DNA of 63,123 bases, counting the filler. It is 4 parts of 4 records of this genome, joined end to end, with 100 filler letters (N's around TTAATTAATTAA, not from the genome) between each part and the next. Parts side by side here need not be neighbours in the genome. Positions count along the whole stretch, not along the records: positions 30,059 to 57,581 come from SRR20825006_1294; 3 more parts are not named here. One strand, 5' to 3'. Position numbers and translations under genes: made by a program. Each line of letters starts with the position of its first letter. Within the stretch, counting starts at the first letter, position 1. Below the pieces are notes generated by a model. It was not told the origin of the DNA. It ran no database searches and was given only the letters and a program-made list of their open reading frames with translations. Shown here piece after piece: positions 1 to 63,123 of the stretch.

Positions 1-110
1 GCTGCCGTGATACCTTTTCACCATACCCGCGCGCCGTGTGGGCCTAGGTAGTCAAACCGCGCGCGGCGGTCAAGTGGATTTGCACCAAACCGCGCGCAAG
101 TTTTATCCTT

Positions 111-2153
111 TTACCGCCGCCGGCGTCGTCCTGTGCCGCCGCTTGAGCCGCTGTTAAACGACGGCTCGGGCAGGGACACCACGGCGCGCAGCCCGGTGAA
201 CGGATCGGTGGCGTGGGGGATGGCATTGGCGGCGACGAAATGTTCCTGAAACCGTGGTTCAATCGCGGTTTCGATCTTGGTGATCTCATGCACCAAGGCC
301 TCCACCTCGCGGCGTGAGGCCACGTTCAAAAGCGCGATCTGTGCGCCCGTGCCCGCCGCATTGCCCGCACTTGTGACATGCTCCAACGGGCAATCCGGGA
401 TCATGCCCAAAACCATCGCGTGTTTTGGCGAAATATGTGCGCCAAAGGCCCCGGCCAAAACCACACGCTCCACTTTGTCCGAGCCAAATTCATCCATCAA
501 CAGCCGCGCCCCGGCGTAAAGCGCGGATTTGGCCAATTGGATGGCGCGAATGTCACCTTGAGTGACCGAAATCACCGGGCCGCCGTCTTCTGATCCGTCA
601 TGGATCAAATAGCTGTGGGTGCGGCCTTCGGGGCGCGCGCGCGCGGTGCCCGTGGCCTCGGCCGATCCGATCAAACCATTGGCATCGACGATCCCGGTCA
701 TGCGCATTTCCGCCACCGCCTCGATGATCCCCGATCCGCAAATGCCAGACACGCCAGTGACCGCCGTTTGTGTGGTAAACTCGGGATCATCGGACCACAG
801 GTCACAGCCAATCACCTTAAAGCGCGGTTCTTTTGTGGTGGGGTCAATCTCCAACCGCTCAATGGCGCCGGGCGCGGCGCGTTGGCCGGATGAAATCTGT
901 GCCCCTTCAAAGGCCGGTCCCGTCGGAGAAGAGCAAGCTAAGACACGGGTTTTATTTCCTAAAATGATCTCAGCATTGGTGCCCACGTCGACAATCAACG
1001 TCAGCGGATCACGTTTTTGCGGCGCTTCCGAGAGCGCCACGGCTGCGGCATCCGCGCCGACATGGCCCGCGATCAAGGGCAGGATATAGACTTGGGCTGC
1101 GGGGGCGAAGCTCAATCCCAACTCAGCGGCAGACAGGTCCATCGCGGAATTTGTCGCCAGCGCAAAGGGCGATTGCCCCAAAGGAGTCGGGTCCAACCCC
1201 AAAAGCAGGTGGTGCATCACCGGGTTCATCACGAACACCGCTTCAAAAATATCCGTGACCTCAATCCCGGCCTCACGCGCCAACTCCTGCGCCAGCGTGT
1301 TCATCGCTTCGCGCACCGCGGCCGTCATGTCGGCCGCCCCCGTGTCATTCATCATCGCATAGGAAACCCGCGACATCAGGTCTTCGCCAAAGCGGATTTG
1401 CGGGTTCATCACCCCGCCCGAGGCCTTGACCTCACCGGTGGTCAGATCGGTCAAATGCGCGGCGATGGTGGTGGACCCGAGATCGACCGCCAGACCGTAC
1501 AGCGATGGCTCCGTAAAGCCCGGCCAGACGCCGACCAGTTTGATCACACCCGTGCGCGCCGTGTTGAGCGCCACGGTGATCTTGTAACCCCCTTTGATCA
1601 GAGCGGCTTGCATCGCGATCAGCATCGGGATCGGCAAGGTCTGGGGCAGGGTGACGGGATCAACCTGCCATTGCTCAAACAGTGCCGTTTTCAACCGTTC
1701 CCAATCGCCCGTGGGCGCGTGCATATCGGCCTCTTCGACCTCGACATAGACGGCGCGGGTGGCCGGGTCCATTTCGATCACGCGTGTGGTTGCGGCCTTG
1801 CGCACCACCTGTTTGTGGACCTGACTTTCCGGCGGCACATCCAACACCACATCGCCTTGGATACAGGCCTGACAGCCCAAACGCCGCCCGGGTTTCAGCC
1901 CGCGCACCCGGTCATAGCGCTCTTCGACGGTGTTGACATCACTCAGCGCGCCCGGGTCGGCATGGATGCCATGTTTCGCGTGTTCGCCAAAGGACGGCTG
2001 TACCTGACATTTCGAACAAATCCCGCGCCCGCCACAGACCGAATCCAGATCGACACCCAATTGCCGCGCGGCTTGCAACACCGTGGTGCCCGGCGCCACA
2101 TGGCCGCGTTTGCCCGAGGGGGTGAAAATCACCAGAGGATCTGAGTTGCTCAT
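111..2153 (-). CDS. ASKHA-domain corrinoid reactivation protein (RamA/RACo-like, DUF4445) with N-terminal 2Fe-2S ferredoxin
   Basis: N-terminal [10 protein letters not shown]...RLGCQA ferredoxin motif; ASKHA motifs DLGSTT, DVGTNAE, GPAFEG, GICGSG; next to a pterin-binding methyltransferase. Confidence 0.9.
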
Positions 2154-2719
2154 TTCGAACCTTTCAAAGGATCATCGTCACGCCAAGCGCCGCTTTCTAA
2201 ACCGTCCAAGGCCCAAGGTCCGATGGAAAGGCGGATGAGCCGCAGGGTCGGAAAGCCGACATGGGCCGTCATCCGCCGGACTTGGCGATTGCGGCCCTCG
2301 GATATGGTCAGTTCGAGCCAGGAGTCTGGCACGGATTTGCGGTAGCGCACCGGCGGGGTGCGCAGCCAAAGCCAATCGGGTGCATCGACGCGGCGGGCGC
2401 GGGCAGGGCGGGTCATGCCATCTTTGAGCATCACACCTTGGCGCAGCTCTTTCAAAGCGGCCTCGTCCAGATTGCCCTCAACCTGCGCCAGATAGGTCTT
2501 TTCCATCTTGTGACGCGGGTTGGAAATCCGCGCCTGTAGTGCTCCGTCATCGGTCAATAGCAAAAGCCCCTCACTGTCGCGATCAAGCCGCCCAGCGGGG
2601 TAGACTTTGGGCACAGGAACAAAGTCCGAGAGGGTGCGACGGGTTGTCCCTTCGGTGCCTTTGTCGGTGAACTGCGAGAGCACATCGAAGGGCTTGTTCA
2701 GGCAAATCAGCCGGGCCAT
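2150..2719 (-). CDS. rluE: 23S rRNA pseudouridine synthase (RsuA family, RluE-like)
   Basis: [10 protein letters not shown], catalytic [24 protein letters not shown]; start moved to the ATG at 2719 (MARLICL). Confidence 0.85.
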
Positions 2720-2771
2720 GCGCGTACTCCTGTCTTTACTGTGATCCAAATACTCGATGGTTGACAGCGAT

Positions 2772-3758
2772 TTACCGACGACGGCGCCCACCGCCGCGAC
2801 GCCCACCACCAGAGCCTGCCGAGGCAGAGGCGGTTGCCGCTTCGGCAAAGGTCGCGCCTTCGGCCACGGCATCCATAATCCGGGCAAAGCTGATCCATTT
2901 GGTGCCGTCGGGGTCGTGGTTCATCAACAGGTTGGCGGCGCGAATTGCCTCCATTTCCTGAATGCGGACCGGGTTCATGATCGCGGAGGTCATGCCCGCG
3001 CCAATCGCCATCGGCAAGAACGCCGCGTTGATGCCGTGACGATGTGGCAGACCAAAGGAGACGTTTGATGCGCCGCAGGTGGTGTTGACGCCCAGCTCAT
3101 CGCGCAGACGACGCACCAAGGTGAACACCTGCTGGCCCGCCGTGCGCATGGCACCGATGGGCATCACCAGCGGATCAACCACGATGTCATGGGCGGGAAT
3201 GCCATAGTCGGCGGCGCGTTGGACGATGCGTTTGGCAACCTCAAAACGCACATCCGGGTCCTCGGAAATCCCGGTGTCATCATTGGCAATCGCCACGACC
3301 GGCACGTTGTATTTTTTCACCAGCGGTAGCACGCGCTCCATCCGTTCTTCTTCGCCGGTCACCGAGTTCAACAGCGGACGGCCCTCAGCGGCTTCAAGCC
3401 CCGCTTCCAAGGCATCCGGCACCGAGCTGTCAATGCACAAAGGCACATCGACGATGGCCTGAATGCGCGCAACGAGTTCGCGCATCAGCGGCGGCTCAAC
3501 GAAATTATTGTCAGCATAGCGCGGGTCTTCGGCCATTTTGTTGGAAAACACCGCACCCGAATTGATGTCCAAAATGCTGGCACCACAGGCGACCTGTTCC
3601 AAAGCATCGCGTTCGACGGTGGAAAAATCGCCCAGCTCCAATTCCGCCGCAAGTTTTTTGCGGCCCGTCGGGTTGATGCGTTCGCCGATCACGCAAAACG
3701 GTTCGTCAAAGCCGATCACAACGGTTTTGGTTTTGCTCTCAATCACGGTGCGGGTCAT
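2772..3758 (-). CDS. Methyltetrahydrofolate:cobalamin methyltransferase (stand-alone pterin-binding module of split methionine synthase)
   Basis: [37 protein letters not shown] motifs of the pterin-binding domain. Confidence 0.9.
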
Positions 3759-3761
3759 GGT

Positions 3762-4070
3762 CTATCCTTTAGCGGCAGGCTCGCGCCCGTCATTGTCAAT
3801 GAGGGCTTTGAGCCGCTCTTTATCATAGGCCGCATCCAATGCGGCGGCTTTTTCATCGGCGGCCTGTTGTGGCGCGCCCTCGCAACTCACGGTCTCGTCA
3901 CGCCATTCGGCCATGTACGCATCGCCATCGGTCGCACCGATGCGCATCGCCACCCGGTCGATCGCCTGTTCGAACCGCTCGGGCAACACCGCGCGTGCCG
4001 CACGACGCCCGCGCCCAACACGGACCTGTGCGGGGATGTCGCGCCAATAGATGATGGTCATATCCGACAT
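3762..4070 (-). CDS. Small 'virulence factor'-family protein associated with split MetH clusters
   Basis: YWRDIPAQV...LPERFEQAIDR signature; 3 nt upstream of the methyltransferase gene. Confidence 0.75.
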   Translation of the reverse strand: MSDMTIIYWRDIPAQVRVGRGRRAARAVLPERFEQAIDRVAMRIGATDGDAYMAEWRDETVSCEGAPQQAADEKAAALDAAYDKERLKALIDNDGREPAAKG

Positions 4071-4344
4071 GAGAGACCCTTTGCGCCTTATAAACTCAGC
4101 ATAAACTCTGCCAAACGCATAAAAGAAAGGACCGGGACACGAAAGGGTTGGTTGGCGCAGGGGGGCTGAAAAATTCTCATCAAGATCATGAGCCGCGCGC
4201 GGGCTGCGGCTTGGCGATCACGATTTTCACAGGGGCCGGACGCGCGGGCACCGAAATCGTGAAGGCTTAGGGCCAGAAGGTGTCTTGCCGGATGTGCAGA
4301 AATCCGCTTATGGTAGGGGTAACTTGATATGGAGGGCGTGTGAT

Positions 4345-5457
4345 ATGACGCCCAAGCGTCCCACTGGTGCGGGCGCGTTCCCGAAAGCGGTCGAGACCCC
4401 CGCGCCTCTACTTGCCGACCCGGCGGAGCTTTATGCTGCGTTAGACCTCGGTACAAATTCGTGTCGCATGTTGATTGCCCAACCCAAGGGCAGTCAGTTT
4501 CATGTGGTCGACAGTTTCTCGAAATCGGTTCAACTCGGCTCCGGGTTGGAATCGTCTGGAGCTCTGTGTCGATCGTCGATTTCGCGCACGATTCAGGCCC
4601 TGCGGGTCTGTCGCAAGAAACTTGAGAAACATGATGTCAAACGGATGCGATTGGTCGCAACCGAAGCCTGTCGGCGGGCGAAAAACTCGCGCGATTTTTT
4701 GCGCCGGGTACAGCGCGAAACCGGTTTGCGGCTTGAGATCATCAAACCCGAGGAAGAGGCACGGCTGGCGGTGATTTCCTGCGCACCTCTGGTGTCGACC
4801 AAGACCGAACAGCTTTTGGTGGTGGATATCGGCGGCGGCTCGACCGAATTGGTCTGGATTGACCTCTCGACCGTGCCCCGCGCCGAACGTCCGCGCGCGA
4901 TCATGCGGTTACACACCGGGTTTAAAAACGCCGACAGCCCCTTTCCCCATGCCAAAGTTGTGGATTGGATTTCGGTGCCCTTGGGGGTTGCGACGCTGAT
5001 GGAGCAATTCTCCGATGTCGAAGATGACGCGGCGCGGTTTGCCTTGATGTCGTGGTATTTCGAAGAGAAACTTGCGGATTTCACCCCCTATGCCAATGAT
5101 CCGGCCCGCGAAGGGTTTCAGATCATCGGCACGTCGGGAACGGTGACGACGGTTGCCGCCTCGCATCTGGGCCTCAAGCGCTATGACCGCAATAAGGTCG
5201 ATGGTTTGCGGATGACCTCGGAACAGATTGACCGGGTGATCCGGGACTACCTGTCCATGGGGCCCGCAGGTCGCAAACGTGATCCGCGCATTGGTCGGGA
5301 TCGACAGGAATTGATCATGTCGGGCGCGGCGATTTTGCAGGCGCTGTTGCGGATTTGGCCGACGGATCGGCTGTCTGTTGCGGATCGGGGCCTGCGCGAA
5401 GGGCTTCTGTACGCCCAAATGTCTGCCGATGGCGTGTTGGAAGAGGCGGTGCCGTAA
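4345..5457 (+). CDS. ppx: Ppx/GppA family exopolyphosphatase
   Basis: ALDLGTNSCR, VATEACR, DIGGGSTE, GLREG; GGAGG RBS upstream of ATG 4345. Confidence 0.88.
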   Translation: MTPKRPTGAGAFPKAVETPAPLLADPAELYAALDLGTNSCRMLIAQPKGSQFHVVDSFSKSVQLGSGLESSGALCRSSISRTIQALRVCRKKLEKHDVKRMRLVATEACRRAKNSRDFLRRVQRETGLRLEIIKPEEEARLAVISCAPLVSTKTEQLLVVDIGGGSTELVWIDLSTVPRAERPRAIMRLHTGFKNADSPFPHAKVVDWISVPLGVATLMEQFSDVEDDAARFALMSWYFEEKLADFTPYANDPAREGFQIIGTSGTVTTVAASHLGLKRYDRNKVDGLRMTSEQIDRVIRDYLSMGPAGRKRDPRIGRDRQELIMSGAAILQALLRIWPTDRLSVADRGLREGLLYAQMSADGVLEEAVP

Positions 5458-5502
5458 AGCGGCTGAGATCGGATTGTCTTTACCGTGATATAAATACTCA
5501 CA

Positions 5503-5534
5503 AAAAACGCGGGTCCAATCAGGCCCGCGTTTTG
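5503..5534. terminator. Bidirectional intrinsic terminator
   Basis: AAAACGCGGG...CCCGCGTTTT hairpin between convergent genes. Confidence 0.7.
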
Positions 5535-5557
5535 TATGTCTTCGATATTGAAAAGGC

Positions 5558-6115
5558 TTACGGGATGATCCGCGTGTATTTTGTGCCTTCAACAGTGGCG
5601 CCCGCGATCAAGCCCGCCTGACCAAAGACCACCGCGATCACCGGCGACAGCGAGGTCAGCGTTTCAGCGGTGATGTTTTCGCCGCGGTTGGAGATGGCGT
5701 ATTCCATATCCGCGCCCGCAGACCAGCCCGGAGAATTGCGGAAGGAACTGAGCGCCTCATTGGTCATGAAGAACAAGACATGGGCGTATTGCTGTGCGCC
5801 GATTTGCAGGCCAAAGGTCGCCTGCGTCGAGGAGTAGTAATCCACCGACACGCCGCCAACCCGCAACGCCCCACGGCCATAAGACCCGCCAACACCAAAG
5901 CCCGCCTTGGTGATCAAGGGCATGACCAACATGCCGACGGATTTGTCCCGCAGCGCCGTGGTGCCGGGGTAGTTGGAATACAGATGGCTCAGCGTGGCAT
6001 CGACCCGCGCGTCAATGGTGGCGGAGCCGTTGGAGCGCATCGAATTGTCACACGCGGCCAAAAGACCCGCGCTGCCCAATCCGATCATAAAGCTCCGGCG
6101 TTGAAGTCTGTTCAT
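5558..6115 (-). CDS. YSC84/SYLF-domain lipoprotein (Tat-like signal)
   Basis: QRRSF twin-arginine, LAAC lipobox, KAGFGVGGSYGRGAL, GLQIGAQ. Confidence 0.8.
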   Translation of the reverse strand: MNRLQRRSFMIGLGSAGLLAACDNSMRSNGSATIDARVDATLSHLYSNYPGTTALRDKSVGMLVMPLITKAGFGVGGSYGRGALRVGGVSVDYYSSTQATFGLQIGAQQYAHVLFFMTNEALSSFRNSPGWSAGADMEYAISNRGENITAETLTSLSPVIAVVFGQAGLIAGATVEGTKYTRIIP

Positions 6116-6272
6116 TGTGAATGCCCTTATACTGCTCTTTTCGGTGCTACAGGCCTTTGGCCCATTGATTTTGCCCGAGTATATGACGAAAAGCCGCGCC
6201 CTGTCATCCCGCGAAAGCCCAAAGGCCCGTGTTTTGGCGGGTTTCGCCCATGCTTTGCCTCTTGAACGCGCC

Positions 6273-7328
<1,056 letters not shown>

Positions 7329-7477
7329 TCAAGGGTAGGAATTGCCGCGTGGGGGCACTAATCTGTGCACAGCCTGACGTTGCATCCCGACACAGAGGCG
7401 TTAGAAGACGGATAGGTCGTCTCTTTTGGGGCGGCACCATGCCCCTAAAGACCAAACCATAAGAAAAGAGCAGAGCC

Positions 7478-8005
7478 TTGGATATTTACGCAACCCTTTT
7501 CGAAGTGCTCGACACGCGGTCCTTTTCGAACATGTGGTATTGGATCGGATTGGCGATCCTGTGGTCCACCGCCTCGCATTTTGTCTTGGGTGTGCCGTTT
7601 GATTTGGCGCTCAAGGCCAAGCGTCAGGGCGGCGAGCGGATGCAGGACCTTGAAGACATGGTGCGGATCAACACCGGGCGGCTTTTGAACATCGCTGAGG
7701 TCTCCGGTCTGATGCTCACGGCGCTGGCGGCCACTGTGATCACCCTTTTGGGCGTGACCGGGTTTTTCTACGGCGTTGAGTTTTCTCAGGCGGTGTTTCT
7801 GATGCTGTTTCCGATGAGTTTTGTCGGCGTGCTCAACATTCGCACCGCGCAAAACATCGCGAGCCATGCGCCGACAGGCGAGGCGCTGATCTCTGTGCTG
7901 CGCCGTCATCGGTTTTTCGTACAACTCATCGGCATGGTGTCGATCTTTGTCACGGCGATGTGGGGCATGTACCAAAACATCGTCACGGGTCCGCTGGGAG
8001 GCTGA
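7478..8005 (+). CDS. Conserved Rhodobacteraceae membrane protein upstream of mfd
   Basis: Several hydrophobic helices, RSFSNMWYW motif; ends 5 nt before mfd. Confidence 0.65.
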   Translation: MDIYATLFEVLDTRSFSNMWYWIGLAILWSTASHFVLGVPFDLALKAKRQGGERMQDLEDMVRINTGRLLNIAEVSGLMLTALAATVITLLGVTGFFYGVEFSQAVFLMLFPMSFVGVLNIRTAQNIASHAPTGEALISVLRRHRFFVQLIGMVSIFVTAMWGMYQNIVTGPLGG

Positions 8006-8010
8006 TTGGC

Positions 8011-11000
8011 ATGAAACCATCCACCCATCTCACCCTTGGGGGCGCACCTGAGGGGTTTGACGCCTTTCTCCTGGCCCGCGAGGTCAGCCGTTCAAACGGT
8101 CCGGTGATCCATGTCGCGCGCGATGACAAACGCCTTGCCGCCCTGCGTGCCGCTTTGCGATTTTTCGCACCCGATCTGCCGGTGATCGACTTTCCGGCCT
8201 GGGATTGTTTGCCCTATGACCGGATGTCGCCCAATTCCGATGTCGCCGCCGCGCGCATGGCAACGTTGGCCGCGCTGGCGCATGGGGCGATGCCGAAACG
8301 TTTCGTGTTGTTGACCACGCTCTCCGCCGCCACTCAGCGCGTGCCGACCCGTGACACACTCGCACAGGCGGCCTTTGTCATGCGCAAAGGCCAGCGCGTT
8401 AACGAGGCCGAACTGCGCAGTTTTTTCGTGCGCATGGGCTTTACCCAAGCGCCGACCGTGGTCGAACATGGCGATTACGCAATCCGTGGCGGCATCATTG
8501 ATGTGTTTCCTCCGGGGCAGGAATTGCCGGTGCGGCTTGATTTCTTTGGCGATGAATTAGACGGGCTGCGCCGTTTCGATCCGGCCAGCCAAAAGACCAT
8601 CGACAGCTTGGAAGAAATCACCTTTACCCCGGTGTCTGAAGTCATCTTGGACGAGGAATCCATCACCCGGTTTCGACAAAATTACCGCGTTGAATTTGGC
8701 GCGGCGGGCACCGATGATCCGCTCTACGAGGCGGTCTCTGCGGGCAAGAAACACGCGGGTCTTGAGCATTGGTTGCCGTATTTCCACGCCCGGCTCGACA
8801 CGCTGTTTGACTATATGCCAGATGCGTCTATTTCCCTTGATGATCAATCGACTGCGGCGCGTCTTTCACGTTGGGCCTCAATCGCCGATCAATATGATTC
8901 CCGGCGCGAGGCGCTCACGGCCAAGGGCCGGATGGACAGCGTCTATAAACCCTGTCCGCCAGAGCTTTTGTATCTGGATGATGCCGCGTGGGAAGCGGCG
9001 ATTGCGGGCCGTCGGGTGATCCATTTTCATCCGCTGCCACAGGCGTCGGGTCCCGGAGTTTTGGACGCAGGCGGGCGCGTGGGTCGCAATTTTTCGCCTG
9101 AACGGCAAATGGAAAACGTCAATCTTTTCGAAGAGTTGGCAGAGCATATTGAGAAACGCCGCAAACAGGGGGCGGTGGTGCTTGCCTCCTGGTCGGAGGG
9201 CGCGCGGGATCGGTTGAAAACCCTGCTTGAAGACCAGGACATGACCGGGCTCATCGAGATCGACGATTGGCGCGATGTGCCCGACGGTCAGGGCCAGAGT
9301 CTGGGTCGGGTGTTCCTGTCGGTCTGGGCGCTCGAAGAAGGGTTTGAGGCTCCGACTGGCGAGGGCCAATCGGTCACGGTGATCTCGGAACAAGACGTGT
9401 TGGGCGACCGTTTGGTGCGCCGTCCGGGCCGTAAAAAGCGCGCCGAGAATTTCCTCACCGAACATTCGTCGCTCAGTGCGGGCGATTTGATCGTTCATGT
9501 CGATCATGGCGTCGGGATTTTCCGTGGGCTTGAGGTGGTCACCGCTTTAGGGGCGGCGCATGAATGTCTTTTGCTCGAATATGCGGGCGGGGATCGACTT
9601 TACCTCCCTGTTGAAAACATTGAGCTTTTAAGTCGATATGGCCATGACGAGGGCTTGCTCGACAAGCTCGGCGGCGGCGCATGGCAGGCCAAAAAAGCCA
9701 AAATGAAAGACCGCATTCGCGAGATCGCCGAAAAGCTGATCCGCATTGCCGCCGAACGTCATATTCGCAAAGCCCCGATCATGATCCCACCACAAGATAT
9801 GTGGGAGGCATTTTGCGCGCGCTTTCCCTATTCTGAGACCGAGGATCAACTCAAAGCCATCGAAGATGTGTTGGAGGATTTCGAAGCCGGGCGGCCGATG
9901 GATCGTTTGGTCTGTGGCGATGTCGGATTTGGCAAAACCGAAGTGGCGATGCGCGCGGCCTTTATCGCGGCGCTGTCTGGCGCGCAGGTGGCGGTGATTG
10001 CACCGACCACGCTGTTGGCGCGGCAACATTTCCGCTCCTTCGCCGAACGGTTCCGGGGCTTGCCGGTCAATGTGCGTCCGATGTCGCGCTTTGTCAGTCA
10101 AAAAGACATGGCCGCGACCCGCGACGGGTTGGCCTCAGGCGAGATCGACATTGTTGTCGGCACCCATGCGCTTTTGGCGAAAAATGTGCGGTTTCAAAAC
10201 CTTGGCTTGCTGATCGTTGATGAAGAACAGCGCTTTGGCGTAACCCATAAAGAGCGGTTGAAATCGCTCAAATCCGACATTCACGTGCTGACACTTTCGG
10301 CCACGCCGATCCCGCGGACCTTGCAAATGTCGATGACCGGGGTGCGTGATTTGTCCATTATTGGCACGCCGCCGGTCGACCGCCTCTCGATCCGCACCTA
10401 TGTCTCGGAATTCGATACGGTGACCGTGCGCGAGGCCTTGCTGCGCGAACATTATCGCGGCGGACAGAGCTTTTTCGTCGTGCCGCGGGTCAAAGACATC
10501 CCGGAGATCGAGGCCTTCCTCAAGGACCAAGTGCCCGAGGTCACCCATGTTGTCGCCCATGGCCAGATGGCCGCAGGCGAGTTGGACGATCGGATGAACG
10601 CCTTTTATGACGGGAAATATGATGTGCTTTTGGCGACGACCATTGTCGAAAGTGGCATCGACATTCCGACCGCCAACACGATGATCATCCATCGCGCCGA
10701 TATGTTCGGTCTGGCGCAGCTTTACCAAATTCGGGGCCGGGTGGGCCGCGCCAAAACCCGCGCTTATGCCTATCTGACCACCAAACCACGCGCACCTTTG
10801 ACGCCTCAGGCGCAAAAGCGGCTGCGGGTGCTGGGGTCTCTCGATATGTTGGGCGCCGGATTTACCCTTGCATCTCAAGATCTTGACATTCGAGGTGCAG
10901 GTAATCTTGTGGGTGAGGAACAGTCCGGCCATGTCAAAGAGGTCGGGTTTGAGCTGTATCAAGCGATGTTGGAAGAGGCGATTGCCAAAATCAAATCCGG

Positions 11001-11502
11001 GCAAGAGGCGATCACTCTGGACGATGACGGGCAATGGGCGCCGCAGATCAATCTGGGCGTTCCTGTTTTGATTCCAGAGACTTATGTGCCCGATCTTGAT
11101 GTGCGCTTGGGGCTGTATCGCCGCCTGTCTGGCCTACACACCAAAGTGGAGCTTGAAGGTTTTGCCGCCGAACTGATCGACCGGTTTGGCAAATTGCCGA
11201 AAGAGGTCAATACCTTGTTGCTTGTTGTTCGGATCAAAGAGAAATGCCGCGCCGCAGGCATTGCGCGTCTGGACGGCGGGCCAAAAGGTGCGACGATCCA
11301 GTTCCACAATGACAAATTCGCCAATCCGGCCGGGCTTGTGGATTTCATTCAGGCGCAAAAGGGCCATGCCAAGGTCAAGGACAACAAGATCATCGTGCGC
11401 CGCGACTGGCCGCGGGAGTCAGACAAGATCAAGGGCGCGTTTTCCATCGCCCAAGACCTAGCCAATCACGCGAAGTCTGCCGCGCAAGCCCCTAAAAAAT
11501 AA
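8011..11502 (+). CDS. mfd: Transcription-repair coupling factor
   Basis: UvrB-homology N-terminus, RID (VHVDHGVG), GDVGFGKT, DEEQ, SATPIPRT, QIRGRVGR, TRCF C-terminus. Confidence 0.97.
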   Translation: MKPSTHLTLGGAPEGFDAFLLAREVSRSNGPVIHVARDDKRLAALRAALRFFAPDLPVIDFPAWDCLPYDRMSPNSDVAAARMATLAALAHGAMPKRFVLLTTLSAATQRVPTRDTLAQAAFVMRKGQRVNEAELRSFFVRMGFTQAPTVVEHGDYAIRGGIIDVFPPGQELPVRLDFFGDELDGLRRFDPASQKTIDSLEEITFTPVSEVILDEESITRFRQNYRVEFGAAGTDDPLYEAVSAGKKHAGLEHWLPYFHARLDTLFDYMPDASISLDDQSTAARLSRWASIADQYDSRREALTAKGRMDSVYKPCPPELLYLDDAAWEAAIAGRRVIHFHPLPQASGPGVLDAGGRVGRNFSPERQMENVNLFEELAEHIEKRRKQGAVVLASWSEGARDRLKTLLEDQDMTGLIEIDDWRDVPDGQGQSLGRVFLSVWALEEGFEAPTGEGQSVTVISEQDVLGDRLVRRPGRKKRAENFLTEHSSLSAGDLIVHVDHGVGIFRGLEVVTALGAAHECLLLEYAGGDRLYLPVENIELLSRYGHDEGLLDKLGGGAWQAKKAKMKDRIREIAEKLIRIAAERHIRKAPIMIPPQDMWEAFCARFPYSETEDQLKAIEDVLEDFEAGRPMDRLVCGDVGFGKTEVAMRAAFIAALSGAQVAVIAPTTLLARQHFRSFAERFRGLPVNVRPMSRFVSQKDMAATRDGLASGEIDIVVGTHALLAKNVRFQNLGLLIVDEEQRFGVTHKERLKSLKSDIHVLTLSATPIPRTLQMSMTGVRDLSIIGTPPVDRLSIRTYVSEFDTVTVREALLREHYRGGQSFFVVPRVKDIPEIEAFLKDQVPEVTHVVAHGQMAAGELDDRMNAFYDGKYDVLLATTIVESGIDIPTANTMIIHRADMFGLAQLYQIRGRVGRAKTRAYAYLTTKPRAPLTPQAQKRLRVLGSLDMLGAGFTLASQDLDIRGAGNLVGEEQSGHVKEVGFELYQAMLEEAIAKIKSGQEAITLDDDGQWAPQINLGVPVLIPETYVPDLDVRLGLYRRLSGLHTKVELEGFAAELIDRFGKLPKEVNTLLLVVRIKEKCRAAGIARLDGGPKGATIQFHNDKFANPAGLVDFIQAQKGHAKVKDNKIIVRRDWPRESDKIKGAFSIAQDLANHAKSAAQAPKK

Positions 11503-11505
11503 AGA

Positions 11506-12705
11506 TCAGGCCTCTTTTCGTTCCAGACGGAACAGCACCAGGGCCAGTCCAGAACAGATCACCCCTGCGACCATCACCGGCACAGGGGTGCCGTTGAACG
11601 CAAGACCGACAGGGGCGGCGATGACAACGGAGCCCATGGTGAACAGCGCGCCGATCACCGAATTGCCCATGCCCGCCATGCGACCCAATGGCACCATGGC
11701 CAGAGCATTCAGATTGCCAAAGGTGAAGGCGTTGATAAAGAACATCGCCACGGTCCAGACAAAGAACACCGCAAAGCCAAAGGGGGTGGCCCCGGCGAGG
11801 CCTGTCAGGTTCAAGATCAGCGCGATGAGGGAGGCGGTGACCGCAATGCGGTAGCCCAGGCGGATCATCACATGCATGCCCAAGCGGGTGACCAAAGTGC
11901 CGTTGATGATGGCCCCGGCGGCGCTGAGAATGGCGGTGGCGCCGAACCAATAGGGGAAACTTGCGCCAAGATTGAAGCCTTGGTCATAAATCTGTTGAAC
12001 CGAGGAAAGGATGGAAAACATCTGAGCAAATCCAAGGGTCAGGATCAGGATGTAGAGCCGGACATTGTAGATGCCAAGCACATGACGGACGCCTTGAACC
12101 AGATCGCGCGGATTGAGTTTGCGATGATTTTCCGGGGCTAGGGTTTCGCTTTGGCGCAGACCAAACCACGAGGCGCTGATTGCGGCCAGAACCACGAAAG
12201 ACGCGAAAATCCCGTGCCAGCCAAAGCTGCCAATGATCAAAGCCCCGACAGAGGGGGCGACGGCCGGGGCCAGCATGAAAATCGTCATCACGAAGGAGAT
12301 GATTTTGGCCATATCGCGCCCCTCATAGAGGTCGCGCACCATGGCCACACCGACGGTGCGCGGGAAGGCGGCACCAAAGCCCTGAAGGGCGCGGCCCACA
12401 AGCATCATCTCCATGGAATGCGATAGACCGGCAAAGATCGCGCCCAAAGCGTAGAGCAAAAGTCCAAACAAGATCAAAGGCTTGCGTCCGAAATGATCGG
12501 AAATCGGTCCGCTGACCAACGTGCCAAATCCCATGCCAAAGACAAAGGCCGCGAGCACCAGCTGCGCCCGGTTTGGGTCGCTGGGAGTCAGGTCAGCGGC
12601 GATGTCGGGAAGCCCCGGCAGCATGGCGTCAATGGAGAAGGCGACGATGGCAAAAAGCAGGGCTAAAAGAGCCGTGAATTCGAGTTGCGGCAAACGGCGA
12701 GGCAT
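11506..12705 (-). CDS. Bcr/CflA family MFS efflux transporter
   Basis: SIDAMLPGLP, GPISDHFGRKP, about 12 TM segments. Confidence 0.85.
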   Translation of the reverse strand: MPRRLPQLEFTALLALLFAIVAFSIDAMLPGLPDIAADLTPSDPNRAQLVLAAFVFGMGFGTLVSGPISDHFGRKPLILFGLLLYALGAIFAGLSHSMEMMLVGRALQGFGAAFPRTVGVAMVRDLYEGRDMAKIISFVMTIFMLAPAVAPSVGALIIGSFGWHGIFASFVVLAAISASWFGLRQSETLAPENHRKLNPRDLVQGVRHVLGIYNVRLYILILTLGFAQMFSILSSVQQIYDQGFNLGASFPYWFGATAILSAAGAIINGTLVTRLGMHVMIRLGYRIAVTASLIALILNLTGLAGATPFGFAVFFVWTVAMFFINAFTFGNLNALAMVPLGRMAGMGNSVIGALFTMGSVVIAAPVGLAFNGTPVPVMVAGVICSGLALVLFRLERKEA

Positions 12706-12940
12706 GGAAAATCCTGTCGATAAAAGTCGCGGCACCTTATGAGGTGGGCTTCGATTTGACCAGTCAGCCTACTGCTTGGGGGGCTGTGCGTAGATGCGCA
12801 GACTCTCGGTTTGGCTCGGGTGGTTTTGAGGTCTGGCGGTGCTTTGGCGGCCAAATCCGAGCTGCGGGGAACATCAAGGCATGGGGCGGGATCTGGGTCC
12901 CAGCGAGGTCACCAAACTCCGATCCAAAGCCCGGATGGGA

Positions 12941-13627
12941 TCATACCAAGGCCTGTGACGGGTCATCATCCTGATCATCTGCGGCGATCTGAGCGTTCAA
13001 TTCGTCGATCACCCGCATCCAAAGCTCGGGCGGCTGCGCGCCTTCGACCGCATGTTGGTTGGCGACGATATAAAGCGGCACGGCATTGACGCCACGCTCA
13101 CGCGCATGGGTGTCGCGGGTTTGAATCTCCTCGACATCGGCGTCCGAGAGCAACAGGCGACGCACCGCGTCCGCGTCCATCTCAACGCGTTCGGCCAGCG
13201 CGACCAGAGTCTCCACATCGCCAATGTCGCGACCCTCCTGAAAATAGGCGCGATAGAGGGCGGAGACCATCGGCGTTTGACGGCCTTCGATCCCGGCCCA
13301 ATGGATCAGCCGATGCGCGTCCAAGGTGTTGGGTGTGGTCTGGATTGCCAAGAGATCGACCTTGGGCATTTCCTTTAGCATCACCTCGATGATCGGCAGG
13401 TAGGCTTTGCGTGCGCCCTCCGCGCCGCCGAATTTCGCATTCAAATAGGCCTGCCGCTCCATGCCGCCCTTGGGCATCGTCGGGTTCAATTGAAACGGAT
13501 GCCATTGCAGCGCGAAAGGGTGATCGGGGCGGGCCTCTAAGGCGCGGTCGAGCCGGGCTTTGCCGATGGCGCACCAGGGGCAGATCGGATCGTGGAAAAT
13601 ATCAAGGGGGATCACAGGCGAGATCAT
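12941..13627 (-). CDS. DsbA family oxidoreductase (FrnE-like)
   Basis: DPICPWC, PFQLNP, NTLDAHRL, GVNAVP, GAQP. Confidence 0.88.
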   Translation of the reverse strand: MISPVIPLDIFHDPICPWCAIGKARLDRALEARPDHPFALQWHPFQLNPTMPKGGMERQAYLNAKFGGAEGARKAYLPIIEVMLKEMPKVDLLAIQTTPNTLDAHRLIHWAGIEGRQTPMVSALYRAYFQEGRDIGDVETLVALAERVEMDADAVRRLLLSDADVEEIQTRDTHARERGVNAVPLYIVANQHAVEGAQPPELWMRVIDELNAQIAADDQDDDPSQALV

Positions 13628-13956
13628 GGGCGGGCTCCGAAAGGCTGAGGCGTCAATTTGGTCTGGCGTACATAGCCCATGACGCTTTGAGGCGGGAGGG
13701 GTGAGAAAAGGAAAATATTCCGATAGCTCACATTTTCCAGTCCAGCAGGTGTTCTCATTGACCTATATCTTGTGTTTGGGGTGGGTTTGCAACTTTGCAA
13801 ACCGTGTGAATTCCTGGTTTGTTCTTGATGTGTTCTGTTGAAAATTGTGGTCAGTGGGGGCGGGGATGTTACCGATTGGCGCGCGTGACGCGGCGCGCGA
13901 CTCATGATTAACTCACTGCAACGACTGATTTTTAGTGTTCAACAAGGTTCATCATC

Positions 13957-14193
13957 ATGGCGTATATCTCCGGCAAGCAGTTCAGTACCTTTCAAGGTCG
14001 CGGCCCCAACGGGTCTTATGATGCGCTTTCTTTCCGTCGCCGGATGCGTATGCCTGTTGCGACCCTTGCACTGGGGCTTTTGGCGGCTTTGGCGATTGCC
14101 GGTGGGGCGCTCGACACATTGGTGGCGCGGGTTCAATCGGACGGGTTGAGCCAGATCGAATTTTTGACCGGCGAATTGCCAAGCGGCAAATAG
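13957..14193 (+). CDS. Small hypothetical single-TM protein
   Basis: 78-aa ORF with one hydrophobic helix, AAGG upstream, followed by a terminator. Confidence 0.45.
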   Translation: MAYISGKQFSTFQGRGPNGSYDALSFRRRMRMPVATLALGLLAALAIAGGALDTLVARVQSDGLSQIEFLTGELPSGK

Positions 14194-14262
14194 AGCCAAA
14201 GGTCCTCACGTTTAGGGTCGGCGGAAACCTCACGAGCATTCCCCCAAGCTACCGCCCGTCCC

Positions 14263-14310
14263 AAGAACCCCCGAAGATGCGTGCAACAGCATCCGGGGGT
14301 TTTCTTTTTT
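14263..14310 (+). terminator. Intrinsic terminator
   Basis: GAACCCCCG..GATGC/GCATC CGGGGGTTT stem followed by CTTTTTT. Confidence 0.75.
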
Positions 14311-14334
14311 GTCTCACAGGCGCTACAAGACGGC

Positions 14335-15003
14335 ATGAGCGATACACCGACACCAGACACAGCCCCGACCACAGGCCCGGACACACGCACCCCGAGCCTG
14401 ATCCGATTGGCCCGCGAAAGCGGCGAAGGCACGCCCGATGAGGCGCGGCCTTTGGATTTGGGTCTCAGGGTGCGCGATCTGCGCAAGGCGCGGGGCTGGA
14501 CATTGGAGCAGGCGGCGGGACAGGCGGGACTGGCGCGGTCCACCCTGTCCAAGATCGAAAACGGCCAGATGTCACCGACCTATGATGCGCTCAAAAAGCT
14601 TGCGGTGGGGCTTGAGATTTCGGTGCCGCAGTTGTTCACCCCGCCGCAACGGGCGCAGATTTCTGGCCGCATGGCGGTGACGAAATCGGGCGAAGGGGTG
14701 GCGCATCCGACGGCGACCTATGAACATGAAATGTTGGCGACGGCTCTGACCAAAAAATCCATGCTGCCGTATCGCGCCACAATCCGGGCGCGGGATTTCG
14801 AAGAGTTCGATGGCTGGGTGCGCCATGATGGCGAAGAGTTTCTTTACGTGCTCACCGGGGTGATCAAATTGATCACCGAGTTCTATGAGCCGGTCGAAAT
14901 GCGTCGGGGCGACAGCGCCTATTATGACGCGTCGATGGGGCATAATGTGATCTCAGTCAGCCCGGAAGATGCAACGATCCTTTGGGTGACGTCGCTGACA
15001 TAA
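14335..15003 (+). CDS. XRE-family HTH regulator with cupin domain
   Basis: LRKARGWTLEQAAGQAGLARSTLSKIENG HTH; HDGEEFLYVL...GDSAYYDASMGH cupin. Confidence 0.9.
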   Translation: MSDTPTPDTAPTTGPDTRTPSLIRLARESGEGTPDEARPLDLGLRVRDLRKARGWTLEQAAGQAGLARSTLSKIENGQMSPTYDALKKLAVGLEISVPQLFTPPQRAQISGRMAVTKSGEGVAHPTATYEHEMLATALTKKSMLPYRATIRARDFEEFDGWVRHDGEEFLYVLTGVIKLITEFYEPVEMRRGDSAYYDASMGHNVISVSPEDATILWVTSLT

Positions 15004-15008
15004 GCGGC

Positions 15009-15128
15009 TCAGAACACGACCTTAGAGGTGGTTTTGACCACGCCTTTGGTGGCTTTCGCCCCCACGCGCGCCACGGTACAGCCGGACAAAGCCAGACTCA
15101 GACAGAGGATAAGCACGGTGCCTTTCAA
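15009..15128 (-). CDS. Tiny lipoprotein (39 aa, not in ORF track): MKGTVLILCLSLALSGCTVARVGAKATKGVVKTTSKVVF
   Basis: Manual translation; LSGC lipobox; TTG start (in-frame GTG at 15134); follows the entericidin-like gene. Confidence 0.6.
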   Translation of the reverse strand: MKGTVLILCLSLALSGCTVARVGAKATKGVVKTTSKVVF

Positions 15129-15137
15129 AAGCACCGC

Positions 15138-15251
15138 TTAGAACCACCCCTGAACCGTACGCGAGGCGCCGGTGATGTCTTCGCCCACGCCGGCAACAGT
15201 GCCGCAAGAGGCGAGCGCGAGGGTGAGGAGGATAAGGGCTACTTTTCTCAT
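15138..15251 (-). CDS. Entericidin EcnA/B-family lipoprotein (37 aa): MRKVALILLTLALASCGTVAGVGEDITGASRTVQGWF
   Basis: Manual translation; LASC lipobox followed by the entericidin-type TVxGVGEDI motif; GGGAAG upstream. Confidence 0.75.
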   Translation of the reverse strand: MRKVALILLTLALASCGTVAGVGEDITGASRTVQGWF

Positions 15252-15312
15252 GTTTGTCTTCCCAAAATGCAGAGGGGTATCGGATCAGGTTTGGCGGGTA
15301 ATACGCGGCGGA

Positions 15313-17127
15313 TCACTCCTGCCAATACCACGTCATTTCCCGCCACATAATCCAGTCGCCATAGAGCGGCAAGGTGTCATGATATTTTAGCTCTTTCACA
15401 TGCGCGTCAAAACTTTCGTTCCAGGCATAAAGCGGAATGGCATAGCGGCCCGCCGTCAGCACCCGGTCGAGTGCACGGGTGGCCGCCAAGCTGTCTTCGC
15501 GGTTCTCCGCATCTAACATTTTGTCGATCATCGCATCGACCACCGGATCACTGATCCCGGCAATGTTGCGCGACCCGGGGGTGTCGGCGGCGGCTTGGCC
15601 GAAATAGGCGTATTGTTCGTTGCCAGGGCTGAGCGAGAGGCCATAGCGCACCGGGGTCATGCCGAAATCAAAGCTTTCCATCCGCTGTGTGTACTGCGGG
15701 GAATCGACGACGGAGATTTTCGGCGTGATCCCGAGATGCAGCAGCATTTGCGTATAGGTGTCGATGATCGACTGGTTCTCATCATCCCCAACCTTGAGAA
15801 CGATCTCAAAGGCAAAGGGCTGTCCGGCCGCGTTTTTCATCTGGCCGTTTTGGATCGTCCATCCGGCCTGTTCCATCAACCCGATCGCACGACGCATCGC
15901 ACCTCGGTCCAATTCCCGCCCAGAGGTCTCGGGCAAGTCATAGCCCTCAAGCGTGCCGGGCAAAAGCTGGTCTTTATAGGGGGCCAAAAGCTCGGCCACG
16001 CGACCCTCGGCGGGACCGGGGCGCATGCCAAGCGGCGAATTGGAAAAATAGGAGGTGATCCGGGTCTGTTGGCTCTCGGTCTGGGCCTCGTTGATGTAAT
16101 CGAAATTGAACGCTTCGATCATCGCCTGACGCACGCGCCAATCGGCAAACTGCGGCAGGCGGGTGTTCATCGCAAAGCCGGTCATGCCGGTGGGGCGTTG
16201 ATGTGGGATCACCGATTTGATCACGTCGCCACGTGCAACGGCGGGGAAATCATATTGGTCTTTCCAGGTCTGGATGTTGAATTCGCGGTGTGCATTGAGC
16301 GTTCCGGCCTTAAACGCCTCGATCACCAAAGAGGCGTCGGCGAAATATTCCAACCGGATTGTGTCCAAATTGGCCTGACCGCGCATGAACGGCACGTCCT
16401 TGCCCCAATACTCGGGGTTGCGGGTCAGTTCGACAAACATGCCGGGCTGCACATCGGTGATCACATAGGGGGCGGATGAGACGGGGATCGTGTCAATGCC
16501 GGATTGGGTGAAATCCTTGTCGTCCCAATAGGCTTTTTTCAAAATGGGCCGGATCGCCGTCAACAGCGCCAATTCGCGATTGGGCGTGTTAAAGGTGAAT
16601 TTGACCGAGCGCTCTCCGGTCTGCTCCATGCGCGCGATCTGACCCCACAACGTGGCGTAACGGCCATGGCCTTGGGTGCCGAGCGTTTCATAGGACCACA
16701 TTACGTCTTCGACGGTGACCGGGCTGCCGTCAGAGAATTTGGCCGTGTCACGCAGGGTGAATTCAACCCAGGTGCGATCTGCGTCGGTCTCGACGGTTTC
16801 GCAGAGCAGGCAATAGAGCGTGAAAGGTTCGGAATACGCCTGTCCCATGAGGCTTTCGGCCATAAGGTAGCGCAATTGCCACGGCGCTTTGCCTTTTCGG
16901 ATAAAGGGATTGAGGCTGTCAAAACTGCCACCTTCGCCGGTGATGATCGCCCCGCCTTTGGGCGCATCGGCATTGACATAGGGCAGGGCGGTGAAATCGG
17001 CGGGCAAGTCAGGGTCGCCATACATCGCCAGCCCGGTTTGCGGTGCGGCCAAAATCGAGCTGGCCAAAAGGCAAAGGGTGACCGCCGCAGAGCCTGTGCG
17101 AAGGGTTTGGAAAAACTGCTGTGCCAT
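15313..17127 (-). CDS. ABC transporter peptide-binding protein (family 5, YejA-like)
   Basis: YVNADAPKGG, FDSLNPFI, FSDGSPVTVEDV, RALDRVL. Confidence 0.88.
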   Translation of the reverse strand: MAQQFFQTLRTGSAAVTLCLLASSILAAPQTGLAMYGDPDLPADFTALPYVNADAPKGGAIITGEGGSFDSLNPFIRKGKAPWQLRYLMAESLMGQAYSEPFTLYCLLCETVETDADRTWVEFTLRDTAKFSDGSPVTVEDVMWSYETLGTQGHGRYATLWGQIARMEQTGERSVKFTFNTPNRELALLTAIRPILKKAYWDDKDFTQSGIDTIPVSSAPYVITDVQPGMFVELTRNPEYWGKDVPFMRGQANLDTIRLEYFADASLVIEAFKAGTLNAHREFNIQTWKDQYDFPAVARGDVIKSVIPHQRPTGMTGFAMNTRLPQFADWRVRQAMIEAFNFDYINEAQTESQQTRITSYFSNSPLGMRPGPAEGRVAELLAPYKDQLLPGTLEGYDLPETSGRELDRGAMRRAIGLMEQAGWTIQNGQMKNAAGQPFAFEIVLKVGDDENQSIIDTYTQMLLHLGITPKISVVDSPQYTQRMESFDFGMTPVRYGLSLSPGNEQYAYFGQAAADTPGSRNIAGISDPVVDAMIDKMLDAENREDSLAATRALDRVLTAGRYAIPLYAWNESFDAHVKELKYHDTLPLYGDWIMWREMTWYWQE

Positions 17128-17259
17128 ATCGCGAACAATGCCTTCGTTTTGTGTTATTATTGAGGGTGAAACTACGACGGCTTGGACATGAATTCAAACT
17201 TTTAGCTTGGAGTGCGGCGGAGAAACGCGTATAAAGACCTCACTGCTCGATAGGTTTCT

Positions 17260-17359
17260 NNNNNNNNNNNNNNNNNNNNNNNNNNNNNNNNNNNNNNNNN
17301 NNNTTAATTAATTAANNNNNNNNNNNNNNNNNNNNNNNNNNNNNNNNNNNNNNNNNNNN
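17260..17359. other. Artificial contig spacer
   Basis: 100-nt N run with central TTAATTAATTAA (stops in all frames). Confidence 0.98.
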
Positions 17360-17361
17360 CG

Positions 17362-17838
17362 CAGTCGGGCTGGAAGATTTCCGATCTCGTTACCCTTGGC
17401 TCTCCGCTCTCCAGCGCCGAATTCCTCGTAACCGATGGCAGCGCCGATTTTGCCCGCATGAAGACCGAACGTGTCCTGCCCACAGCGCCGCCCCAAGCCT
17501 ATGACGAGACGCGCGGCACCATCTATCCCGATCCGCAAAAGGGACCGGTCGCCCACCATGCTGCCGCGTTCTCGGTGGTGCGCTGGACCAATCTCTTCGA
17601 CCGTGTCGAATCCCCGCTCTTTCTTCTGGGTGACGCCATTTCAGGGCCACTGGCCGGCGCGGATCGGTTCGGCCCCGGCATCAGCGATCGCAAAGTCGAA
17701 ATCACCTGGGGGCGGCTGGGCTGGCGGCTGTTCACCCACAATTTCTATTGGACGGACACCGCCCCCGAAGGCGAACCACCGGCCGATCACATCACTGTAT
17801 TCCGCAATGCGGTGGGGCTGGAACGGTCCACCCCCTGA
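17362..17838 (+). CDS. 5'-truncated hypothetical protein, alpha/beta-hydrolase-like C-terminus
   Basis: Frame is open from the contig edge: WKISDLVTLGSPL...WTNLFD...THNFYW. Confidence 0.55.
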   Translation, partial: QSGWKISDLVTLGSPLSSAEFLVTDGSADFARMKTERVLPTAPPQAYDETRGTIYPDPQKGPVAHHAAAFSVVRWTNLFDRVESPLFLLGDAISGPLAGADRFGPGISDRKVEITWGRLGWRLFTHNFYWTDTAPEGEPPADHITVFRNAVGLERSTP

Positions 17839-17842
17839 CCAT

Positions 17843-18286
17843 TTACCCCCGCACCAGCAGCGGCGCACCCGTTCCACCCTGCCGGCCCAGGCGGTCGCCG
17901 GGATTGCGCAGGGGGCAGGTCCGGGTCGACAGGCAGCCACAGCCAATGCAGTCGGTCAGCCCATCGCGCAGACGCTCAAGCCGAGTAATTCTGTCACTCA
18001 ATTGGGCATGCCAAGCCGCTGACATGCGCGCCCAGTCCGCATGCGTCGGGGCGCTGTCGGCCGGCAGATCGGACATGGCCGTGCCGATCTCCTCAAGCGT
18101 CATGCCCACGCTTTGCGCGACCTGGATAACGGCGACACGGCGCAGCACACTCCGCTCATAGCGGCGCTGATTGCCTTGGGTGCGGACCGACTGGATCAGT
18201 CCCTTGCGCTCGTAAAAGTGCAGGGCTGACACCGCCACCCCGGCCCGCCGAGCCACGTCCCCGACTGTGAGCAGGTTCTTCAACAT
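17843..18286 (-). CDS. soxR: Redox-sensitive MerR-family activator SoxR
   Basis: SALHFYE, RTQGNQRRY, 2Fe-2S motif CIGCGCLSTRTC. Confidence 0.95.
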   Translation of the reverse strand: MLKNLLTVGDVARRAGVAVSALHFYERKGLIQSVRTQGNQRRYERSVLRRVAVIQVAQSVGMTLEEIGTAMSDLPADSAPTHADWARMSAAWHAQLSDRITRLERLRDGLTDCIGCGCLSTRTCPLRNPGDRLGRQGGTGAPLLVRG

Positions 18287-18291
18287 CGCGC

Positions 18292-18322
18292 TTGACCTCA
18301 ACTAATGTTGAGGTTGTAGCAA
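18292..18322 (+). promoter_or_regulatory. SoxR-dependent promoter with sox-box
   Basis: -35 TTGACC (18292), dyad CCTCAAC-TAAT-GTTGAGG (18296-18313), 19-bp spacer, -10 TAGCAA: MerR-type architecture. Confidence 0.88.
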
Positions 18323-18372
18323 GTGTGGCACCAGTCAACAAGCCGGGTCTGTCCGGCACCGGGAGAGACATT

Positions 18373-18777
18373 TTGGACGACATTTTTCGCCTGCTATTGT
18401 TCATTCACATCGGTGCGCTGCTCTATGCCGCCACGACCAATCTGATAATGCCGGCCCTGATGCCGCGCATGATGGCGCTGGGCGCAGAAGGCCGCGCCAG
18501 CCTCGGCCCTTTGACCCGGCAATTGAGTATCAATGCGCGCCTCAGCCTCGTCATCCTGGTGATCACAGGCATGTTGATGGTTGCCATCCGCTACGATGCA
18601 GGGCTCTGGGCCAATCCGTGGTTTGTCGGCAAGATAGCCTGCGTCGCTGCAATCATCCTGGCCATTGGCGTGGGGGTCACGCCCCTGGGTCAATCCATTC
18701 CGCCCAGGGCGTTCTCGCTGATCACCCGCACGGCCCTGATCGGAACCATCTTTTGCGCCGTGCTGGCGTTCCACTAA
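18373..18777 (+). CDS. Small 4-TM membrane protein, putative SoxR target
   Basis: TTG start after GGGAGAG; four hydrophobic segments, LFIHI and WFVGK motifs. Confidence 0.7.
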   Translation: MDDIFRLLLFIHIGALLYAATTNLIMPALMPRMMALGAEGRASLGPLTRQLSINARLSLVILVITGMLMVAIRYDAGLWANPWFVGKIACVAAIILAIGVGVTPLGQSIPPRAFSLITRTALIGTIFCAVLAFH

Positions 18778-18793
18778 AGGCAGGGGCGCACAG

Positions 18794-19006
18794 TCAATAA
18801 TGCGGCGGCGGTCGTTCCGTCGCCGGATCGGCGATATAGCTGCCCGAGCGCATTTGTTCTTCGAGCATGGCCAGCTTCTTGGTCAGCAGGTCAATGCTTT
18901 GCCACTGCGCCGTGAGCGCCGCATTGAGCTCTTCAATGGTCTGATCCTGATACGCGACACGTGTTTCCAGCGCTTCGATCCTCTCATTGTGTTCGACGCT
19001 GCTCAT
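18794..19006 (-). CDS. slyX: SlyX family protein
   Basis: LETRVAYQDQTIEELN...ERPPPHY. Confidence 0.9.
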   Translation of the reverse strand: MSSVEHNERIEALETRVAYQDQTIEELNAALTAQWQSIDLLTKKLAMLEEQMRSGSYIADPATERPPPHY

Positions 19007-19155
19007 TGACCTTCTCCATGCTCTGAATGCCCGCAATACGGGGCTTTCCGCGCATCTTCAAGGGGCGAGACGACACCGGCATATTGACGTATGCGGAACC
19101 CTTCGAGGTCGCCAGCCATTGATAGAGCACGATCCGCCAATGGGGAGCCGCGAAA

Positions 19156-19713
19156 ATGGCCACCACTGCAATGCTCGATCAGGCCAGCCACGGCCACCTT
19201 GAAACCGGCACCACACTGCAGTCCGCAGCGCGCTTGATCGTCTGCGCCAGCCTGCCCCTGGGCATTTTTGGCTTGGCCCATTTTGCCGCCGGCACAATAA
19301 ACCTGTTACCGATCTTCTTCGCTCCGTTCGGCATGCCCCATTGGAGCGGCGCCGTGTTGCATATGGTTCAGCTTGTGCTGTTAGGCGCTGCCTTCTGGGC
19401 GCTCACCGACCAGGTGATCCGTGGCACCGCACGGCAATGGCTGATCGGCCTGACCGCGCTCTACATTTGCCTGCCTTTCCTCACGCCCTTGCTTGACTCC
19501 CTGCAACTGGGCCTGGTCTGCACGGCACTGTTTCTGGGCACCCTGGCCACCATCCGGCGCGTCGGCCCTGCCGCGCCCCTTGCCGGTTGGCTGATGGCGC
19601 CGATGCTGGCCGCTACCGGTATCAGCGCGGCCCTGGGGCTGACCATGGCCGCTGCCTATAGCCCGCCCTTTGCCCTCATGCAGTCGGGCCACACTCAGCC
19701 GCCAGCCGGATAG
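19156..19713 (+). CDS. Membrane protein, divergent TspO/MBR-like
   Basis: About 5 TM helices; APFGMPHW and AGWLMAP resemble TspO. Confidence 0.5.
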   Translation: MATTAMLDQASHGHLETGTTLQSAARLIVCASLPLGIFGLAHFAAGTINLLPIFFAPFGMPHWSGAVLHMVQLVLLGAAFWALTDQVIRGTARQWLIGLTALYICLPFLTPLLDSLQLGLVCTALFLGTLATIRRVGPAAPLAGWLMAPMLAATGISAALGLTMAAAYSPPFALMQSGHTQPPAG

Positions 19714-19793
19714 TTACCTCGAAGTTCCCTCTTGCCAGCTTCCGCCCGGACCGCCATCTGGGCGGAAGTTGTTTGTTTTTCCGGAGGCTGTCC

Positions 19794-20432
19794 ATGCCCA
19801 AGCTGCTCAAGATCGACGTCTTCACCGATGTGGTCTGCCCCTGGTGTCTGGTTGGATCGGCGCGGCTTGATCAGGCGCTTGCCCGTCTCCCCGACGATGT
19901 CGAGGTCGAGATCGAGAACCACCCCTTTTATCTCGATCCCACCGTGCCGCCCGAGGGCGTCGATGTCGGCGAAATGCTGCGCGAAAAATATGGCCGCGAC
20001 CCGGCCGAGATGTGGGAACGGGTGGAGAGTGAAGCGGCAAAGGCCGGCATCACGCTCGATCTCAGCAAACAGCCGCGCATGTTCAACACCGCCAAGGCCC
20101 ATACTCTGACCCGGCTGTCCAAGCCCAATGGCAATCAACACGAATTGGCCAACACCATTGCCGAGGCCTATTTCCTTGAGCATCGCCAGATCAATGACGA
20201 CAATACGCTTGTCGACATCGCGGTCGCGCATGGCTGGGACCGCGGCGACGCACTCGATGCCATCAATGATGAGCACGAACTCGAAGTGACCGCACAATTG
20301 GCCAAGAGCGCCGCCGAACAGGGCATTCGTGGTGTGCCGTTCTTCGTCTTTGGCGGGAAATATGCTCTCTCCGGCGCCCAGCCAGACGAGGTTTTCGCCC
20401 AGGCGCTCGACAAGATCATTGCAGAACTCTGA
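19794..20432 (+). CDS. DsbA family oxidoreductase (FrnE-like)
   Basis: DVVCPWC, GIRGVPFF, SGAQP; GGAGG RBS. Confidence 0.88.
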   Translation: MPKLLKIDVFTDVVCPWCLVGSARLDQALARLPDDVEVEIENHPFYLDPTVPPEGVDVGEMLREKYGRDPAEMWERVESEAAKAGITLDLSKQPRMFNTAKAHTLTRLSKPNGNQHELANTIAEAYFLEHRQINDDNTLVDIAVAHGWDRGDALDAINDEHELEVTAQLAKSAAEQGIRGVPFFVFGGKYALSGAQPDEVFAQALDKIIAEL

Positions 20433-20488
20433 CAAGCCTTTGCGGCCTGCTATACTCGCCGCAAATCGACTTATTCGGGACTAGACAC

Positions 20489-21301
20489 TTGAAGCTGATC
20501 CGCCGTTTGCTGCTCGCCCTGCTTGTCCTCATCGTGGCGGGTTATGCCAGCGTGGTCGGCTACATGTATCTCAACCAGCGCGGCCTGCAATATGACGCCC
20601 AGGGCGAGGTGTTCGCTCTCGGCAACACCGCACTGACCGGCGCGCGGGACGTACTCATCGCCAGTGATGGCGAGGCGGTCAGTGGCTGGTATGCGCCGCC
20701 GCGCCCCGGCATGCCGGTCATTGTCTATTACAAAGGCAATTCCAAGAGCTTTACCGAAGAGAACGAGCGCTATGAGCGCTTCGTGGCCGATGGCTATGGT
20801 TTCCTCGCCTTCGACTATCGCGGCTTTCCTGCCTCGCCCGGCGTACTTTCCGAAGCCAATATCCTGACAGACGCCCTGGCCGCCTATGACTGGCTGGCCG
20901 CCGAGACAGACGCCCCCATCCTGATCTGGGGCCGCTCGCTGGGTTCCGGACCGGCCAGCTTTGTTGCCAGCCAACGCGACGCGGCGGCCCTGCTGCTCGA
21001 AACGCCCTTTCTCTCGGCTGTCAATGTGGCGGCCGAGCGCTATCCTATCCTTCCGGTCGCACTGGTCATGCAGGATCAGTTCCGCAACGATCTCTGGATC
21101 GAGGATGTCAGCGAGCCGGTCCTGGTGGCCCATGGCACGGCTGATCGCACGATCGACGTTACCAACGGAGAACGCCTTTATGCGCGCGCGCCCAATCCTG
21201 ACGAACTCTGGATCGTCGATGGCGCCGATCACTCCGACCTCTGGGACGCCGGTATCTGGGACCGTGCCAAACCCTTCTTTGACCGCGCGTTAAACCGGTG
21301 A
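20489..21301 (+). CDS. Alpha/beta hydrolase (ABHD-like)
   Basis: DYRGF, GRSLG nucleophile elbow, HGTAD, GADH. Confidence 0.85.
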   Translation: MKLIRRLLLALLVLIVAGYASVVGYMYLNQRGLQYDAQGEVFALGNTALTGARDVLIASDGEAVSGWYAPPRPGMPVIVYYKGNSKSFTEENERYERFVADGYGFLAFDYRGFPASPGVLSEANILTDALAAYDWLAAETDAPILIWGRSLGSGPASFVASQRDAAALLLETPFLSAVNVAAERYPILPVALVMQDQFRNDLWIEDVSEPVLVAHGTADRTIDVTNGERLYARAPNPDELWIVDGADHSDLWDAGIWDRAKPFFDRALNR

Positions 21302-22503
21302 GGCCCCCGCGCTCGCTGGGCATGTCCCCAAGGCGGACCGCCATTATCGGCGGGCTGATGGTGACAACCGGCCCACTCAGCCTGACATTGTATGGCCCTG
21401 CCTTGCCCTCGATCGTCGCGGATCTGGGCATCACCGATGCGGGCGGCAAGCTGACCATGACGGTCTATTTCGCCGCCTTCGCCATTTCGCAATTGCTGTG
21501 CGGTCCGCTATCGGACCGTTTCGGCCGACGCTGGGTCGGGGTGGCTTTCTTTGCCATCTATGTCCTCGGCTCGCTGGTCTGCGCCCTGGCCCCGACCCTG
21601 GAAATGCTCTTGCTCGGGCGGTTGCTGCAGGGCCTGGGCGTTTCGGCTGGTGTGGCCCTGTCCAGGGCAATGGTGCGCGACCAGTTCGTTGGCATGGATG
21701 CCATACGCATCCTCACAATGGTCAATCTGATCCTGACCGTCGCACCAGCCGTGGCACCGACCCTGGGCAGCGTCATTCTATTACTGGGATCATGGCACCT
21801 GATGTTTGTCATCATGGCGGGTTTTGGCCTGGCCGTGATTGCCCTGCTCGGCCTTGGTGCCCGCGAAACCCTGCCTGCCGAAGCGCGCGTCCCCCTGCAT
21901 CCGGGACGGGTGCTGGCCAATTATGGCCGCCTGCTCACAGCGCCCGACTTTCTCATGCCGGCACTGGTGCTGGCCCTATCCTTTGGCGGCTTTTATGGCT
22001 TCGCTGCGCTCCTGCCCTTCATCCTCATTGATCAGATCGGGCTAACGCCATTCCAGTTCGCCATGGCCATGCTGATCCAGACCGGCTCCTTCATCACCGG
22101 CAATATTATCGCTGGTCGGCTGGCACGGCGCCTCGATGGCCCAGCGCTCATTCTGATGGGATTGGGCTTCCTCGCGCTGGGTGGCGCCGGATTTGCCATT
22201 GCCCCACGGCTCTATCCCGATGCGGTGCTGGCCACGATGCTTCCGGTGAGCCTCTGGATGCTGGCCCTGGCCGCCATCGGGCCCAGCGCAACAGCCAGCG
22301 CCATGGCCCGATACGGGCATATCGCGGGCGCTGCTGGTGCGCTGACCGGCTTCTTCCAGATGGGTGGCGGCTTCGTCGCCTCGGTCCTGGCCATTGCGCT
22401 CTTCCCCGATGCGCGAACGGCCATGATGAGCGTCCTGCCGGCCCTGGCCTTGCTGGCCGTGCTTGTCGCGCTTTGGCACCGACGCCCTTACCCCGGACAA
22501 TAA
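21298..22503 (+). CDS. Bcr/CflA family MFS transporter
   Basis: LYGPALP, GPLSDRFGRR, about 12 TM segments. Confidence 0.85.
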   Translation: MRPPRSLGMSPRRTAIIGGLMVTTGPLSLTLYGPALPSIVADLGITDAGGKLTMTVYFAAFAISQLLCGPLSDRFGRRWVGVAFFAIYVLGSLVCALAPTLEMLLLGRLLQGLGVSAGVALSRAMVRDQFVGMDAIRILTMVNLILTVAPAVAPTLGSVILLLGSWHLMFVIMAGFGLAVIALLGLGARETLPAEARVPLHPGRVLANYGRLLTAPDFLMPALVLALSFGGFYGFAALLPFILIDQIGLTPFQFAMAMLIQTGSFITGNIIAGRLARRLDGPALILMGLGFLALGGAGFAIAPRLYPDAVLATMLPVSLWMLALAAIGPSATASAMARYGHIAGAAGALTGFFQMGGGFVASVLAIALFPDARTAMMSVLPALALLAVLVALWHRRPYPGQ

Positions 22504-22530
22504 AAAACGCCGCCCCGCAAGGGACGGCGT
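22502..22530. terminator. Terminator between the MFS gene and rpsU
   Basis: AAAAAACGCCG-CCCC-GCAA-GGGA-CGGCGT hairpin; U-tract on the minus strand. Confidence 0.7.
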
Positions 22531-22554
22531 CCAATTCGAAATGCCTTGAGGCGC

Positions 22555-22779
22555 TTAGCTGCGGCCAGTGGCCACGATGCCGCCTTCGCGCTGCGCACGC
22601 TTACGGGCCAGCTTGCGCGCACGGCGCACAGCTTCGGCCTTCTGGCGAGCCTTCTTCTCGGAAGGCTTTTCATAATAGTTGCGCAGCTTCATCTCGCGGA
22701 AGACACCTTCACGCTGCAGCTTCTTCTTCAGTGCGCGCAGCGCCTGGTCAACATTGTTATCGCGAACGACTACTTGCAA
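22555..22779 (-). CDS. rpsU: 30S ribosomal protein S21
   Basis: [23 protein letters not shown]...YEKPSE. Confidence 0.97.
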
Positions 22780-22994
22780 AGGTCAACCGCCCTTTCAAAG
22801 CTATGCAAACTGTTTGGATAAAAACGGCATGGCCATACAAACCACCCCGCCGACCAGCGTAGCCGGTCACCGTGGCGGGCTCTATAGCCCAACATTGGCA
22901 GGCTGTCCACACTCGTCACGCGGAAAAATGCGGGCATCTTGTGGGTTCTCTGCTCAAAGACTACCCCTGAGGCATCGAAATTCAGGAGGCCGAT

Positions 22995-23687
22995 ATGTAT
23001 CAACCCCTCGTCATGGTGCCCGGATTGAGGTGCGATGGCTTTCTCTACCAGCCGGTAATCACGCGCCTGGGTGATGATATCGCCCCGGCAATTGCCGATG
23101 TTTCGCTCGACGATTCCATTGCCGGCATGGCCAGCCGCATTCTGGCGGCCGCACCGCCACGTTTCGCCCTGGCCGGCCTGTCGATGGGGGGATATGTCGT
23201 GCTTGAAATCATGCGCCAGGCGCCGGAACGCGTGTCCCATCTGGCCCTGCTGGATACCAATGCCCGCCCGGACAGCGACGTGCGCAAGCAGGCGCGCCTC
23301 GAGGAAATGGAGCTGGTGCGGCAGGGCAAGTCGGCCCTGGTGTCGCGTATGGCGCTGCCCGGCCTGCTGGCGCCGTCAAACCTTGATGGCCCGGTGGCCG
23401 ATCAGGTCCATGACATGGCCATGCGCGTTGGGACCGACACCTATCTTCGTCAGCAGACAGCCATCATGGCGCGTGTCGATTCACGGCCTCTTCTTGAGAA
23501 TATCGAAGTGCCCACCCTGGTCGGCGTGGGCGCAGAGGACAAACTCATCCCCCTGCCGCTGTCCGAAGAAATGGCCGAACGCATCCCCGGCGCAGAGCTC
23601 GTAATCTTTCCCGATTCCGGCCATGTCCCGACGCTGGAAAATCCCGTAGCGGTAGCGGAGGCCATGAAGGTCTGGCTGAAGCGCTAA
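22995..23687 (+). CDS. Alpha/beta hydrolase
   Basis: GLSMGG, GAED, SGH triad; AGGAGG RBS. Confidence 0.85.
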   Translation: MYQPLVMVPGLRCDGFLYQPVITRLGDDIAPAIADVSLDDSIAGMASRILAAAPPRFALAGLSMGGYVVLEIMRQAPERVSHLALLDTNARPDSDVRKQARLEEMELVRQGKSALVSRMALPGLLAPSNLDGPVADQVHDMAMRVGTDTYLRQQTAIMARVDSRPLLENIEVPTLVGVGAEDKLIPLPLSEEMAERIPGAELVIFPDSGHVPTLENPVAVAEAMKVWLKR

Positions 23688-23691
23688 GGCC

Positions 23692-24777
23692 CTAGCCGCG
23701 CACGATTCTGTTGATGTGCCCCATCTTGCGGCCGGGCCGGGCTTCGGCCTTGCCGTAAAGATGTGGCTGGGTATCGCCATCAATGCCGCCCGGCACCTGA
23801 TCGACCTCGTCGCCGATTAGGTTCTGCATCACCACATCGGCCATGCGTTGCGGATCGCCCAGCGGCCAGCCGGCGATGGCGCGGATATGCTGTTCGAACT
23901 GGTCGGTCAGGCACACCGCCTCGGTCCAGTGCCCCGAATTGTGTACGCGCGGCGCGATTTCGTTGACCAGCAGCGATGGCCGTTCGCCACCAACGACAAA
24001 GAATTCGACCCCGAGCACACCCACATAGTCGAGCGCCACGACAATCACCTTGGCCAGCATGGCCGCATGCTTGGCAACGCCCGGTGCGATGTCGCCGGGC
24101 ACGGTCGAGGTGAAAAGAATATGATCCAGATGCACGTTCTCGGCGGCATCGAAGGCCCGCACAGTGCCATCGAGACCACGCGCCACCACCACCGAGATTT
24201 CCTTCTCGAAGGGCACAAAGCCCTCCAGCACCAGCGGATGGGGCTTGAGTTCAGCAAAGGCCGTCTCGGCCTCCTCCGGCGTGCGCAGCACCCGCTGCCC
24301 TTTACCGTCATAGCCCAGCCGCGTGGTTTTGAGCACGGCCGGCAGACCCAATTCGTCAATGGCGGCTTTCAGGTCCTCAAGACTGTGTACGGCCCGATAG
24401 GGCGCCACCGGAATATTCTTGGACGAAAGGAAGCTCTTTTCGGCCAGCCTGTCCTGCGCAATGGCCAGCGCATTGGCGCCGGGCCGCAGCGGCTTCAGCC
24501 CCGCCAGCACTTCGGCAGTGGCCGCGGGCACATTTTCGAACTCATAGGTCACGACGTCGACCTGGGCCGCGAATGCCTTGAGCGCGTCGACATCGTCATA
24601 ACCAGCCACGGTCTTGAGCGGCGTCACGTCAAAGGCCGGGCTCTGCGCATCGGGGCAGTAGATGTGGCTCTTCAGCCCCAGCCGGGCCGCCGCCAGCGCC
24701 AACATGCGCCCAAGCTGCCCTCCGCCCAGAATGCCAATGGTGGAGCCAGGAGCCAGAATGGTCGGATTGTCAGTCAA
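23692..24777 (-). CDS. purK: N5-CAIR synthase
   Basis: GILGGGQLGRM, TYEFENVP, GYDGKGQ, NEIAPRVHNSGH, RKMGH. Confidence 0.95.
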   Translation of the reverse strand: MTDNPTILAPGSTIGILGGGQLGRMLALAAARLGLKSHIYCPDAQSPAFDVTPLKTVAGYDDVDALKAFAAQVDVVTYEFENVPAATAEVLAGLKPLRPGANALAIAQDRLAEKSFLSSKNIPVAPYRAVHSLEDLKAAIDELGLPAVLKTTRLGYDGKGQRVLRTPEEAETAFAELKPHPLVLEGFVPFEKEISVVVARGLDGTVRAFDAAENVHLDHILFTSTVPGDIAPGVAKHAAMLAKVIVVALDYVGVLGVEFFVVGGERPSLLVNEIAPRVHNSGHWTEAVCLTDQFEQHIRAIAGWPLGDPQRMADVVMQNLIGDEVDQVPGGIDGDTQPHLYGKAEARPGRKMGHINRIVRG

Positions 24778-24781
24778 GGCG

Positions 24782-25273
24782 CTACTCGATATCGGACGGA
24801 AACTGCGGTACGGCCTGGGTCTGGCGGGCGCGATGGGCATCGAGCCGGTCAGCCAGGTCGTCATCACTGAGGGCCAGAACGGCCGCCGCCAAAAGCGCTG
24901 CGTTGATAGCGCCCGGCTCGCCGATGGCCAGCGTGCCCACCGGCACCCCGCCAGGCATCTGCACGATGGAATAGAGGCTGTCCATGCCCGAAAGCGCCTT
25001 GGACCGCACCGGCACGCCGAACACCGGCAAGCTGGTCATTGCCGCAATCATACCCGGCAGATGCGCCGCGCCCCCCGCTCCGGCGATAATCACCTTGACG
25101 CCCTCTTCCCGCGCATTGGTGGCAAAATCCACCATGCGTTCAGGGGTGCGATGCGCCGAGACGATCCGCGCCTCATATTCCACTTCGAGATTTTCGAGGG
25201 TTTCGGCGGCCAACCGCATGGTGGGCCAGTCCGATTGGCTGCCCATGACGATGGCAACCGGTGGCTTGAGCAT
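24782..25273 (-). CDS. purE: N5-CAIR mutase
   Basis: [31 protein letters not shown]. Confidence 0.96.
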
Positions 25274-25347
25274 GGCGATTCCCCCGTGCCGCTCCGCAAA
25301 GCGCGGAACTAGCCTAATTCCTGCCACAACTCAAGGCGTCTGGACAC

Positions 25348-25563
25348 TCAGGCTATGATATCGGGCAATAGGATATTTTCGAGTTGGACGATCCGGTCCT
25401 TGAGCGAAAGTTTCCGTTTTTTGAGCCGCTGCAACAGCATCCGATCCGCCATTTGCGACTGCACCAAAGTGTGGATCGCCGCATCGAGATCGGCGTGTTC
25501 CTGGCGTTTTGTGGCCAGTTCGATCCCCAATTGGGTTTCCTGTTCCTTGGTCAGCGACAGCAT
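25348..25563 (-). CDS. YdcH/DUF465 family protein
   Basis: EHADLDAAI...LQRLKKRKLSLKDRI...PDIIA. Confidence 0.85.
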   Translation of the reverse strand: MLSLTKEQETQLGIELATKRQEHADLDAAIHTLVQSQMADRMLLQRLKKRKLSLKDRIVQLENILLPDIIA

Positions 25564-25716
25564 GGTGTACCGGACATTTCAGACGCCAATTCTCAGCCTT
25601 GGTTAACCGATCACGACAAGTTTTGCATCTCAATTCCGGGGCCATTGCAAACGGCGTCGACAAAGCATGAAATATTTGTGACGATACCTGTGTCCAACAC
25701 GCTGAAAGGAGTTGTT

Positions 25717-25893
25717 ATGACGACTGAAGGCCACATCGCAGCGCTTGAACGCCGCCATCAGGAATTGGATCGGATGATCCAGTCCGAAACCCAGAACCGG
25801 CTTGCCGACGACCTCATGGTCGCCGCGCTCAAGCGTAAGAAACTCGAAGTGAAGGACGAACTCTACAAGCTCCAGGGCGCCACGCGGCAATAA
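25717..25893 (+). CDS. YdcH/DUF465 family protein
   Basis: HIAALERRHQELD...LKRKKLEVKDEL; AAGGAG RBS. Confidence 0.85.
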   Translation: MTTEGHIAALERRHQELDRMIQSETQNRLADDLMVAALKRKKLEVKDELYKLQGATRQ

Positions 25894-25924
25894 GGCAGCA
25901 TCAACCAATCATTATGAGCTCTGG

Positions 25925-25955
25925 AGGGTCACGGCATTGTGCCGCGGCCCTTTTT
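25925..25955 (+). terminator. Intrinsic terminator
   Basis: AGGGTCACGGCA-TTG-TGCCGCGGCCCT followed by TTTT. Confidence 0.7.
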
Positions 25956-25987
25956 CATTGCGCAGACGCCGGTCGAAATCGCTAGGA

Positions 25988-26002
25988 TTAACATCCTCTT
26001 AA
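25988..26002. promoter_or_regulatory. CtrA-binding site
   Basis: TTAA-CATCCTC-TTAA, an exact TTAA-N7-TTAA, upstream of the TacA-like gene. Confidence 0.7.
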
Positions 26003-26071
26003 GACGCGACGGGCATCGTCATTCCCAAAACGGCACAACTCGATTCGTGTCGGCAGGACTTCTGATCTGGG

Positions 26072-27562
26072 GTGAATATGACGCGTGTTCTGGTCGTGGA
26101 CGATGATCCGGTGCAATTGCGATTGACCTCGGAAGTCGCCAACCGGGCCGGCTTCAAGCCGATTACCGCTACTGGGGGCGAACAGGCACTCTCCATTCTG
26201 CGGGAGGATCCCCAACTCGGGGCCATGATTCTCGATCTGGTCATGCCCGATCTCGATGGCATGGGCGTGATGGAGGCCATGCGCAAGGAAGGCCTGACCA
26301 CACCGGTCATCATCCAGACCGCCAATGCCTCGCTCGAAACCGTGATCTCGGCCATGCGACAGGGGGCGGCTGATTATTTCGTCAAGCCGGTGGCGCCCGA
26401 GCGGCTCGTCATCTCGCTGCGTAACGCGATGAAACTCGATGCGCTCGAAGCTGCCATTCGCGCCGAGCATGCGCGCAAGGCCGGCACCTTCAGCCAGAAG
26501 GACATGATTGCCGCCGCACCCGCCATGGCCCGCGTCATCACCCTTTGCGCCAAGGCCGCCAAGAGCAATATCCCGGTGCTGATTGAGGGCGAGAGCGGGG
26601 TCGGCAAGGAATTGGTGGCCCGCATCATCCAGGGCACCGGCGACCGCGCCGGCAAACCCTTCATCACCGTCAATTGCGGGGCAATCCCGCCCAATCTGGT
26701 TGAATCGGTACTGTTTGGCCATAGAAAGGGAGCCTTTACCGGCGCCCATGCTGACCAGCCCGGCAAGTTCGCCGAGGCCCATGGCGGCACCCTTTTCCTC
26801 GATGAGGTGGGGGAACTGCCACTCGATACCCAGGTCAAATTGCTGCGCGCGCTGCAGGATGGCGAAATCGAGCCGGTCGGGGCCAGCAAACCCGAAAAGG
26901 TCAATGTGCGGCTGATTTCGGCCACCAATCGGCGCCTGCTCAACCTGGCCAAATCCGGCGAATTCCGCGAGGATCTGTATTACCGGCTCAATGTCTTCCC
27001 TATTTATGTGCCACCCCTGCGCGAGCGGCTCGAAGACTTGCCTGCCCTGATCAATCACTTCATCGCCCGCTTCTCTGCCGAAGCCGGCAAGCGCGTGTTG
27101 GGCGTCTCCCCGGCGGTCACGGACCTCCTGGGCAAACATGCCTGGCCGGGCAATGTGCGCCAACTCGAAAACGCCATCTATCGCGCCATCGTGCTCAGCG
27201 ACGGCGCCTTTCTCGAAACCCAGGATTTCCCCCAGGTGCTGGCCCAGGCCGCCGGGCGCGAGGAAGCCATGCGGGCGGTAGAAAAAGTCGTCGAGCTGAC
27301 CGAGCCGGTCCATATTGACGCCGCAACCGCCCGCCCGCCCGTCGAACACGCTCCTCCGACCATGCGCGATCGGTTTCTCTCGGAGAGCGGTGACTTGCAA
27401 CCTCTTTCGGACATCGAGCGCGAGGCCATTGCTTTCGCCATCGAGCACCACGGCGGGCGCATGTCCCGCGTGGCCCGGGCGCTCGGCATCGGCCGTTCGA
27501 CCCTTTACCGCAAGCTGCACGAATACGGCATGGCCGAAGGGCTGATTAACGACGCCGCCTGA
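26072..27562 (+). CDS. Sigma-54-dependent response regulator (REC-AAA-Fis), TacA-like
   Basis: VVDDD/DLVMP receiver, GESGVGKE, GAFTGA, WPGNVRQL, LGIGRSTLYRKL. Confidence 0.9.
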   Translation: MNMTRVLVVDDDPVQLRLTSEVANRAGFKPITATGGEQALSILREDPQLGAMILDLVMPDLDGMGVMEAMRKEGLTTPVIIQTANASLETVISAMRQGAADYFVKPVAPERLVISLRNAMKLDALEAAIRAEHARKAGTFSQKDMIAAAPAMARVITLCAKAAKSNIPVLIEGESGVGKELVARIIQGTGDRAGKPFITVNCGAIPPNLVESVLFGHRKGAFTGAHADQPGKFAEAHGGTLFLDEVGELPLDTQVKLLRALQDGEIEPVGASKPEKVNVRLISATNRRLLNLAKSGEFREDLYYRLNVFPIYVPPLRERLEDLPALINHFIARFSAEAGKRVLGVSPAVTDLLGKHAWPGNVRQLENAIYRAIVLSDGAFLETQDFPQVLAQAAGREEAMRAVEKVVELTEPVHIDAATARPPVEHAPPTMRDRFLSESGDLQPLSDIEREAIAFAIEHHGGRMSRVARALGIGRSTLYRKLHEYGMAEGLINDAA

Positions 27563-27928
27563 TGAGCGCGCAATCGCACACAGGCACCATCGTCCAGCAC
27601 GGCCGCATGGGGCTGGCTGGCCGGGCGCTCGACCTCGGCGCCGATTCGGCCGCGCGCCCTTCCCCACTGCGCCAGTTTATCATCCATGACGTGTCTGGGC
27701 TGACCACGCGTGTCCAAATAATATTCGGAGCATAGCGCAAATGAACTAATTCACTATCTTTCCACCTACGCTTGTGTTGCGCAAATATCGCACAGCAAAA
27801 CCTCTCGATACTCTGCGCGTTGCATCTAGTACAATTGCGTCATTACCCCTGAATTCCACCCCCGCATAGTCCAACGGCTAGATAAGGACAGGCAGGACTC
27901 GGTTCTGCCGAGGCAGGGGTAAGAGTAG

Positions 27929-29958
27929 ATGACGTCAACCAACAAGCTGCACCGGCGCGCCATGCTGGCCACAGTGTCACCCACGGTTCTGGTGCTTTCC
28001 GGAATTCTGGCTGGTCAGGCAGCCGCAGTGGACCATGTAAACCCTGAGGGGACCACGCTGCCCACCGGCATCGTGCTGGCCGACGGTGACTCGCTGACCA
28101 ATAGCGGGACCATCACCAACAACGGTAATCCTGCTGTTGGGGCTGCAGCCAATGTCACCTTCATTCTCAATACAGCCACCGGCAAGGTCGAGGCCGTTGG
28201 CGACTTCGGCATCGGCGTGACCGGCAATCTGGGCAGCTTTGAAAACCACGGCATGGTATCGACTGACACTGATGCAGCTGTTGGTGTCGGGGGTGACCTG
28301 GGCAGCTTTCTGAACACCGGTACATTGTTCTCCAGCGACAATGCAGGCTTCGGCATTGACGGTGCCATGGGCACCTTCGTCAACTCCGGAACCATTACCG
28401 GCACCGATGGCCCAGCAACGCTGTTCAATGGCAGCACCGCGAGCTTTGACAATTCGGGCACGCTGAGTTCGGCGGCCAACTGGACCGCGGCCTTCTTTGA
28501 CGATGGCATTACCACCTTCACCAACTCCGGCACCATAGTGAACACGGGTACCGGCAAAGGCGTTGAGACAAACCTGAACAATGGCGCGGTCGGCACCTTT
28601 ACCAATTCAGGCACGATCACCGCCGGGACCGGTCAGGTCGGCGTGGGTCTGTTCGGCGATACCTATGGGGTGGGTAGCTTCGCCAATTCGGGGACCATTA
28701 CCGGCCAGGCAGATGCTGCCGTCGCGATCGATGGGCCGGTCGGCACTTTCACCAACTCCGGTACGCTGAGCGGCGGAAACTGGGATGCGGTCTTTCTGCG
28801 TGAAGGCGTCGATACCTTCGTCAATACCAGCACCGGCGTTATTGAGAACGTCGACAACAATGGCAATGGTGGCAACGCAGTCGGCATCGACACCGGCACT
28901 GTCTCTGGTGGCGAGGTCCAGGTGTTCGAAAACCACGGCAGGATCATCGGTGATGCGGCGGCGGCCAGCTCGAATGGTGTCGGCTTTTTCGACGGTGGCG
29001 ACCCTACTGCGCATGTCGTCGGGAGTTTTCTCAACACCGGCGCCATTTCCGGCTCCGGCAATGGTGTCATCGCCGATGGCGGCTTCGGCACCTTCACCAA
29101 TTCCGGGACCATCGCTGGTAATCTGTGGCAAGGCGTCGGCACCAATGGCAATGTGGGCACCTTCAACAATTCGGGCACCATTTCCTCGGTGCAGGATTAT
29201 GGCGTCAGCATCGACGGAACTGTCGGCAGTTTCACCAACTCGGGCACGATCAAGAGCGAACAATCGCGCGCCATCCGCTTTGATGATGATGTCACGAGCT
29301 TTACCAATTCGGGCACCATTGATGGCATGGAAGATGGTGTGCGCTTCAACGCCGCGCTCGGCACCGGCTCCAATTCTGGCACCATCATCTCGCGCTCTGC
29401 GGCCGGCCCCGAAGGCATACGCTTCAACGGCACGGTGGGGTCATTCACCAACTCGGGAACGATCCAGGGTGAAAAGGCCATAGAATTTGCCAATGGCGGC
29501 AACAATGTCCTGATCAACTCGGGCGTACTGCGCGGCACCGGAGGCGAAGCTGTCACCTTCGATGGCGGCGACGACCTGCTCACCCTGCAGACCGGATCGC
29601 AGATATTTGGCGCCGTGGAGTTCCAGGGCGGTGACGACACGATCGATGTTTCCGGCTTTTCCGGCAGCACCCTGCTCCAGGTCTTCGATCTCGAAAATGT
29701 CACGCCGGGCGACAAGCTGGTCTATTTCGACCAGCCCAATGACCAACTGGCCGTGGTCGAACCCGTGGGGGTGACCCAGGGAAGTCAGGCCGTCAGCATC
29801 GATATGGCAACCCAGCTTGGCAACCTTGTCACGCCCATTCTCGATGGCGCTCTTTCGGGAAGCTCCGGCGGTGCCTTCGAACCCATGGGCTACATGCCCT
29901 CGGCTCCTCAGACGGCGGCCGACCTCGCCATTATCGATCCGGTTGCGCCCGCCGCAAC
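27929..29958 (+). CDS. Secreted beta-helix repeat protein, probable autotransporter passenger (3'-truncated)
   Basis: Signal peptide; many xGTFTNSGTI repeats; ORF runs into the contig gap. Confidence 0.75.
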
Positions 29959-30058
29959 NNNNNNNNNNNNNNNNNNNNNNNNNNNNNNNNNNNNNNNNNN
30001 NNTTAATTAATTAANNNNNNNNNNNNNNNNNNNNNNNNNNNNNNNNNNNNNNNNNNNN
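29959..30058. other. Artificial contig spacer
   Basis: N run with TTAATTAATTAA. Confidence 0.98.
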
Positions 30059-30088
30059 GTGGGGGTTCAAGTCCCTCCACCCGCACCA
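30059..30088 (+). tRNA. 3' end of a tRNA (T-arm, acceptor strand, CCA); probably tRNA-Leu, 5' part outside the contig
   Basis: GGGGG-TTCAAGT-CCCTC T-arm followed by CACCCGCA-CCA; isotype inferred, anticodon not visible. Confidence 0.75.
30060..30088 (+). repeat. att core, left copy (TGGGGGTTCAAGTCCCTCCACCCGCACCA)
   Basis: Exact match to 47531-47559. Confidence 0.95.
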
Positions 30089-30178
30089 CCTTATCTCATT
30101 GAAATCAAATAAAACCCTTGATTATAAGGGGATTTTGCCATTTTGAAGCTACAAAGTTGACTACAAAATGGAAACGCT

Positions 30179-31753
30179 ATGGCTGGCAAGTTGAGATACT
30201 TTGTAGAAGTGAAGGGTCGCTATATCGCGCGGATTTCAGTTCCTGAAAGATTGCGTCCTATCATCGGCAAGACGATGATTCAGGAAGCATTGGGCGGTGA
30301 CTACCGGCAAGCGGTAAAATTTCATGCTGGTGCTGTGTCACGGTTACAGGCGCAAATTGCCGACGCAGAGCGAAAGCTGGCGCTGCAAACCGGTCGAGGT
30401 AGCGAGGTGATTGAGCCTTTTCCTCTGACGCCGCAACAAATCGCTCTTAGCCATTACACGCAACGCCTTGCCGTGGATGATATGCTTCGCAATAGCAGTC
30501 CGGGGTTTGCAATGGTCGGCTTTGACGATTCATTCGTCTTGCGTCTTCGCAATGCGATTGCTGGTCGCGCTTCTGATAGTGAGCTTTCCTATTTGGTTGG
30601 CTCTCAGGTTGAACGCTTTCGGGCGGTTGGCAATCTATCCGCAGAGATCGGAAGTGACGAATGGCGCGCGATCGCCCGTGCCCTGTGCAGCGCTGAGCTA
30701 GAGGCGATGGAGCGGGCCTATGAGCGCGACGAAGGCGATTTTAGCGGCACCCCTAGCGCACCAATCATTCGGGATGCACAGCCGCCGGAAGACGCGCCTA
30801 AGAAGGTGAAACTCTCAAAGCTGTGGACTGATTACATCAAGGGCCGGGTTCAAGCCGGTTTCATGCGCGATAACGGCAAACGTCTTAACTCTGTGCAAGA
30901 GAGTCTTCGCAAGTTTCTGAAACATGACGATGCAAGCCGGGTCACAAAGAAAGACCTTATTGCGTGGCGCGAACACCTTATGGAAAGCCTCTCCGCAAAG
31001 ACTGTGAATGACATTTACTTGTCGGCTGTCCGGTCACTGTTCGCGTGGGCAGCGGAAAACGACATACTTTCGGAGAATGTTGCTGCGTCTGTGCGTCAAC
31101 CCAAGCCGAGAAAAGTCTATGGCCGTGAGCGCGGATACACCGACGCCGAAGCTGTGAAGGTGCTGAAAGCCTCACGCGCCTATCAGTCCAAGGCGGATGA
31201 GTTTGGCAATGTTCGTGAAGGTGAGCAAACTGCAAATATGAAGCGATGGGTGCCTATTATTTGCGCTTTCTCTGGTGCGAGGGTGTCCGAGATTACGCAG
31301 CTTCGGAAAGAGGATGTGCGGAAAGAGGGCGAGGTGTGGGTGATGCGTATCACGCCGGACGCCGGGACTGTCAAAGCGGGTGGGTATCGTGACGTGCCAT
31401 TGCACCCTCAGATCGTCAAAGAGGGTTTCTTGACGTTCGTGGACGAAGCCGAGGATGGCCCGCTTTTTCACAACGCAACCGAGCCGGAGAAATTCAAACG
31501 GGCTGCGGAGATCGTTTCTAACAAGTTATCCGACTGGCTTCGCGAGAGTGGTTTGACGCCGAAGGGGTTGCAACCGAACCACGCATGGCGGCACCGGCTT
31601 AAAACGCAGTGCCGTGAGCTTGGTCTCTCTGACCGTGTGGCGGATGCAATTCAGGGCCATGCAGGGAGGACTGCGGGCGACAACTACGGTGATGTAACGC
31701 TTTTCACGAAAGCGAAGGCAATCAATCAACTGCCGGAATACGATCTGGGCTAG
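30179..31753 (+). CDS. int: Tyrosine recombinase/integrase with DUF6538-like N-terminus
   Basis: SGARVSEI (R), TVK (K), HAWRH, QGH, DNYG (Y); next to att. Confidence 0.92.
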   Translation: MAGKLRYFVEVKGRYIARISVPERLRPIIGKTMIQEALGGDYRQAVKFHAGAVSRLQAQIADAERKLALQTGRGSEVIEPFPLTPQQIALSHYTQRLAVDDMLRNSSPGFAMVGFDDSFVLRLRNAIAGRASDSELSYLVGSQVERFRAVGNLSAEIGSDEWRAIARALCSAELEAMERAYERDEGDFSGTPSAPIIRDAQPPEDAPKKVKLSKLWTDYIKGRVQAGFMRDNGKRLNSVQESLRKFLKHDDASRVTKKDLIAWREHLMESLSAKTVNDIYLSAVRSLFAWAAENDILSENVAASVRQPKPRKVYGRERGYTDAEAVKVLKASRAYQSKADEFGNVREGEQTANMKRWVPIICAFSGARVSEITQLRKEDVRKEGEVWVMRITPDAGTVKAGGYRDVPLHPQIVKEGFLTFVDEAEDGPLFHNATEPEKFKRAAEIVSNKLSDWLRESGLTPKGLQPNHAWRHRLKTQCRELGLSDRVADAIQGHAGRTAGDNYGDVTLFTKAKAINQLPEYDLG

Positions 31754-31775
31754 TTTTACATGTCTGTTGGGATGT

Positions 31776-32321
31776 TCAGAAGGTTATGGCTTTAGCCGTC
31801 ACAATTCCCCAATCTCGACAAGATTTTTGCCCTGATGTGATTTGGGCAGATTCACACCACGGCACCTGAAGGTTTGCTTCAGGCTCTATTTCGAATTTTG
31901 CGGAAGTTTCTACTGTTGAGTTTGGCGGGAGCCAAGTGTCGGCGGTCAAGAAATAGGAGTTCAGCTTTCCATTCTCGTCGTAGATTTCCACAATAAACGT
32001 AATTTCTGTAATAATTCGATCTTCGTTTTTATTCGTTACGTTTGCCTTAAGCCCTTCTTCGCTGAGGTATCCGTTTCCGTTAAGGTTGCTAGCCCCACTC
32101 ATCGGCCTTTGGTGTTCCGTGGTGCATATCAAGCGTAGTTGCTCCTTTTCGAGCAGCTCCGTCGCATTTGTATTCATGCAGGCTTCGACTCCTTTAATGC
32201 TGCCGTGATAAATTACCTCTTTAACGCTTTCCACAGGCTTGCATGCTGAGGCCATTGAGGCGGCTAGCAATGAAATCAAAAAGCGAATTTTTATGATTTT
32301 TTTTGTCACGATACTTTCCAA
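31776..32321 (-). CDS. Accessory lipoprotein (FxLYD-like C-terminal domain possible)
   Basis: Basic N-terminus, hydrophobic stretch, ASAC lipobox; AT-rich; opposite strand; start uncertain. Confidence 0.6.
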   Translation of the reverse strand: MESIVTKKIIKIRFLISLLAASMASACKPVESVKEVIYHGSIKGVEACMNTNATELLEKEQLRLICTTEHQRPMSGASNLNGNGYLSEEGLKANVTNKNEDRIITEITFIVEIYDENGKLNSYFLTADTWLPPNSTVETSAKFEIEPEANLQVPWCESAQITSGQKSCRDWGIVTAKAITF

Positions 32322-32454
32322 GAAAGTTTGAATTTCGGTTAAGCCTACTTAACTTGCACTTCATAGCAAGTCGAAACGGCAATGGTTATGTGCCGTTCGC
32401 GGGCGGCAAGCTAGGATATATTCAGTAAGATTATTTAAAAATAATATGAAGCGG

Positions 32455-32489
32455 GGATTCACATTCTGTTCTAATTGGGGTATTATAAT
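32455..32489 (+). promoter_or_regulatory. Putative promoter of the morphogenesis operon
   Basis: TTCACA-17bp-TATTAT within GGATTCACATTCT, a motif repeated at 45197. Confidence 0.55.
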
Positions 32490-32519
32490 ACCGTTATTTG
32501 GTTAAAGTGTTTTCAGTCC

Positions 32520-33707
32520 GTGTTTAAAAAAGTCTTTTCAGCATTTTCAAAGAAGGCGGTGGTCGTCTCGACGTCTGCCGCTTTCCCTATTTTCAATATT
32601 ACACCCTCAATCTCAGGTCAGACCGTCACGGCAGATTCTGCCATGCGCGTTCCTGCCGTGGCCTGTGCGGTTTCTTTGATCGCCGAAACGGTCGGTAGTT
32701 TGCCTGTAAAGCTCTATGAGCGTGAGGGCAGGGCGTCCGTTACTGATCATCCGGCATATAAGCTTATGCATGATGAGGCGAACCCGTGGACTTCTGCGCA
32801 GTCTCTTCGCGAGCAACTGACGACTGACGCGCTTTTGTTTGGTCGCGGCTGTGCTTTGGTGGTGCGCAATGGCGCTGGCGATCCTGTTGAGCTTCACCGC
32901 CTCGAACCCTCTGCCGTGAACATCGAAACCGATGACTACGGCGAACCCACTTACATTGTGCAACAGACTGGCGGGCCGCAGCGCTACAGCATTACAGACA
33001 TTTTGCACGTCGAAGCCTTTGGTGGGGTCTCACCGATCCTTCTCGGTCGCGAGGCTATCGGTCTTGCGCTCGCGTTTGAACGCCATATCGCGCGGCTCTT
33101 TGCAAACGGTGGCAAACCCGGTGGCATCCTTAAATCAGAGAAAGCCCTTGGTGACGAAGCCAAGCGCAACCTTGCCGCAAGCTGGACCGCCGCGCATGGC
33201 GCTGGCAATTCCGGTGGCACGGCCATTTTAGACGAAGGCATGGCTTATGAAGCGGTGACGATGACGCTAACTGATGCGCAGTTCGCCGAGAACCGCCTTG
33301 AACAAATTCGCGAGATTGCCCGCGTGTTCCGGGTGCCGCCGACCATGCTCTTTGAATTGACGCGGGGCACGTGGTCCAACACCGAAGAAATGGCGCGCCA
33401 GTTTTTACAGATCACGCTCAAACCATGGCTGACGAATTGGGCATGGGCCTATGCGCGTTGTCTTCTGTCACCGGATGAGCGCCGTGAGCTTTATGCGGAG
33501 TTCATCACCGACGATCTCACCACGACCGACACCGCCGCCCGTGCGACCGCTTACGGTCAATACCGTTCTATGGGCGTCATGACTGCCAATGAGGTGCGCG
33601 CCGGTCTCAACCTGACGCCTCACGCGAATGGCAATGATCTGCAAAACCCATACACGACAACCGGCGCAATTTCCGCGCCTCAGAAAGAAGCTATTTCCAA
33701 TGAATAA
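32520..33707 (+). CDS. HK97-family portal protein
   Basis: VACAVSLIAETVGSLP, LFANGGKPGGIL, EIARVFRVPP, MTANEVRAGLNL; start approximate. Confidence 0.93.
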   Translation: MFKKVFSAFSKKAVVVSTSAAFPIFNITPSISGQTVTADSAMRVPAVACAVSLIAETVGSLPVKLYEREGRASVTDHPAYKLMHDEANPWTSAQSLREQLTTDALLFGRGCALVVRNGAGDPVELHRLEPSAVNIETDDYGEPTYIVQQTGGPQRYSITDILHVEAFGGVSPILLGREAIGLALAFERHIARLFANGGKPGGILKSEKALGDEAKRNLAASWTAAHGAGNSGGTAILDEGMAYEAVTMTLTDAQFAENRLEQIREIARVFRVPPTMLFELTRGTWSNTEEMARQFLQITLKPWLTNWAWAYARCLLSPDERRELYAEFITDDLTTTDTAARATAYGQYRSMGVMTANEVRAGLNLTPHANGNDLQNPYTTTGAISAPQKEAISNE

Positions 33708-34074
33708 GATTACCCACACCGGCTTTTTCGGTGATCGCGAGCGCCGCTTTTGCCTGACCGATCCCATGCTTGCCGAGCTTGAACGTATCACCGGCCTCGG
33801 TGTCGGTGCGCTCTATTTCCAATTTGTGAACCTCGCCTATCCGGCCAATGTGCTCACTGATGTGATCCGCCTCGGTTTGATCGGTGGTGGTGCCGACCCC
33901 GAAGAGGCAAAGCGTCTTTGTGAGACCTATGCCGCAAACCGCCCGCTGTCCGAGGTCTTCCCTTTGGCGTTTGACGTCATGGAGGCGCGTTGGAGCGGTG
34001 TGGATGCGAAAGACGAAGGCACCGAAGCCGCCGCGTCTGGCGATCTGGGGGCTTCCCTGAGTGTTGCCGCATGA
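33700..34074 (+). CDS. GTA-gp10-like tail assembly chaperone
   Basis: FFGDRERRFCL...LAELE...VIRLGLIGGG motif of 'gene transfer agent family' chaperones. Confidence 0.7.
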   Translation: MNKITHTGFFGDRERRFCLTDPMLAELERITGLGVGALYFQFVNLAYPANVLTDVIRLGLIGGGADPEEAKRLCETYAANRPLSEVFPLAFDVMEARWSGVDAKDEGTEAAASGDLGASLSVAA

Positions 34075-35603
34075 CCGAACGCCTCGAAATCAAAGCCGAT
34101 CTGAGCGTCACGGACACGGGCGAAATCACCGGGATTGCATGGCCGTTCGGCACTGCCGACCGGGTGGGCGACGTGATCGAAAAGGGTGCATTCTCCGGCC
34201 CGAAAACCCTCCCCATGCTCTTTGCACACGATCAATCGCAGGTGGTGGGCGTGTGGCACGAAATGACGGAAACCGACGCGGGCCTGACCGTCAAGGGTCG
34301 CCTGTTGATTGATGACGTTGAACGCGCTCGCGAAGTGCGCGCGATGGTGAAATCTGGAGCAATATCAGGACTTTCCATCGGGTTTGTCACCAAGAACGCG
34401 AGGCGCATGAATAAGGGCCGCAGGATCACCGCCCTTGAGCTTCACGAAATTAGCATTGTTGCCGTTCCGGCTCATCCGGGCGCGCAGATCACCTCTTTAA
34501 AATCATCGAATTTGAATAAGGAACTTTACATGGAAAACGAAGAAATCGAAACCCACGCACCGGAAGCCAAAGCGGCACCGGCCAATGAGCCACAGAACGA
34601 CACCAAGGCATTTGATCGTGTGAGCGCGCGCCTTGACGCTCTGGAAGCCAAGCTTAACCGCCCGACCGGCGCACCGGCGATTGCTCTCGGAAAAGCACCT
34701 GAGCAAAAGGCGTTTGTCTCCTATCTGCAAGGCAATGACGGCGAGAAGAAATCGCTCACTGTTGCAAACGACAATCCAAACTATGTGCTCGCCCCCGAAG
34801 ACACGTCGAGCGAGTTCATTCGCAATCTTGTCGAATTCTCGCCGATCCGGTCCATCGCCGATGTGCGCACTACGGCCTCGCACACTGTGCTTTTGCCGAA
34901 ACGGACCTCTATCACGAACGCGTTGTGGGTTGGCGAAACCAACGCCCGCACCGGCAGCGAGCCGACCTTTGATCAAGGCGAGATCGCGGTGAAAGAGATC
35001 GCAACCTTTGTGGACCTATCACTTCAACTTGCCGAAGACAGTGCGAACGTGCTGAGCGAGGTCAATCTCGCGTTGTCCGAAGACTTCGGTCAGAAAGAAG
35101 CGTTGTCCTTTGTGAATGGCAGCACCGCGCTTGAACCTGCGGGCTTTATGCAAGACGCCGAGATCGTCACCACGGCCAACGGCCATGCGACAACCTTGGA
35201 CGCTGACGCTCTTATCGCGATGATGTATTCGCTCTCTGCGACCTACCGCAGCGCCGGGACGTTCGTCATGAATGGCAACACCCTCGCCACGATCCGCTCT
35301 TTGAAAGACGGCAATGGTAATTACCTGTGGCAACCGTCCTACCAAGCTGGGCAACCTGAAACGATCCTTGGCCGCCCGGTGGTCGAAGCTGTGGACATGC
35401 CGGACGTTGCAGACGGTGCCGAACCGATCATCTTTGGCGACTTCAAACGCGGCTACCGCATTTATGATCGCCTGTCGCTGGCGGTTATGGCCGATCCTTA
35501 CTCGGTGCGCACCACGGGTCTTATGCGCTACCATGCGCGCCGCCGTGTCGGTGCCGGTGTGGTGCGTCCGACCGCCTTCCGCAAATTGGTCATGGCTGCA
35601 TAA
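34071..35603 (+). CDS. HK97 prohead protease fused in frame to the major capsid protein (internal capsid start 34530)
   Basis: MLFAHD, GLSIGF, EISIVAVPA protease; WVGE, LKDGNGNYLWQP, ILGRPV, IFGDF capsid; AAGGA RBS before ATG 34530. Confidence 0.92.
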   Translation: MTERLEIKADLSVTDTGEITGIAWPFGTADRVGDVIEKGAFSGPKTLPMLFAHDQSQVVGVWHEMTETDAGLTVKGRLLIDDVERAREVRAMVKSGAISGLSIGFVTKNARRMNKGRRITALELHEISIVAVPAHPGAQITSLKSSNLNKELYMENEEIETHAPEAKAAPANEPQNDTKAFDRVSARLDALEAKLNRPTGAPAIALGKAPEQKAFVSYLQGNDGEKKSLTVANDNPNYVLAPEDTSSEFIRNLVEFSPIRSIADVRTTASHTVLLPKRTSITNALWVGETNARTGSEPTFDQGEIAVKEIATFVDLSLQLAEDSANVLSEVNLALSEDFGQKEALSFVNGSTALEPAGFMQDAEIVTTANGHATTLDADALIAMMYSLSATYRSAGTFVMNGNTLATIRSLKDGNGNYLWQPSYQAGQPETILGRPVVEAVDMPDVADGAEPIIFGDFKRGYRIYDRLSLAVMADPYSVRTTGLMRYHARRRVGAGVVRPTAFRKLVMAA

Positions 35604-35606
35604 GCC

Positions 35607-36242
35607 ATGACGCCGCTTGCCCGCTTGGAAGAGGTCACAGTGTGTCATGCTGGTCATGTCGTGACACTGAGACCGACCTTGCGGGCAGCGATGACCCTTG
35701 AGCGTTTGCATGGGGGCTGGTCGGGCTTGCTCCTTAAGTTCGACCAATTCCAACTGACAACTGTGCAAACGCTCATTCGAGCCTCAGCGGTGAGCCAGAA
35801 GGCCGCTGAGGCTCTTTTGTCCTCTTTGGAGGGCGAACCCCTCAAACAGATCAAAGCGACTCTGGAAGGGCCATGTGTGGCGCTCTTGAGCATGTTCCTG
35901 ACGTCGCCCGGCGAGGGTGAAGGGCAGGGCGCACAGACGGCAAAACAGACCGGCAAAGCGCTGTCATGGTCCGACGCCTATGCAGAGCTTTACCAGATCG
36001 GCACAGGCTGGCTTGGATGGACGCCGAAAGAGACATGGGCCACGACACCGACCGAAATCACCGAAGCCTTCACCGGCAAAATCGCAATGCTGAAAGCCAT
36101 TCACGGCAGCAAAGAGGAAGAACCCGCGCAATCCCAAACAGATTACACGCCCGAACGCCTCAAAGAGATCGACGCGCTTGGCTATGATCCGGCCTTTGAT
36201 CGGGGCAAGTTGCATGGCCTGAAAGCACGGCTCAATGCCTAA
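35607..36242 (+). CDS. Second tail assembly chaperone (G+T-like fused form)
   Basis: LRPTLRAAMTLE N-terminus and GWLGWTPKETWATTPTEI C-terminal motif. Confidence 0.6.
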   Translation: MTPLARLEEVTVCHAGHVVTLRPTLRAAMTLERLHGGWSGLLLKFDQFQLTTVQTLIRASAVSQKAAEALLSSLEGEPLKQIKATLEGPCVALLSMFLTSPGEGEGQGAQTAKQTGKALSWSDAYAELYQIGTGWLGWTPKETWATTPTEITEAFTGKIAMLKAIHGSKEEEPAQSQTDYTPERLKEIDALGYDPAFDRGKLHGLKARLNA

Positions 36243-36576
36243 GCCGCCGCACGTCTGTTCCTGTGGTCGTGTTGTGCCGCATGGCGAACGCTGTGCCTGC
36301 CAGATCGCCCGCGCCCGTGCCCGAAACAAGCGCCACGATGCGAACAGGCCTACAGCCGCTATACGCGGGTATAACCACACATGGCGCAAAGCCCGCCTAG
36401 AGTTTTTGAGCTACCACCCGGTTTGCGTTCGCTGCGGCGCTCTGGCGACCGTTGTGGACCACATCACGCCGCACCGGGGTGACGATAAGCTGTTTTGGGA
36501 TAGGAGCAACTGGCAGGCGCTGTGCAAACCGTGTCATGATCGGTGGAAGCAGGGGGAAGAGCGCGCCCATGTCTGA
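36235..36576 (+). CDS. HNH endonuclease (terminase-associated, HK97 gp74-like)
   Basis: CVRC...VVDHITPHRGD...NWQALCKPCH. Confidence 0.9.
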   Translation: MPKPPHVCSCGRVVPHGERCACQIARARARNKRHDANRPTAAIRGYNHTWRKARLEFLSYHPVCVRCGALATVVDHITPHRGDDKLFWDRSNWQALCKPCHDRWKQGEERAHV

Positions 36577-37276
36577 GCGCGATCTTTGGGTCTCGGTTCT
36601 TCTTACCGCTGTGGAAGACGCGACAATCGGCATCGGTGGCGAAAGTGGTTCCTCGCGACAAACAAAGCTGCGCATGATCAAAGAGGCCCGCACGTTCCTG
36701 ACGAAATCAAGTGAAGACTTGCAAATCGTCTGTGATGGCGCGGGCCTCAATATGGTGCAAGTTGTCGAACACATGCGCAAACGGATCGCGGATGCGCCAC
36801 CGCCAAGCGAACTTATCCAAGGTGTGCAGAAACGGAAGTCAGCGATCAACGCGCGCGAGCGTGATCGTAAAGAGAAACGGCCTATACCGACCTATACGCA
36901 CAACGGCGAAACCCTGACACTCTCGGAATGGTCTGAGCGCACCGGCCTTAGGGTGAGCACTATTCAGGGGCGTTTTAGCCGTGGGTGGTCGATTGCACGG
37001 GCATTGTCTGTGAGCACACAAGAGGCGCAGCAACAGGCGCGGGAAGAGGTGCAAGGACGTGCGCGTCATCAAGCGTCCAAGAAGACATGGCGGCGTGGCA
37101 GTGCGCCGCTGATGATTACCCACAAAGGCGAGACATTGACCGTCAAAGAGTGGTCGGTTCGAACAGGTATCAACGCCGGAACGATCAAGACGCGCCTTAG
37201 AAAAGGAATGCCGATGGGTAAGGTGCTGACGGTGGGTGATTTGCGTGGAGTGCAACGCGCGATGTTATTGGAATAA
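36569..37276 (+). CDS. Putative DNA-binding protein with two THxGETLTxxEWSxRTG repeats
   Basis: LWVSVLLTAVEDA..VCDGAGL N-domain plus a duplicated HTH-like module. Confidence 0.55.
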   Translation: MSERDLWVSVLLTAVEDATIGIGGESGSSRQTKLRMIKEARTFLTKSSEDLQIVCDGAGLNMVQVVEHMRKRIADAPPPSELIQGVQKRKSAINARERDRKEKRPIPTYTHNGETLTLSEWSERTGLRVSTIQGRFSRGWSIARALSVSTQEAQQQAREEVQGRARHQASKKTWRRGSAPLMITHKGETLTVKEWSVRTGINAGTIKTRLRKGMPMGKVLTVGDLRGVQRAMLLE

Positions 37277-37329
37277 ATTGACTAGTTTGGATATCATCTA
37301 TAGCACTCTCACGACTGTAGGAGATAATC

Positions 37330-37644
37330 ATGACGAAAGATCAAAATCCTGAACACTTCGATCCGGCTGCGCTCGAAGTGAAAGATGACGGATCGGCGGT
37401 CACCACTTTTGTTGATGGAATCCATGGTTTGAGCATGCTTGACGGTTTCGTGGTGTTTAACCTAACGAGAACAACAGTTCCGGCGCCATCGAAAGGAAAA
37501 GCAAGAGAGCCCTATGTAGAAGTTGTTGAGCGGCTTGCCATTCCTGCAAACTCTTTTGGTAGGATTGCGCATTTTATCTGGAATAATTTAAAGTTGATGG
37601 AAGAACACGGTGTGTTGGAGCCGGATGAGGGTGAAAATGGCTGA
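37330..37644 (+). CDS. Hypothetical accessory protein (DUF3467-like pattern)
   Basis: GGAG RBS; FVDG..VVFNL..VERLAIP pattern; AT-richer than flanking genes. Confidence 0.55.
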   Translation: MTKDQNPEHFDPAALEVKDDGSAVTTFVDGIHGLSMLDGFVVFNLTRTTVPAPSKGKAREPYVEVVERLAIPANSFGRIAHFIWNNLKLMEEHGVLEPDEGENG

Positions 37645-38149
37645 TAAGGCACTTGATAATTCTGGTGCGTCATCCATAGTTTTGTTTGATGATTATACCG
37701 AAGGCCCACGTATTCAAAAAATGTCAGGTGGGTCTGGTGGTGGCGGAGGTTCGACGTTGGACGCAGTTACGCAAGCATATGTTGACGCGAAGTCTGAAAG
37801 TGTGAAAGCAGCCAATGACGCTCGTTTTGCAGAGGTGGTGAGTGAATTAAAGGTGCTTGAGGCCGCAGTGAATGGGCAGCCAAAGCCTGCAAGTATTCCC
37901 GCTATTTCTGGAGTTGTATTTGCTGCTCTGGCAACGGGTATCGGTGTGCTAGCCTTCGCTTCAGATCGCTTCGATGGAGGCGTTGCAGCAACTTCAATTG
38001 TATCTGAGGCTGTTAAGGAAATTAGCTTGCTCCAGTCAGCTCGGGATGACGCTCAAGATGCAACTCTCAACCGTATTCTGTTTGCTGTTGAGCAGAATAG
38101 CTCAGAAATCCAAGACCTTATCAAAGTCAGCGGGGCTGGTCAGGAGTAG
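37637..38149 (+). CDS. Hypothetical accessory coiled-coil/TM protein
   Basis: Overlaps the previous stop; Gly linker, coiled coil, one TM helix. Confidence 0.55.
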   Translation: MADKALDNSGASSIVLFDDYTEGPRIQKMSGGSGGGGGSTLDAVTQAYVDAKSESVKAANDARFAEVVSELKVLEAAVNGQPKPASIPAISGVVFAALATGIGVLAFASDRFDGGVAATSIVSEAVKEISLLQSARDDAQDATLNRILFAVEQNSSEIQDLIKVSGAGQE

Positions 38150-38230
38150 GCCGGCGTGGTCTTCAACTTTACCCCATCTGAGAGGACCGGCGGGGGGAGG
38201 TCTCTGCACGATTTGCGTTAAATAACTTTT
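38149..38230 (+). other. Candidate cos/packaging site
   Basis: Non-coding GGCGTGGTC..AACTTT..GGACCGGCGGGGGGAGG..AAATAACTTTT, resembling HK97-type cos regions; downstream of HNH. Confidence 0.5.
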
Positions 38231-38291
38231 CCATATCATTCGTTTGTGATATATCAATATTATTGATGCATTGTTTCCGAGTGATTTTTTT

Positions 38292-38576
38292 ATGCCCATT
38301 ACGCCCGTGGCCTCGCTCAAGGCCCATTTGAATCTTGAGCACGATCTAGACGACGATCTTTTGACTTCCAAACTCGATGCCGCCGAAGGCTATGCAGCGA
38401 ACTATATCGGCGCGGCCATTTCTGAGCCGGTCCCGGCGACGATCACGCAAGCCGTGTTGATGTTGGCGGGCTTTTGGTATGAGCACCGCGAAGCCGCGCA
38501 GTCGGGCGGCAACGCCTATATCGTGCCCTTCGGTGTGCATGATCTGTTGCAAGCCTCTCGCAAGTGGGCGGTGTGA
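38292..38576 (+). CDS. Head-tail connector (gp6-like)
   Basis: LKAHLNLEHDLDDDLL...QAVLMLAGFWYEHRE. Confidence 0.9.
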   Translation: MPITPVASLKAHLNLEHDLDDDLLTSKLDAAEGYAANYIGAAISEPVPATITQAVLMLAGFWYEHREAAQSGGNAYIVPFGVHDLLQASRKWAV

Positions 38577-38577
38577 C

Positions 38578-39057
38578 ATGGCGAGTGATTTACAAGCACA
38601 GTCCAAACGCCTCGCCGCGCGCCTTGAGGCGATCCCGTCCGAGATCGTGAAAGAGCTTCGTCCGGCCCTCATTCAATCCGCCGATGATCTGGCACAAGTC
38701 GCCAAAGCTCTCGCACCAGAAGACGAAGGCGATCTAAAGCGCTCAATCGAAGTGACGCCGCCGGGTGGCATGACGCCCGCCTATGCGCAGGGTGGTGGAC
38801 GCCGCCAAGCGGGTGAGAACCAAGCGCTTGTGACGGTTGGCAATCCCGATCAACGCCACGGGCATCTTGTTGAATTTGGCACCAAGCCGCACAAAAACGG
38901 TGGACAATTTGAAGGCACGGATCACCCCGGCACAGAGGCACAGCCGTTTCTTTTGCCCGCAATGCGTCTGACACAGGGGCGCAATCTTCGCCGGATCGGT
39001 CGCGCGATTGGCAAGGCGGTGCGCAATGCTGCGAAGAGCGGGGGCGGCAATGCTTGA
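38578..39057 (+). CDS. HK97 gp10-family tail-completion/neck protein
   Basis: APEDEGDLKRSI, HLVEFGT, AQPFLLPA. Confidence 0.85.
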   Translation: MASDLQAQSKRLAARLEAIPSEIVKELRPALIQSADDLAQVAKALAPEDEGDLKRSIEVTPPGGMTPAYAQGGGRRQAGENQALVTVGNPDQRHGHLVEFGTKPHKNGGQFEGTDHPGTEAQPFLLPAMRLTQGRNLRRIGRAIGKAVRNAAKSGGGNA

Positions 39058-39472
39058 TCCCGTGCTTGGCTTTCAAACCGCAATTCGCCAAAGCCTGCTT
39101 GTATCGCCGGATGTGACCGCTCTTGTTGAGGCGAAAAACATCCGCGCCGGGGGTGGACGTCCTGACAAACTCCCCTCGGTGCTCTTCTCAAACGCACAAA
39201 CCGAATACCTCGGACGCGCAGCCGGATCGCAGCGCATGGCGCGCGTGTTCCTGATGCTGCATGTCTGGGCACAGGAAGACGGTGCCGACACCGCGCGTCA
39301 GATCGGTGCGGCGGTGTTTGAGGCGTTGGAATTTGGCCCGCAAGCCAATGGCGAGATTTTTGTAGATGAATGGCACACGCCGACCGTGGTGTGGGTGCGC
39401 GATCCGCACCCGAACCTGACGCTCACCCATGGCGCAATGGGCCTTGAGGCCGTGGTCCGGTGGAAGGTGTGA
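39050..39472 (+). CDS. DUF3168-family tail terminator
   Basis: FQTAIRQSL, LHVW, RDP...THG pattern. Confidence 0.75.
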   Translation: MLDPVLGFQTAIRQSLLVSPDVTALVEAKNIRAGGGRPDKLPSVLFSNAQTEYLGRAAGSQRMARVFLMLHVWAQEDGADTARQIGAAVFEALEFGPQANGEIFVDEWHTPTVVWVRDPHPNLTLTHGAMGLEAVVRWKV

Positions 39473-39474
39473 CC

Positions 39475-39789
39475 ATGAGAGCAGGTAAACTTGACCGGCA
39501 AGTGAGCTTTGAACGCCGTTCGCAAGAGGTGCAGGACACCGGCGCAACGCTTGAAACGTGGACCACGTTTTTGACGGTGCGGGCAGAGGTGCGGGATTTG
39601 ATGGCCGATGAGATCGCGCTTGATCTCGGTGAAGGCGAAAAGGCAACACGGGTCTTTGTGATCCGTTGGACGCCGGAGACGATCACCACCGAGGACCGGG
39701 TGACATACAACGGCCAAAGCTATGACATTCGCCAGATTGCCGAGATCGGTCGCCGTGGTGGCCTACAGATCACGGGGGCGACGGTATGA
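39475..39789 (+). CDS. Head closure/head-tail adaptor (SPP1 gp16-like)
   Basis: MRAGKLDRQV...FVIRW...DRVTYNGQSYDI. Confidence 0.88.
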   Translation: MRAGKLDRQVSFERRSQEVQDTGATLETWTTFLTVRAEVRDLMADEIALDLGEGEKATRVFVIRWTPETITTEDRVTYNGQSYDIRQIAEIGRRGGLQITGATV

Positions 39790-40181
39790 GCGCGATGCAC
39801 ATGCGTGGGATCAAACCCGCCCTGACACCCGACACGGACGCGCTCACCAAAACCCCGCCCGCGCCGAAATTCCTCAGCGCCCATGCAAAAGCCGAATGGA
39901 AGCGGATCATGCCGCAACTGATCGCGCGGCGGATCATCACCAAGGCCGATCTTGCGGGCGTGGAAAGCTACTGTATCGCGGTCGGTTTTGTGCGCCAAAT
40001 CGAAGAGGAACGTGCCGCCGCCGGTGGTTTGATTGACGTGAAGCTCTTCGGTGTGTTGAACCGCGCGGCACAGACTGCACGGCAGTTTGCGAGCGAATAC
40101 GGGCTGACACCGACCTCACGCGCCCGGATCGGGTCCAACGCGCCAGAGGATGCGGACGACGACGACCCGCTTGCGGTGTAA
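39786..40181 (+). CDS. terS: Terminase small subunit (P27 family)
   Basis: MRGIKP, PKFLSAHAKAEW, YC, EYGLTPTSRARI. Confidence 0.9.
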   Translation: MSAMHMRGIKPALTPDTDALTKTPPAPKFLSAHAKAEWKRIMPQLIARRIITKADLAGVESYCIAVGFVRQIEEERAAAGGLIDVKLFGVLNRAAQTARQFASEYGLTPTSRARIGSNAPEDADDDDPLAV

Positions 40182-40184
40182 CCC

Positions 40185-41798
40185 ATGAGCACGAAGAGCA
40201 CCTATCCGGCATGGGTGATGGACAATTCTCCTATTCCTGATCCGATGGGCTTTGGTGAGCGGGCGGTGAAATTCTTGCGCCGCCTCAAACATCCGGCAAG
40301 CACGGCACCAAAACGAGCGTTTCAACTTGCGCCGTGGCAAGAGCGGATCGTGCGGCGCATTTACGGCCCGCGCAATGCGGACGGGTCGCGGATCGTCAAA
40401 CAGGTGTTTTTGATGATCCCGCGCGGCAACCGCAAAACCTCACTGGCGGCGGCATTGGCGCTTTTGCACCTTCTCGGACCTGAGAAAGTCCCGGCGGGTC
40501 AAATCATCTTTGCCGCCTCAGACCGTGAACAAGCGGGCATTGGGTTCCGGGAAGCCGCCGAGATCGTGCGCCAAGACAAACGTCTTGAGGGCGTGACCAA
40601 GATTTATGATGCGCACAACGCACCGAAGACGATCAAGAGCGCTTTGGATGGGTCTTCGCTCAAATCGGTGTCCTCGGACGGGCGCGCGCAGCACGGCACC
40701 ACACCGACCTTTGTGCTTGCGGATGAAATCCACACATGGCGCGGCAATGACCTCTGGGAAGCATTGCAATCGGGCATGGCAAAGCGGTCGGGTGGTTTGA
40801 CGGTGATTGCCACCACGGCAGGGCGCGGTAATGAGGGGCTTGCCGCAGATACTTACAACTATGCGCGCGGTGTTGCCCTCGGTCAGATTGAAAACGAAGA
40901 GTTCTTGCCAATCTTGTTTGAACCGGATGCGGGCGACCAATGGGATGATGAGGCGGTTTGGCAGCGGGTGAACCCCGGCCTCGCCTATGGCTTTCCTGAT
41001 CTGGACGGGCTGCGGTCGCTGGCGAAAAAAGCCAAGGACAGTCCAAGCGAGCGCTACAGCTTTGAGCAATACAACTTGAACCGATGGTTTGCGAATAGCC
41101 GTGATCCGCTCTTTGATTTTGCCACCTATGACGCGCGTCAGTTCGAAGAGGATGAAACCGATCTTGAAAGCTTGCCGTGCTGGCTTGGTGTGGACCTGTC
41201 GCGCTCTGGCGACCTGACCGCCGTTGTTGCGGCCTTTCAACATCCTGACGGACAGGTGACGGTGAGGCCCACCTTTTTTGTGCCCGGTGAAGACCTGAAA
41301 GCGCGCGCGGATCGCGACGGGGTGCCCTATGAGGATTGGGCCGATCAAGGTTTGATCCGCCTGTGTCCCGGTCCGATCATTTCTGAGGACGCTGTCGAAG
41401 AAGAAATTCGAGAACTGTGCGCCACCTATGACGTGTGCGAGATCGGCTTTGATCCGCACCTTGCGCAACGGATCATGCAGCGGCTCTACGATGATAGGTT
41501 GCCAGTGGTGGAAGTGCGGCAAGGCCCGTTGACGATGGGTGCCGCCGGGGCCGATCTTGAGCGGATCGTGAACGGCAAACTCATTCGCCATGATGGGCAC
41601 CCGATCTTGCGGCACCACCTCGCTTCTGTGGTGGCGGTGCGCACCGATAGCGGGCTGGTTAAGCTACACAAAGGTAAGAAAACCGACCGCATTGACGGGG
41701 CGGTGGCAACGGCCATGGCGGTCTATCGCCTGACCCTCGGGCAATCGAATTTGAGCGCGTATAACGATCCGTCTGCGGGCGGGCTTTTTGTATTTTAA
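40185..41798 (+). CDS. terL: Terminase large subunit
   Basis: LAPWQ, IPRGNRKT Walker A, VLADEIH Walker B, TTAG, GVDLS, RIDGAVA. Confidence 0.95.
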   Translation: MSTKSTYPAWVMDNSPIPDPMGFGERAVKFLRRLKHPASTAPKRAFQLAPWQERIVRRIYGPRNADGSRIVKQVFLMIPRGNRKTSLAAALALLHLLGPEKVPAGQIIFAASDREQAGIGFREAAEIVRQDKRLEGVTKIYDAHNAPKTIKSALDGSSLKSVSSDGRAQHGTTPTFVLADEIHTWRGNDLWEALQSGMAKRSGGLTVIATTAGRGNEGLAADTYNYARGVALGQIENEEFLPILFEPDAGDQWDDEAVWQRVNPGLAYGFPDLDGLRSLAKKAKDSPSERYSFEQYNLNRWFANSRDPLFDFATYDARQFEEDETDLESLPCWLGVDLSRSGDLTAVVAAFQHPDGQVTVRPTFFVPGEDLKARADRDGVPYEDWADQGLIRLCPGPIISEDAVEEEIRELCATYDVCEIGFDPHLAQRIMQRLYDDRLPVVEVRQGPLTMGAAGADLERIVNGKLIRHDGHPILRHHLASVVAVRTDSGLVKLHKGKKTDRIDGAVATAMAVYRLTLGQSNLSAYNDPSAGGLFVF

Positions 41799-41814
41799 CA
41801 GTGAGATTTGAGTA

Positions 41815-43806
41815 ATGAGTAACGAACTGCAAGGCTTGGTGGTCCCAATTGAGGGCCGTATCGACAAGCTTGAAAAGGCGCTTTCGAAGGCGAACAAGGC
41901 ACAGGCAAAGTTTGCCCGTGATGCGCAAAACCGCGCGCAACGCACCTCAAAGGGGATGAACACCGCTTACGGTAAAGTGAACTTCCCCACGGCCAAACTG
42001 ACCGCTGGTGTGGCGCTGATCACAGGCGCAGCGGCAACCGCGATTGCGCAAACCCGCGTTCTTGCGCGTGAGGTGGCAAGCGTGGGCAATGAGGCACGGC
42101 GCGCCGGTGTCTCCGCCGAGGACTTCCAAATCTGGGGCTATGTCGCCGAGCAAAACCGCATTCCGGTTGACGCCTTGGTTGATGGTCTCAAAGAGTTGAA
42201 CTTGCGGGCCGACGAATTTGTCATGACCGGCAAGGGGAGCGGGGCCGATGCCTTTGCGCGTCTCGGATACAGTGCCAAAGACCTCGCGACGAAACTCAAA
42301 GACCCGTCTGCGCTGATGTCCGAAATCCTCGAACGCCTCGAACAGATGGACAAGGCCGCACAAATTCGGATCGCCGATGAACTGTTCGGCGGCACCGGCG
42401 GCGAACGATTTGTCGAACTTTTGGGGCAGGGTGCGCGCAAGATCGAAGAGACCAAGCGTGAGGCCGTGAGCCTCGGGGTGGTCATGAGTGACGACCTGAT
42501 CAAAAAGGCCGAAATCCTCGACCGGCAATTCACAACCGTTGCGAACACGGTCGGCGTGACGCTCAAGAGCGCGATCATTAGCGCGGCTTATTCGCTCTCG
42601 GAATTCCTCGACGGGTTTAGGGCGTTCGAGCAACAGCGCACTGCCACACTGGAAAGCCGACAATCTGAGATCATGGCGGAAAAGGCGGGCCTCTATGCGA
42701 CCAACAAAGAGCAAAGCACTTGGTCAGATCGCAAGCGCCAACGCACCGGCATCGCCGCCGATGTGATTGCGGAACGCATTGCCGCTTTGGACGCCGAAGA
42801 GAACAAAATCATCGCCATTCTGAGCCAACGCAACACCCCGGCTTGGTCGCCCTCGGGTGATACCTGGACACCACCTGAGACACCGCCGGAGACGCCCGGA
42901 GCGGGCGGCACAGGCACGGGAGCGAGTGGCAGTGGTGCGAGGTCGCAAGACGACTATGAGCGCACGGTGGCGGCGCTAGAACGCGAGCGCGCGGCCTTGG
43001 AAGCGGAAGCCTCTGCGATGCAACAGGCGGCAACTCAGGCGTGGGGCCACGGCGATGCAATCGAATACGCCCGCACACGGGCGCAGCTTCTGGCAGCGGC
43101 ACAGGCAGAAGGCCGTGCGATCACGCCGGAACTGACTGCCGAGATTGATCGGCTTGCGAAAAGCTACGTCACGGCGGGCTTGAACGCAGAACAGGCGGCG
43201 AAGAAACTTGAACAGGTCGAAGGTGCCGGTCAACGGGGCGCAGAGGCTTTGAGCACCATGTTCGGCGATGTGTTCAGCGGCGCGAAATCTGCCGAGCAAG
43301 CGGTTCTTGATCTTTTGTCGCAACTTGCACAGGCGGCAATGAATGATTTGCTGATGCAATTGTTCTCAGGGGCTTTAGGTGGCGTGTCGTCTGTGATTGG
43401 TGGTTTGTTGCCGTTTGCGAGCGGTGGATACACCGGCGACGGTGGCACGTTCGAGCCGAAGGGTGTCGTGCATGGCGGCGAATACGTCTTGAGCAAACGC
43501 GCAACCGAACGCCTTGGGGTCTCAAGCTTGGATGCGTTGCACAAGAGCGCCTTGCGTGGCTATGCCTCTGGTGGGTTTGTCGGTGCCGCGAAAGCAAGCG
43601 GGCTTTCTGAGACAAGGACAAGCGCCGCGTCTACACCCTCGGTTACGATCAATTCACCGATCACGGTGAACGCGCCGGGTGGATCGCCGGAACAAAACGC
43701 CGATCTCGCCAAACAGATTGCGCGTGAGGCCGAGAACGGCATGAGGGCGCTTGTTCATACTGAGATCGGCAAGATGATGCGTCCCGGTGGGGCGTTGCGG
43801 CGGTAA
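41815..43806 (+). CDS. Tail tape measure protein
   Basis: Ala-rich helical protein; C-terminal FASGGYTGDGG..GVVHGGEYV and RGYASGG lambda-like motifs. Confidence 0.85.
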   Translation: MSNELQGLVVPIEGRIDKLEKALSKANKAQAKFARDAQNRAQRTSKGMNTAYGKVNFPTAKLTAGVALITGAAATAIAQTRVLAREVASVGNEARRAGVSAEDFQIWGYVAEQNRIPVDALVDGLKELNLRADEFVMTGKGSGADAFARLGYSAKDLATKLKDPSALMSEILERLEQMDKAAQIRIADELFGGTGGERFVELLGQGARKIEETKREAVSLGVVMSDDLIKKAEILDRQFTTVANTVGVTLKSAIISAAYSLSEFLDGFRAFEQQRTATLESRQSEIMAEKAGLYATNKEQSTWSDRKRQRTGIAADVIAERIAALDAEENKIIAILSQRNTPAWSPSGDTWTPPETPPETPGAGGTGTGASGSGARSQDDYERTVAALERERAALEAEASAMQQAATQAWGHGDAIEYARTRAQLLAAAQAEGRAITPELTAEIDRLAKSYVTAGLNAEQAAKKLEQVEGAGQRGAEALSTMFGDVFSGAKSAEQAVLDLLSQLAQAAMNDLLMQLFSGALGGVSSVIGGLLPFASGGYTGDGGTFEPKGVVHGGEYVLSKRATERLGVSSLDALHKSALRGYASGGFVGAAKASGLSETRTSAASTPSVTINSPITVNAPGGSPEQNADLAKQIAREAENGMRALVHTEIGKMMRPGGALRR

Positions 43807-44146
43807 TTGGCATGATTTTGAAAAACGCGCTGTAAGGCACCTTAGAGCGCCGTTGGTGGTTTTTGGGAGGATGTGTAGCCAAAAAGAGGCAAAAGGTATC
43901 TGATGACTCTCTGTGAGGCTGCTTTGTAGTGATTTTGCGATGTGGGGTTGTATGTTCCGTCTGGCGGGCGCATATTCGGTGCGTAACCCCGCAGGGACAC
44001 CGCACCCACTAGCACCCGTCCGCCGCAAGGCAAGCAGCAAGCAAGCACAGTCCAAAGGGTTTAAGGCAGGTCTTATCCTGTGCCGAACGCAAAACACGTT
44101 CGTAGTCTCACCCCCTTTATAACGAACTGCTGCGGACACCCTATCT

Positions 44147-45139
44147 ATGCTTACTGCTTACGAACTCGACCTTCTCATTTTACTGAATGAAGCACCCGAC
44201 GCTAGTGATCTCGAACCTGTCACTCGTGGAACATCGCCTGATCCTGTTTGCAGCGAGGAAGACCTTGCAGACCTGATTGCTCACCTTGACGAATTGGCGG
44301 CAAACGAAGCGGGGAAAATTGATTCCAAACGCTTTCCGGTTCAGGACGTTCAAGTCCAAGGAAACAAGGGACAAAACGCAGATGCGGGAAATCCCGGTCA
44401 GTGTGTAATTCACCCCCTTCCACATCCCCACAAAGCATCCCCTCTATCCCCTACACATCCTCACGCCTTCACACCTTCCCCATGCCCTGCAAACGCTCCT
44501 GAGCAACCCAAGACAAGGAAGCCTAGAGGAAAGCTCGCGCGGATCGCCGAAGTGGAAGGTATGGTGAAAAACGGCATGAGATGGAATGGGAAGTGCAAGG
44601 ATGATCCGAAAGCGATTGGTGAGGTTGGCAAATTCTCTGTAGCTGTTGCCTCTGTGGAAGCCGTGGGTGGTCATGCATTCTCGCTCAATCTCGGATCGCG
44701 GCGTGAAGATATGCTTCTTTCTCATTCTGATCCGCGTCGGCGTATGTCTGCAAATCTGAATAAGCGTCTCAAGGAAGCTGGCTTTCCCGGTCTTCCTTAC
44801 GCGTTTGCTTTTGATGTCGAGCCGAATTCAGATCGTGTTCATCTTCATGGCGTGATTGATACGCGTGGGCTTTCTTCTGACGATATGAAACGCCTTAATC
44901 ATGCTCTTCGCCGTGCCGGTTCTGAAGCAACTGGTGCTCTCGGTGGTGAGCGTCAGGTGAAGTTGAAAGATGTAAACTCTGCGGGTGGTTGGGTAGATTA
45001 CACGTTGCGGGCGCACAGACGCACAGAGAAGGTGCTTGGCGTCGAAAACGTGGTGTTCATCAGCACAACGATGAACCGGCTTTCTAAGGGGCATTATGAG
45101 GCCCTTAGAGGTGAGCGTATTGCCGGAAAACGGGTGTGA
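44147..45139 (+). CDS. HUH endonuclease, rolling-circle Rep-like
   Basis: Ordered motifs AFSLNL (I), VHLHGVI (II, HUH), GWVDYTLR (III, Tyr). Confidence 0.65.
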   Translation: MLTAYELDLLILLNEAPDASDLEPVTRGTSPDPVCSEEDLADLIAHLDELAANEAGKIDSKRFPVQDVQVQGNKGQNADAGNPGQCVIHPLPHPHKASPLSPTHPHAFTPSPCPANAPEQPKTRKPRGKLARIAEVEGMVKNGMRWNGKCKDDPKAIGEVGKFSVAVASVEAVGGHAFSLNLGSRREDMLLSHSDPRRRMSANLNKRLKEAGFPGLPYAFAFDVEPNSDRVHLHGVIDTRGLSSDDMKRLNHALRRAGSEATGALGGERQVKLKDVNSAGGWVDYTLRAHRRTEKVLGVENVVFISTTMNRLSKGHYEALRGERIAGKRV

Positions 45140-45196
45140 ATTTTGGGGATAAGTAAGCGCTAACTTATGAGAAATAAACAGAAAAACGCATTTTCT

Positions 45197-45228
45197 GGAT
45201 TCACATTCTCTGTCCGGTTCGGTATGGT
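45197..45228 (+). promoter_or_regulatory. Putative promoter, paralogous to 32455
   Basis: GGATTCACATTCT; TTCACA-17bp-TATGGT. Confidence 0.55.
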
Positions 45229-45234
45229 GTTCGT

Positions 45235-45301
45235 GTTGGACGTAGCAGTCAACGAATGGCTGGTGAGGGCGTAGGGGTGCGCGCCTCACCAGCGCTTCCA
45301 A
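45235..45301 (+). ncRNA. Candidate structured RNA or leader
   Basis: Outer TTGGA/TCCAA and AGC/GCT pairing enclosing a GCTGGTGAGG/CCTCACCAGC stem; starts at the predicted TSS. Confidence 0.4.
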
Positions 45302-45344
45302 GGCGTTAGTAGTTGTCCCGAATGTCATATAGGAAAAAGAAACA

Positions 45345-45719
45345 ATGAGTATTAATAAACCGACCGAGCTTGAGAGGCTCCAAGCCCGCATGCGTGAGCA
45401 TCGAGAAGGGTCTAATGCGCTTTATCAGACGATGAAACGGCGGGATGATTTTAAGCCGCTCACGTTAGTTTTCGACGATGTCGAAGGCACATTGGCTGAG
45501 GTGTCGATTGACGCAGTTTCCGGTGAGCAAGCCGCTACTGCAAAGCAAAACGTTAAGAATACATACCTGCCGGATGACACTTGGAAAGCCCTCTCTGCGG
45601 CTCTGGTCGAGGCGTCCGAAAATCCTGCAGACCCTCAGACCGAGATTGAGATTGTGCTCGCTGAATTCAACATCATGCCGGAACATTGTCGCGAGGATTG
45701 CGAGGTTTTGGGGGCGTAG
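45345..45719 (+). CDS. Hypothetical protein
   Basis: 124-aa ORF with AGGA upstream. Confidence 0.6.
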   Translation: MSINKPTELERLQARMREHREGSNALYQTMKRRDDFKPLTLVFDDVEGTLAEVSIDAVSGEQAATAKQNVKNTYLPDDTWKALSAALVEASENPADPQTEIEIVLAEFNIMPEHCREDCEVLGA

Positions 45720-45797
45720 TAATTTTTTGCATTTACCTCTTGCAAAATGGTAACGGGTTAGTTAGTTACTGAATACCGAAAGCAAGGAGTTCCTACG

Positions 45798-46322
45798 ATG
45801 GCACTTACACCGGCAGAAAAGCAGCGTGCATATCGTGAGCGGCAAAAGAAGAAAAAAAAGGCTGCATTGAAGAATGCAGAAGAAGCGCCGCAGGAGGTCT
45901 TTCGGACGCCGTTTTTTGAGTTCTTGGGCGACTTCTGTTGGAGTGGTTCGGATTACAATGTCGCGCTTGATCTTGCTGGCATTTCGCCGCCGCAGTTCGA
46001 TGATGATCGTGGCCCAGAAGCTTACACGCTGGATGATGGTGCTGAGGCGGCTGGAATTTTTAAAGACGCGGAAGGCTCGCTTGGACGTGCTGAGGTTATG
46101 GTCGGCTGTTTGATCACCGCAGCGGTCGATATGGCTCACCAGATCAACGATTACAAACGCACAGAGATCAAAGCGCGTCTTGCTGAAATTGAAGCCGCTG
46201 ACCTTTCGGTCCCCGAGACAAGAAAGGCCGCGCTGAAAGATGTGGCGCGCCTGAATAAAATGCTGGACCAGCTTGATAAGCAGGTTCGCTGGACTTTCCC
46301 ACAGTGGAAGGTGACGGGCTGA
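45798..46322 (+). CDS. Hypothetical protein with basic N-terminal helix (possible DNA binding)
   Basis: MALTPAEKQRAYRERQKK; AAGGAG RBS. Confidence 0.7.
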   Translation: MALTPAEKQRAYRERQKKKKKAALKNAEEAPQEVFRTPFFEFLGDFCWSGSDYNVALDLAGISPPQFDDDRGPEAYTLDDGAEAAGIFKDAEGSLGRAEVMVGCLITAAVDMAHQINDYKRTEIKARLAEIEAADLSVPETRKAALKDVARLNKMLDQLDKQVRWTFPQWKVTG

Positions 46323-46421
46323 AAAGCCTTTAAGTTGCGGCGTGGCCCCGGTCGCCAAACTGAAACCACGCCGCTCATTTCAACGCCCTTGATAGGGCAT
46401 CTATACAAAGGAGACATTAAC

Positions 46422-46628
46422 ATGTCTTACACACCCAAAGCAATTCTTACCGAAGCCGAACTTTATGAACCCACTTCGGAAGACTGGAATATTGTGGATA
46501 CATTGTGGGATCGCTTGCAGACGATGAAACCGGGCAAGCAGCGTTCTATCGTGACTAGCTTGATTTCAGCGTGTCCCGTGAGCATTCAAGCCGCGCGGAA
46601 TATTCTGGCTGACGAGGGGCTTGTGTGA
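46422..46628 (+). CDS. Small hypothetical protein
   Basis: AAGGAG RBS; stop overlaps the next start (GTGA). Confidence 0.6.
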   Translation: MSYTPKAILTEAELYEPTSEDWNIVDTLWDRLQTMKPGKQRSIVTSLISACPVSIQAARNILADEGLV

Positions 46629-47203
46629 TGCTCGCAGTAATGAACCAACCGAATTGGCTGCAAATTGAAGAGATGAAAAACTGTGTTCACGAAGCGGGTC
46701 ATGCTGTCATCGCGCGTCTGACCGGCTTTGATGTCGCATGGGTCTCCGTTGATCCAAACTTTATCAAAAATGACCCTCTGGCGATTGAGAATGGATGTAA
46801 CCTTAGCCATGCTGTTTGTCTCACGATTTCTTCTGATCGACTGAACCCCATTATCAATCGCCGGTCTGAACTGACGAAGGAGCAGAAGGAGACAATTATG
46901 GGCTACTCTATGCATGTGCTTGCCGGCCCTTGCGCAGAGGAGCGCATGAGCCCTGAGACTTTCTATGTTGAGGCGAGTGAGAATGATCTTGCACAGGTCG
47001 CTGCTGTTCTCATGCTTACCACACGGACCAATAAAGCAATGTGCAAGAAGCTGCATCGCACCGCACGGCGCAAGCTTGAAAAGATGCTGGAAGAGAATTG
47101 GGGGCTGGTCGTCTGTGTTGCCGACGCGCTCCAGAGGTATCGGACTCTCTCTGGGGCGGGGTTGGATCAGCTTATTGCTGGTGATCTCGCAGAAGCCGCC
47201 TAA
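46625..47203 (+). CDS. Stand-alone HEXXH metalloprotease domain (FtsH/M41-like)
   Basis: VHEAGHAVIA, LAGPCAEE, ASENDL, VADAL...TLSG. Confidence 0.7.
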   Translation: MMLAVMNQPNWLQIEEMKNCVHEAGHAVIARLTGFDVAWVSVDPNFIKNDPLAIENGCNLSHAVCLTISSDRLNPIINRRSELTKEQKETIMGYSMHVLAGPCAEERMSPETFYVEASENDLAQVAAVLMLTTRTNKAMCKKLHRTARRKLEKMLEENWGLVVCVADALQRYRTLSGAGLDQLIAGDLAEAA

Positions 47204-47395
47204 TCCCATGCGACACTCTCGGGTGTCCGCTGTAGAACCAAACAGGTCTGGCACCACCTTGCGCTCACCAGAAGGCGCTAACGGTGCTGCGATTAGTCGG
47301 TGAGTGCGCGGGCCATATTCTCAAACCCCGACATGGCACAGCGGGTTCTCCTTAACTTGCCGCGTGGTGCCAAGATACGATTACCAGTCGTCACG

Positions 47396-47428
47396 GGCGA
47401 GGCTCTTCGGGGTCTCGCCTTTCTCTTT
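47396..47428 (+). terminator. Intrinsic terminator at the element's right end
   Basis: GGCGAGGCTC-TTCG-GGGTCTCGCC followed by TTTCTCTTT. Confidence 0.75.
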
Positions 47429-47530
47429 GCCCATAGTTGACGCAACGTCATGAACTACAAAATGAGCACCACTATAGAGCTACAATGAAATTTATAAGCA
47501 ATTGAAACAAAACAATAAAAAGTGCAAATC

Positions 47531-47559
47531 TGGGGGTTCAAGTCCCTCCACCCGCACCA
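47531..47559 (+). repeat. att core, right copy
   Basis: Exact 29-bp duplicate of 30060-30088. Confidence 0.95.
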
Positions 47560-47665
47560 AACACGTTCCTATGGAAAGTGCAGACCATCCCCAAAATTTG
47601 TTCATGACGTGTAGACGCGGTCGAGATTTGTTGGCTTGAACGCACCAGATTTCCATTCAGTGGCT

Positions 47666-50197
47666 TTAGGCGACCAAAAGTCCCGCCTCATGTGCTTTGA
47701 GGCATTTGCGTGCGGTGTCGCCATGGCCTGAGGGCAGGGCGCGCAGCTCTGGGAACAGGCCAAATAGCTCGTCGCGCGCTGCATCTGCCACGCCGGTGAG
47801 CGAGTAATCCGAGACGTGGAAACTTTCGGAGGGGGCGTCTTCGGCAAAGATCACCTCATGGGCGTCAAACATCAGGTGGTAATAGGTGACAATCCCGCCG
47901 ATACGGCGCCGGATCGTGCTGTCATTGATCAGGTGCTTGGCGGCAGCAAAGACCTCGGAGGCACCAAAATGCATCTCCGCCTGCCAGCCTTTCAGCAGCA
48001 TCCGGTGCTGGGGCGAGACGATCAGGGTGTCGGAATTGCCCAAAGCGCCTTTGGCAATCTCGATCGGGGCAAACCGGCCGACGGCGGGGACTTCGCGCGC
48101 GCCAATCCAGCGCAGCGGTTGCGGGCCATGATCGAGCGTCAATACCAGATCACCGAGCTTCAGGTCTTCGACCCGACGCGGGCCATAGGGTGTGGCCACG
48201 CGGGTGCCTTTGCCAAAGCAAATCACGGTTTCGATGTTGGAGAAATTGATGACTGTGCCATCGACCAATGTCAGGGAGCCACTTTCGGGATCGACCGCGT
48301 CGTAGACAATTGAGCCGTGCACGAAATTGGAGCCCAACTGAGACAGGTCCAACACATCGCCCGCACCACTGTCACCGGTTTCAGAGCCGACGATATTGAT
48401 CGCATTGCCGTCCAACTGCGACGGGTCGAGGATGATCGTGTCATTGCCCTCGCCGCCGGTGATCGTGTCGCCGCCACCGGCGTAGATCGTATCGTCGCCG
48501 TCGCCGCCATCAATCAGATCGGCCCCTGCGCCGCCAATGATCGTGTCATTGCCCGTGCCGCCATAAAGTTCGTCGTCACCGCCAGCGCCATCGAGGTAAT
48601 CATTGCCCGCACCACCATAAAAGACGTTGGTATAGCTGTTGGCACCGTCGGTGCTTTGGCCGTCGAAGCCGGTCAAAGTGTCGTCAAACTCCGACCCGAT
48701 GATGCCATCAATGCCGGAGCCAGTGTCGCCCGTCGCATCGCCGCCGGAGTAGGTGCCGGTTGCCAGATTGACGCTCACCCCCGCGCTTGAGGCGGAGTAA
48801 TCAACGGTGTCCTGACCGGAGCCACCACTCATACTGTCGCTGCCTGCGCCGCCGATGAATGTGTCATCGCCTGTGCCGCCGTCCATCGTGTCGTCGCCAG
48901 CGCCGCCGATCAGCATGTCATTGCCGTCTTCGCCAAAGAGCGCGTCATGGCCGTCACTGCCATCAAGGACATCATTGCCGGTGCCAGCGTAGACCGTGTC
49001 GTCGCCAAGACCCGCGTCAATCGTGTCATCGCCTGCGCCCGCGTCGATCACATCGTCATAATCGGCATAGATCGCATCAAAAGTGACGTCAGAAATATTG
49101 ACGCCCTGATATCCGGTGTCGGCATTGCCATAGGTGATGGTAAACGACGAGACAGGCCCTGAGATTTCGACCAAGATCGCGCCGTTTGCGTTTCCGGCGG
49201 TGATCCCGGTGGCATCTGCGGTGCCGGTGGCCGTGTCGCCCGAAACGGAGACGGCCCCTTCGGAGGTGATCGTGACCGCAACGGGATTGCCGTCGGCATC
49301 AACCGCCGTGATGGTGATCGTATCCGTGAAACTGTAAACGTCGAGATCACTGATCCGGAAAGAGACATTTTGCACCTCGTCGGCCATAGCCCCGGTCGCA
49401 GAGGAGAAATCGAAGGTCAGGCTGGAGGTGTCAGAGCCGCCGCCAGGACTGTTGTCGCCCAGCAAAAGCACCGAGCTGTCCCGGTCGAAATCGCTGTTTT
49501 CGGTGTAAAGGGTTTCATTTGATATGGTGGCAGACTGGCCCGGTCCCAGGTCGGTATAGCTGACATCAACTTGCACACCGTTGATGTCGGTCGACAGGCC
49601 ACCCGCAATCGAACTGCCGTCTGAGCCGAGGGTTTCCCAACTGAACGTGCTTTCAACCGCGATGCCCTGATCCACCATTTCACCTTGGGGGTCTTGGGTG
49701 GTGGTGCTGTTGATCGTGTCGTCGCCCGCGGTGCCTTCGATGATCCCATCGGTGTAATCGGCATAGCTGAACACCTGATCCGGGGTTGAATCCGTGGCAT
49801 CGGGCAGGGCGTCATAGGCGACGACCTGATAGGTATGTCCCGGAATCAGCGGCGATTCAGACAGGGTATATGTGCCTGCCGCCGCCCCATTTTCGACATC
49901 GAGGGAGGCGATTTGAAACACTTCGCCCGTGGTCATGTCCTTGACGGTCCAAACGGCTTCGGCGTCAATATTCGATCCGGTGGAGGTGTTCGCCCCTACG
50001 GTCACGGTGCCAGTTGTGCCGCTTTCCCCGGCATTGTCGTCGGTCAGCGCCGTTTGATTGACGCCTGTGCCCGTGTCGTTGATCAACGCCGAGCCTGCGG
50101 CCACGCTGGGGCCAGCATAGGTGAATGTCGATCCGGTCGAGGTCGACATAAAGCTCGTCGGGGTGATCGTATAAAAATTCAGGTCATAGACGGCCAT
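47666..50197 (-). CDS. RTX (Ca-binding) repeat protein with C-terminal Hint domain
   Basis: GGxGxD repeats; ICFGKGT...VSPQHR...YYHLMFDAHEVI..SES. Confidence 0.9.
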   Translation of the reverse strand: MAVYDLNFYTITPTSFMSTSTGSTFTYAGPSVAAGSALINDTGTGVNQTALTDDNAGESGTTGTVTVGANTSTGSNIDAEAVWTVKDMTTGEVFQIASLDVENGAAAGTYTLSESPLIPGHTYQVVAYDALPDATDSTPDQVFSYADYTDGIIEGTAGDDTINSTTTQDPQGEMVDQGIAVESTFSWETLGSDGSSIAGGLSTDINGVQVDVSYTDLGPGQSATISNETLYTENSDFDRDSSVLLLGDNSPGGGSDTSSLTFDFSSATGAMADEVQNVSFRISDLDVYSFTDTITITAVDADGNPVAVTITSEGAVSVSGDTATGTADATGITAGNANGAILVEISGPVSSFTITYGNADTGYQGVNISDVTFDAIYADYDDVIDAGAGDDTIDAGLGDDTVYAGTGNDVLDGSDGHDALFGEDGNDMLIGGAGDDTMDGGTGDDTFIGGAGSDSMSGGSGQDTVDYSASSAGVSVNLATGTYSGGDATGDTGSGIDGIIGSEFDDTLTGFDGQSTDGANSYTNVFYGGAGNDYLDGAGGDDELYGGTGNDTIIGGAGADLIDGGDGDDTIYAGGGDTITGGEGNDTIILDPSQLDGNAINIVGSETGDSGAGDVLDLSQLGSNFVHGSIVYDAVDPESGSLTLVDGTVINFSNIETVICFGKGTRVATPYGPRRVEDLKLGDLVLTLDHGPQPLRWIGAREVPAVGRFAPIEIAKGALGNSDTLIVSPQHRMLLKGWQAEMHFGASEVFAAAKHLINDSTIRRRIGGIVTYYHLMFDAHEVIFAEDAPSESFHVSDYSLTGVADAARDELFGLFPELRALPSGHGDTARKCLKAHEAGLLVA

Positions 50198-50531
50198 GGG
50201 AGTCCACTGGGTACGAGGTCAAAATCCAACGCCCGCAGAGAGCATGCGTTTCAGCAAGCCTTTGCGGATCTTGGTTAATGCTCTGACGCTGGTTTGAGGC
50301 GGGATTGGGGCAGGTTTGAGCAATTCATGTGAAATTTGGAGGCTTATTCAGGGGGGGCGGCGGAGTTTGCCGTCACAGGCATTTGGTCCCACCCCATAAT
50401 CTCACGCCATTCGGCGGCAATAAAATCAAATTTTAGCAAGGTTGTCGGCGCGGATTCACCTTTTATCAGCACTGGTTTTGTAACGTTAATCCCGCTGTGC
50501 TGGGCCCTAATGCGGCCTTTTTGGGGGGAAG

Positions 50532-52367
50532 ATGTCGACCTACACTCTTCGGGGATATGCTCTAAGTGATTTTTATTCGTCCACGGGCTCTGCAACGGTT
50601 GCTCCGGGCGATGTCATCCAACTTGCGCCCACTTGGGACGCGGCCACTGATTATCTTCAGGTCAACGTCACCGATGATGAGGGTCTCTTTCACGGTGACG
50701 CCAATTTTGATGAGGTTGGCAGTGACAGCAACCAATTGGGGACCATTAAAGATTCGTCTGGCAATACCTTAGTCAGCGGTCGGATTTACCTCGAAGACCG
50801 CATCACCCTCTCCGATGGCGAGGGCAATATTGTCTATGTCTATGTGGTCGAAATTGGCGGCGGTGAGCAAGCGATCCTCACCAACCCACCCATCGTTCCC
50901 GGCGTCACCTATTCGGTCTCCGCCGTGGACAACGTCGATACCAGTTTGGGAACCGTCCCCAATTACAGTGATTTTTCCTGGTCGCCCTATGATGCCGCAA
51001 CTGGCCAGACCTATGAGGGGGGGGCCTTTTCCGATCAGATCGAAGCGGGGGGCGGGAATGACACCGTCTACTCCGGCGGCGGCGCCGATACCGTCTATGG
51101 TGGCGATGGCAACGATACGATTTACTACGGAACGGGCGGCGCGACCCAGTCGGACGGCGACACGGTGTATGGCGGCAAAGGCGATGATCTCATTGATGAC
51201 GTCGGCGGCTCGGAATACGTTTACGATGACACGCTCTATGGCGGAGGCGGCAACGACACCCTCTACGGCGGCGGCGGTCATGATGAGATTTATGGCGGCA
51301 CGGGGGACGACTTTATCGCCGGTGAAACGGGTCATGACGAGCTTTATGGCGGCGATGGCGTCGATATTATTTATGGTGGTGAAGGCTATGACATCATCGA
51401 CGGTGGCGCCGGGAATGACACGCTCTCGGGCGGGTCTGAGGAGGATGTGTTCGTTCTTCAGGACGGCTCAGGTTTTGATGCCATTACTGATTTTGACATG
51501 GGGGATGATGATCTAAACGGCGTCACCAATGATCAGTTTGATGTCTCCGCCTTGACCGACACCAATGGCAATCCGGTCAATGCATGGGATGTGGTGGTCG
51601 GCGATGATGGGGCCGGTGGCGCGGTTTTGACCTTTCCGAATGGCGAAAGCGTCACGCTTTGGGGCGTCGCGCCCTCACAGGTCGATACCGCGCCGGAACT
51701 CTATTCCATCGGCATTCCCTGTTATGTCTCGGGCACCCGGATCATGACCCCTTCGGGTGAAGTGCCTGTCGAAAATTTGCGTGCGGGGGATCTGGTAGCG
51801 ACGCTTGGGGCCGGACCGCAGCCGGTGTTGTGGCATGGCAAGCGCTGCCTGGAGCGTGATATTTTGGCCGAACATCCCGAGCTTTTGCCGGTGCTGATCC
51901 GCGACGGCACAGTTGGCAATCGCGGCGATCTTTTGGTTTCGCCGCAACATGGGATTTATGTGCCTGACCCCCGGTTCAGCCCGGATGCGGGCGCGCACCG
52001 GGTTTTTGCACGTGCCAAACATCTGTTGTCGACACAGGCGGGGGTGCGCGTGGCGCGTGGCAAACGGGAGGTGTGCTATCACCACCTATTGCTGCCGCGT
52101 CATGCGGTGATCGTCGCAAATGGGGCCCTGTCGGAAAGCCTTTATCCCGGGCGCTTTGCGTTGTCGGGGTTTGACCGCGTGGCAAGGGCCGAACTTTTCG
52201 GTCTTTTCCCCGCGCTCGAAGCGATCTTGCGTGTGCCATGTGCCGGTTTTGATCCCGTCAAGGCCGAGCTTGTGACAACACAGATATACGGTCCGCCCGC
52301 GTATCCCTATCTGACCGGGGCGCGTTGCGCCATTATGGCAAGATCGCCAGCCAACACCAGATGGTGA
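50532..52367 (+). CDS. RTX repeat protein with C-terminal Hint domain
   Basis: YGGxGxD repeats; PCYVSGTRI...VSPQH...YHHLLLPRHAVIVANGALSES. Confidence 0.9.
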   Translation: MSTYTLRGYALSDFYSSTGSATVAPGDVIQLAPTWDAATDYLQVNVTDDEGLFHGDANFDEVGSDSNQLGTIKDSSGNTLVSGRIYLEDRITLSDGEGNIVYVYVVEIGGGEQAILTNPPIVPGVTYSVSAVDNVDTSLGTVPNYSDFSWSPYDAATGQTYEGGAFSDQIEAGGGNDTVYSGGGADTVYGGDGNDTIYYGTGGATQSDGDTVYGGKGDDLIDDVGGSEYVYDDTLYGGGGNDTLYGGGGHDEIYGGTGDDFIAGETGHDELYGGDGVDIIYGGEGYDIIDGGAGNDTLSGGSEEDVFVLQDGSGFDAITDFDMGDDDLNGVTNDQFDVSALTDTNGNPVNAWDVVVGDDGAGGAVLTFPNGESVTLWGVAPSQVDTAPELYSIGIPCYVSGTRIMTPSGEVPVENLRAGDLVATLGAGPQPVLWHGKRCLERDILAEHPELLPVLIRDGTVGNRGDLLVSPQHGIYVPDPRFSPDAGAHRVFARAKHLLSTQAGVRVARGKREVCYHHLLLPRHAVIVANGALSESLYPGRFALSGFDRVARAELFGLFPALEAILRVPCAGFDPVKAELVTTQIYGPPAYPYLTGARCAIMARSPANTRW

Positions 52368-53271
52368 TGATCGACAGCGCTGTGGCAATCAACACCGACG
52401 AGGCGGCCACCCGTTTCGCAACCCCGTACATATTGGCGAACAGATAGGCATTGACGCCGGGTGCCATGGCGGCGGTGATCGTGGCGGACCGCAGAGGCGG
52501 GGTCGCAAGACCAAAGCCAAAATGCGCCAAGCCATAGGTGACGGCCGGGTGCAGGACGAGTGAGGCGAACACCGCCCAAGCGATGACGCGCATGTCGCCT
52601 TCGGGCCGATAGCGCAGCAACACACCGCCCAACCCGAACAGCGCAGCCGGGATCGCCGCTTTGTTCATCATAAACACCGCGTCCCAGATCGGTTGCGGCA
52701 AGCGGATGTCGCCAACATTGACGATCCATCCGGCCAAAATGCCCAAAACCAAGGGATTGCGCAGGATCGCAGTGCCGATTTGCCGGATCAATCGCATCGC
52801 CGAAAGACCCTGTCCCGCCGTGCGTGCCAGCTCCATCGCGGTGATGCCAATGGCATAGAGCAGCGGCGCATGGATCGAAATGATCGCGAAATTCCAACTC
52901 AGCGCATCGGCCCCATATGCGCGCTCGGTGATCGGAATGCCAAGCAGGAGCGAATTGGAAAACAACCCGATAAAGCCGATGGCGACACTGTCGGTCAGAT
53001 CGCGTTTGAACAGGTAGCGCGCGCCCAAAAAGCCAAAAATCCCGCCCGAAAACGCCCCTGCGTAAAAGGAGATCAGGATTGGTGGGTGAAAATTATGCGC
53101 CAAATCAATCCGGGCAATGCCGGCGAACAACAGCGTCGGCACGGCAAAGTTTTGAGCGAATTTCATCACCCCGTCGATGGTCGCATCCGCCACCCACCGC
53201 CGCCACGCCGCCACATAGCCAAAGCCAATGACGATGAACACCGGCAAGATGACGTCGATCAGTGCTTGCAT
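52333..53271 (-). CDS. AEC (auxin efflux carrier) family transporter
   Basis: ILPVFIVIGFGY, SNSLLLGIP, AMAPGVNAYLFA. Confidence 0.88.
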   Translation of the reverse strand: MQALIDVILPVFIVIGFGYVAAWRRWVADATIDGVMKFAQNFAVPTLLFAGIARIDLAHNFHPPILISFYAGAFSGGIFGFLGARYLFKRDLTDSVAIGFIGLFSNSLLLGIPITERAYGADALSWNFAIISIHAPLLYAIGITAMELARTAGQGLSAMRLIRQIGTAILRNPLVLGILAGWIVNVGDIRLPQPIWDAVFMMNKAAIPAALFGLGGVLLRYRPEGDMRVIAWAVFASLVLHPAVTYGLAHFGFGLATPPLRSATITAAMAPGVNAYLFANMYGVAKRVAASSVLIATALSIITIWCWLAILP

Positions 53272-53272
53272 G

Positions 53273-54073
53273 TCAGATCGCGCCCGTGATGGGCAAGACC
53301 ATGCCATCATGGGCCGGGGTGATATGATCGGCGGTCTCGGCGTCGACCGTATCGTGATCAATGTCGACATGCATATTGGTCAACACGGAACGGCGGGGGG
53401 CAAGGCGGTCGATCCAGTCCAATGTGAGCGCCAAATGGGCATGGGACGGATGTGGTTTATAGCGCAGCGCGTCGATCACAAAGGTATCAAGCCCGTTGAG
53501 CAGGGGCCAACTTGCCTCATGGATCGTGAGCACATCTGGGATATAGGCCAGATCGCCGATGCGAAAGCCAAGGGCGTCGATCTGACCGTGATTGACCGGG
53601 ATCGGTGTAAAGGTGATCGGCCCGCCGGGACCGTCGATGGTCACCGGGCCGCGAATGGCATGAAGGTCCAAAATCGGCGGATAATTCGAGTCCTCGGGCT
53701 GCACAAAGGCATAGCCAAAGCGTGAGATCAGATCGTTTTCCGTCTCACTGTCGGCCCAGACTTTGACCCGCTCGCGCATGTTGAACACGATCTGGCGCAG
53801 GTCATCGAGACCATGGACGTGATCGGCATGGGGATGGGTGTAAATCACCCCATCGAGCCGCGCTGTGCCCGCCATCAACAACTGTTCGCGCATATCGGGC
53901 GAAGTGTCGATCAACACGGTGGTGGTGCCGCCGGGGCCATCGCGCTCGACCAAGGCGGAACAGCGCATCCGGCGGTTTTTGGGGTTGTTCGGATCGCAAT
54001 CGCCCCAAATCCCGCCAATGCGCGGCACACCGCCCGAAGAGCCACAGCCTAAAATGGTAAAACGGGCGCTCAT
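53273..54073 (-). CDS. MBL-fold metallo-hydrolase (PhnP-like)
   Basis: LGCGSSGGVP, THPHADHVHGLDDLR. Confidence 0.9.
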   Translation of the reverse strand: MSARFTILGCGSSGGVPRIGGIWGDCDPNNPKNRRMRCSALVERDGPGGTTTVLIDTSPDMREQLLMAGTARLDGVIYTHPHADHVHGLDDLRQIVFNMRERVKVWADSETENDLISRFGYAFVQPEDSNYPPILDLHAIRGPVTIDGPGGPITFTPIPVNHGQIDALGFRIGDLAYIPDVLTIHEASWPLLNGLDTFVIDALRYKPHPSHAHLALTLDWIDRLAPRRSVLTNMHVDIDHDTVDAETADHITPAHDGMVLPITGAI

Positions 54074-54876
54074 TTCGGACCCTCGGGGAGCACGGCCTTG
54101 GTGAACAGGCGGTCGAAATTGGCCTCGGTGAGGGCGGCAAACGCGGCGTAGTCCATGCCAAAGGTCTCGGCGGCGATGGCGGCGGTTTTGGCGGTGTAGG
54201 CCGGTTCATTGCGCCGTCCGCGATGCGGCGGCGGGGCCAGATAGGGGCTGTCGGTTTCGACCAGAATGCGGTCTTTTGGCACGTCACGGAAAATGTCGCG
54301 GAGCTCGCCGGATTTCGGAAACGCCGTGATCCCCGACATCGACAGGTAACAGTTCAACGCAAGCGCCGCCTCCGCCAAGGCACGCGAGGAGGAAAAACAA
54401 TGCATGACGCAGGGATAAGCGCCGATCTTGTATTCTTCGGTCAACAGTTGCGCCATGTCCTCATCCGCGCCACGGGCATGGATGATCAGCGGCAATTGGG
54501 TCTGGCGCGCCGCCTCGATATGCAGGCGCAGACTGTGCTTTTGCACCTCGGCGCTTTCGGCGGTGTAATGATAATCCAGACCTGTTTCGCCAATGGCGAC
54601 AAATTTCGGGTGCTGCGCCAGTGCCACCAAGTCCTCAACCGTCACCATCGGTTCCTCGGCCACGGACATCGGATGGGTGCCCGCCGCCCAAAACACCGGC
54701 GCATAGGCCTCGGAGATGGCTTTGACTTGGTCGACGTTTTTCAGCTTGGTGCAGATCGTCACCATCCGGTGCACGCCTGCGTCCATCGCGCGGGCGATCA
54801 CCGCGGGCAATTCCTCGGCAAAGTCAGGGAAATCAATGTGGCAATGGCTGTCAGTGATGAGGGGAGGCGTGGTCAT
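54070..54876 (-). CDS. tatD: TatD family nuclease
   Basis: DSHCH, GETGLDY, IIHAR, HCFS, ETDSPYLAP. Confidence 0.92.
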   Translation of the reverse strand: MTTPPLITDSHCHIDFPDFAEELPAVIARAMDAGVHRMVTICTKLKNVDQVKAISEAYAPVFWAAGTHPMSVAEEPMVTVEDLVALAQHPKFVAIGETGLDYHYTAESAEVQKHSLRLHIEAARQTQLPLIIHARGADEDMAQLLTEEYKIGAYPCVMHCFSSSRALAEAALALNCYLSMSGITAFPKSGELRDIFRDVPKDRILVETDSPYLAPPPHRGRRNEPAYTAKTAAIAAETFGMDYAAFAALTEANFDRLFTKAVLPEGPK

Positions 54877-54919
54877 GGGGCTGCTCTAAATCTGTCTGGC
54901 CGCACCCTGCGCAACCGCC

Positions 54920-56086
54920 TTATCCAGCGATCCGGGTGGCCGTGTCATTGATCTTAAATACCATATCTAGGATCAAGGCGGCGGGGTCAAGGTTGACGGC
55001 CCTGGCATGGGCGGCGCGGGCCGAAAGCTCTTGCTGCAAGACCGCCCAATCGCGGGCAGCAAAGCCATCGGGGGCCAAGCGACGCATCACATCGGCCTCA
55101 CCGGGGGCGGCCTCGACAATCGGCGGACGTCCGGCTCCGGTGCGGGCCAGACGGGTCAAAAACCGATCCATCAACCCAAGGGTCAATTCGTAACGGTCCA
55201 CATTGGCCGGACCGACACAGGCCTCGGCCAATTTCAACGCCCGGCCCCGATCCAACTGGGGCAGGGTGGCAAACAGCGCCACCACATCGCGATAGGCGGC
55301 CAATCCGTCCAAATTCGTCAAGCGCAGCGCCTCCCCAACTGATCCGGCTGACAGTTCAGCCAATGCGTCTGACTGCTCTGCGCCGTCAAAGCCCGCCGCG
55401 TCAAGAGCGCGGGCCAAATCATCAGGCACAAGCGGGCCAAGACGCAATTCGCGACAACGCGAGCGGATGGTCGGCAAAAGCCGGGTCGGTTGATGCGAAA
55501 TCAGCAAAAGCGTGGAATGTTTCGGCGGCTCTTCCAAGGTCTTGAGCAGGGCGTTGGCGGCGGAGACGTTCATCTCATCGGCGCTGTCGACAATCACCAC
55601 GCGGCGCCCGCCGTCGGCGGCCGACATTTGGAAAAACCCATTGAGCTTACGGACTTCATCGACGGAAATCCCGGCGCCGAATTTGTTTTTCTTCTCATCC
55701 CAGGTGCGCCGGATCAGGCACAGACGCGGTTCAGCCAATTGTGCCGAGCGGCGATAGATCGGGTTGTCATGGCCGATGTCGAGATGGGTGGGGACAGGCG
55801 GGGCCTCGCCAAAAAGACCCGCCCCCTCTCCGGTATGCCCGTCTTGGCCCTCAACCGGTTGAGACAGCAAAAACCGGGCAATGCGCCATGCGAGCGTGGC
55901 CTTGCCGACGCCGCGCGGGCCGGTGATCAGCCAGGCGTGATGCAGGCGATGCGAGGTGAAAGCCTCAAGGAAAGCGGCCTCGGCATGGGCTTGACCAAAC
56001 AGCGTCGTGGTTTTGCGCGGATGCGGCGCTCCGGGGGCGCAATCGGCCTCGGGCAGTTCTTCGATCTCGCCAACGGGGGCTCTCAT
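54920..56086 (-). CDS. holB: DNA polymerase III subunit delta'
   Basis: HAWLITGPRGVGKAT, AANALLKTLEEPP, LLPTIRSRC; follows tmk. Confidence 0.93.
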   Translation of the reverse strand: MRAPVGEIEELPEADCAPGAPHPRKTTTLFGQAHAEAAFLEAFTSHRLHHAWLITGPRGVGKATLAWRIARFLLSQPVEGQDGHTGEGAGLFGEAPPVPTHLDIGHDNPIYRRSAQLAEPRLCLIRRTWDEKKNKFGAGISVDEVRKLNGFFQMSAADGGRRVVIVDSADEMNVSAANALLKTLEEPPKHSTLLLISHQPTRLLPTIRSRCRELRLGPLVPDDLARALDAAGFDGAEQSDALAELSAGSVGEALRLTNLDGLAAYRDVVALFATLPQLDRGRALKLAEACVGPANVDRYELTLGLMDRFLTRLARTGAGRPPIVEAAPGEADVMRRLAPDGFAARDWAVLQQELSARAAHARAVNLDPAALILDMVFKINDTATRIAG

Positions 56087-56718
56087 GGCTGGGCCTGTTG
56101 TGGCGTGCCTGCGCTCAGGCGGGTGGTGACCAGATCGGCCACCTCGCGCGCCACCACGTCAATGTCGCGTCCGGCGTCAATCACGGTGAAGCGTGGGTAG
56201 GTCTGCGCCAGTGCCAAAAACGCGGCGCGGCATTTTTCCTGAAAATCCTGACCGAAATCTTCAAACCGCTCTTCGACGGTTTGGCGGCCCTTGGCACGGG
56301 CCAATCCAAGGGCGGGGTCCATATCAAACAACAGGGTCATGTCCGGTTCGATCCCGATCATCTCGTCATGCAAACGGTTGACCTTGGCCTGAAGATCGCC
56401 ACGGGTGACGCCTTGGAACACGCGGGTGGAATCGGCGAAGCGATCACAGATCACCACCTGTCCGGCGTTCAGCGCGGGGAGGATGGTTTTTTCCATGTGA
56501 TCGCGGCGCGCCGCGGTGAAGAGCAAAATTTCGGTCTCCGCCGACCAACGATCCGGGTCGCCTTCGAGCACCAGCGCGCGGATTTCTTCGGCACCTTTGG
56601 AGCCGCCCGGTTCGCGGGTGTGGATCACGTCAAAGCCCGCCGCGCGCAGAGTCTCGGCCAAAAGCCGGGCTTGGGTGGACTTGCCGGACCCGTCGATGCC
56701 CTCGAAACTGATGAACAT
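56083..56718 (-). CDS. tmk: Thymidylate kinase
   Basis: FEGIDGSGKSTQ, TREPGG, CDRF. Confidence 0.96.
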   Translation of the reverse strand: MFISFEGIDGSGKSTQARLLAETLRAAGFDVIHTREPGGSKGAEEIRALVLEGDPDRWSAETEILLFTAARRDHMEKTILPALNAGQVVICDRFADSTRVFQGVTRGDLQAKVNRLHDEMIGIEPDMTLLFDMDPALGLARAKGRQTVEERFEDFGQDFQEKCRAAFLALAQTYPRFTVIDAGRDIDVVAREVADLVTTRLSAGTPQQAQP

Positions 56719-56743
56719 GGCGCTCCTGTCGGTGTTGGTTCGT

Positions 56744-57581
56744 CTATTCGGACACGGCCAATCCCGTTTGTCCCTCCAACTTGTCCTTAAGCACCACGAA
56801 GGCGGTGCGCAAGCGCGGGACCAACCCGCCGCGCGCGATGGAGCGGTCTGCGATCAAGGGAATGCGCGCTTCGGGCAGGTCCTGGCGTGCGATCACCAGC
56901 TCGGCCAAAACATCGCCTTGGGTGATCGGGGCCTCAAATGGGCCAGTGTAGACCACCTTTGCGCTGCCGTCCTCAAGTTGGGAGCCGGGCAGGAGCACCG
57001 AAATATCTTCGCCCGCGACCAAACCGACCTCGGTGTCATCACCCATCCAGACCTGCGCCTTGGCAAATTCATGGCCCTTTTCGGCAATGGGTTTTTCGGC
57101 GAATTGGCGAAAGGCCCAGTTGACGACACGCTCAGATTCCTGCGCCCGATCCGCCATCGAGTCGAGCCCCGAGAGCACAAACACCACCCGGCGTGTACCT
57201 TGCGTGGCCGAGCCGACCAGACCATATCCGGCCTCCTCGGTGTGGCCGGTTTTCAGCCCGTCTGCACCAATGCCAAGTTTCAACAGCGGGTTGCGGTTGT
57301 GTCGGTTTTGCGGCGCGCGGTTGTCATAGGGGAATTCCAACTGACCAAAATAGCCGTAATATTCCGGAAATTCGGTGATCAAGCGGATCGCCAGCGTACC
57401 CAGATCCTGCATTGACATCCGTTGATTTGGGTTGGGCCAGCCGGAGGCATTGGCAAAGGTCGAATTGTTCATGCCAAGCGCCTTGGCGCGGTCATTCATC
57501 AGGCGGGCGAAATTGTCCTCGGTACCGCCAAGCCCCTCTGCCACCACGACACAGGCGTCGTTGCCCGACAGCACGATGATG
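56744..57581 (-). CDS. dacA: D-alanyl-D-alanine carboxypeptidase (5'-truncated)
   Basis: SGN and KTG motifs, PBP5 C-domain; upstream of tmk. Confidence 0.88.
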
Positions 57582-57681
57582 NNNNNNNNNNNNNNNNNNN
57601 NNNNNNNNNNNNNNNNNNNNNNNNNTTAATTAATTAANNNNNNNNNNNNNNNNNNNNNNNNNNNNNNNNNNNNNNNNNNNN
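57582..57681. other. Artificial contig spacer
   Basis: N run with TTAATTAATTAA. Confidence 0.98.
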
Positions 57682-57682
57682 C

Positions 57683-58168
57683 TATCTGCCGCAACATGGT
57701 GTGATGTTCAAGGGAACGATCCTTGAAAACATCACATCCTTCCGCAAGGAAATCGGCACGGATCGTGTTGTGGAAATTTCACGGCGTCTGGGGCTTGATG
57801 AAATCGTCATGCGCATGCCCGACGGTTACGATACCGAAGTGGGCGGGCAGGCATCCGAAACCCTGCCGCGCGGCGTAAAGCAGCGTATCGCGATTGCGCG
57901 TGCCCTGATCGACTATCCGCGCATCGTGCTGTTTGACGAAGCCAACAGTTCGCTTGATATCGCGGGTGACAACATTCTTGCCGGTCTTCTGATTGAACTT
58001 CGCAAACATTGTACGCTGGTGATGGTATCGCACCGACCGTCACTGATCGCCCTTGCCGACAGACAATATCGCCTGATGGAAAAACGTCTGGTGCCGGTCC
58101 TGCGGCGCAGCGGCACCCAGCCGGTGATCGAGGCAGAAGAAGTCGCACGCGCAGGAGGCCGGTCATGA
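57683..58168 (+). CDS. Type I secretion ABC transporter, C-terminal fragment
   Basis: YLPQ Q-loop, LPRGVKQRIAIARA, VLFDEA, SHR. Confidence 0.85.
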   Translation, partial: YLPQHGVMFKGTILENITSFRKEIGTDRVVEISRRLGLDEIVMRMPDGYDTEVGGQASETLPRGVKQRIAIARALIDYPRIVLFDEANSSLDIAGDNILAGLLIELRKHCTLVMVSHRPSLIALADRQYRLMEKRLVPVLRRSGTQPVIEAEEVARAGGRS

Positions 58169-60303
58169 ATATCGAAAACATGGACTTCGCGCTGAATTAC
58201 CGCATGGGCCTTGCCAGCAATGACGCCCAGTCGGATTTTGATGCCTGCCTGTGGCCTTTGTTGCAGGCGCTTGGCTGGCGTGGGCTGCCCCGTCAGGTCG
58301 CAGAAGCATTGCCGCATATGGACGAGGCCCTTGATCTGACCGATTTTCGCAATGTGCTGGCGAACCTGAATTACCGGTCGCGCGAAATCGATACCACATT
58401 TGATCGGATCGATGATCGGTTGATGCCCTGTCTGTTCGTGCCCGATAACGGCACCGCACTTGTGGTGATCAAGCCGGAAAATGCTGGCATCCGGGTGTTT
58501 GATGGCGGCACCAGCCGCGAAATGGTGATCAAGCCGGTCAATCTTCCCGGGCGGTTGTTCCAGTTTACCCAGGCTGGGCGTCACGAACGGTTTTTTGAAG
58601 AGGACAAACGCGGCTGGTTTGGCGGAATAACCGACCGGTTTTCCGCCCTCGGTGGACAGCTTTTGCTGATTACCCTGATGCTGAACCTGATGGCGCTGGC
58701 CAGCCCGATTTTCGTAATGGGGATCTATGACCGGGTCATTGGAACGCGGTCGATCCCCATGTTGATCCAGTTCGGGATCGGCATGGGGATTGTCCTGATC
58801 CTTGACTGGGTCCTGCGCAATCTGCGCAGCCAGATGGTCAGCCATTTTGGGGCGCGCCTTGATACACTTGTCAGCAGTGCCATTTTCGAACGGCTTCTGT
58901 CCCTGCCACCCGCCTTTACCGAACGTGCCCCGGTCGGGGTTCAGATTTCGCGGATTCGCGATTTTGAAAGCGTCCGCGAATTCTTTAGCGGCCCGATGGC
59001 GCTTGTCATTCTGGAAATGCCCTTCCTGCCGATCTTCCTGATTGTTCTGGCGATCCTTGGGGGGTGGCTTGCACTTATCCCGATTGGGCTGATCGTTGTT
59101 TTTGTCCTGATCGGCCTGGTGTCTTTTCCGGTGGTATCACGACGGGTTTCGGAACTTGGCCGCAATGGTGCGAACCGTCAGGAATTCCTTGTCGAAACGG
59201 TCGGCAAGATGCAGGCGTTGAAATATACAGGCACAGAACATCGCTGGCTGTCGCGTTTCCGCGATATTTCGGCCGATACGGCTTATGCCGGGTTCCGGGT
59301 GGCAATGATCAATAATCTGATCAACACATCGGCACAGATTCTGATGGTCTCATCCGGGGCGCTTATCCTTGCCTTTGGCGCGGTTCAGGTCATGGCGGGT
59401 TCAATGACCGTCGGCGCACTTGTGGCATCGATGATGCTGGCATGGCGTGTACTTGGCCCGATCAATCAGGCGTTTGTCGGTATGCCGCGGCTGGCACAGC
59501 TTCGCGGGTCTGTCCGGCAGATAAACCGTCTGATGACGCTGGCACCGGAACGTGATCTGGTGCCGCGCACGGTTGGCCAACGCCGTTTCGAGGGCAATGT
59601 CACCTTCTCGCGTGTCAGCTTCCGATATACGCCGGACTCCGATCCGGCTCTGGTCGGGGTGAATTTCGATATCAAGGCCGGACAGGTGGTTGCGGTTGTC
59701 GGATCGAACGGGGCGGGCAAGTCATCGCTGATCAAATTGATCGCCGGGATGTATCAGCCACAGGCCGGTGCTGTTCTGATCGACGGCGCGGACATCCGCC
59801 AGATGGATCCGCAAACCTTGCGTCAGTCCATTTCCTATGTGCCGCAGGATGTTGAATTTTTCCGTGGATCAATTGCGCAAAACCTGCGCCTTGCCAATCC
59901 GATCGCATCACCCGATGAATTGCGGATGGCCTGTATGTCGGCGGGTATTCTTTCGGAAATCGAAGCCCTGCCCGACGGTTTTGAAACACGGATCGGCGAT
60001 CAGCATTCCTCGCGCTTTTCGACAAGCTTCCTGCAACGCCTGGCACTTGCGCGTGCCTTTGTCCGCGAAGCACCGATCATCCTGTTTGACGAGCCGACCA
60101 ATGGTCTGGATCAAAAAGCGGATCGGGCATTCCAGCATGCGATCAACCGTCTGCGCGGCGGATCGACGATTTTCCTGATTACCCATCGGCCAAGCCATCT
60201 TGATCTGGCCGACCGCATCATTGTTCTTGAAGCAGGTCAGGTGCGCGCCGATGCGCCGCCAGCACGCATCAAGCAGCAGGTGCTTGACGGAGGTTTCCTA
60301 TGA
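58165..60303 (+). CDS. Type I secretion ABC transporter (C39-like + TMD + NBD)
   Basis: IYDRVI, GSNGAGKS, YVPQ, ILFDEPT, THR. Confidence 0.9.
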   Translation: MNIENMDFALNYRMGLASNDAQSDFDACLWPLLQALGWRGLPRQVAEALPHMDEALDLTDFRNVLANLNYRSREIDTTFDRIDDRLMPCLFVPDNGTALVVIKPENAGIRVFDGGTSREMVIKPVNLPGRLFQFTQAGRHERFFEEDKRGWFGGITDRFSALGGQLLLITLMLNLMALASPIFVMGIYDRVIGTRSIPMLIQFGIGMGIVLILDWVLRNLRSQMVSHFGARLDTLVSSAIFERLLSLPPAFTERAPVGVQISRIRDFESVREFFSGPMALVILEMPFLPIFLIVLAILGGWLALIPIGLIVVFVLIGLVSFPVVSRRVSELGRNGANRQEFLVETVGKMQALKYTGTEHRWLSRFRDISADTAYAGFRVAMINNLINTSAQILMVSSGALILAFGAVQVMAGSMTVGALVASMMLAWRVLGPINQAFVGMPRLAQLRGSVRQINRLMTLAPERDLVPRTVGQRRFEGNVTFSRVSFRYTPDSDPALVGVNFDIKAGQVVAVVGSNGAGKSSLIKLIAGMYQPQAGAVLIDGADIRQMDPQTLRQSISYVPQDVEFFRGSIAQNLRLANPIASPDELRMACMSAGILSEIEALPDGFETRIGDQHSSRFSTSFLQRLALARAFVREAPIILFDEPTNGLDQKADRAFQHAINRLRGGSTIFLITHRPSHLDLADRIIVLEAGQVRADAPPARIKQQVLDGGFL

Positions 60304-61652
60304 GCGAAGCAGTTCAGAACACCGCAATTGAACGGTTCCGCCAGTCGCGCCGTATGGCACGCTATCTGTCACATGCCGTCTTGCTCGAAGAAGGCGGGAT
60401 TTCGGTCTTTGTCCGTTCGGCAATGGTGATGCTTTCGGTTGGCTTTATCGCGCTGATCGCGTGGGCGGCAACCACCCAGATCAAGGAAACGGCAACCACC
60501 TTCGGGCAGGTCATGCCGACCGGGGCGGTTAACAAGATCCAGCATCTTGAAGGTGGCATCATTTCCGAAATCATGGTGCGGGATGGTGACTTGGTCGAAA
60601 AAGACCAGGTTCTGATGCGGTTGAAACCCGAAGCATCACAGGCCGAACTGTCGCAGGCCGAAACCAGACTGGCCAGCCTGCGTCTTGAAGCCGAACGTTA
60701 TCGCGCACTTGCCGAATCGCGCGATCCCGACTTCACCCTGCTGATGGACCAGTATCCGGAACTGGCAAAAAACCAGCAGGAAATCTATCGGATCAAAACC
60801 GACCTTGATAGCAGCCAGCGCGAAATCCTTGACGTTCAGATCAAGGAACGCAACGCCGAACTGGCCCAGCTCCAGCAGCAGGAAGGGACTTTGCGCCGTT
60901 CTGTCGAATTGCTTAACCAAGAAGTGACGATGCGCCGCTCGCTGTATGAACAGGGGCTGAACTCCAAGGTCCTGTTCCTCAATATCCAGCGTGAATTGAA
61001 CGAAGCGCAGGGCAATCTTTCAAGTGTCATTGCGGAAATGGCGCGTGCGCGTGAAACCATCGCCGAAGCCAATCTGCGCCAGAACGAACTTCGAAACAGC
61101 CAGCGCGAGGAAGCGCTAAGTGAACTGGGGCGGCTTGGCGGTGAAATTGCCCAGGCCGATGAAGCGCTGCGCAAGCTTAAGGACCGTGTCGCGCGACTTG
61201 AAATCCGCGCCCCGTCCAAGGGTTATATCAAGGGGCTGCAATTTACCACGATCGGCGGGGTGATTGCCCCGGCACAGGTGGTCATGGAGCTGGTTCCGAC
61301 CGATGATGCACTGGTCGCGGAAACCCGGATTTCGACCGAGGATATCGGTCATGTTCATCTTGGACAGCCGGTGACTGTTAAAGTCAGTGCATTTGACTAT
61401 ATACGATATGGTAGTATCAGTGGTGAATTGGTATCGATATCGGCCTCTACTTTTGTTGATGAAGATGGACGACCGTATTATAAAGGACGGGTGGCACTTG
61501 ATTCCGACCGGGTCGGTGAGGGTGCCCGCGCTCAGCCGATTATCCCTGGCATGACGGTTCAGGCCGACATCCAGACGGGTGAAAGGACATTGCTGCAATA
61601 TCTGCTCAAGCCGGTTTATGTCTCGCTTGATCAGGCATTTAGCGAACGCTGA
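60300..61652 (+). CDS. HlyD-family T1SS membrane fusion protein
   Basis: IQHLEGGII, IRAPSKG, PGMTVQADIQTGERT...AFSER. Confidence 0.93.
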   Translation: MSEAVQNTAIERFRQSRRMARYLSHAVLLEEGGISVFVRSAMVMLSVGFIALIAWAATTQIKETATTFGQVMPTGAVNKIQHLEGGIISEIMVRDGDLVEKDQVLMRLKPEASQAELSQAETRLASLRLEAERYRALAESRDPDFTLLMDQYPELAKNQQEIYRIKTDLDSSQREILDVQIKERNAELAQLQQQEGTLRRSVELLNQEVTMRRSLYEQGLNSKVLFLNIQRELNEAQGNLSSVIAEMARARETIAEANLRQNELRNSQREEALSELGRLGGEIAQADEALRKLKDRVARLEIRAPSKGYIKGLQFTTIGGVIAPAQVVMELVPTDDALVAETRISTEDIGHVHLGQPVTVKVSAFDYIRYGSISGELVSISASTFVDEDGRPYYKGRVALDSDRVGEGARAQPIIPGMTVQADIQTGERTLLQYLLKPVYVSLDQAFSER

Positions 61653-61797
61653 GTTTTCATAATGGTCCCGCTGGAAATGTTCATTTCATTTCTACTGCCT
61701 GGCCGCACGTTTCTCTGGTAAAACAGAGGATTCTATACTTTTGTATAGAAATGCGGATCAGGGATTCCCGTCCCGCATTTCTCGGAGAATGGGCTAG

Positions 61798-63123
61798 ATG
61801 GCGGACGATCCTCGCGACGCAGAAGACACTCGCAACGAACTGGGCGGAAACCGGGCAGATACCGGTACCGGCGGTGATGATCTTATGCGTGATGATCGCA
61901 GTGGCGATGACCCGGACGAGCATGTCGAACTGCATGGTGATCAGAATGGCGATGGTGGCATTCCCAACGAACAGTTGGGCAGTGTTCATTATGGCAATCA
62001 GGTCAATAACCCGCAGGGCGAAGACCAACGCCAGTTCCGCCAGCGCAACGCGGGCGATCAACGGGCCGAGGAAACAACCCAGGCCGACGCCACGGAAAAG
62101 CAGATAAAGGCCGAGGCCGAGCGGGTCGAGCTTGAAAACAATATCGATACGGTTGGCGAGGGCGCTGAAACTGCTGGTGGCAGCTCAGGAAACGACCCGG
62201 TTTCCCTGCGGTCAAACGATGCAGGTGGTGCTGATAACCCGCAACCGGTTTCAACACCCGATACGACCATTGTGCCTGGCGCCCGCGAAGGCGGTGGTGG
62301 CCGCTCCGGTCAAAATATTGAAACTGATTTTGCGCCCCGGTCCGCACCGGCATCAGAGGCTGCTGTTGCGGCGGCTGATGTCAGTGCGACGGCTTCCGCC
62401 GAACTGGACGAGGTTCTGGAACTCGAAACCCGGAACGAGGTGCCAAAAGTCGCCGACGCACCAAGCCTTTCTGCCACGGATGTTGCCGGTGACGAAGACA
62501 GTGCGATCTCGCTTGATGTCTCTGCCGCTCTTCGTGACCTTGATGGCGGCGATGAAACCCTTTCGATCACGATTTCCGGCGTGCCTGATGGGGCGGTTTT
62601 ATCGGCCGGCACGGATAACGGCGATGGCACATGGTCACTGACGCCAGATCAGCTCGCGGGCCTGACGATCACACCGGGCGGGAACTACAATGGCAGCTTT
62701 GATCTTTCAGTAACCGCAACCAGCACCGAGGCCAATGGCAGCACATCATCGACAAGCACAAGCTTCACGGTCGATGTCGAAGCCGTTGCCGATGGTGCAA
62801 CGCTTGATGTCGGCGATGCCGCCGGTGCCGAAGACAGTGCGATTGCCCTCTCGATTGATACCGAACTGCTCGATGCGAACGAGGGCATCTCGATCACCAT
62901 CTCAGGCGTTCCCGATGGTGCAACCCTGTCCGCCGGAACCGACAATGGTGACGGCACCTGGACCCTCGACGTCGCCGATCTCGACGGCTTGACAATCACG
63001 CCGGGCGAAAATTTCAGCGGCAGCTTCGACCTGACCGTATCTGTCTCGACAACTGACGGCACCGATAGCGCAGTCGTTGTCGAAGAGATTACGGTTGATG
63101 TTGCGGGGATCGCAGACGCGCCG
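61798..63123 (+). CDS. Large repetitive T1SS-secreted adhesin (3'-truncated; absent from ORF track)
   Basis: Open frame from ATG 61798 to the window end; acidic N-terminus, then Ig/cadherin-like repeats (EDSAI..ITISGVPDGAxLSAGTDNGDGTW..GSFDL). Confidence 0.85.
   Translation, partial: MADDPRDAEDTRNELGGNRADTGTGGDDLMRDDRSGDDPDEHVELHGDQNGDGGIPNEQLGSVHYGNQVNNPQGEDQRQFRQRNAGDQRAEETTQADATEKQIKAEAERVELENNIDTVGEGAETAGGSSGNDPVSLRSNDAGGADNPQPVSTPDTTIVPGAREGGGGRSGQNIETDFAPRSAPASEAAVAAADVSATASAELDEVLELETRNEVPKVADAPSLSATDVAGDEDSAISLDVSAALRDLDGGDETLSITISGVPDGAVLSAGTDNGDGTWSLTPDQLAGLTITPGGNYNGSFDLSVTATSTEANGSTSSTSTSFTVDVEAVADGATLDVGDAAGAEDSAIALSIDTELLDANEGISITISGVPDGATLSAGTDNGDGTWTLDVADLDGLTITPGENFSGSFDLTVSVSTTDGTDSAVVVEEITVDVAGIADAP

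Follow-up and report, generated by a model that had tools for sequence, protein, structure and literature searches.

A tRNA-integrated element of Alphaproteobacteria with its own head genes and inner tail parts, a probable helper-dependent phage satellite

Introduction

Is an integrated element that encodes a phage head, a neck, and the inside of a tail a small phage, what is left of a larger one, or a satellite that draws on another phage for the rest? The question is posed by positions 30060-47559 of a 63,123-nucleotide stretch of DNA, filler included (the window). Four contigs make up this pseudo-molecule, with joints that consist of 44 N's, a 12-nt stop linker, and 44 N's. Its letters, combined with profile searches, identify an intact 17.5-kb integrated mobile element of alphaproteobacterial type in that interval. 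Here, we describe the genes and relatives of the element, and we weigh what it could be.

The element is integrated at a tRNA-Leu gene

The element is bounded by a 29-bp direct repeat:

30060..30088, + strand: attL, 29-bp repeat corresponding to the 3' end of tRNA-Leu(TAG); tRNA body absent
47531..47559, + strand: attR, second 29-bp copy, followed by the flank found directly after the tRNA at the empty site

The copies at the two ends are exact, in agreement with the initial annotation, and no other long exact repeat bridges the region. By our own calculation, a 29-mer would be expected to recur by chance ~1e-9 times in 22 kb. The initial annotation also placed the repeats at a tRNA 3' end. 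That part does not hold within the window, where ARAGORN finds 0 tRNA genes and Rfam yields 0 matches; it does hold by way of a related genome. The tRNA body is missing at attL because the contig begins at 30059: the element starts where the contig starts, and attL has no left flank in the window. A Logan contig from the probable source run spans 30059 and continues past it. In the nearest compared genome, G001, the 29-mer occurs once, at the 3' terminus of an intact tRNA-Leu(TAG); the element is absent, and the sequence that comes next is the flank seen in the window from 47560 onward. Thus, G001 displays the empty site. Both arms of the element have a GC content of 0.51-0.53, compared with ~0.60 in the flanks. 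The tyrosine integrase put the element into the 3' end of tRNA-Leu(TAG).

Integration, head, and packaging genes

The following genes are assigned to integration, head formation, and packaging:

30179..31753, + strand: tyrosine integrase, 524 aa, DUF6538 N-terminal domain (phrog_1 E 1.6e-30)
32475..33707, + strand: portal protein (PF04860 E 1.3e-96, phrog_12)
34071..35603, + strand: fused prohead protease and HK97-type major capsid protein (PF04586, PF05065; phrog_10, phrog_80, phrog_617)
36235..36576, + strand: HNH endonuclease, packaging-associated type (PF01844, phrog_2323 E 7e-28)
39786..40181, + strand: small terminase, TerS (PF05119, phrog_83)
40185..41798, + strand: large terminase, TerL (PF03354, PF20441, phrog_9 E 8e-130)

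The integrase, listed as intact in the initial annotation, is confirmed; its match to Pfam Phage_integrase falls below the gathering cut-off. It is 68% identical to the copy in the closest relative, L003. From portal to TerL, the series of ORFs is uninterrupted, and most ORFs overlap or abut. The ORF map and the Pfam and PHROGs assignments thereby confirm the coupled head and packaging genes of the initial annotation. By these assignments, the element carries the predicted genes, all of them, for building and filling its own small HK97-type head.

Neck, tape measure, and tail chaperones

A second set of genes is assigned to the neck and to the inside of a tail:

33700..34074, + strand: tail assembly chaperone (TAC)-like protein, GTA-gp10 type (PF11836 E 4e-23)
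35607..36242, + strand: 211-aa protein with a Phage_TAC_6-like segment (phrog_7493)
38271..38576, + strand: head-tail adaptor Ad1, gp6-like (PF05135, phrog_40)
38479..39057, + strand: Neck1/tail-completion protein, HK97 gp10-like (PF04883, phrog_5 E 5e-20)
39008..39472, + strand: tail terminator/tail completion gp17-like protein (PF11367 E 2e-14, phrog_176)
39460..39789, + strand: head closure protein Hc1 (PF05521, phrog_25)
41815..43806, + strand: tape measure protein (TMP), 663 aa (phrog_10574 E 4e-141 over its whole length, PF10145)

The predicted neck set is complete, with adaptor, head closure, Neck1, and tail terminator, and the TMP and the two chaperone-like proteins are predicted inner parts of a siphovirus tail. 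The genes named in the initial annotation stand, while its list left out the TMP, both TAC-like genes, the terminator, and Neck1. Part of the TMP matches its counterpart in Sinorhizobium phage phi2LM21 at 51%.

The reading frame of the PF11836 gene is open from 33628. The AF2 model of its product (pLDDT 83.8) is mainly helical, a beta-hairpin plus five helices. Its named BFVD matches comprise seven tail assembly/tape-measure chaperones and two proteins labelled tail tube protein. We considered this protein as a tail tube and rejected it, given a helical model rather than a tube fold. Homologs of the 211-aa protein fall into 243 representative clusters at E<=1e-30, and 10 of 13 family members match PF09550. 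The protein is present in W-type loci with TerL identity of at least ~44%; in five W-type loci that are more distant (L053-L056, L058), tblastn gave no match.

Functions without a match

Among the 22 ORFs scanned against Pfam, PHROGs, NCBIfam, and PADLOC, none matched a tail tube, Dit, Tal, fiber, holin, or endolysin. Likewise, no window ORF matched an AlpA/MerR/Stl/CI-type regulator (Pfam, PHROGs, NCBIfam), and profile scans of the window ORFs yielded no primase or helicase. The absence of tail tube, tip, receptor-binding, lysis, CI/Cro/AlpA, and primase-helicase genes that had been noted by eye therefore persists in these database scans, and HMM and fold searches for hidden tube, tip, and lysis genes brought none to light. 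Eight ORFs of the element have no family match. Genes for PF06199 tube proteins occur in five genomes, in every case outside the element loci.

A Rep-like protein, a possible regulator, and variable regions

The remaining genes are as follows:

31776..32321, - strand: 181-aa ORF with a lipoprotein-like signal peptide, no family match
36569..37276, + strand: DNA-binding protein, 235 aa, two repeated HTH units (phrog_3377 in two stretches, weak phrog_575)
37330..38149, + strand: variable module of 104-aa and 179-aa ORFs, no family match
44147..45139, + strand: HUH-type Rep-like protein, 330 aa, folded domain at about residues 130-330 (motifs, AF2 model)
45345..47203, + strand: right-arm ORFs of 124, 174, 97, and 192 aa, no assigned function

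The initial annotation spoke of an HUH Rep, a designation that finds modest support overall. In its favor, H232 and H234 (H-x-H) and Y285 are invariant in 9/9 aligned sequences. The fold match is weak. Specifically, Foldseek places the AAV Rep nuclease on top (E 9.6e-4, probability 1.0) with a TM score of 0.25 normalized by query and 0.38 by target. VIA Z scores for Rep/NS1/RepB chains lie at 4.5-6.4 (SIRV1 ORF119, 6.4; MVM NS1, 5.9; B19 NS1, AAV5 Rep, and RepB, 5.2-5.4), under the trust level of 8 and in the range of common arrangements. Homologs occur in only some relatives (L006, L032, L034, L039, L051).

The 235-aa repeat protein, with its weak Cox-like match, is the sole HTH protein in the element and may act as an excisionase or a Cox-like regulator. 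The 181-aa minus-strand ORF, not seen among the seven genome-contig loci compared, is probably cargo. In the variable module, the 179-aa ORF has one hydrophobic segment. Both module ORFs are absent from L003, and in run X4, 36577-38184 is swapped for 1379 other letters. The right-arm ORFs likely serve regulation or cargo functions; the 174-aa protein is also present in relatives, and the 192-aa protein carries an HExxH motif. In relatives, whose synteny was assessed by tblastn with an HMM scan limited to eight right-arm ORFs, right arms are variable and carry AIPR, AbiU2, and HEPN/RES-like (Abi-type) genes.

A conserved family of elements

The element is a member of a conserved family of marine and soil Alphaproteobacteria. 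Its integrase-to-tape-measure gene order recurs in Rhodobacterales and Hyphomicrobiales, the only orders in which the family was found among the genomes searched. The order is the same in five of seven genome-contig loci, the other two being truncated, in 9/17 IMG/VR loci (plus five consistent fragments), and in 9/10 loci fetched from the host family, in which 12 of 401 genomes have a TerL match at E<=1e-100. One Rhizobium genome harbors a second copy of a family element. The conserved core consists of the integrase, portal, TAC, protease-capsid, TAC_6-like, HNH, and HTH proteins, the four neck proteins, TerS, TerL, and the TMP, which is kept at full length (661-899 aa) beside TerL across the family.

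A search of Alphaproteobacteria for the same gene set between att repeats gave ten att-bounded copies, the window's included, at ten different tRNA genes. They measure 16,811-18,303 bp; full prophages of 35-50 kb, which would have pointed to an origin by deletion, did not appear in their place. The TerL proteins of relatives are 46-92% identical to that of the window (best, L003, 92%). In the TerL tree, the window lies inside a 15-row clade with support of 100/100 (12 W-type rows and three on contigs of insufficient length to be typed). Prophages with normal gene order fall outside this clade, and the order of the element, portal...TerL-TMP, is permuted relative to theirs. Across nine genes, dN/dS is 0.06-0.24, with values of 0.15 for the TMP and 0.14 for the terminator. 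Because of the shared order, the ten tRNA sites, the narrow size range, and the low dN/dS, we regard the element as belonging to a conserved family and not as a decayed prophage, as the initial annotation had also argued.

A proposed helper-dependent satellite with a chimeric tail

We propose, with a probability of roughly 60%, that the element is a satellite that forms its own capsids, depends on a helper, and assembles chimeric tails. Its dependence on a helper and its chimeric tails are inferred from genes in this proposal, as are excision, the mode of replication, and packaging. Upon induction or helper infection, the element would excise; no circular junction appears in the assembled contigs compared, a type of data that would not reveal one. 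Copying, probably by rolling circle, would be started by the HUH Rep-like protein, and the DNA would be cut and packed as unit lengths in the element's own capsids. Given that genes for tail tube, tip, and lysis are absent, the element most likely takes these functions from a helper phage. Specifically, a helper siphophage would make it infectious by supplying tube, tip, and lysis functions, and the element's TMP, chaperones, and terminator would be built into a chimeric tail that matches its own neck.

Mesorhizobium cantuariense provides a pertinent example. A co-resident prophage, L048, possesses a full tail module (major tail, Dit, fibers), and the N-terminal half of its TMP shares 68.7% identity with the element TMP across 316 aa, whereas its portal and capsid are just 25-28% identical to those of the element. 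In G001, there is no match to the TMP of the window element, and a candidate helper was not found for this host.

Alternative explanations

It is conceivable, at rather long odds, that the TMP, the chaperone-like proteins, and the terminator serve as decoys, sabotaging the tails that an infecting phage is assembling, and that tail-less capsids of the element pick up free tails. In the accessible portion of 10.1101/2025.02.11.637232, cf-PICIs shed capsids that lack tails and then capture free ones; satellite interference with tail assembly is known (Rta, in the accessible portion of PMC12987554); and Abi-type genes lie in the relatives' right arms. However, the TMP is kept full length next to TerL and, like the terminator, is under purifying selection by the dN/dS values given above, and a complete neck, including Neck1 and the terminator, suits a structural role. 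In PLEs, moreover, the satellite TMP is structural, according to the same portion of PMC12987554.

We think it improbable that the element is a very small autonomous temperate siphophage with tube, tip, and lysis proteins hidden among its unmatched ORFs. There are eight such ORFs, and the single hydrophobic segment of the 179-aa ORF resembles some holins. Essential tail parts are expected to be conserved, but the unmatched ORFs are not: the 104-aa and 179-aa ORFs are absent from L003 and replaced in X4, and the right arms differ. The conserved core offers no tube, tip, or lysis candidate. Furthermore, 3.5-5 kb follow the TMP, versus ~10.8 kb from the major tail protein to the last fiber in L048.

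Somewhat more doubtful still is a helper role for the host's own RcGTA-type GTA, which would give tail tube, baseplate, and lysis, while the element gives head, neck, ruler, and chaperones. The structural families of the element (PF04860, PF04586, PF05065, PF05135, PF05521, PF11367, PF11836, PF09550) are RcGTA families too. All of the genomes tested (5/5) have a GTA-type distal-tail gene (PF09343); in three of the five, G001 included, a PF06199 tube gene adjoins PF11836 in a GTA-cluster-like arrangement; and the family is confined in our searches to Rhodobacterales and Hyphomicrobiales. Nonetheless, the similarity of the element's proteins to the resident GTA (portal 27%, capsid 31%) does not exceed their similarity to phages, and its TAC, terminator, and head closure proteins have no tblastn match in the resident GTA. 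The GTA cluster of Celeribacter neptunius, host of the closest relative, is missing the region from the C-terminal half of the capsid gene through g10.1, tube included.

Finally, a prophage remnant that has lost its tail and lysis modules is the least credible reading: the gene content alone resembles a phage without its distal half, and a relative cut off inside TerL beside tRNA-Gln (L008/L040, probably also G424) reveals that decay does happen in the family, but this compact layout, complete with an integrase and att sites of its own, is found at ten different tRNA genes in two orders, with sizes that span just 1.5 kb, no full-size prophage occurs among relatives with TerL identity of at least 46%, dN/dS is at most 0.24 in all nine genes tested, and normal prophages, against whose order portal...TerL-TMP is permuted, lie outside the TerL clade.

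Relation to known satellites and gene transfer agents

Capsid-forming satellites are already known as cf-PICIs (Alqurainy et al. 2023, via PMC10085698 and the accessible portion of 10.1101/2025.02.11.637232). Like them, the element is an integrase-bearing island (~14-18 kb in both) with HNH, TerS, TerL, portal, protease, capsid, and head-tail adaptor/connector genes, and without tail tube and lysis genes. A fused protease-capsid gene is also known in Firmicutes cf-PICIs (PMC10085698). Variable accessory regions of cf-PICIs are expected to carry immunity genes, according to the portion of 10.1101/2025.02.11.637232 available. Of the cf-PICI core components of SatelliteFinder (PMC10085698), which also include an AlpA/MerR/Stl regulator and a primase-replicase, the element has integrase, HNH, TerS, TerL, portal, protease, capsid, adaptor, and connector. 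Its cf-PICI model, however, makes tail profiles "forbidden" (PMC10085698), and the TMP, two TAC-like genes, and terminator put the element outside this no-tail-gene rule; there is no holin match. Also unlike cf-PICIs, the element has Neck1, has no AlpA/MerR/Stl regulator beside its integrase, and carries an HUH Rep-like gene instead of a primase-replicase. Its gene order is permuted (portal...capsid...neck...TerS-TerL-TMP), and its hosts are Alphaproteobacteria, a group with 0 occurrences in the main text of PMC10085698. Compared with phage records, its TerL is <=33% identical in the best 15 and <60% identical in all 2,712 matching records.

Satellite-encoded tail parts have precedents as well. 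The accessible sections of PMC12987554 describe PLEs of Vibrio cholerae, in which satellite TMP and TAC, a pair that the element also encodes, replace the helper's own and give chimeric tails. In contrast to the element, which has its own portal, protease-capsid, terminase, neck, and terminator, PLEs rely on helper capsid proteins and a myovirus helper, and some have a baseplate hub, absent from the element (same sections). PLEs possess a serine recombinase rather than a tyrosine integrase, and the sequences are unrelated. The legend of Extended Data Fig. 10b in PMC12987554 mentions a sample of cf-PICIs with putative tmp genes, which are alike in concept, a likeness drawn from the legend. The distinct satellite class proposed in the initial annotation thus gives way to these precedents: since satellite TMPs and tmp-bearing cf-PICIs are already published (PMC12987554), we regard the element as a new lineage, or a variant, within a known kind of satellite.

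EPIPs of Mycolicibacterium (PMC12822802, preprint) are likewise small satellites with TerS, adaptor, stopper, capsid protein, and TMP, and the tails of their particles differ from the helper's in length. They differ from the element in their serine integrase, in an inventory that does not list TerL or portal, in their actinobacterial host, and in having been isolated as particles (PMC12822802).

Finally, the head, neck, and chaperone Pfam families of the element and its host range match those of RcGTA. GTAs, which are vertically inherited and are not known to carry an integrase or att sites, encode a tube and a baseplate themselves and fill their particles with random pieces of host DNA. The element, in contrast, is site-specifically integrated, with an integrase and att repeats, at a site that is empty in G001.

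Site-Specific Integration at a tRNA-Leu Gene

The element lies between two copies of a perfect 29-bp direct repeat, which confirms the att repeats of the initial annotation. The same annotation placed these repeats at the 3′ end of a tRNA. Within the window that placement does not stand, as ARAGORN finds no tRNA gene and Rfam gives no match at gathering thresholds; it does stand in G001, the nearest genome compared, which shares 40% of the window's sampled 31-mers. Specifically, the 29-mer occurs a single time in G001, where it forms the 3′ end of an intact tRNA-Leu(TAG), and the sequence directly 3′ of this gene is the one found after attR in the window. The remainder of the 17.5-kb element was not found in G001. 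The G001 site is an empty attB. The element is integrated site-specifically at tRNA-Leu, and a close genome carries the empty site.

Three joints, each composed of 44 N, a 12-nt all-frame stop linker, and 44 N (17260–17359, 29959–30058, and 57582–57681), make the window a concatenation of four contigs (1–17259, 17360–29958, 30059–57581, and 57682–63123), and adjacency across a joint is no evidence of linkage. The element begins the third contig, so the tRNA body would fall left of 30059, beyond the contig end. A Logan contig of 43,860 nt from the probable source run spans 30059–49000 without a difference and extends past 30059, so the assembly broke at the repeat, and this position is no true end. 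GC content falls from approximately 0.60 to 0.51–0.53 in both element arms. The flanks on the element's contig (RTX/Hint-domain proteins, a membrane transporter, and DNA polymerase III delta′) and the neighboring contigs (Mfd and others) carry ordinary chromosomal genes.

Features of the integration site and its surroundings

27929–29958, plus strand: 676-aa ORF of 69-nt (23-aa) repeats, cut by the contig end, no Pfam match
30060–30088: left copy of the 29-bp repeat
47531–47559: right copy of the 29-bp repeat
47666–50197, minus strand: large protein with RTX calcium-binding repeats and a C-terminal Hint domain
50532–52367, plus strand: second large protein of the same architecture

The 69-nt repeats of the 676-aa ORF probably caused the assembly break there. 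Right of the element, repeat contigs of several runs break or rearrange within 48439–48900. A second source-run contig (run X1, record 2), compared with 30059–30094, fits the repeat with two differences before diverging, and probably represents another tRNA-Leu gene whose 3′ end is similar.

Gene Content

Genes of the element, from left end to right end

1. Tyrosine integrase
2. Lipoprotein-like ORF, reverse strand
3. Portal
4. PF11836 (GTA-gp10 type) protein
5. Prohead protease fused to an HK97-type capsid protein
6. 211-aa protein with a Phage_TAC_6-like segment
7. HNH protein
8. Protein with two repeated HTH units
9. Two ORFs, 104 and 179 aa, no family match
10. Adaptor Ad1
11. Neck1 (HK97 gp10-like)
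12. Tail terminator (gp17-like)
13. Head closure Hc1
14. TerS, then TerL
15. Tape measure protein (TMP), 663 aa, phrog_10574 over its full length (E 4e-141)
16. Rep-like protein, 330 aa
17. Four ORFs, 124, 174, 97, and 192 aa, no family match

From portal to the HTH protein, and again from Ad1 to TMP, each ORF overlaps or abuts the next. The element possesses a complete set of head, packaging, and neck genes together with a TMP, chaperone-like proteins, and a terminator, and it has no recognizable tube, tip, or lysis gene. Specifically, a scan of the 22 ORFs returned no family match for tail tube, distal tail, tip, fiber, holin, endolysin, AlpA/CI/Cro, or primase-helicase, in agreement with the absences listed in the initial annotation. 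For the ten unexplained ORFs NCBIfam gave no match; PADLOC gave one short, weak match among the ORFs, within the HTH protein; and for the 174-aa protein the ESM Atlas returned unnamed clusters only. Sequence search of the PDB gave no meaningful match for the tail assembly chaperone (TAC)-like protein, the 211-aa protein (alone or as a profile), or the terminator.

Two products resemble tail chaperones. In the AlphaFold model of the PF11836 protein (14 sequences, pLDDT 83.8), five helices come after a beta-hairpin, and the named viral models that resemble it are seven tail assembly or tape-measure chaperones and two proteins labeled tail tube. Since the model is helical and its matches are mostly chaperones, we read the protein as a chaperone and reject the tail tube identity implied by the Pfam description and the PF11836/phrog_8985 label. 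Foldseek found no PDB match for the TAC-like model at E ≤ 0.001. In the family of the 211-aa protein, Phage_TAC_6 is matched by 10 of 13 members, with a best E of 8e-6. At locus L039, which carries the post-portal PF11836 protein, another protein whose C-terminal domain is PF11836/phrog_8985-like (L039:8705–9385) occupies the canonical chaperone position, directly upstream of TMP.

The 330-aa Rep-like protein is rare, with only nine detectable homologs in an index of 5.8 billion proteins. The HUH Rep assignment of the initial annotation gains from its motifs: H-x-H (H232, H234) and a tyrosine (Y285, in a Y-x-x-K/R context) are invariant in all nine aligned sequences, namely the window protein and eight of the nine homologs. 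The structural side is weaker. The model is confident only for residues ~130–330, and its top Foldseek matches in the PDB are AAV Rep nuclease domains (E ~1e-3, probability 1.0, TM 0.25 query-normalized and 0.38 target-normalized). An all-against-representatives fold search returned SIRV1 ORF119, parvovirus NS1 nucleases, AAV5 Rep, RepB of pMV158, and nanovirus and circovirus Reps at Z 4.5–6.4, the level at which the tool warns of common fold arrangements. From the motifs and the enrichment of Reps among the fold matches, an HUH initiator is the best reading, held with moderate confidence. Weak homologs (26–30% identity by tblastn) occur in the right arms of loci L006, L032, L034, L039, and L051 only. 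Three closely spaced direct repeats of 17–21 nt lie just after the TMP gene in the Celeribacter neptunius copy (L003:13940–14052) and in another locus (L009:14920–15028); these iteron-like repeats may be a candidate origin or operator. No clear iterons were found in the right arm of the window's element.

A Conserved Family in Alphaproteobacteria

The initial annotation proposed looking for the same gene set and order in Alphaproteobacteria, and both recur in Rhodobacterales and Hyphomicrobiales. A TerL pattern scan of one genome per species yielded seven loci. Five share the order integrase, portal, TAC, protease-capsid, 211-aa protein, HNH, HTH protein, Ad1, Neck1, terminator, Hc1, TerS, TerL, TMP: those of C. 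neptunius (TerL 92%), a Cypionkella MAG (70%), and Mesorhizobium cantuariense, M. huakuii, and Rhizobium sp. SG_E_25_P2 (63–64%). Of the other two, one is cut by its contig and that of Pseudothioclava arenosa ends inside TerL beside tRNA-Gln. This Rhizobium genome, G004, hosts two members with the same order, one at tRNA-Ser (L007, TerL 63%) and a more distant one at tRNA-Gln (L010, TerL 44%).

In a host-family sample, 12 of 401 genomes match TerL at E ≤ 1e-100; among the ten loci compared (genomes G531 and G424 excluded), nine (TerL 46–84%) keep the order through TMP, and the tenth (41%) has no neck or TMP match. A class-wide sample gave TerL matches at E ≤ 1e-40 in 14 of 401 genomes, and none of the 12 loci compared is of the window's type, i.e., with the element's integrase-to-TMP order. 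IMG/VR contributed 17 loci, nine with the full portal-to-TMP order, five consistent fragments, and three without a TMP match; several are not independent, since they are evidently the same DNA as genome loci (L026/L003, L035/L007, L040/L008). A check of the 17 IMG/VR contigs for direct terminal repeats gave none. Searched against 1.84 billion representatives, the profile of the 211-aa protein recovers 243 clusters (50% identity) at E ≤ 1e-30.

Ten copies, the window's included, are bounded by direct repeats containing a tRNA 3′ end and measure 16,811–18,303 bp; their targets are tRNA-Leu(TAG), Gln (twice), Ser, Val, Thr (twice), Cys, Leu(CAG), and Arg. Between the window and Celeribacter copies, dN/dS is 0.06 for TerL, 0.08 for capsid, 0.09 for portal, 0.10 for HNH, 0.14 for the terminator, 0.15 for TMP, 0.18 for Hc1 and integrase, and 0.24 for the 211-aa protein. 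The family is thus conserved as a whole and under purifying selection, and the initial view that the element is not a decayed prophage is upheld by a compact, conserved family with dN/dS of 0.06–0.24. At L008/L040 and at G424:C23:141025–141609, TerL stops near residue 198, directly beside tRNA-Gln; these copies are decayed family members.

Element k-mers are present at 0.82–1.00 in runs under five organism labels, one being the probable source, and at 0.26–0.43 in marine and lake metagenomes; none of the runs listed with them is an RNA run. In one run's copy (X4), the module comprising the HTH C terminus and the 104- and 179-aa ORFs (36577–38184) is replaced. Beyond TMP, only 3.5–5 kb of DNA follow, different in each copy; the right arms of three relatives carry AIPR, AbiU2, or a weak HEPN/RES match. 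Such variable arms with Abi-type genes suggest a possible role in phage defense in ecologically important bacteria.

A Probable Satellite that Would Bring Part of the Tail

Compared with cf-PICIs, the nearest kind known, the element has the integrase, HNH, TerS, TerL, portal, protease-capsid, adaptor, and connector, but it has no recognizable cf-PICI-type regulator or primase-replicase and it does carry tail genes. We therefore do not file it as a strict cf-PICI. Of the eleven SatelliteFinder components (PMC10085698), five are common to PICIs, and the cf-PICI model forbids tail profiles; judged by these stated rules, the model would miss such elements. The element most likely works like a cf-PICI with a PLE-like takeover of the tail added.

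Each step of the life cycle we propose is inferred. The integrase, perhaps aided by the HTH protein, would excise the element. The assembled contigs compared, which by their nature cannot reveal a circle junction, contained none. The Rep-like protein would then drive rolling-circle replication, yielding concatemers for cos-type packaging by HNH, TerS, and TerL. The narrow size range of the copies suggests a limit set by capsid capacity. HK97 has a T=7 capsid and a 39.7-kb genome; scaling the volume by (4/7)^1.5 gives an expected ~17 kb at T=4. The terminator, Neck1, chaperones, and TMP all function on the tail side of particle assembly. The element therefore probably redirects tail formation in a cell expressing the tube and tip genes of a helper, producing chimeric tails that fit its own neck. 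Such reprogramming is carried out by PLE satellites with their own TMP and TAC (PMC12987554). Lysis would be supplied by the helper.

A hint of exchange with a helper tail comes from M. cantuariense, whose co-resident prophage L048 carries, over ~10.8 kb, a major tail protein, a Neck1-like protein, a 642-aa TMP, a distal tail protein, a tail protein, an 878-aa fiber, and further fiber-like proteins, against the 3.5–5 kb left beyond TMP in the elements. The N-terminal half of the M. cantuariense element's TMP, which is split into two ORFs in this copy, is 68.7% identical to the L048 TMP over 316 aa; portal, capsid, and Neck1 of the same pair are only 25–30% identical. This mosaic, a single case, is the pattern that satellite/helper-tail exchange or forced compatibility would produce. 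For the window's host, no helper candidate was found in G001, which has no match to the element's TMP.

We regard it as very improbable that the family parasitizes its host's own gene transfer agent (GTA) and not a phage. The element would then bring a larger head, a sequence-specific terminase, a neck, a longer TMP, and chaperones, and it would take tube, baseplate, and lysis functions from the GTA; were that so, a domesticated device for transferring random DNA would have been turned back into the vehicle of a selfish element.

Returning to the phage-helper reading, the initial proposal of a distinct satellite class is not supported: capsid-forming satellites and satellite TMPs are already known, and the legend of Extended Data Fig. 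10b in the Nature 2026 PLE paper (PMC12987554) names cf-PICIs with putative tmp genes. The element is best read as a capsid-forming satellite with a partial tail module, a variation on a known kind and not a new category. It is also a real, intact member of a conserved family for which our literature search found no description; this search, one loosely matching query of which was a weak test, returned no described alphaproteobacterial capsid-forming satellite. The tmp-bearing cf-PICIs may overlap with this family. An EPIP preprint (PMC12822802) states that, PLE11 apart, no satellite was known to have a TMP, and the cf-PICI tail-piracy preprint (10.1101/2025.02.11.637232) mentions the tape measure 0 times.

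If our reading holds, the family is a large, seemingly undescribed lineage of capsid-forming satellites in marine Rhodobacterales and soil and rhizobial Hyphomicrobiales, with the 211-aa protein as its marker. Among the satellites compared, it would own the fullest set of parts (head, full neck, terminator, chaperones, and TMP), leaving tube, tip, and lysis to steal. Chimeric-tail assembly, so far shown only for PLEs, would extend to siphovirus-type tails and to capsid-forming satellites, and the family would be a tractable model in which to study how a satellite benefits from having its own tail ruler.

Further Relatives and TerL Phylogeny

More distant TerL relatives (37–52%; L014–L017, L019, and L038) show the permuted order portal, protease-capsid, HNH, TerS, TerL beside an integrase and a tRNA, and tblastn finds no Neck1, terminator, TAC, or TMP match in them. 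PHROGs scans of two of these loci identified a helicase, an adaptor, and phrog_5707 in L014, and a weak DnaD-like loader match and phrog_5707 in L038. By predicted content, this smaller type is the more classical cf-PICI-like one. L015 lies between repeats spaced 16,287 bp apart. L057 is also of the smaller sister type, beside a tRNA and without a tblastn match for Neck1, terminator, or TMP.

In a midpoint-rooted TerL tree with several long branches, the window falls in a 15-row clade (support 100/100); 12 of its rows are of the window's type, and the contigs behind the other three are too short for classification. L010 and L039, of the window's type, interleave with the smaller type in a 22-row clade (100/99). 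Of six prophages with normal order (TerL then portal), five make up a clade of their own, and L018 joins L017 and L019 instead. Against 50,697 phage records, TerL gives 2,712 matches, all below 60% identity, and the 15 best-ranked are 32–33% identical. For TMP, none of the phage records reaches 80% coverage, and the best, Sinorhizobium phage phi2LM21, is 51% identical over 38% of the protein.

As a close relative, the resident RcGTA-type GTA was rejected: element and GTA proteins are only 27–45% identical, and several have no match. The RcGTA-type cluster of C. neptunius (L059, G002:C5:512000–531999), compared with that of G001 (L043), is missing the stretch from the C-terminal half of the capsid gene to g10.1, including the tail tube gene; its TerL, portal, protease, and distal genes are 71–83% identical to those of the G001 GTA. 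Finally, a distant relative, L020 (G375:C3:147300–167299, TerL 31%), shares the permuted order; its TerL gene is followed immediately by a TMP_3-type tape measure of 1214 aa and, at a greater distance, by an ORF weakly resembling a terminator. This locus may be either a larger element or a prophage.
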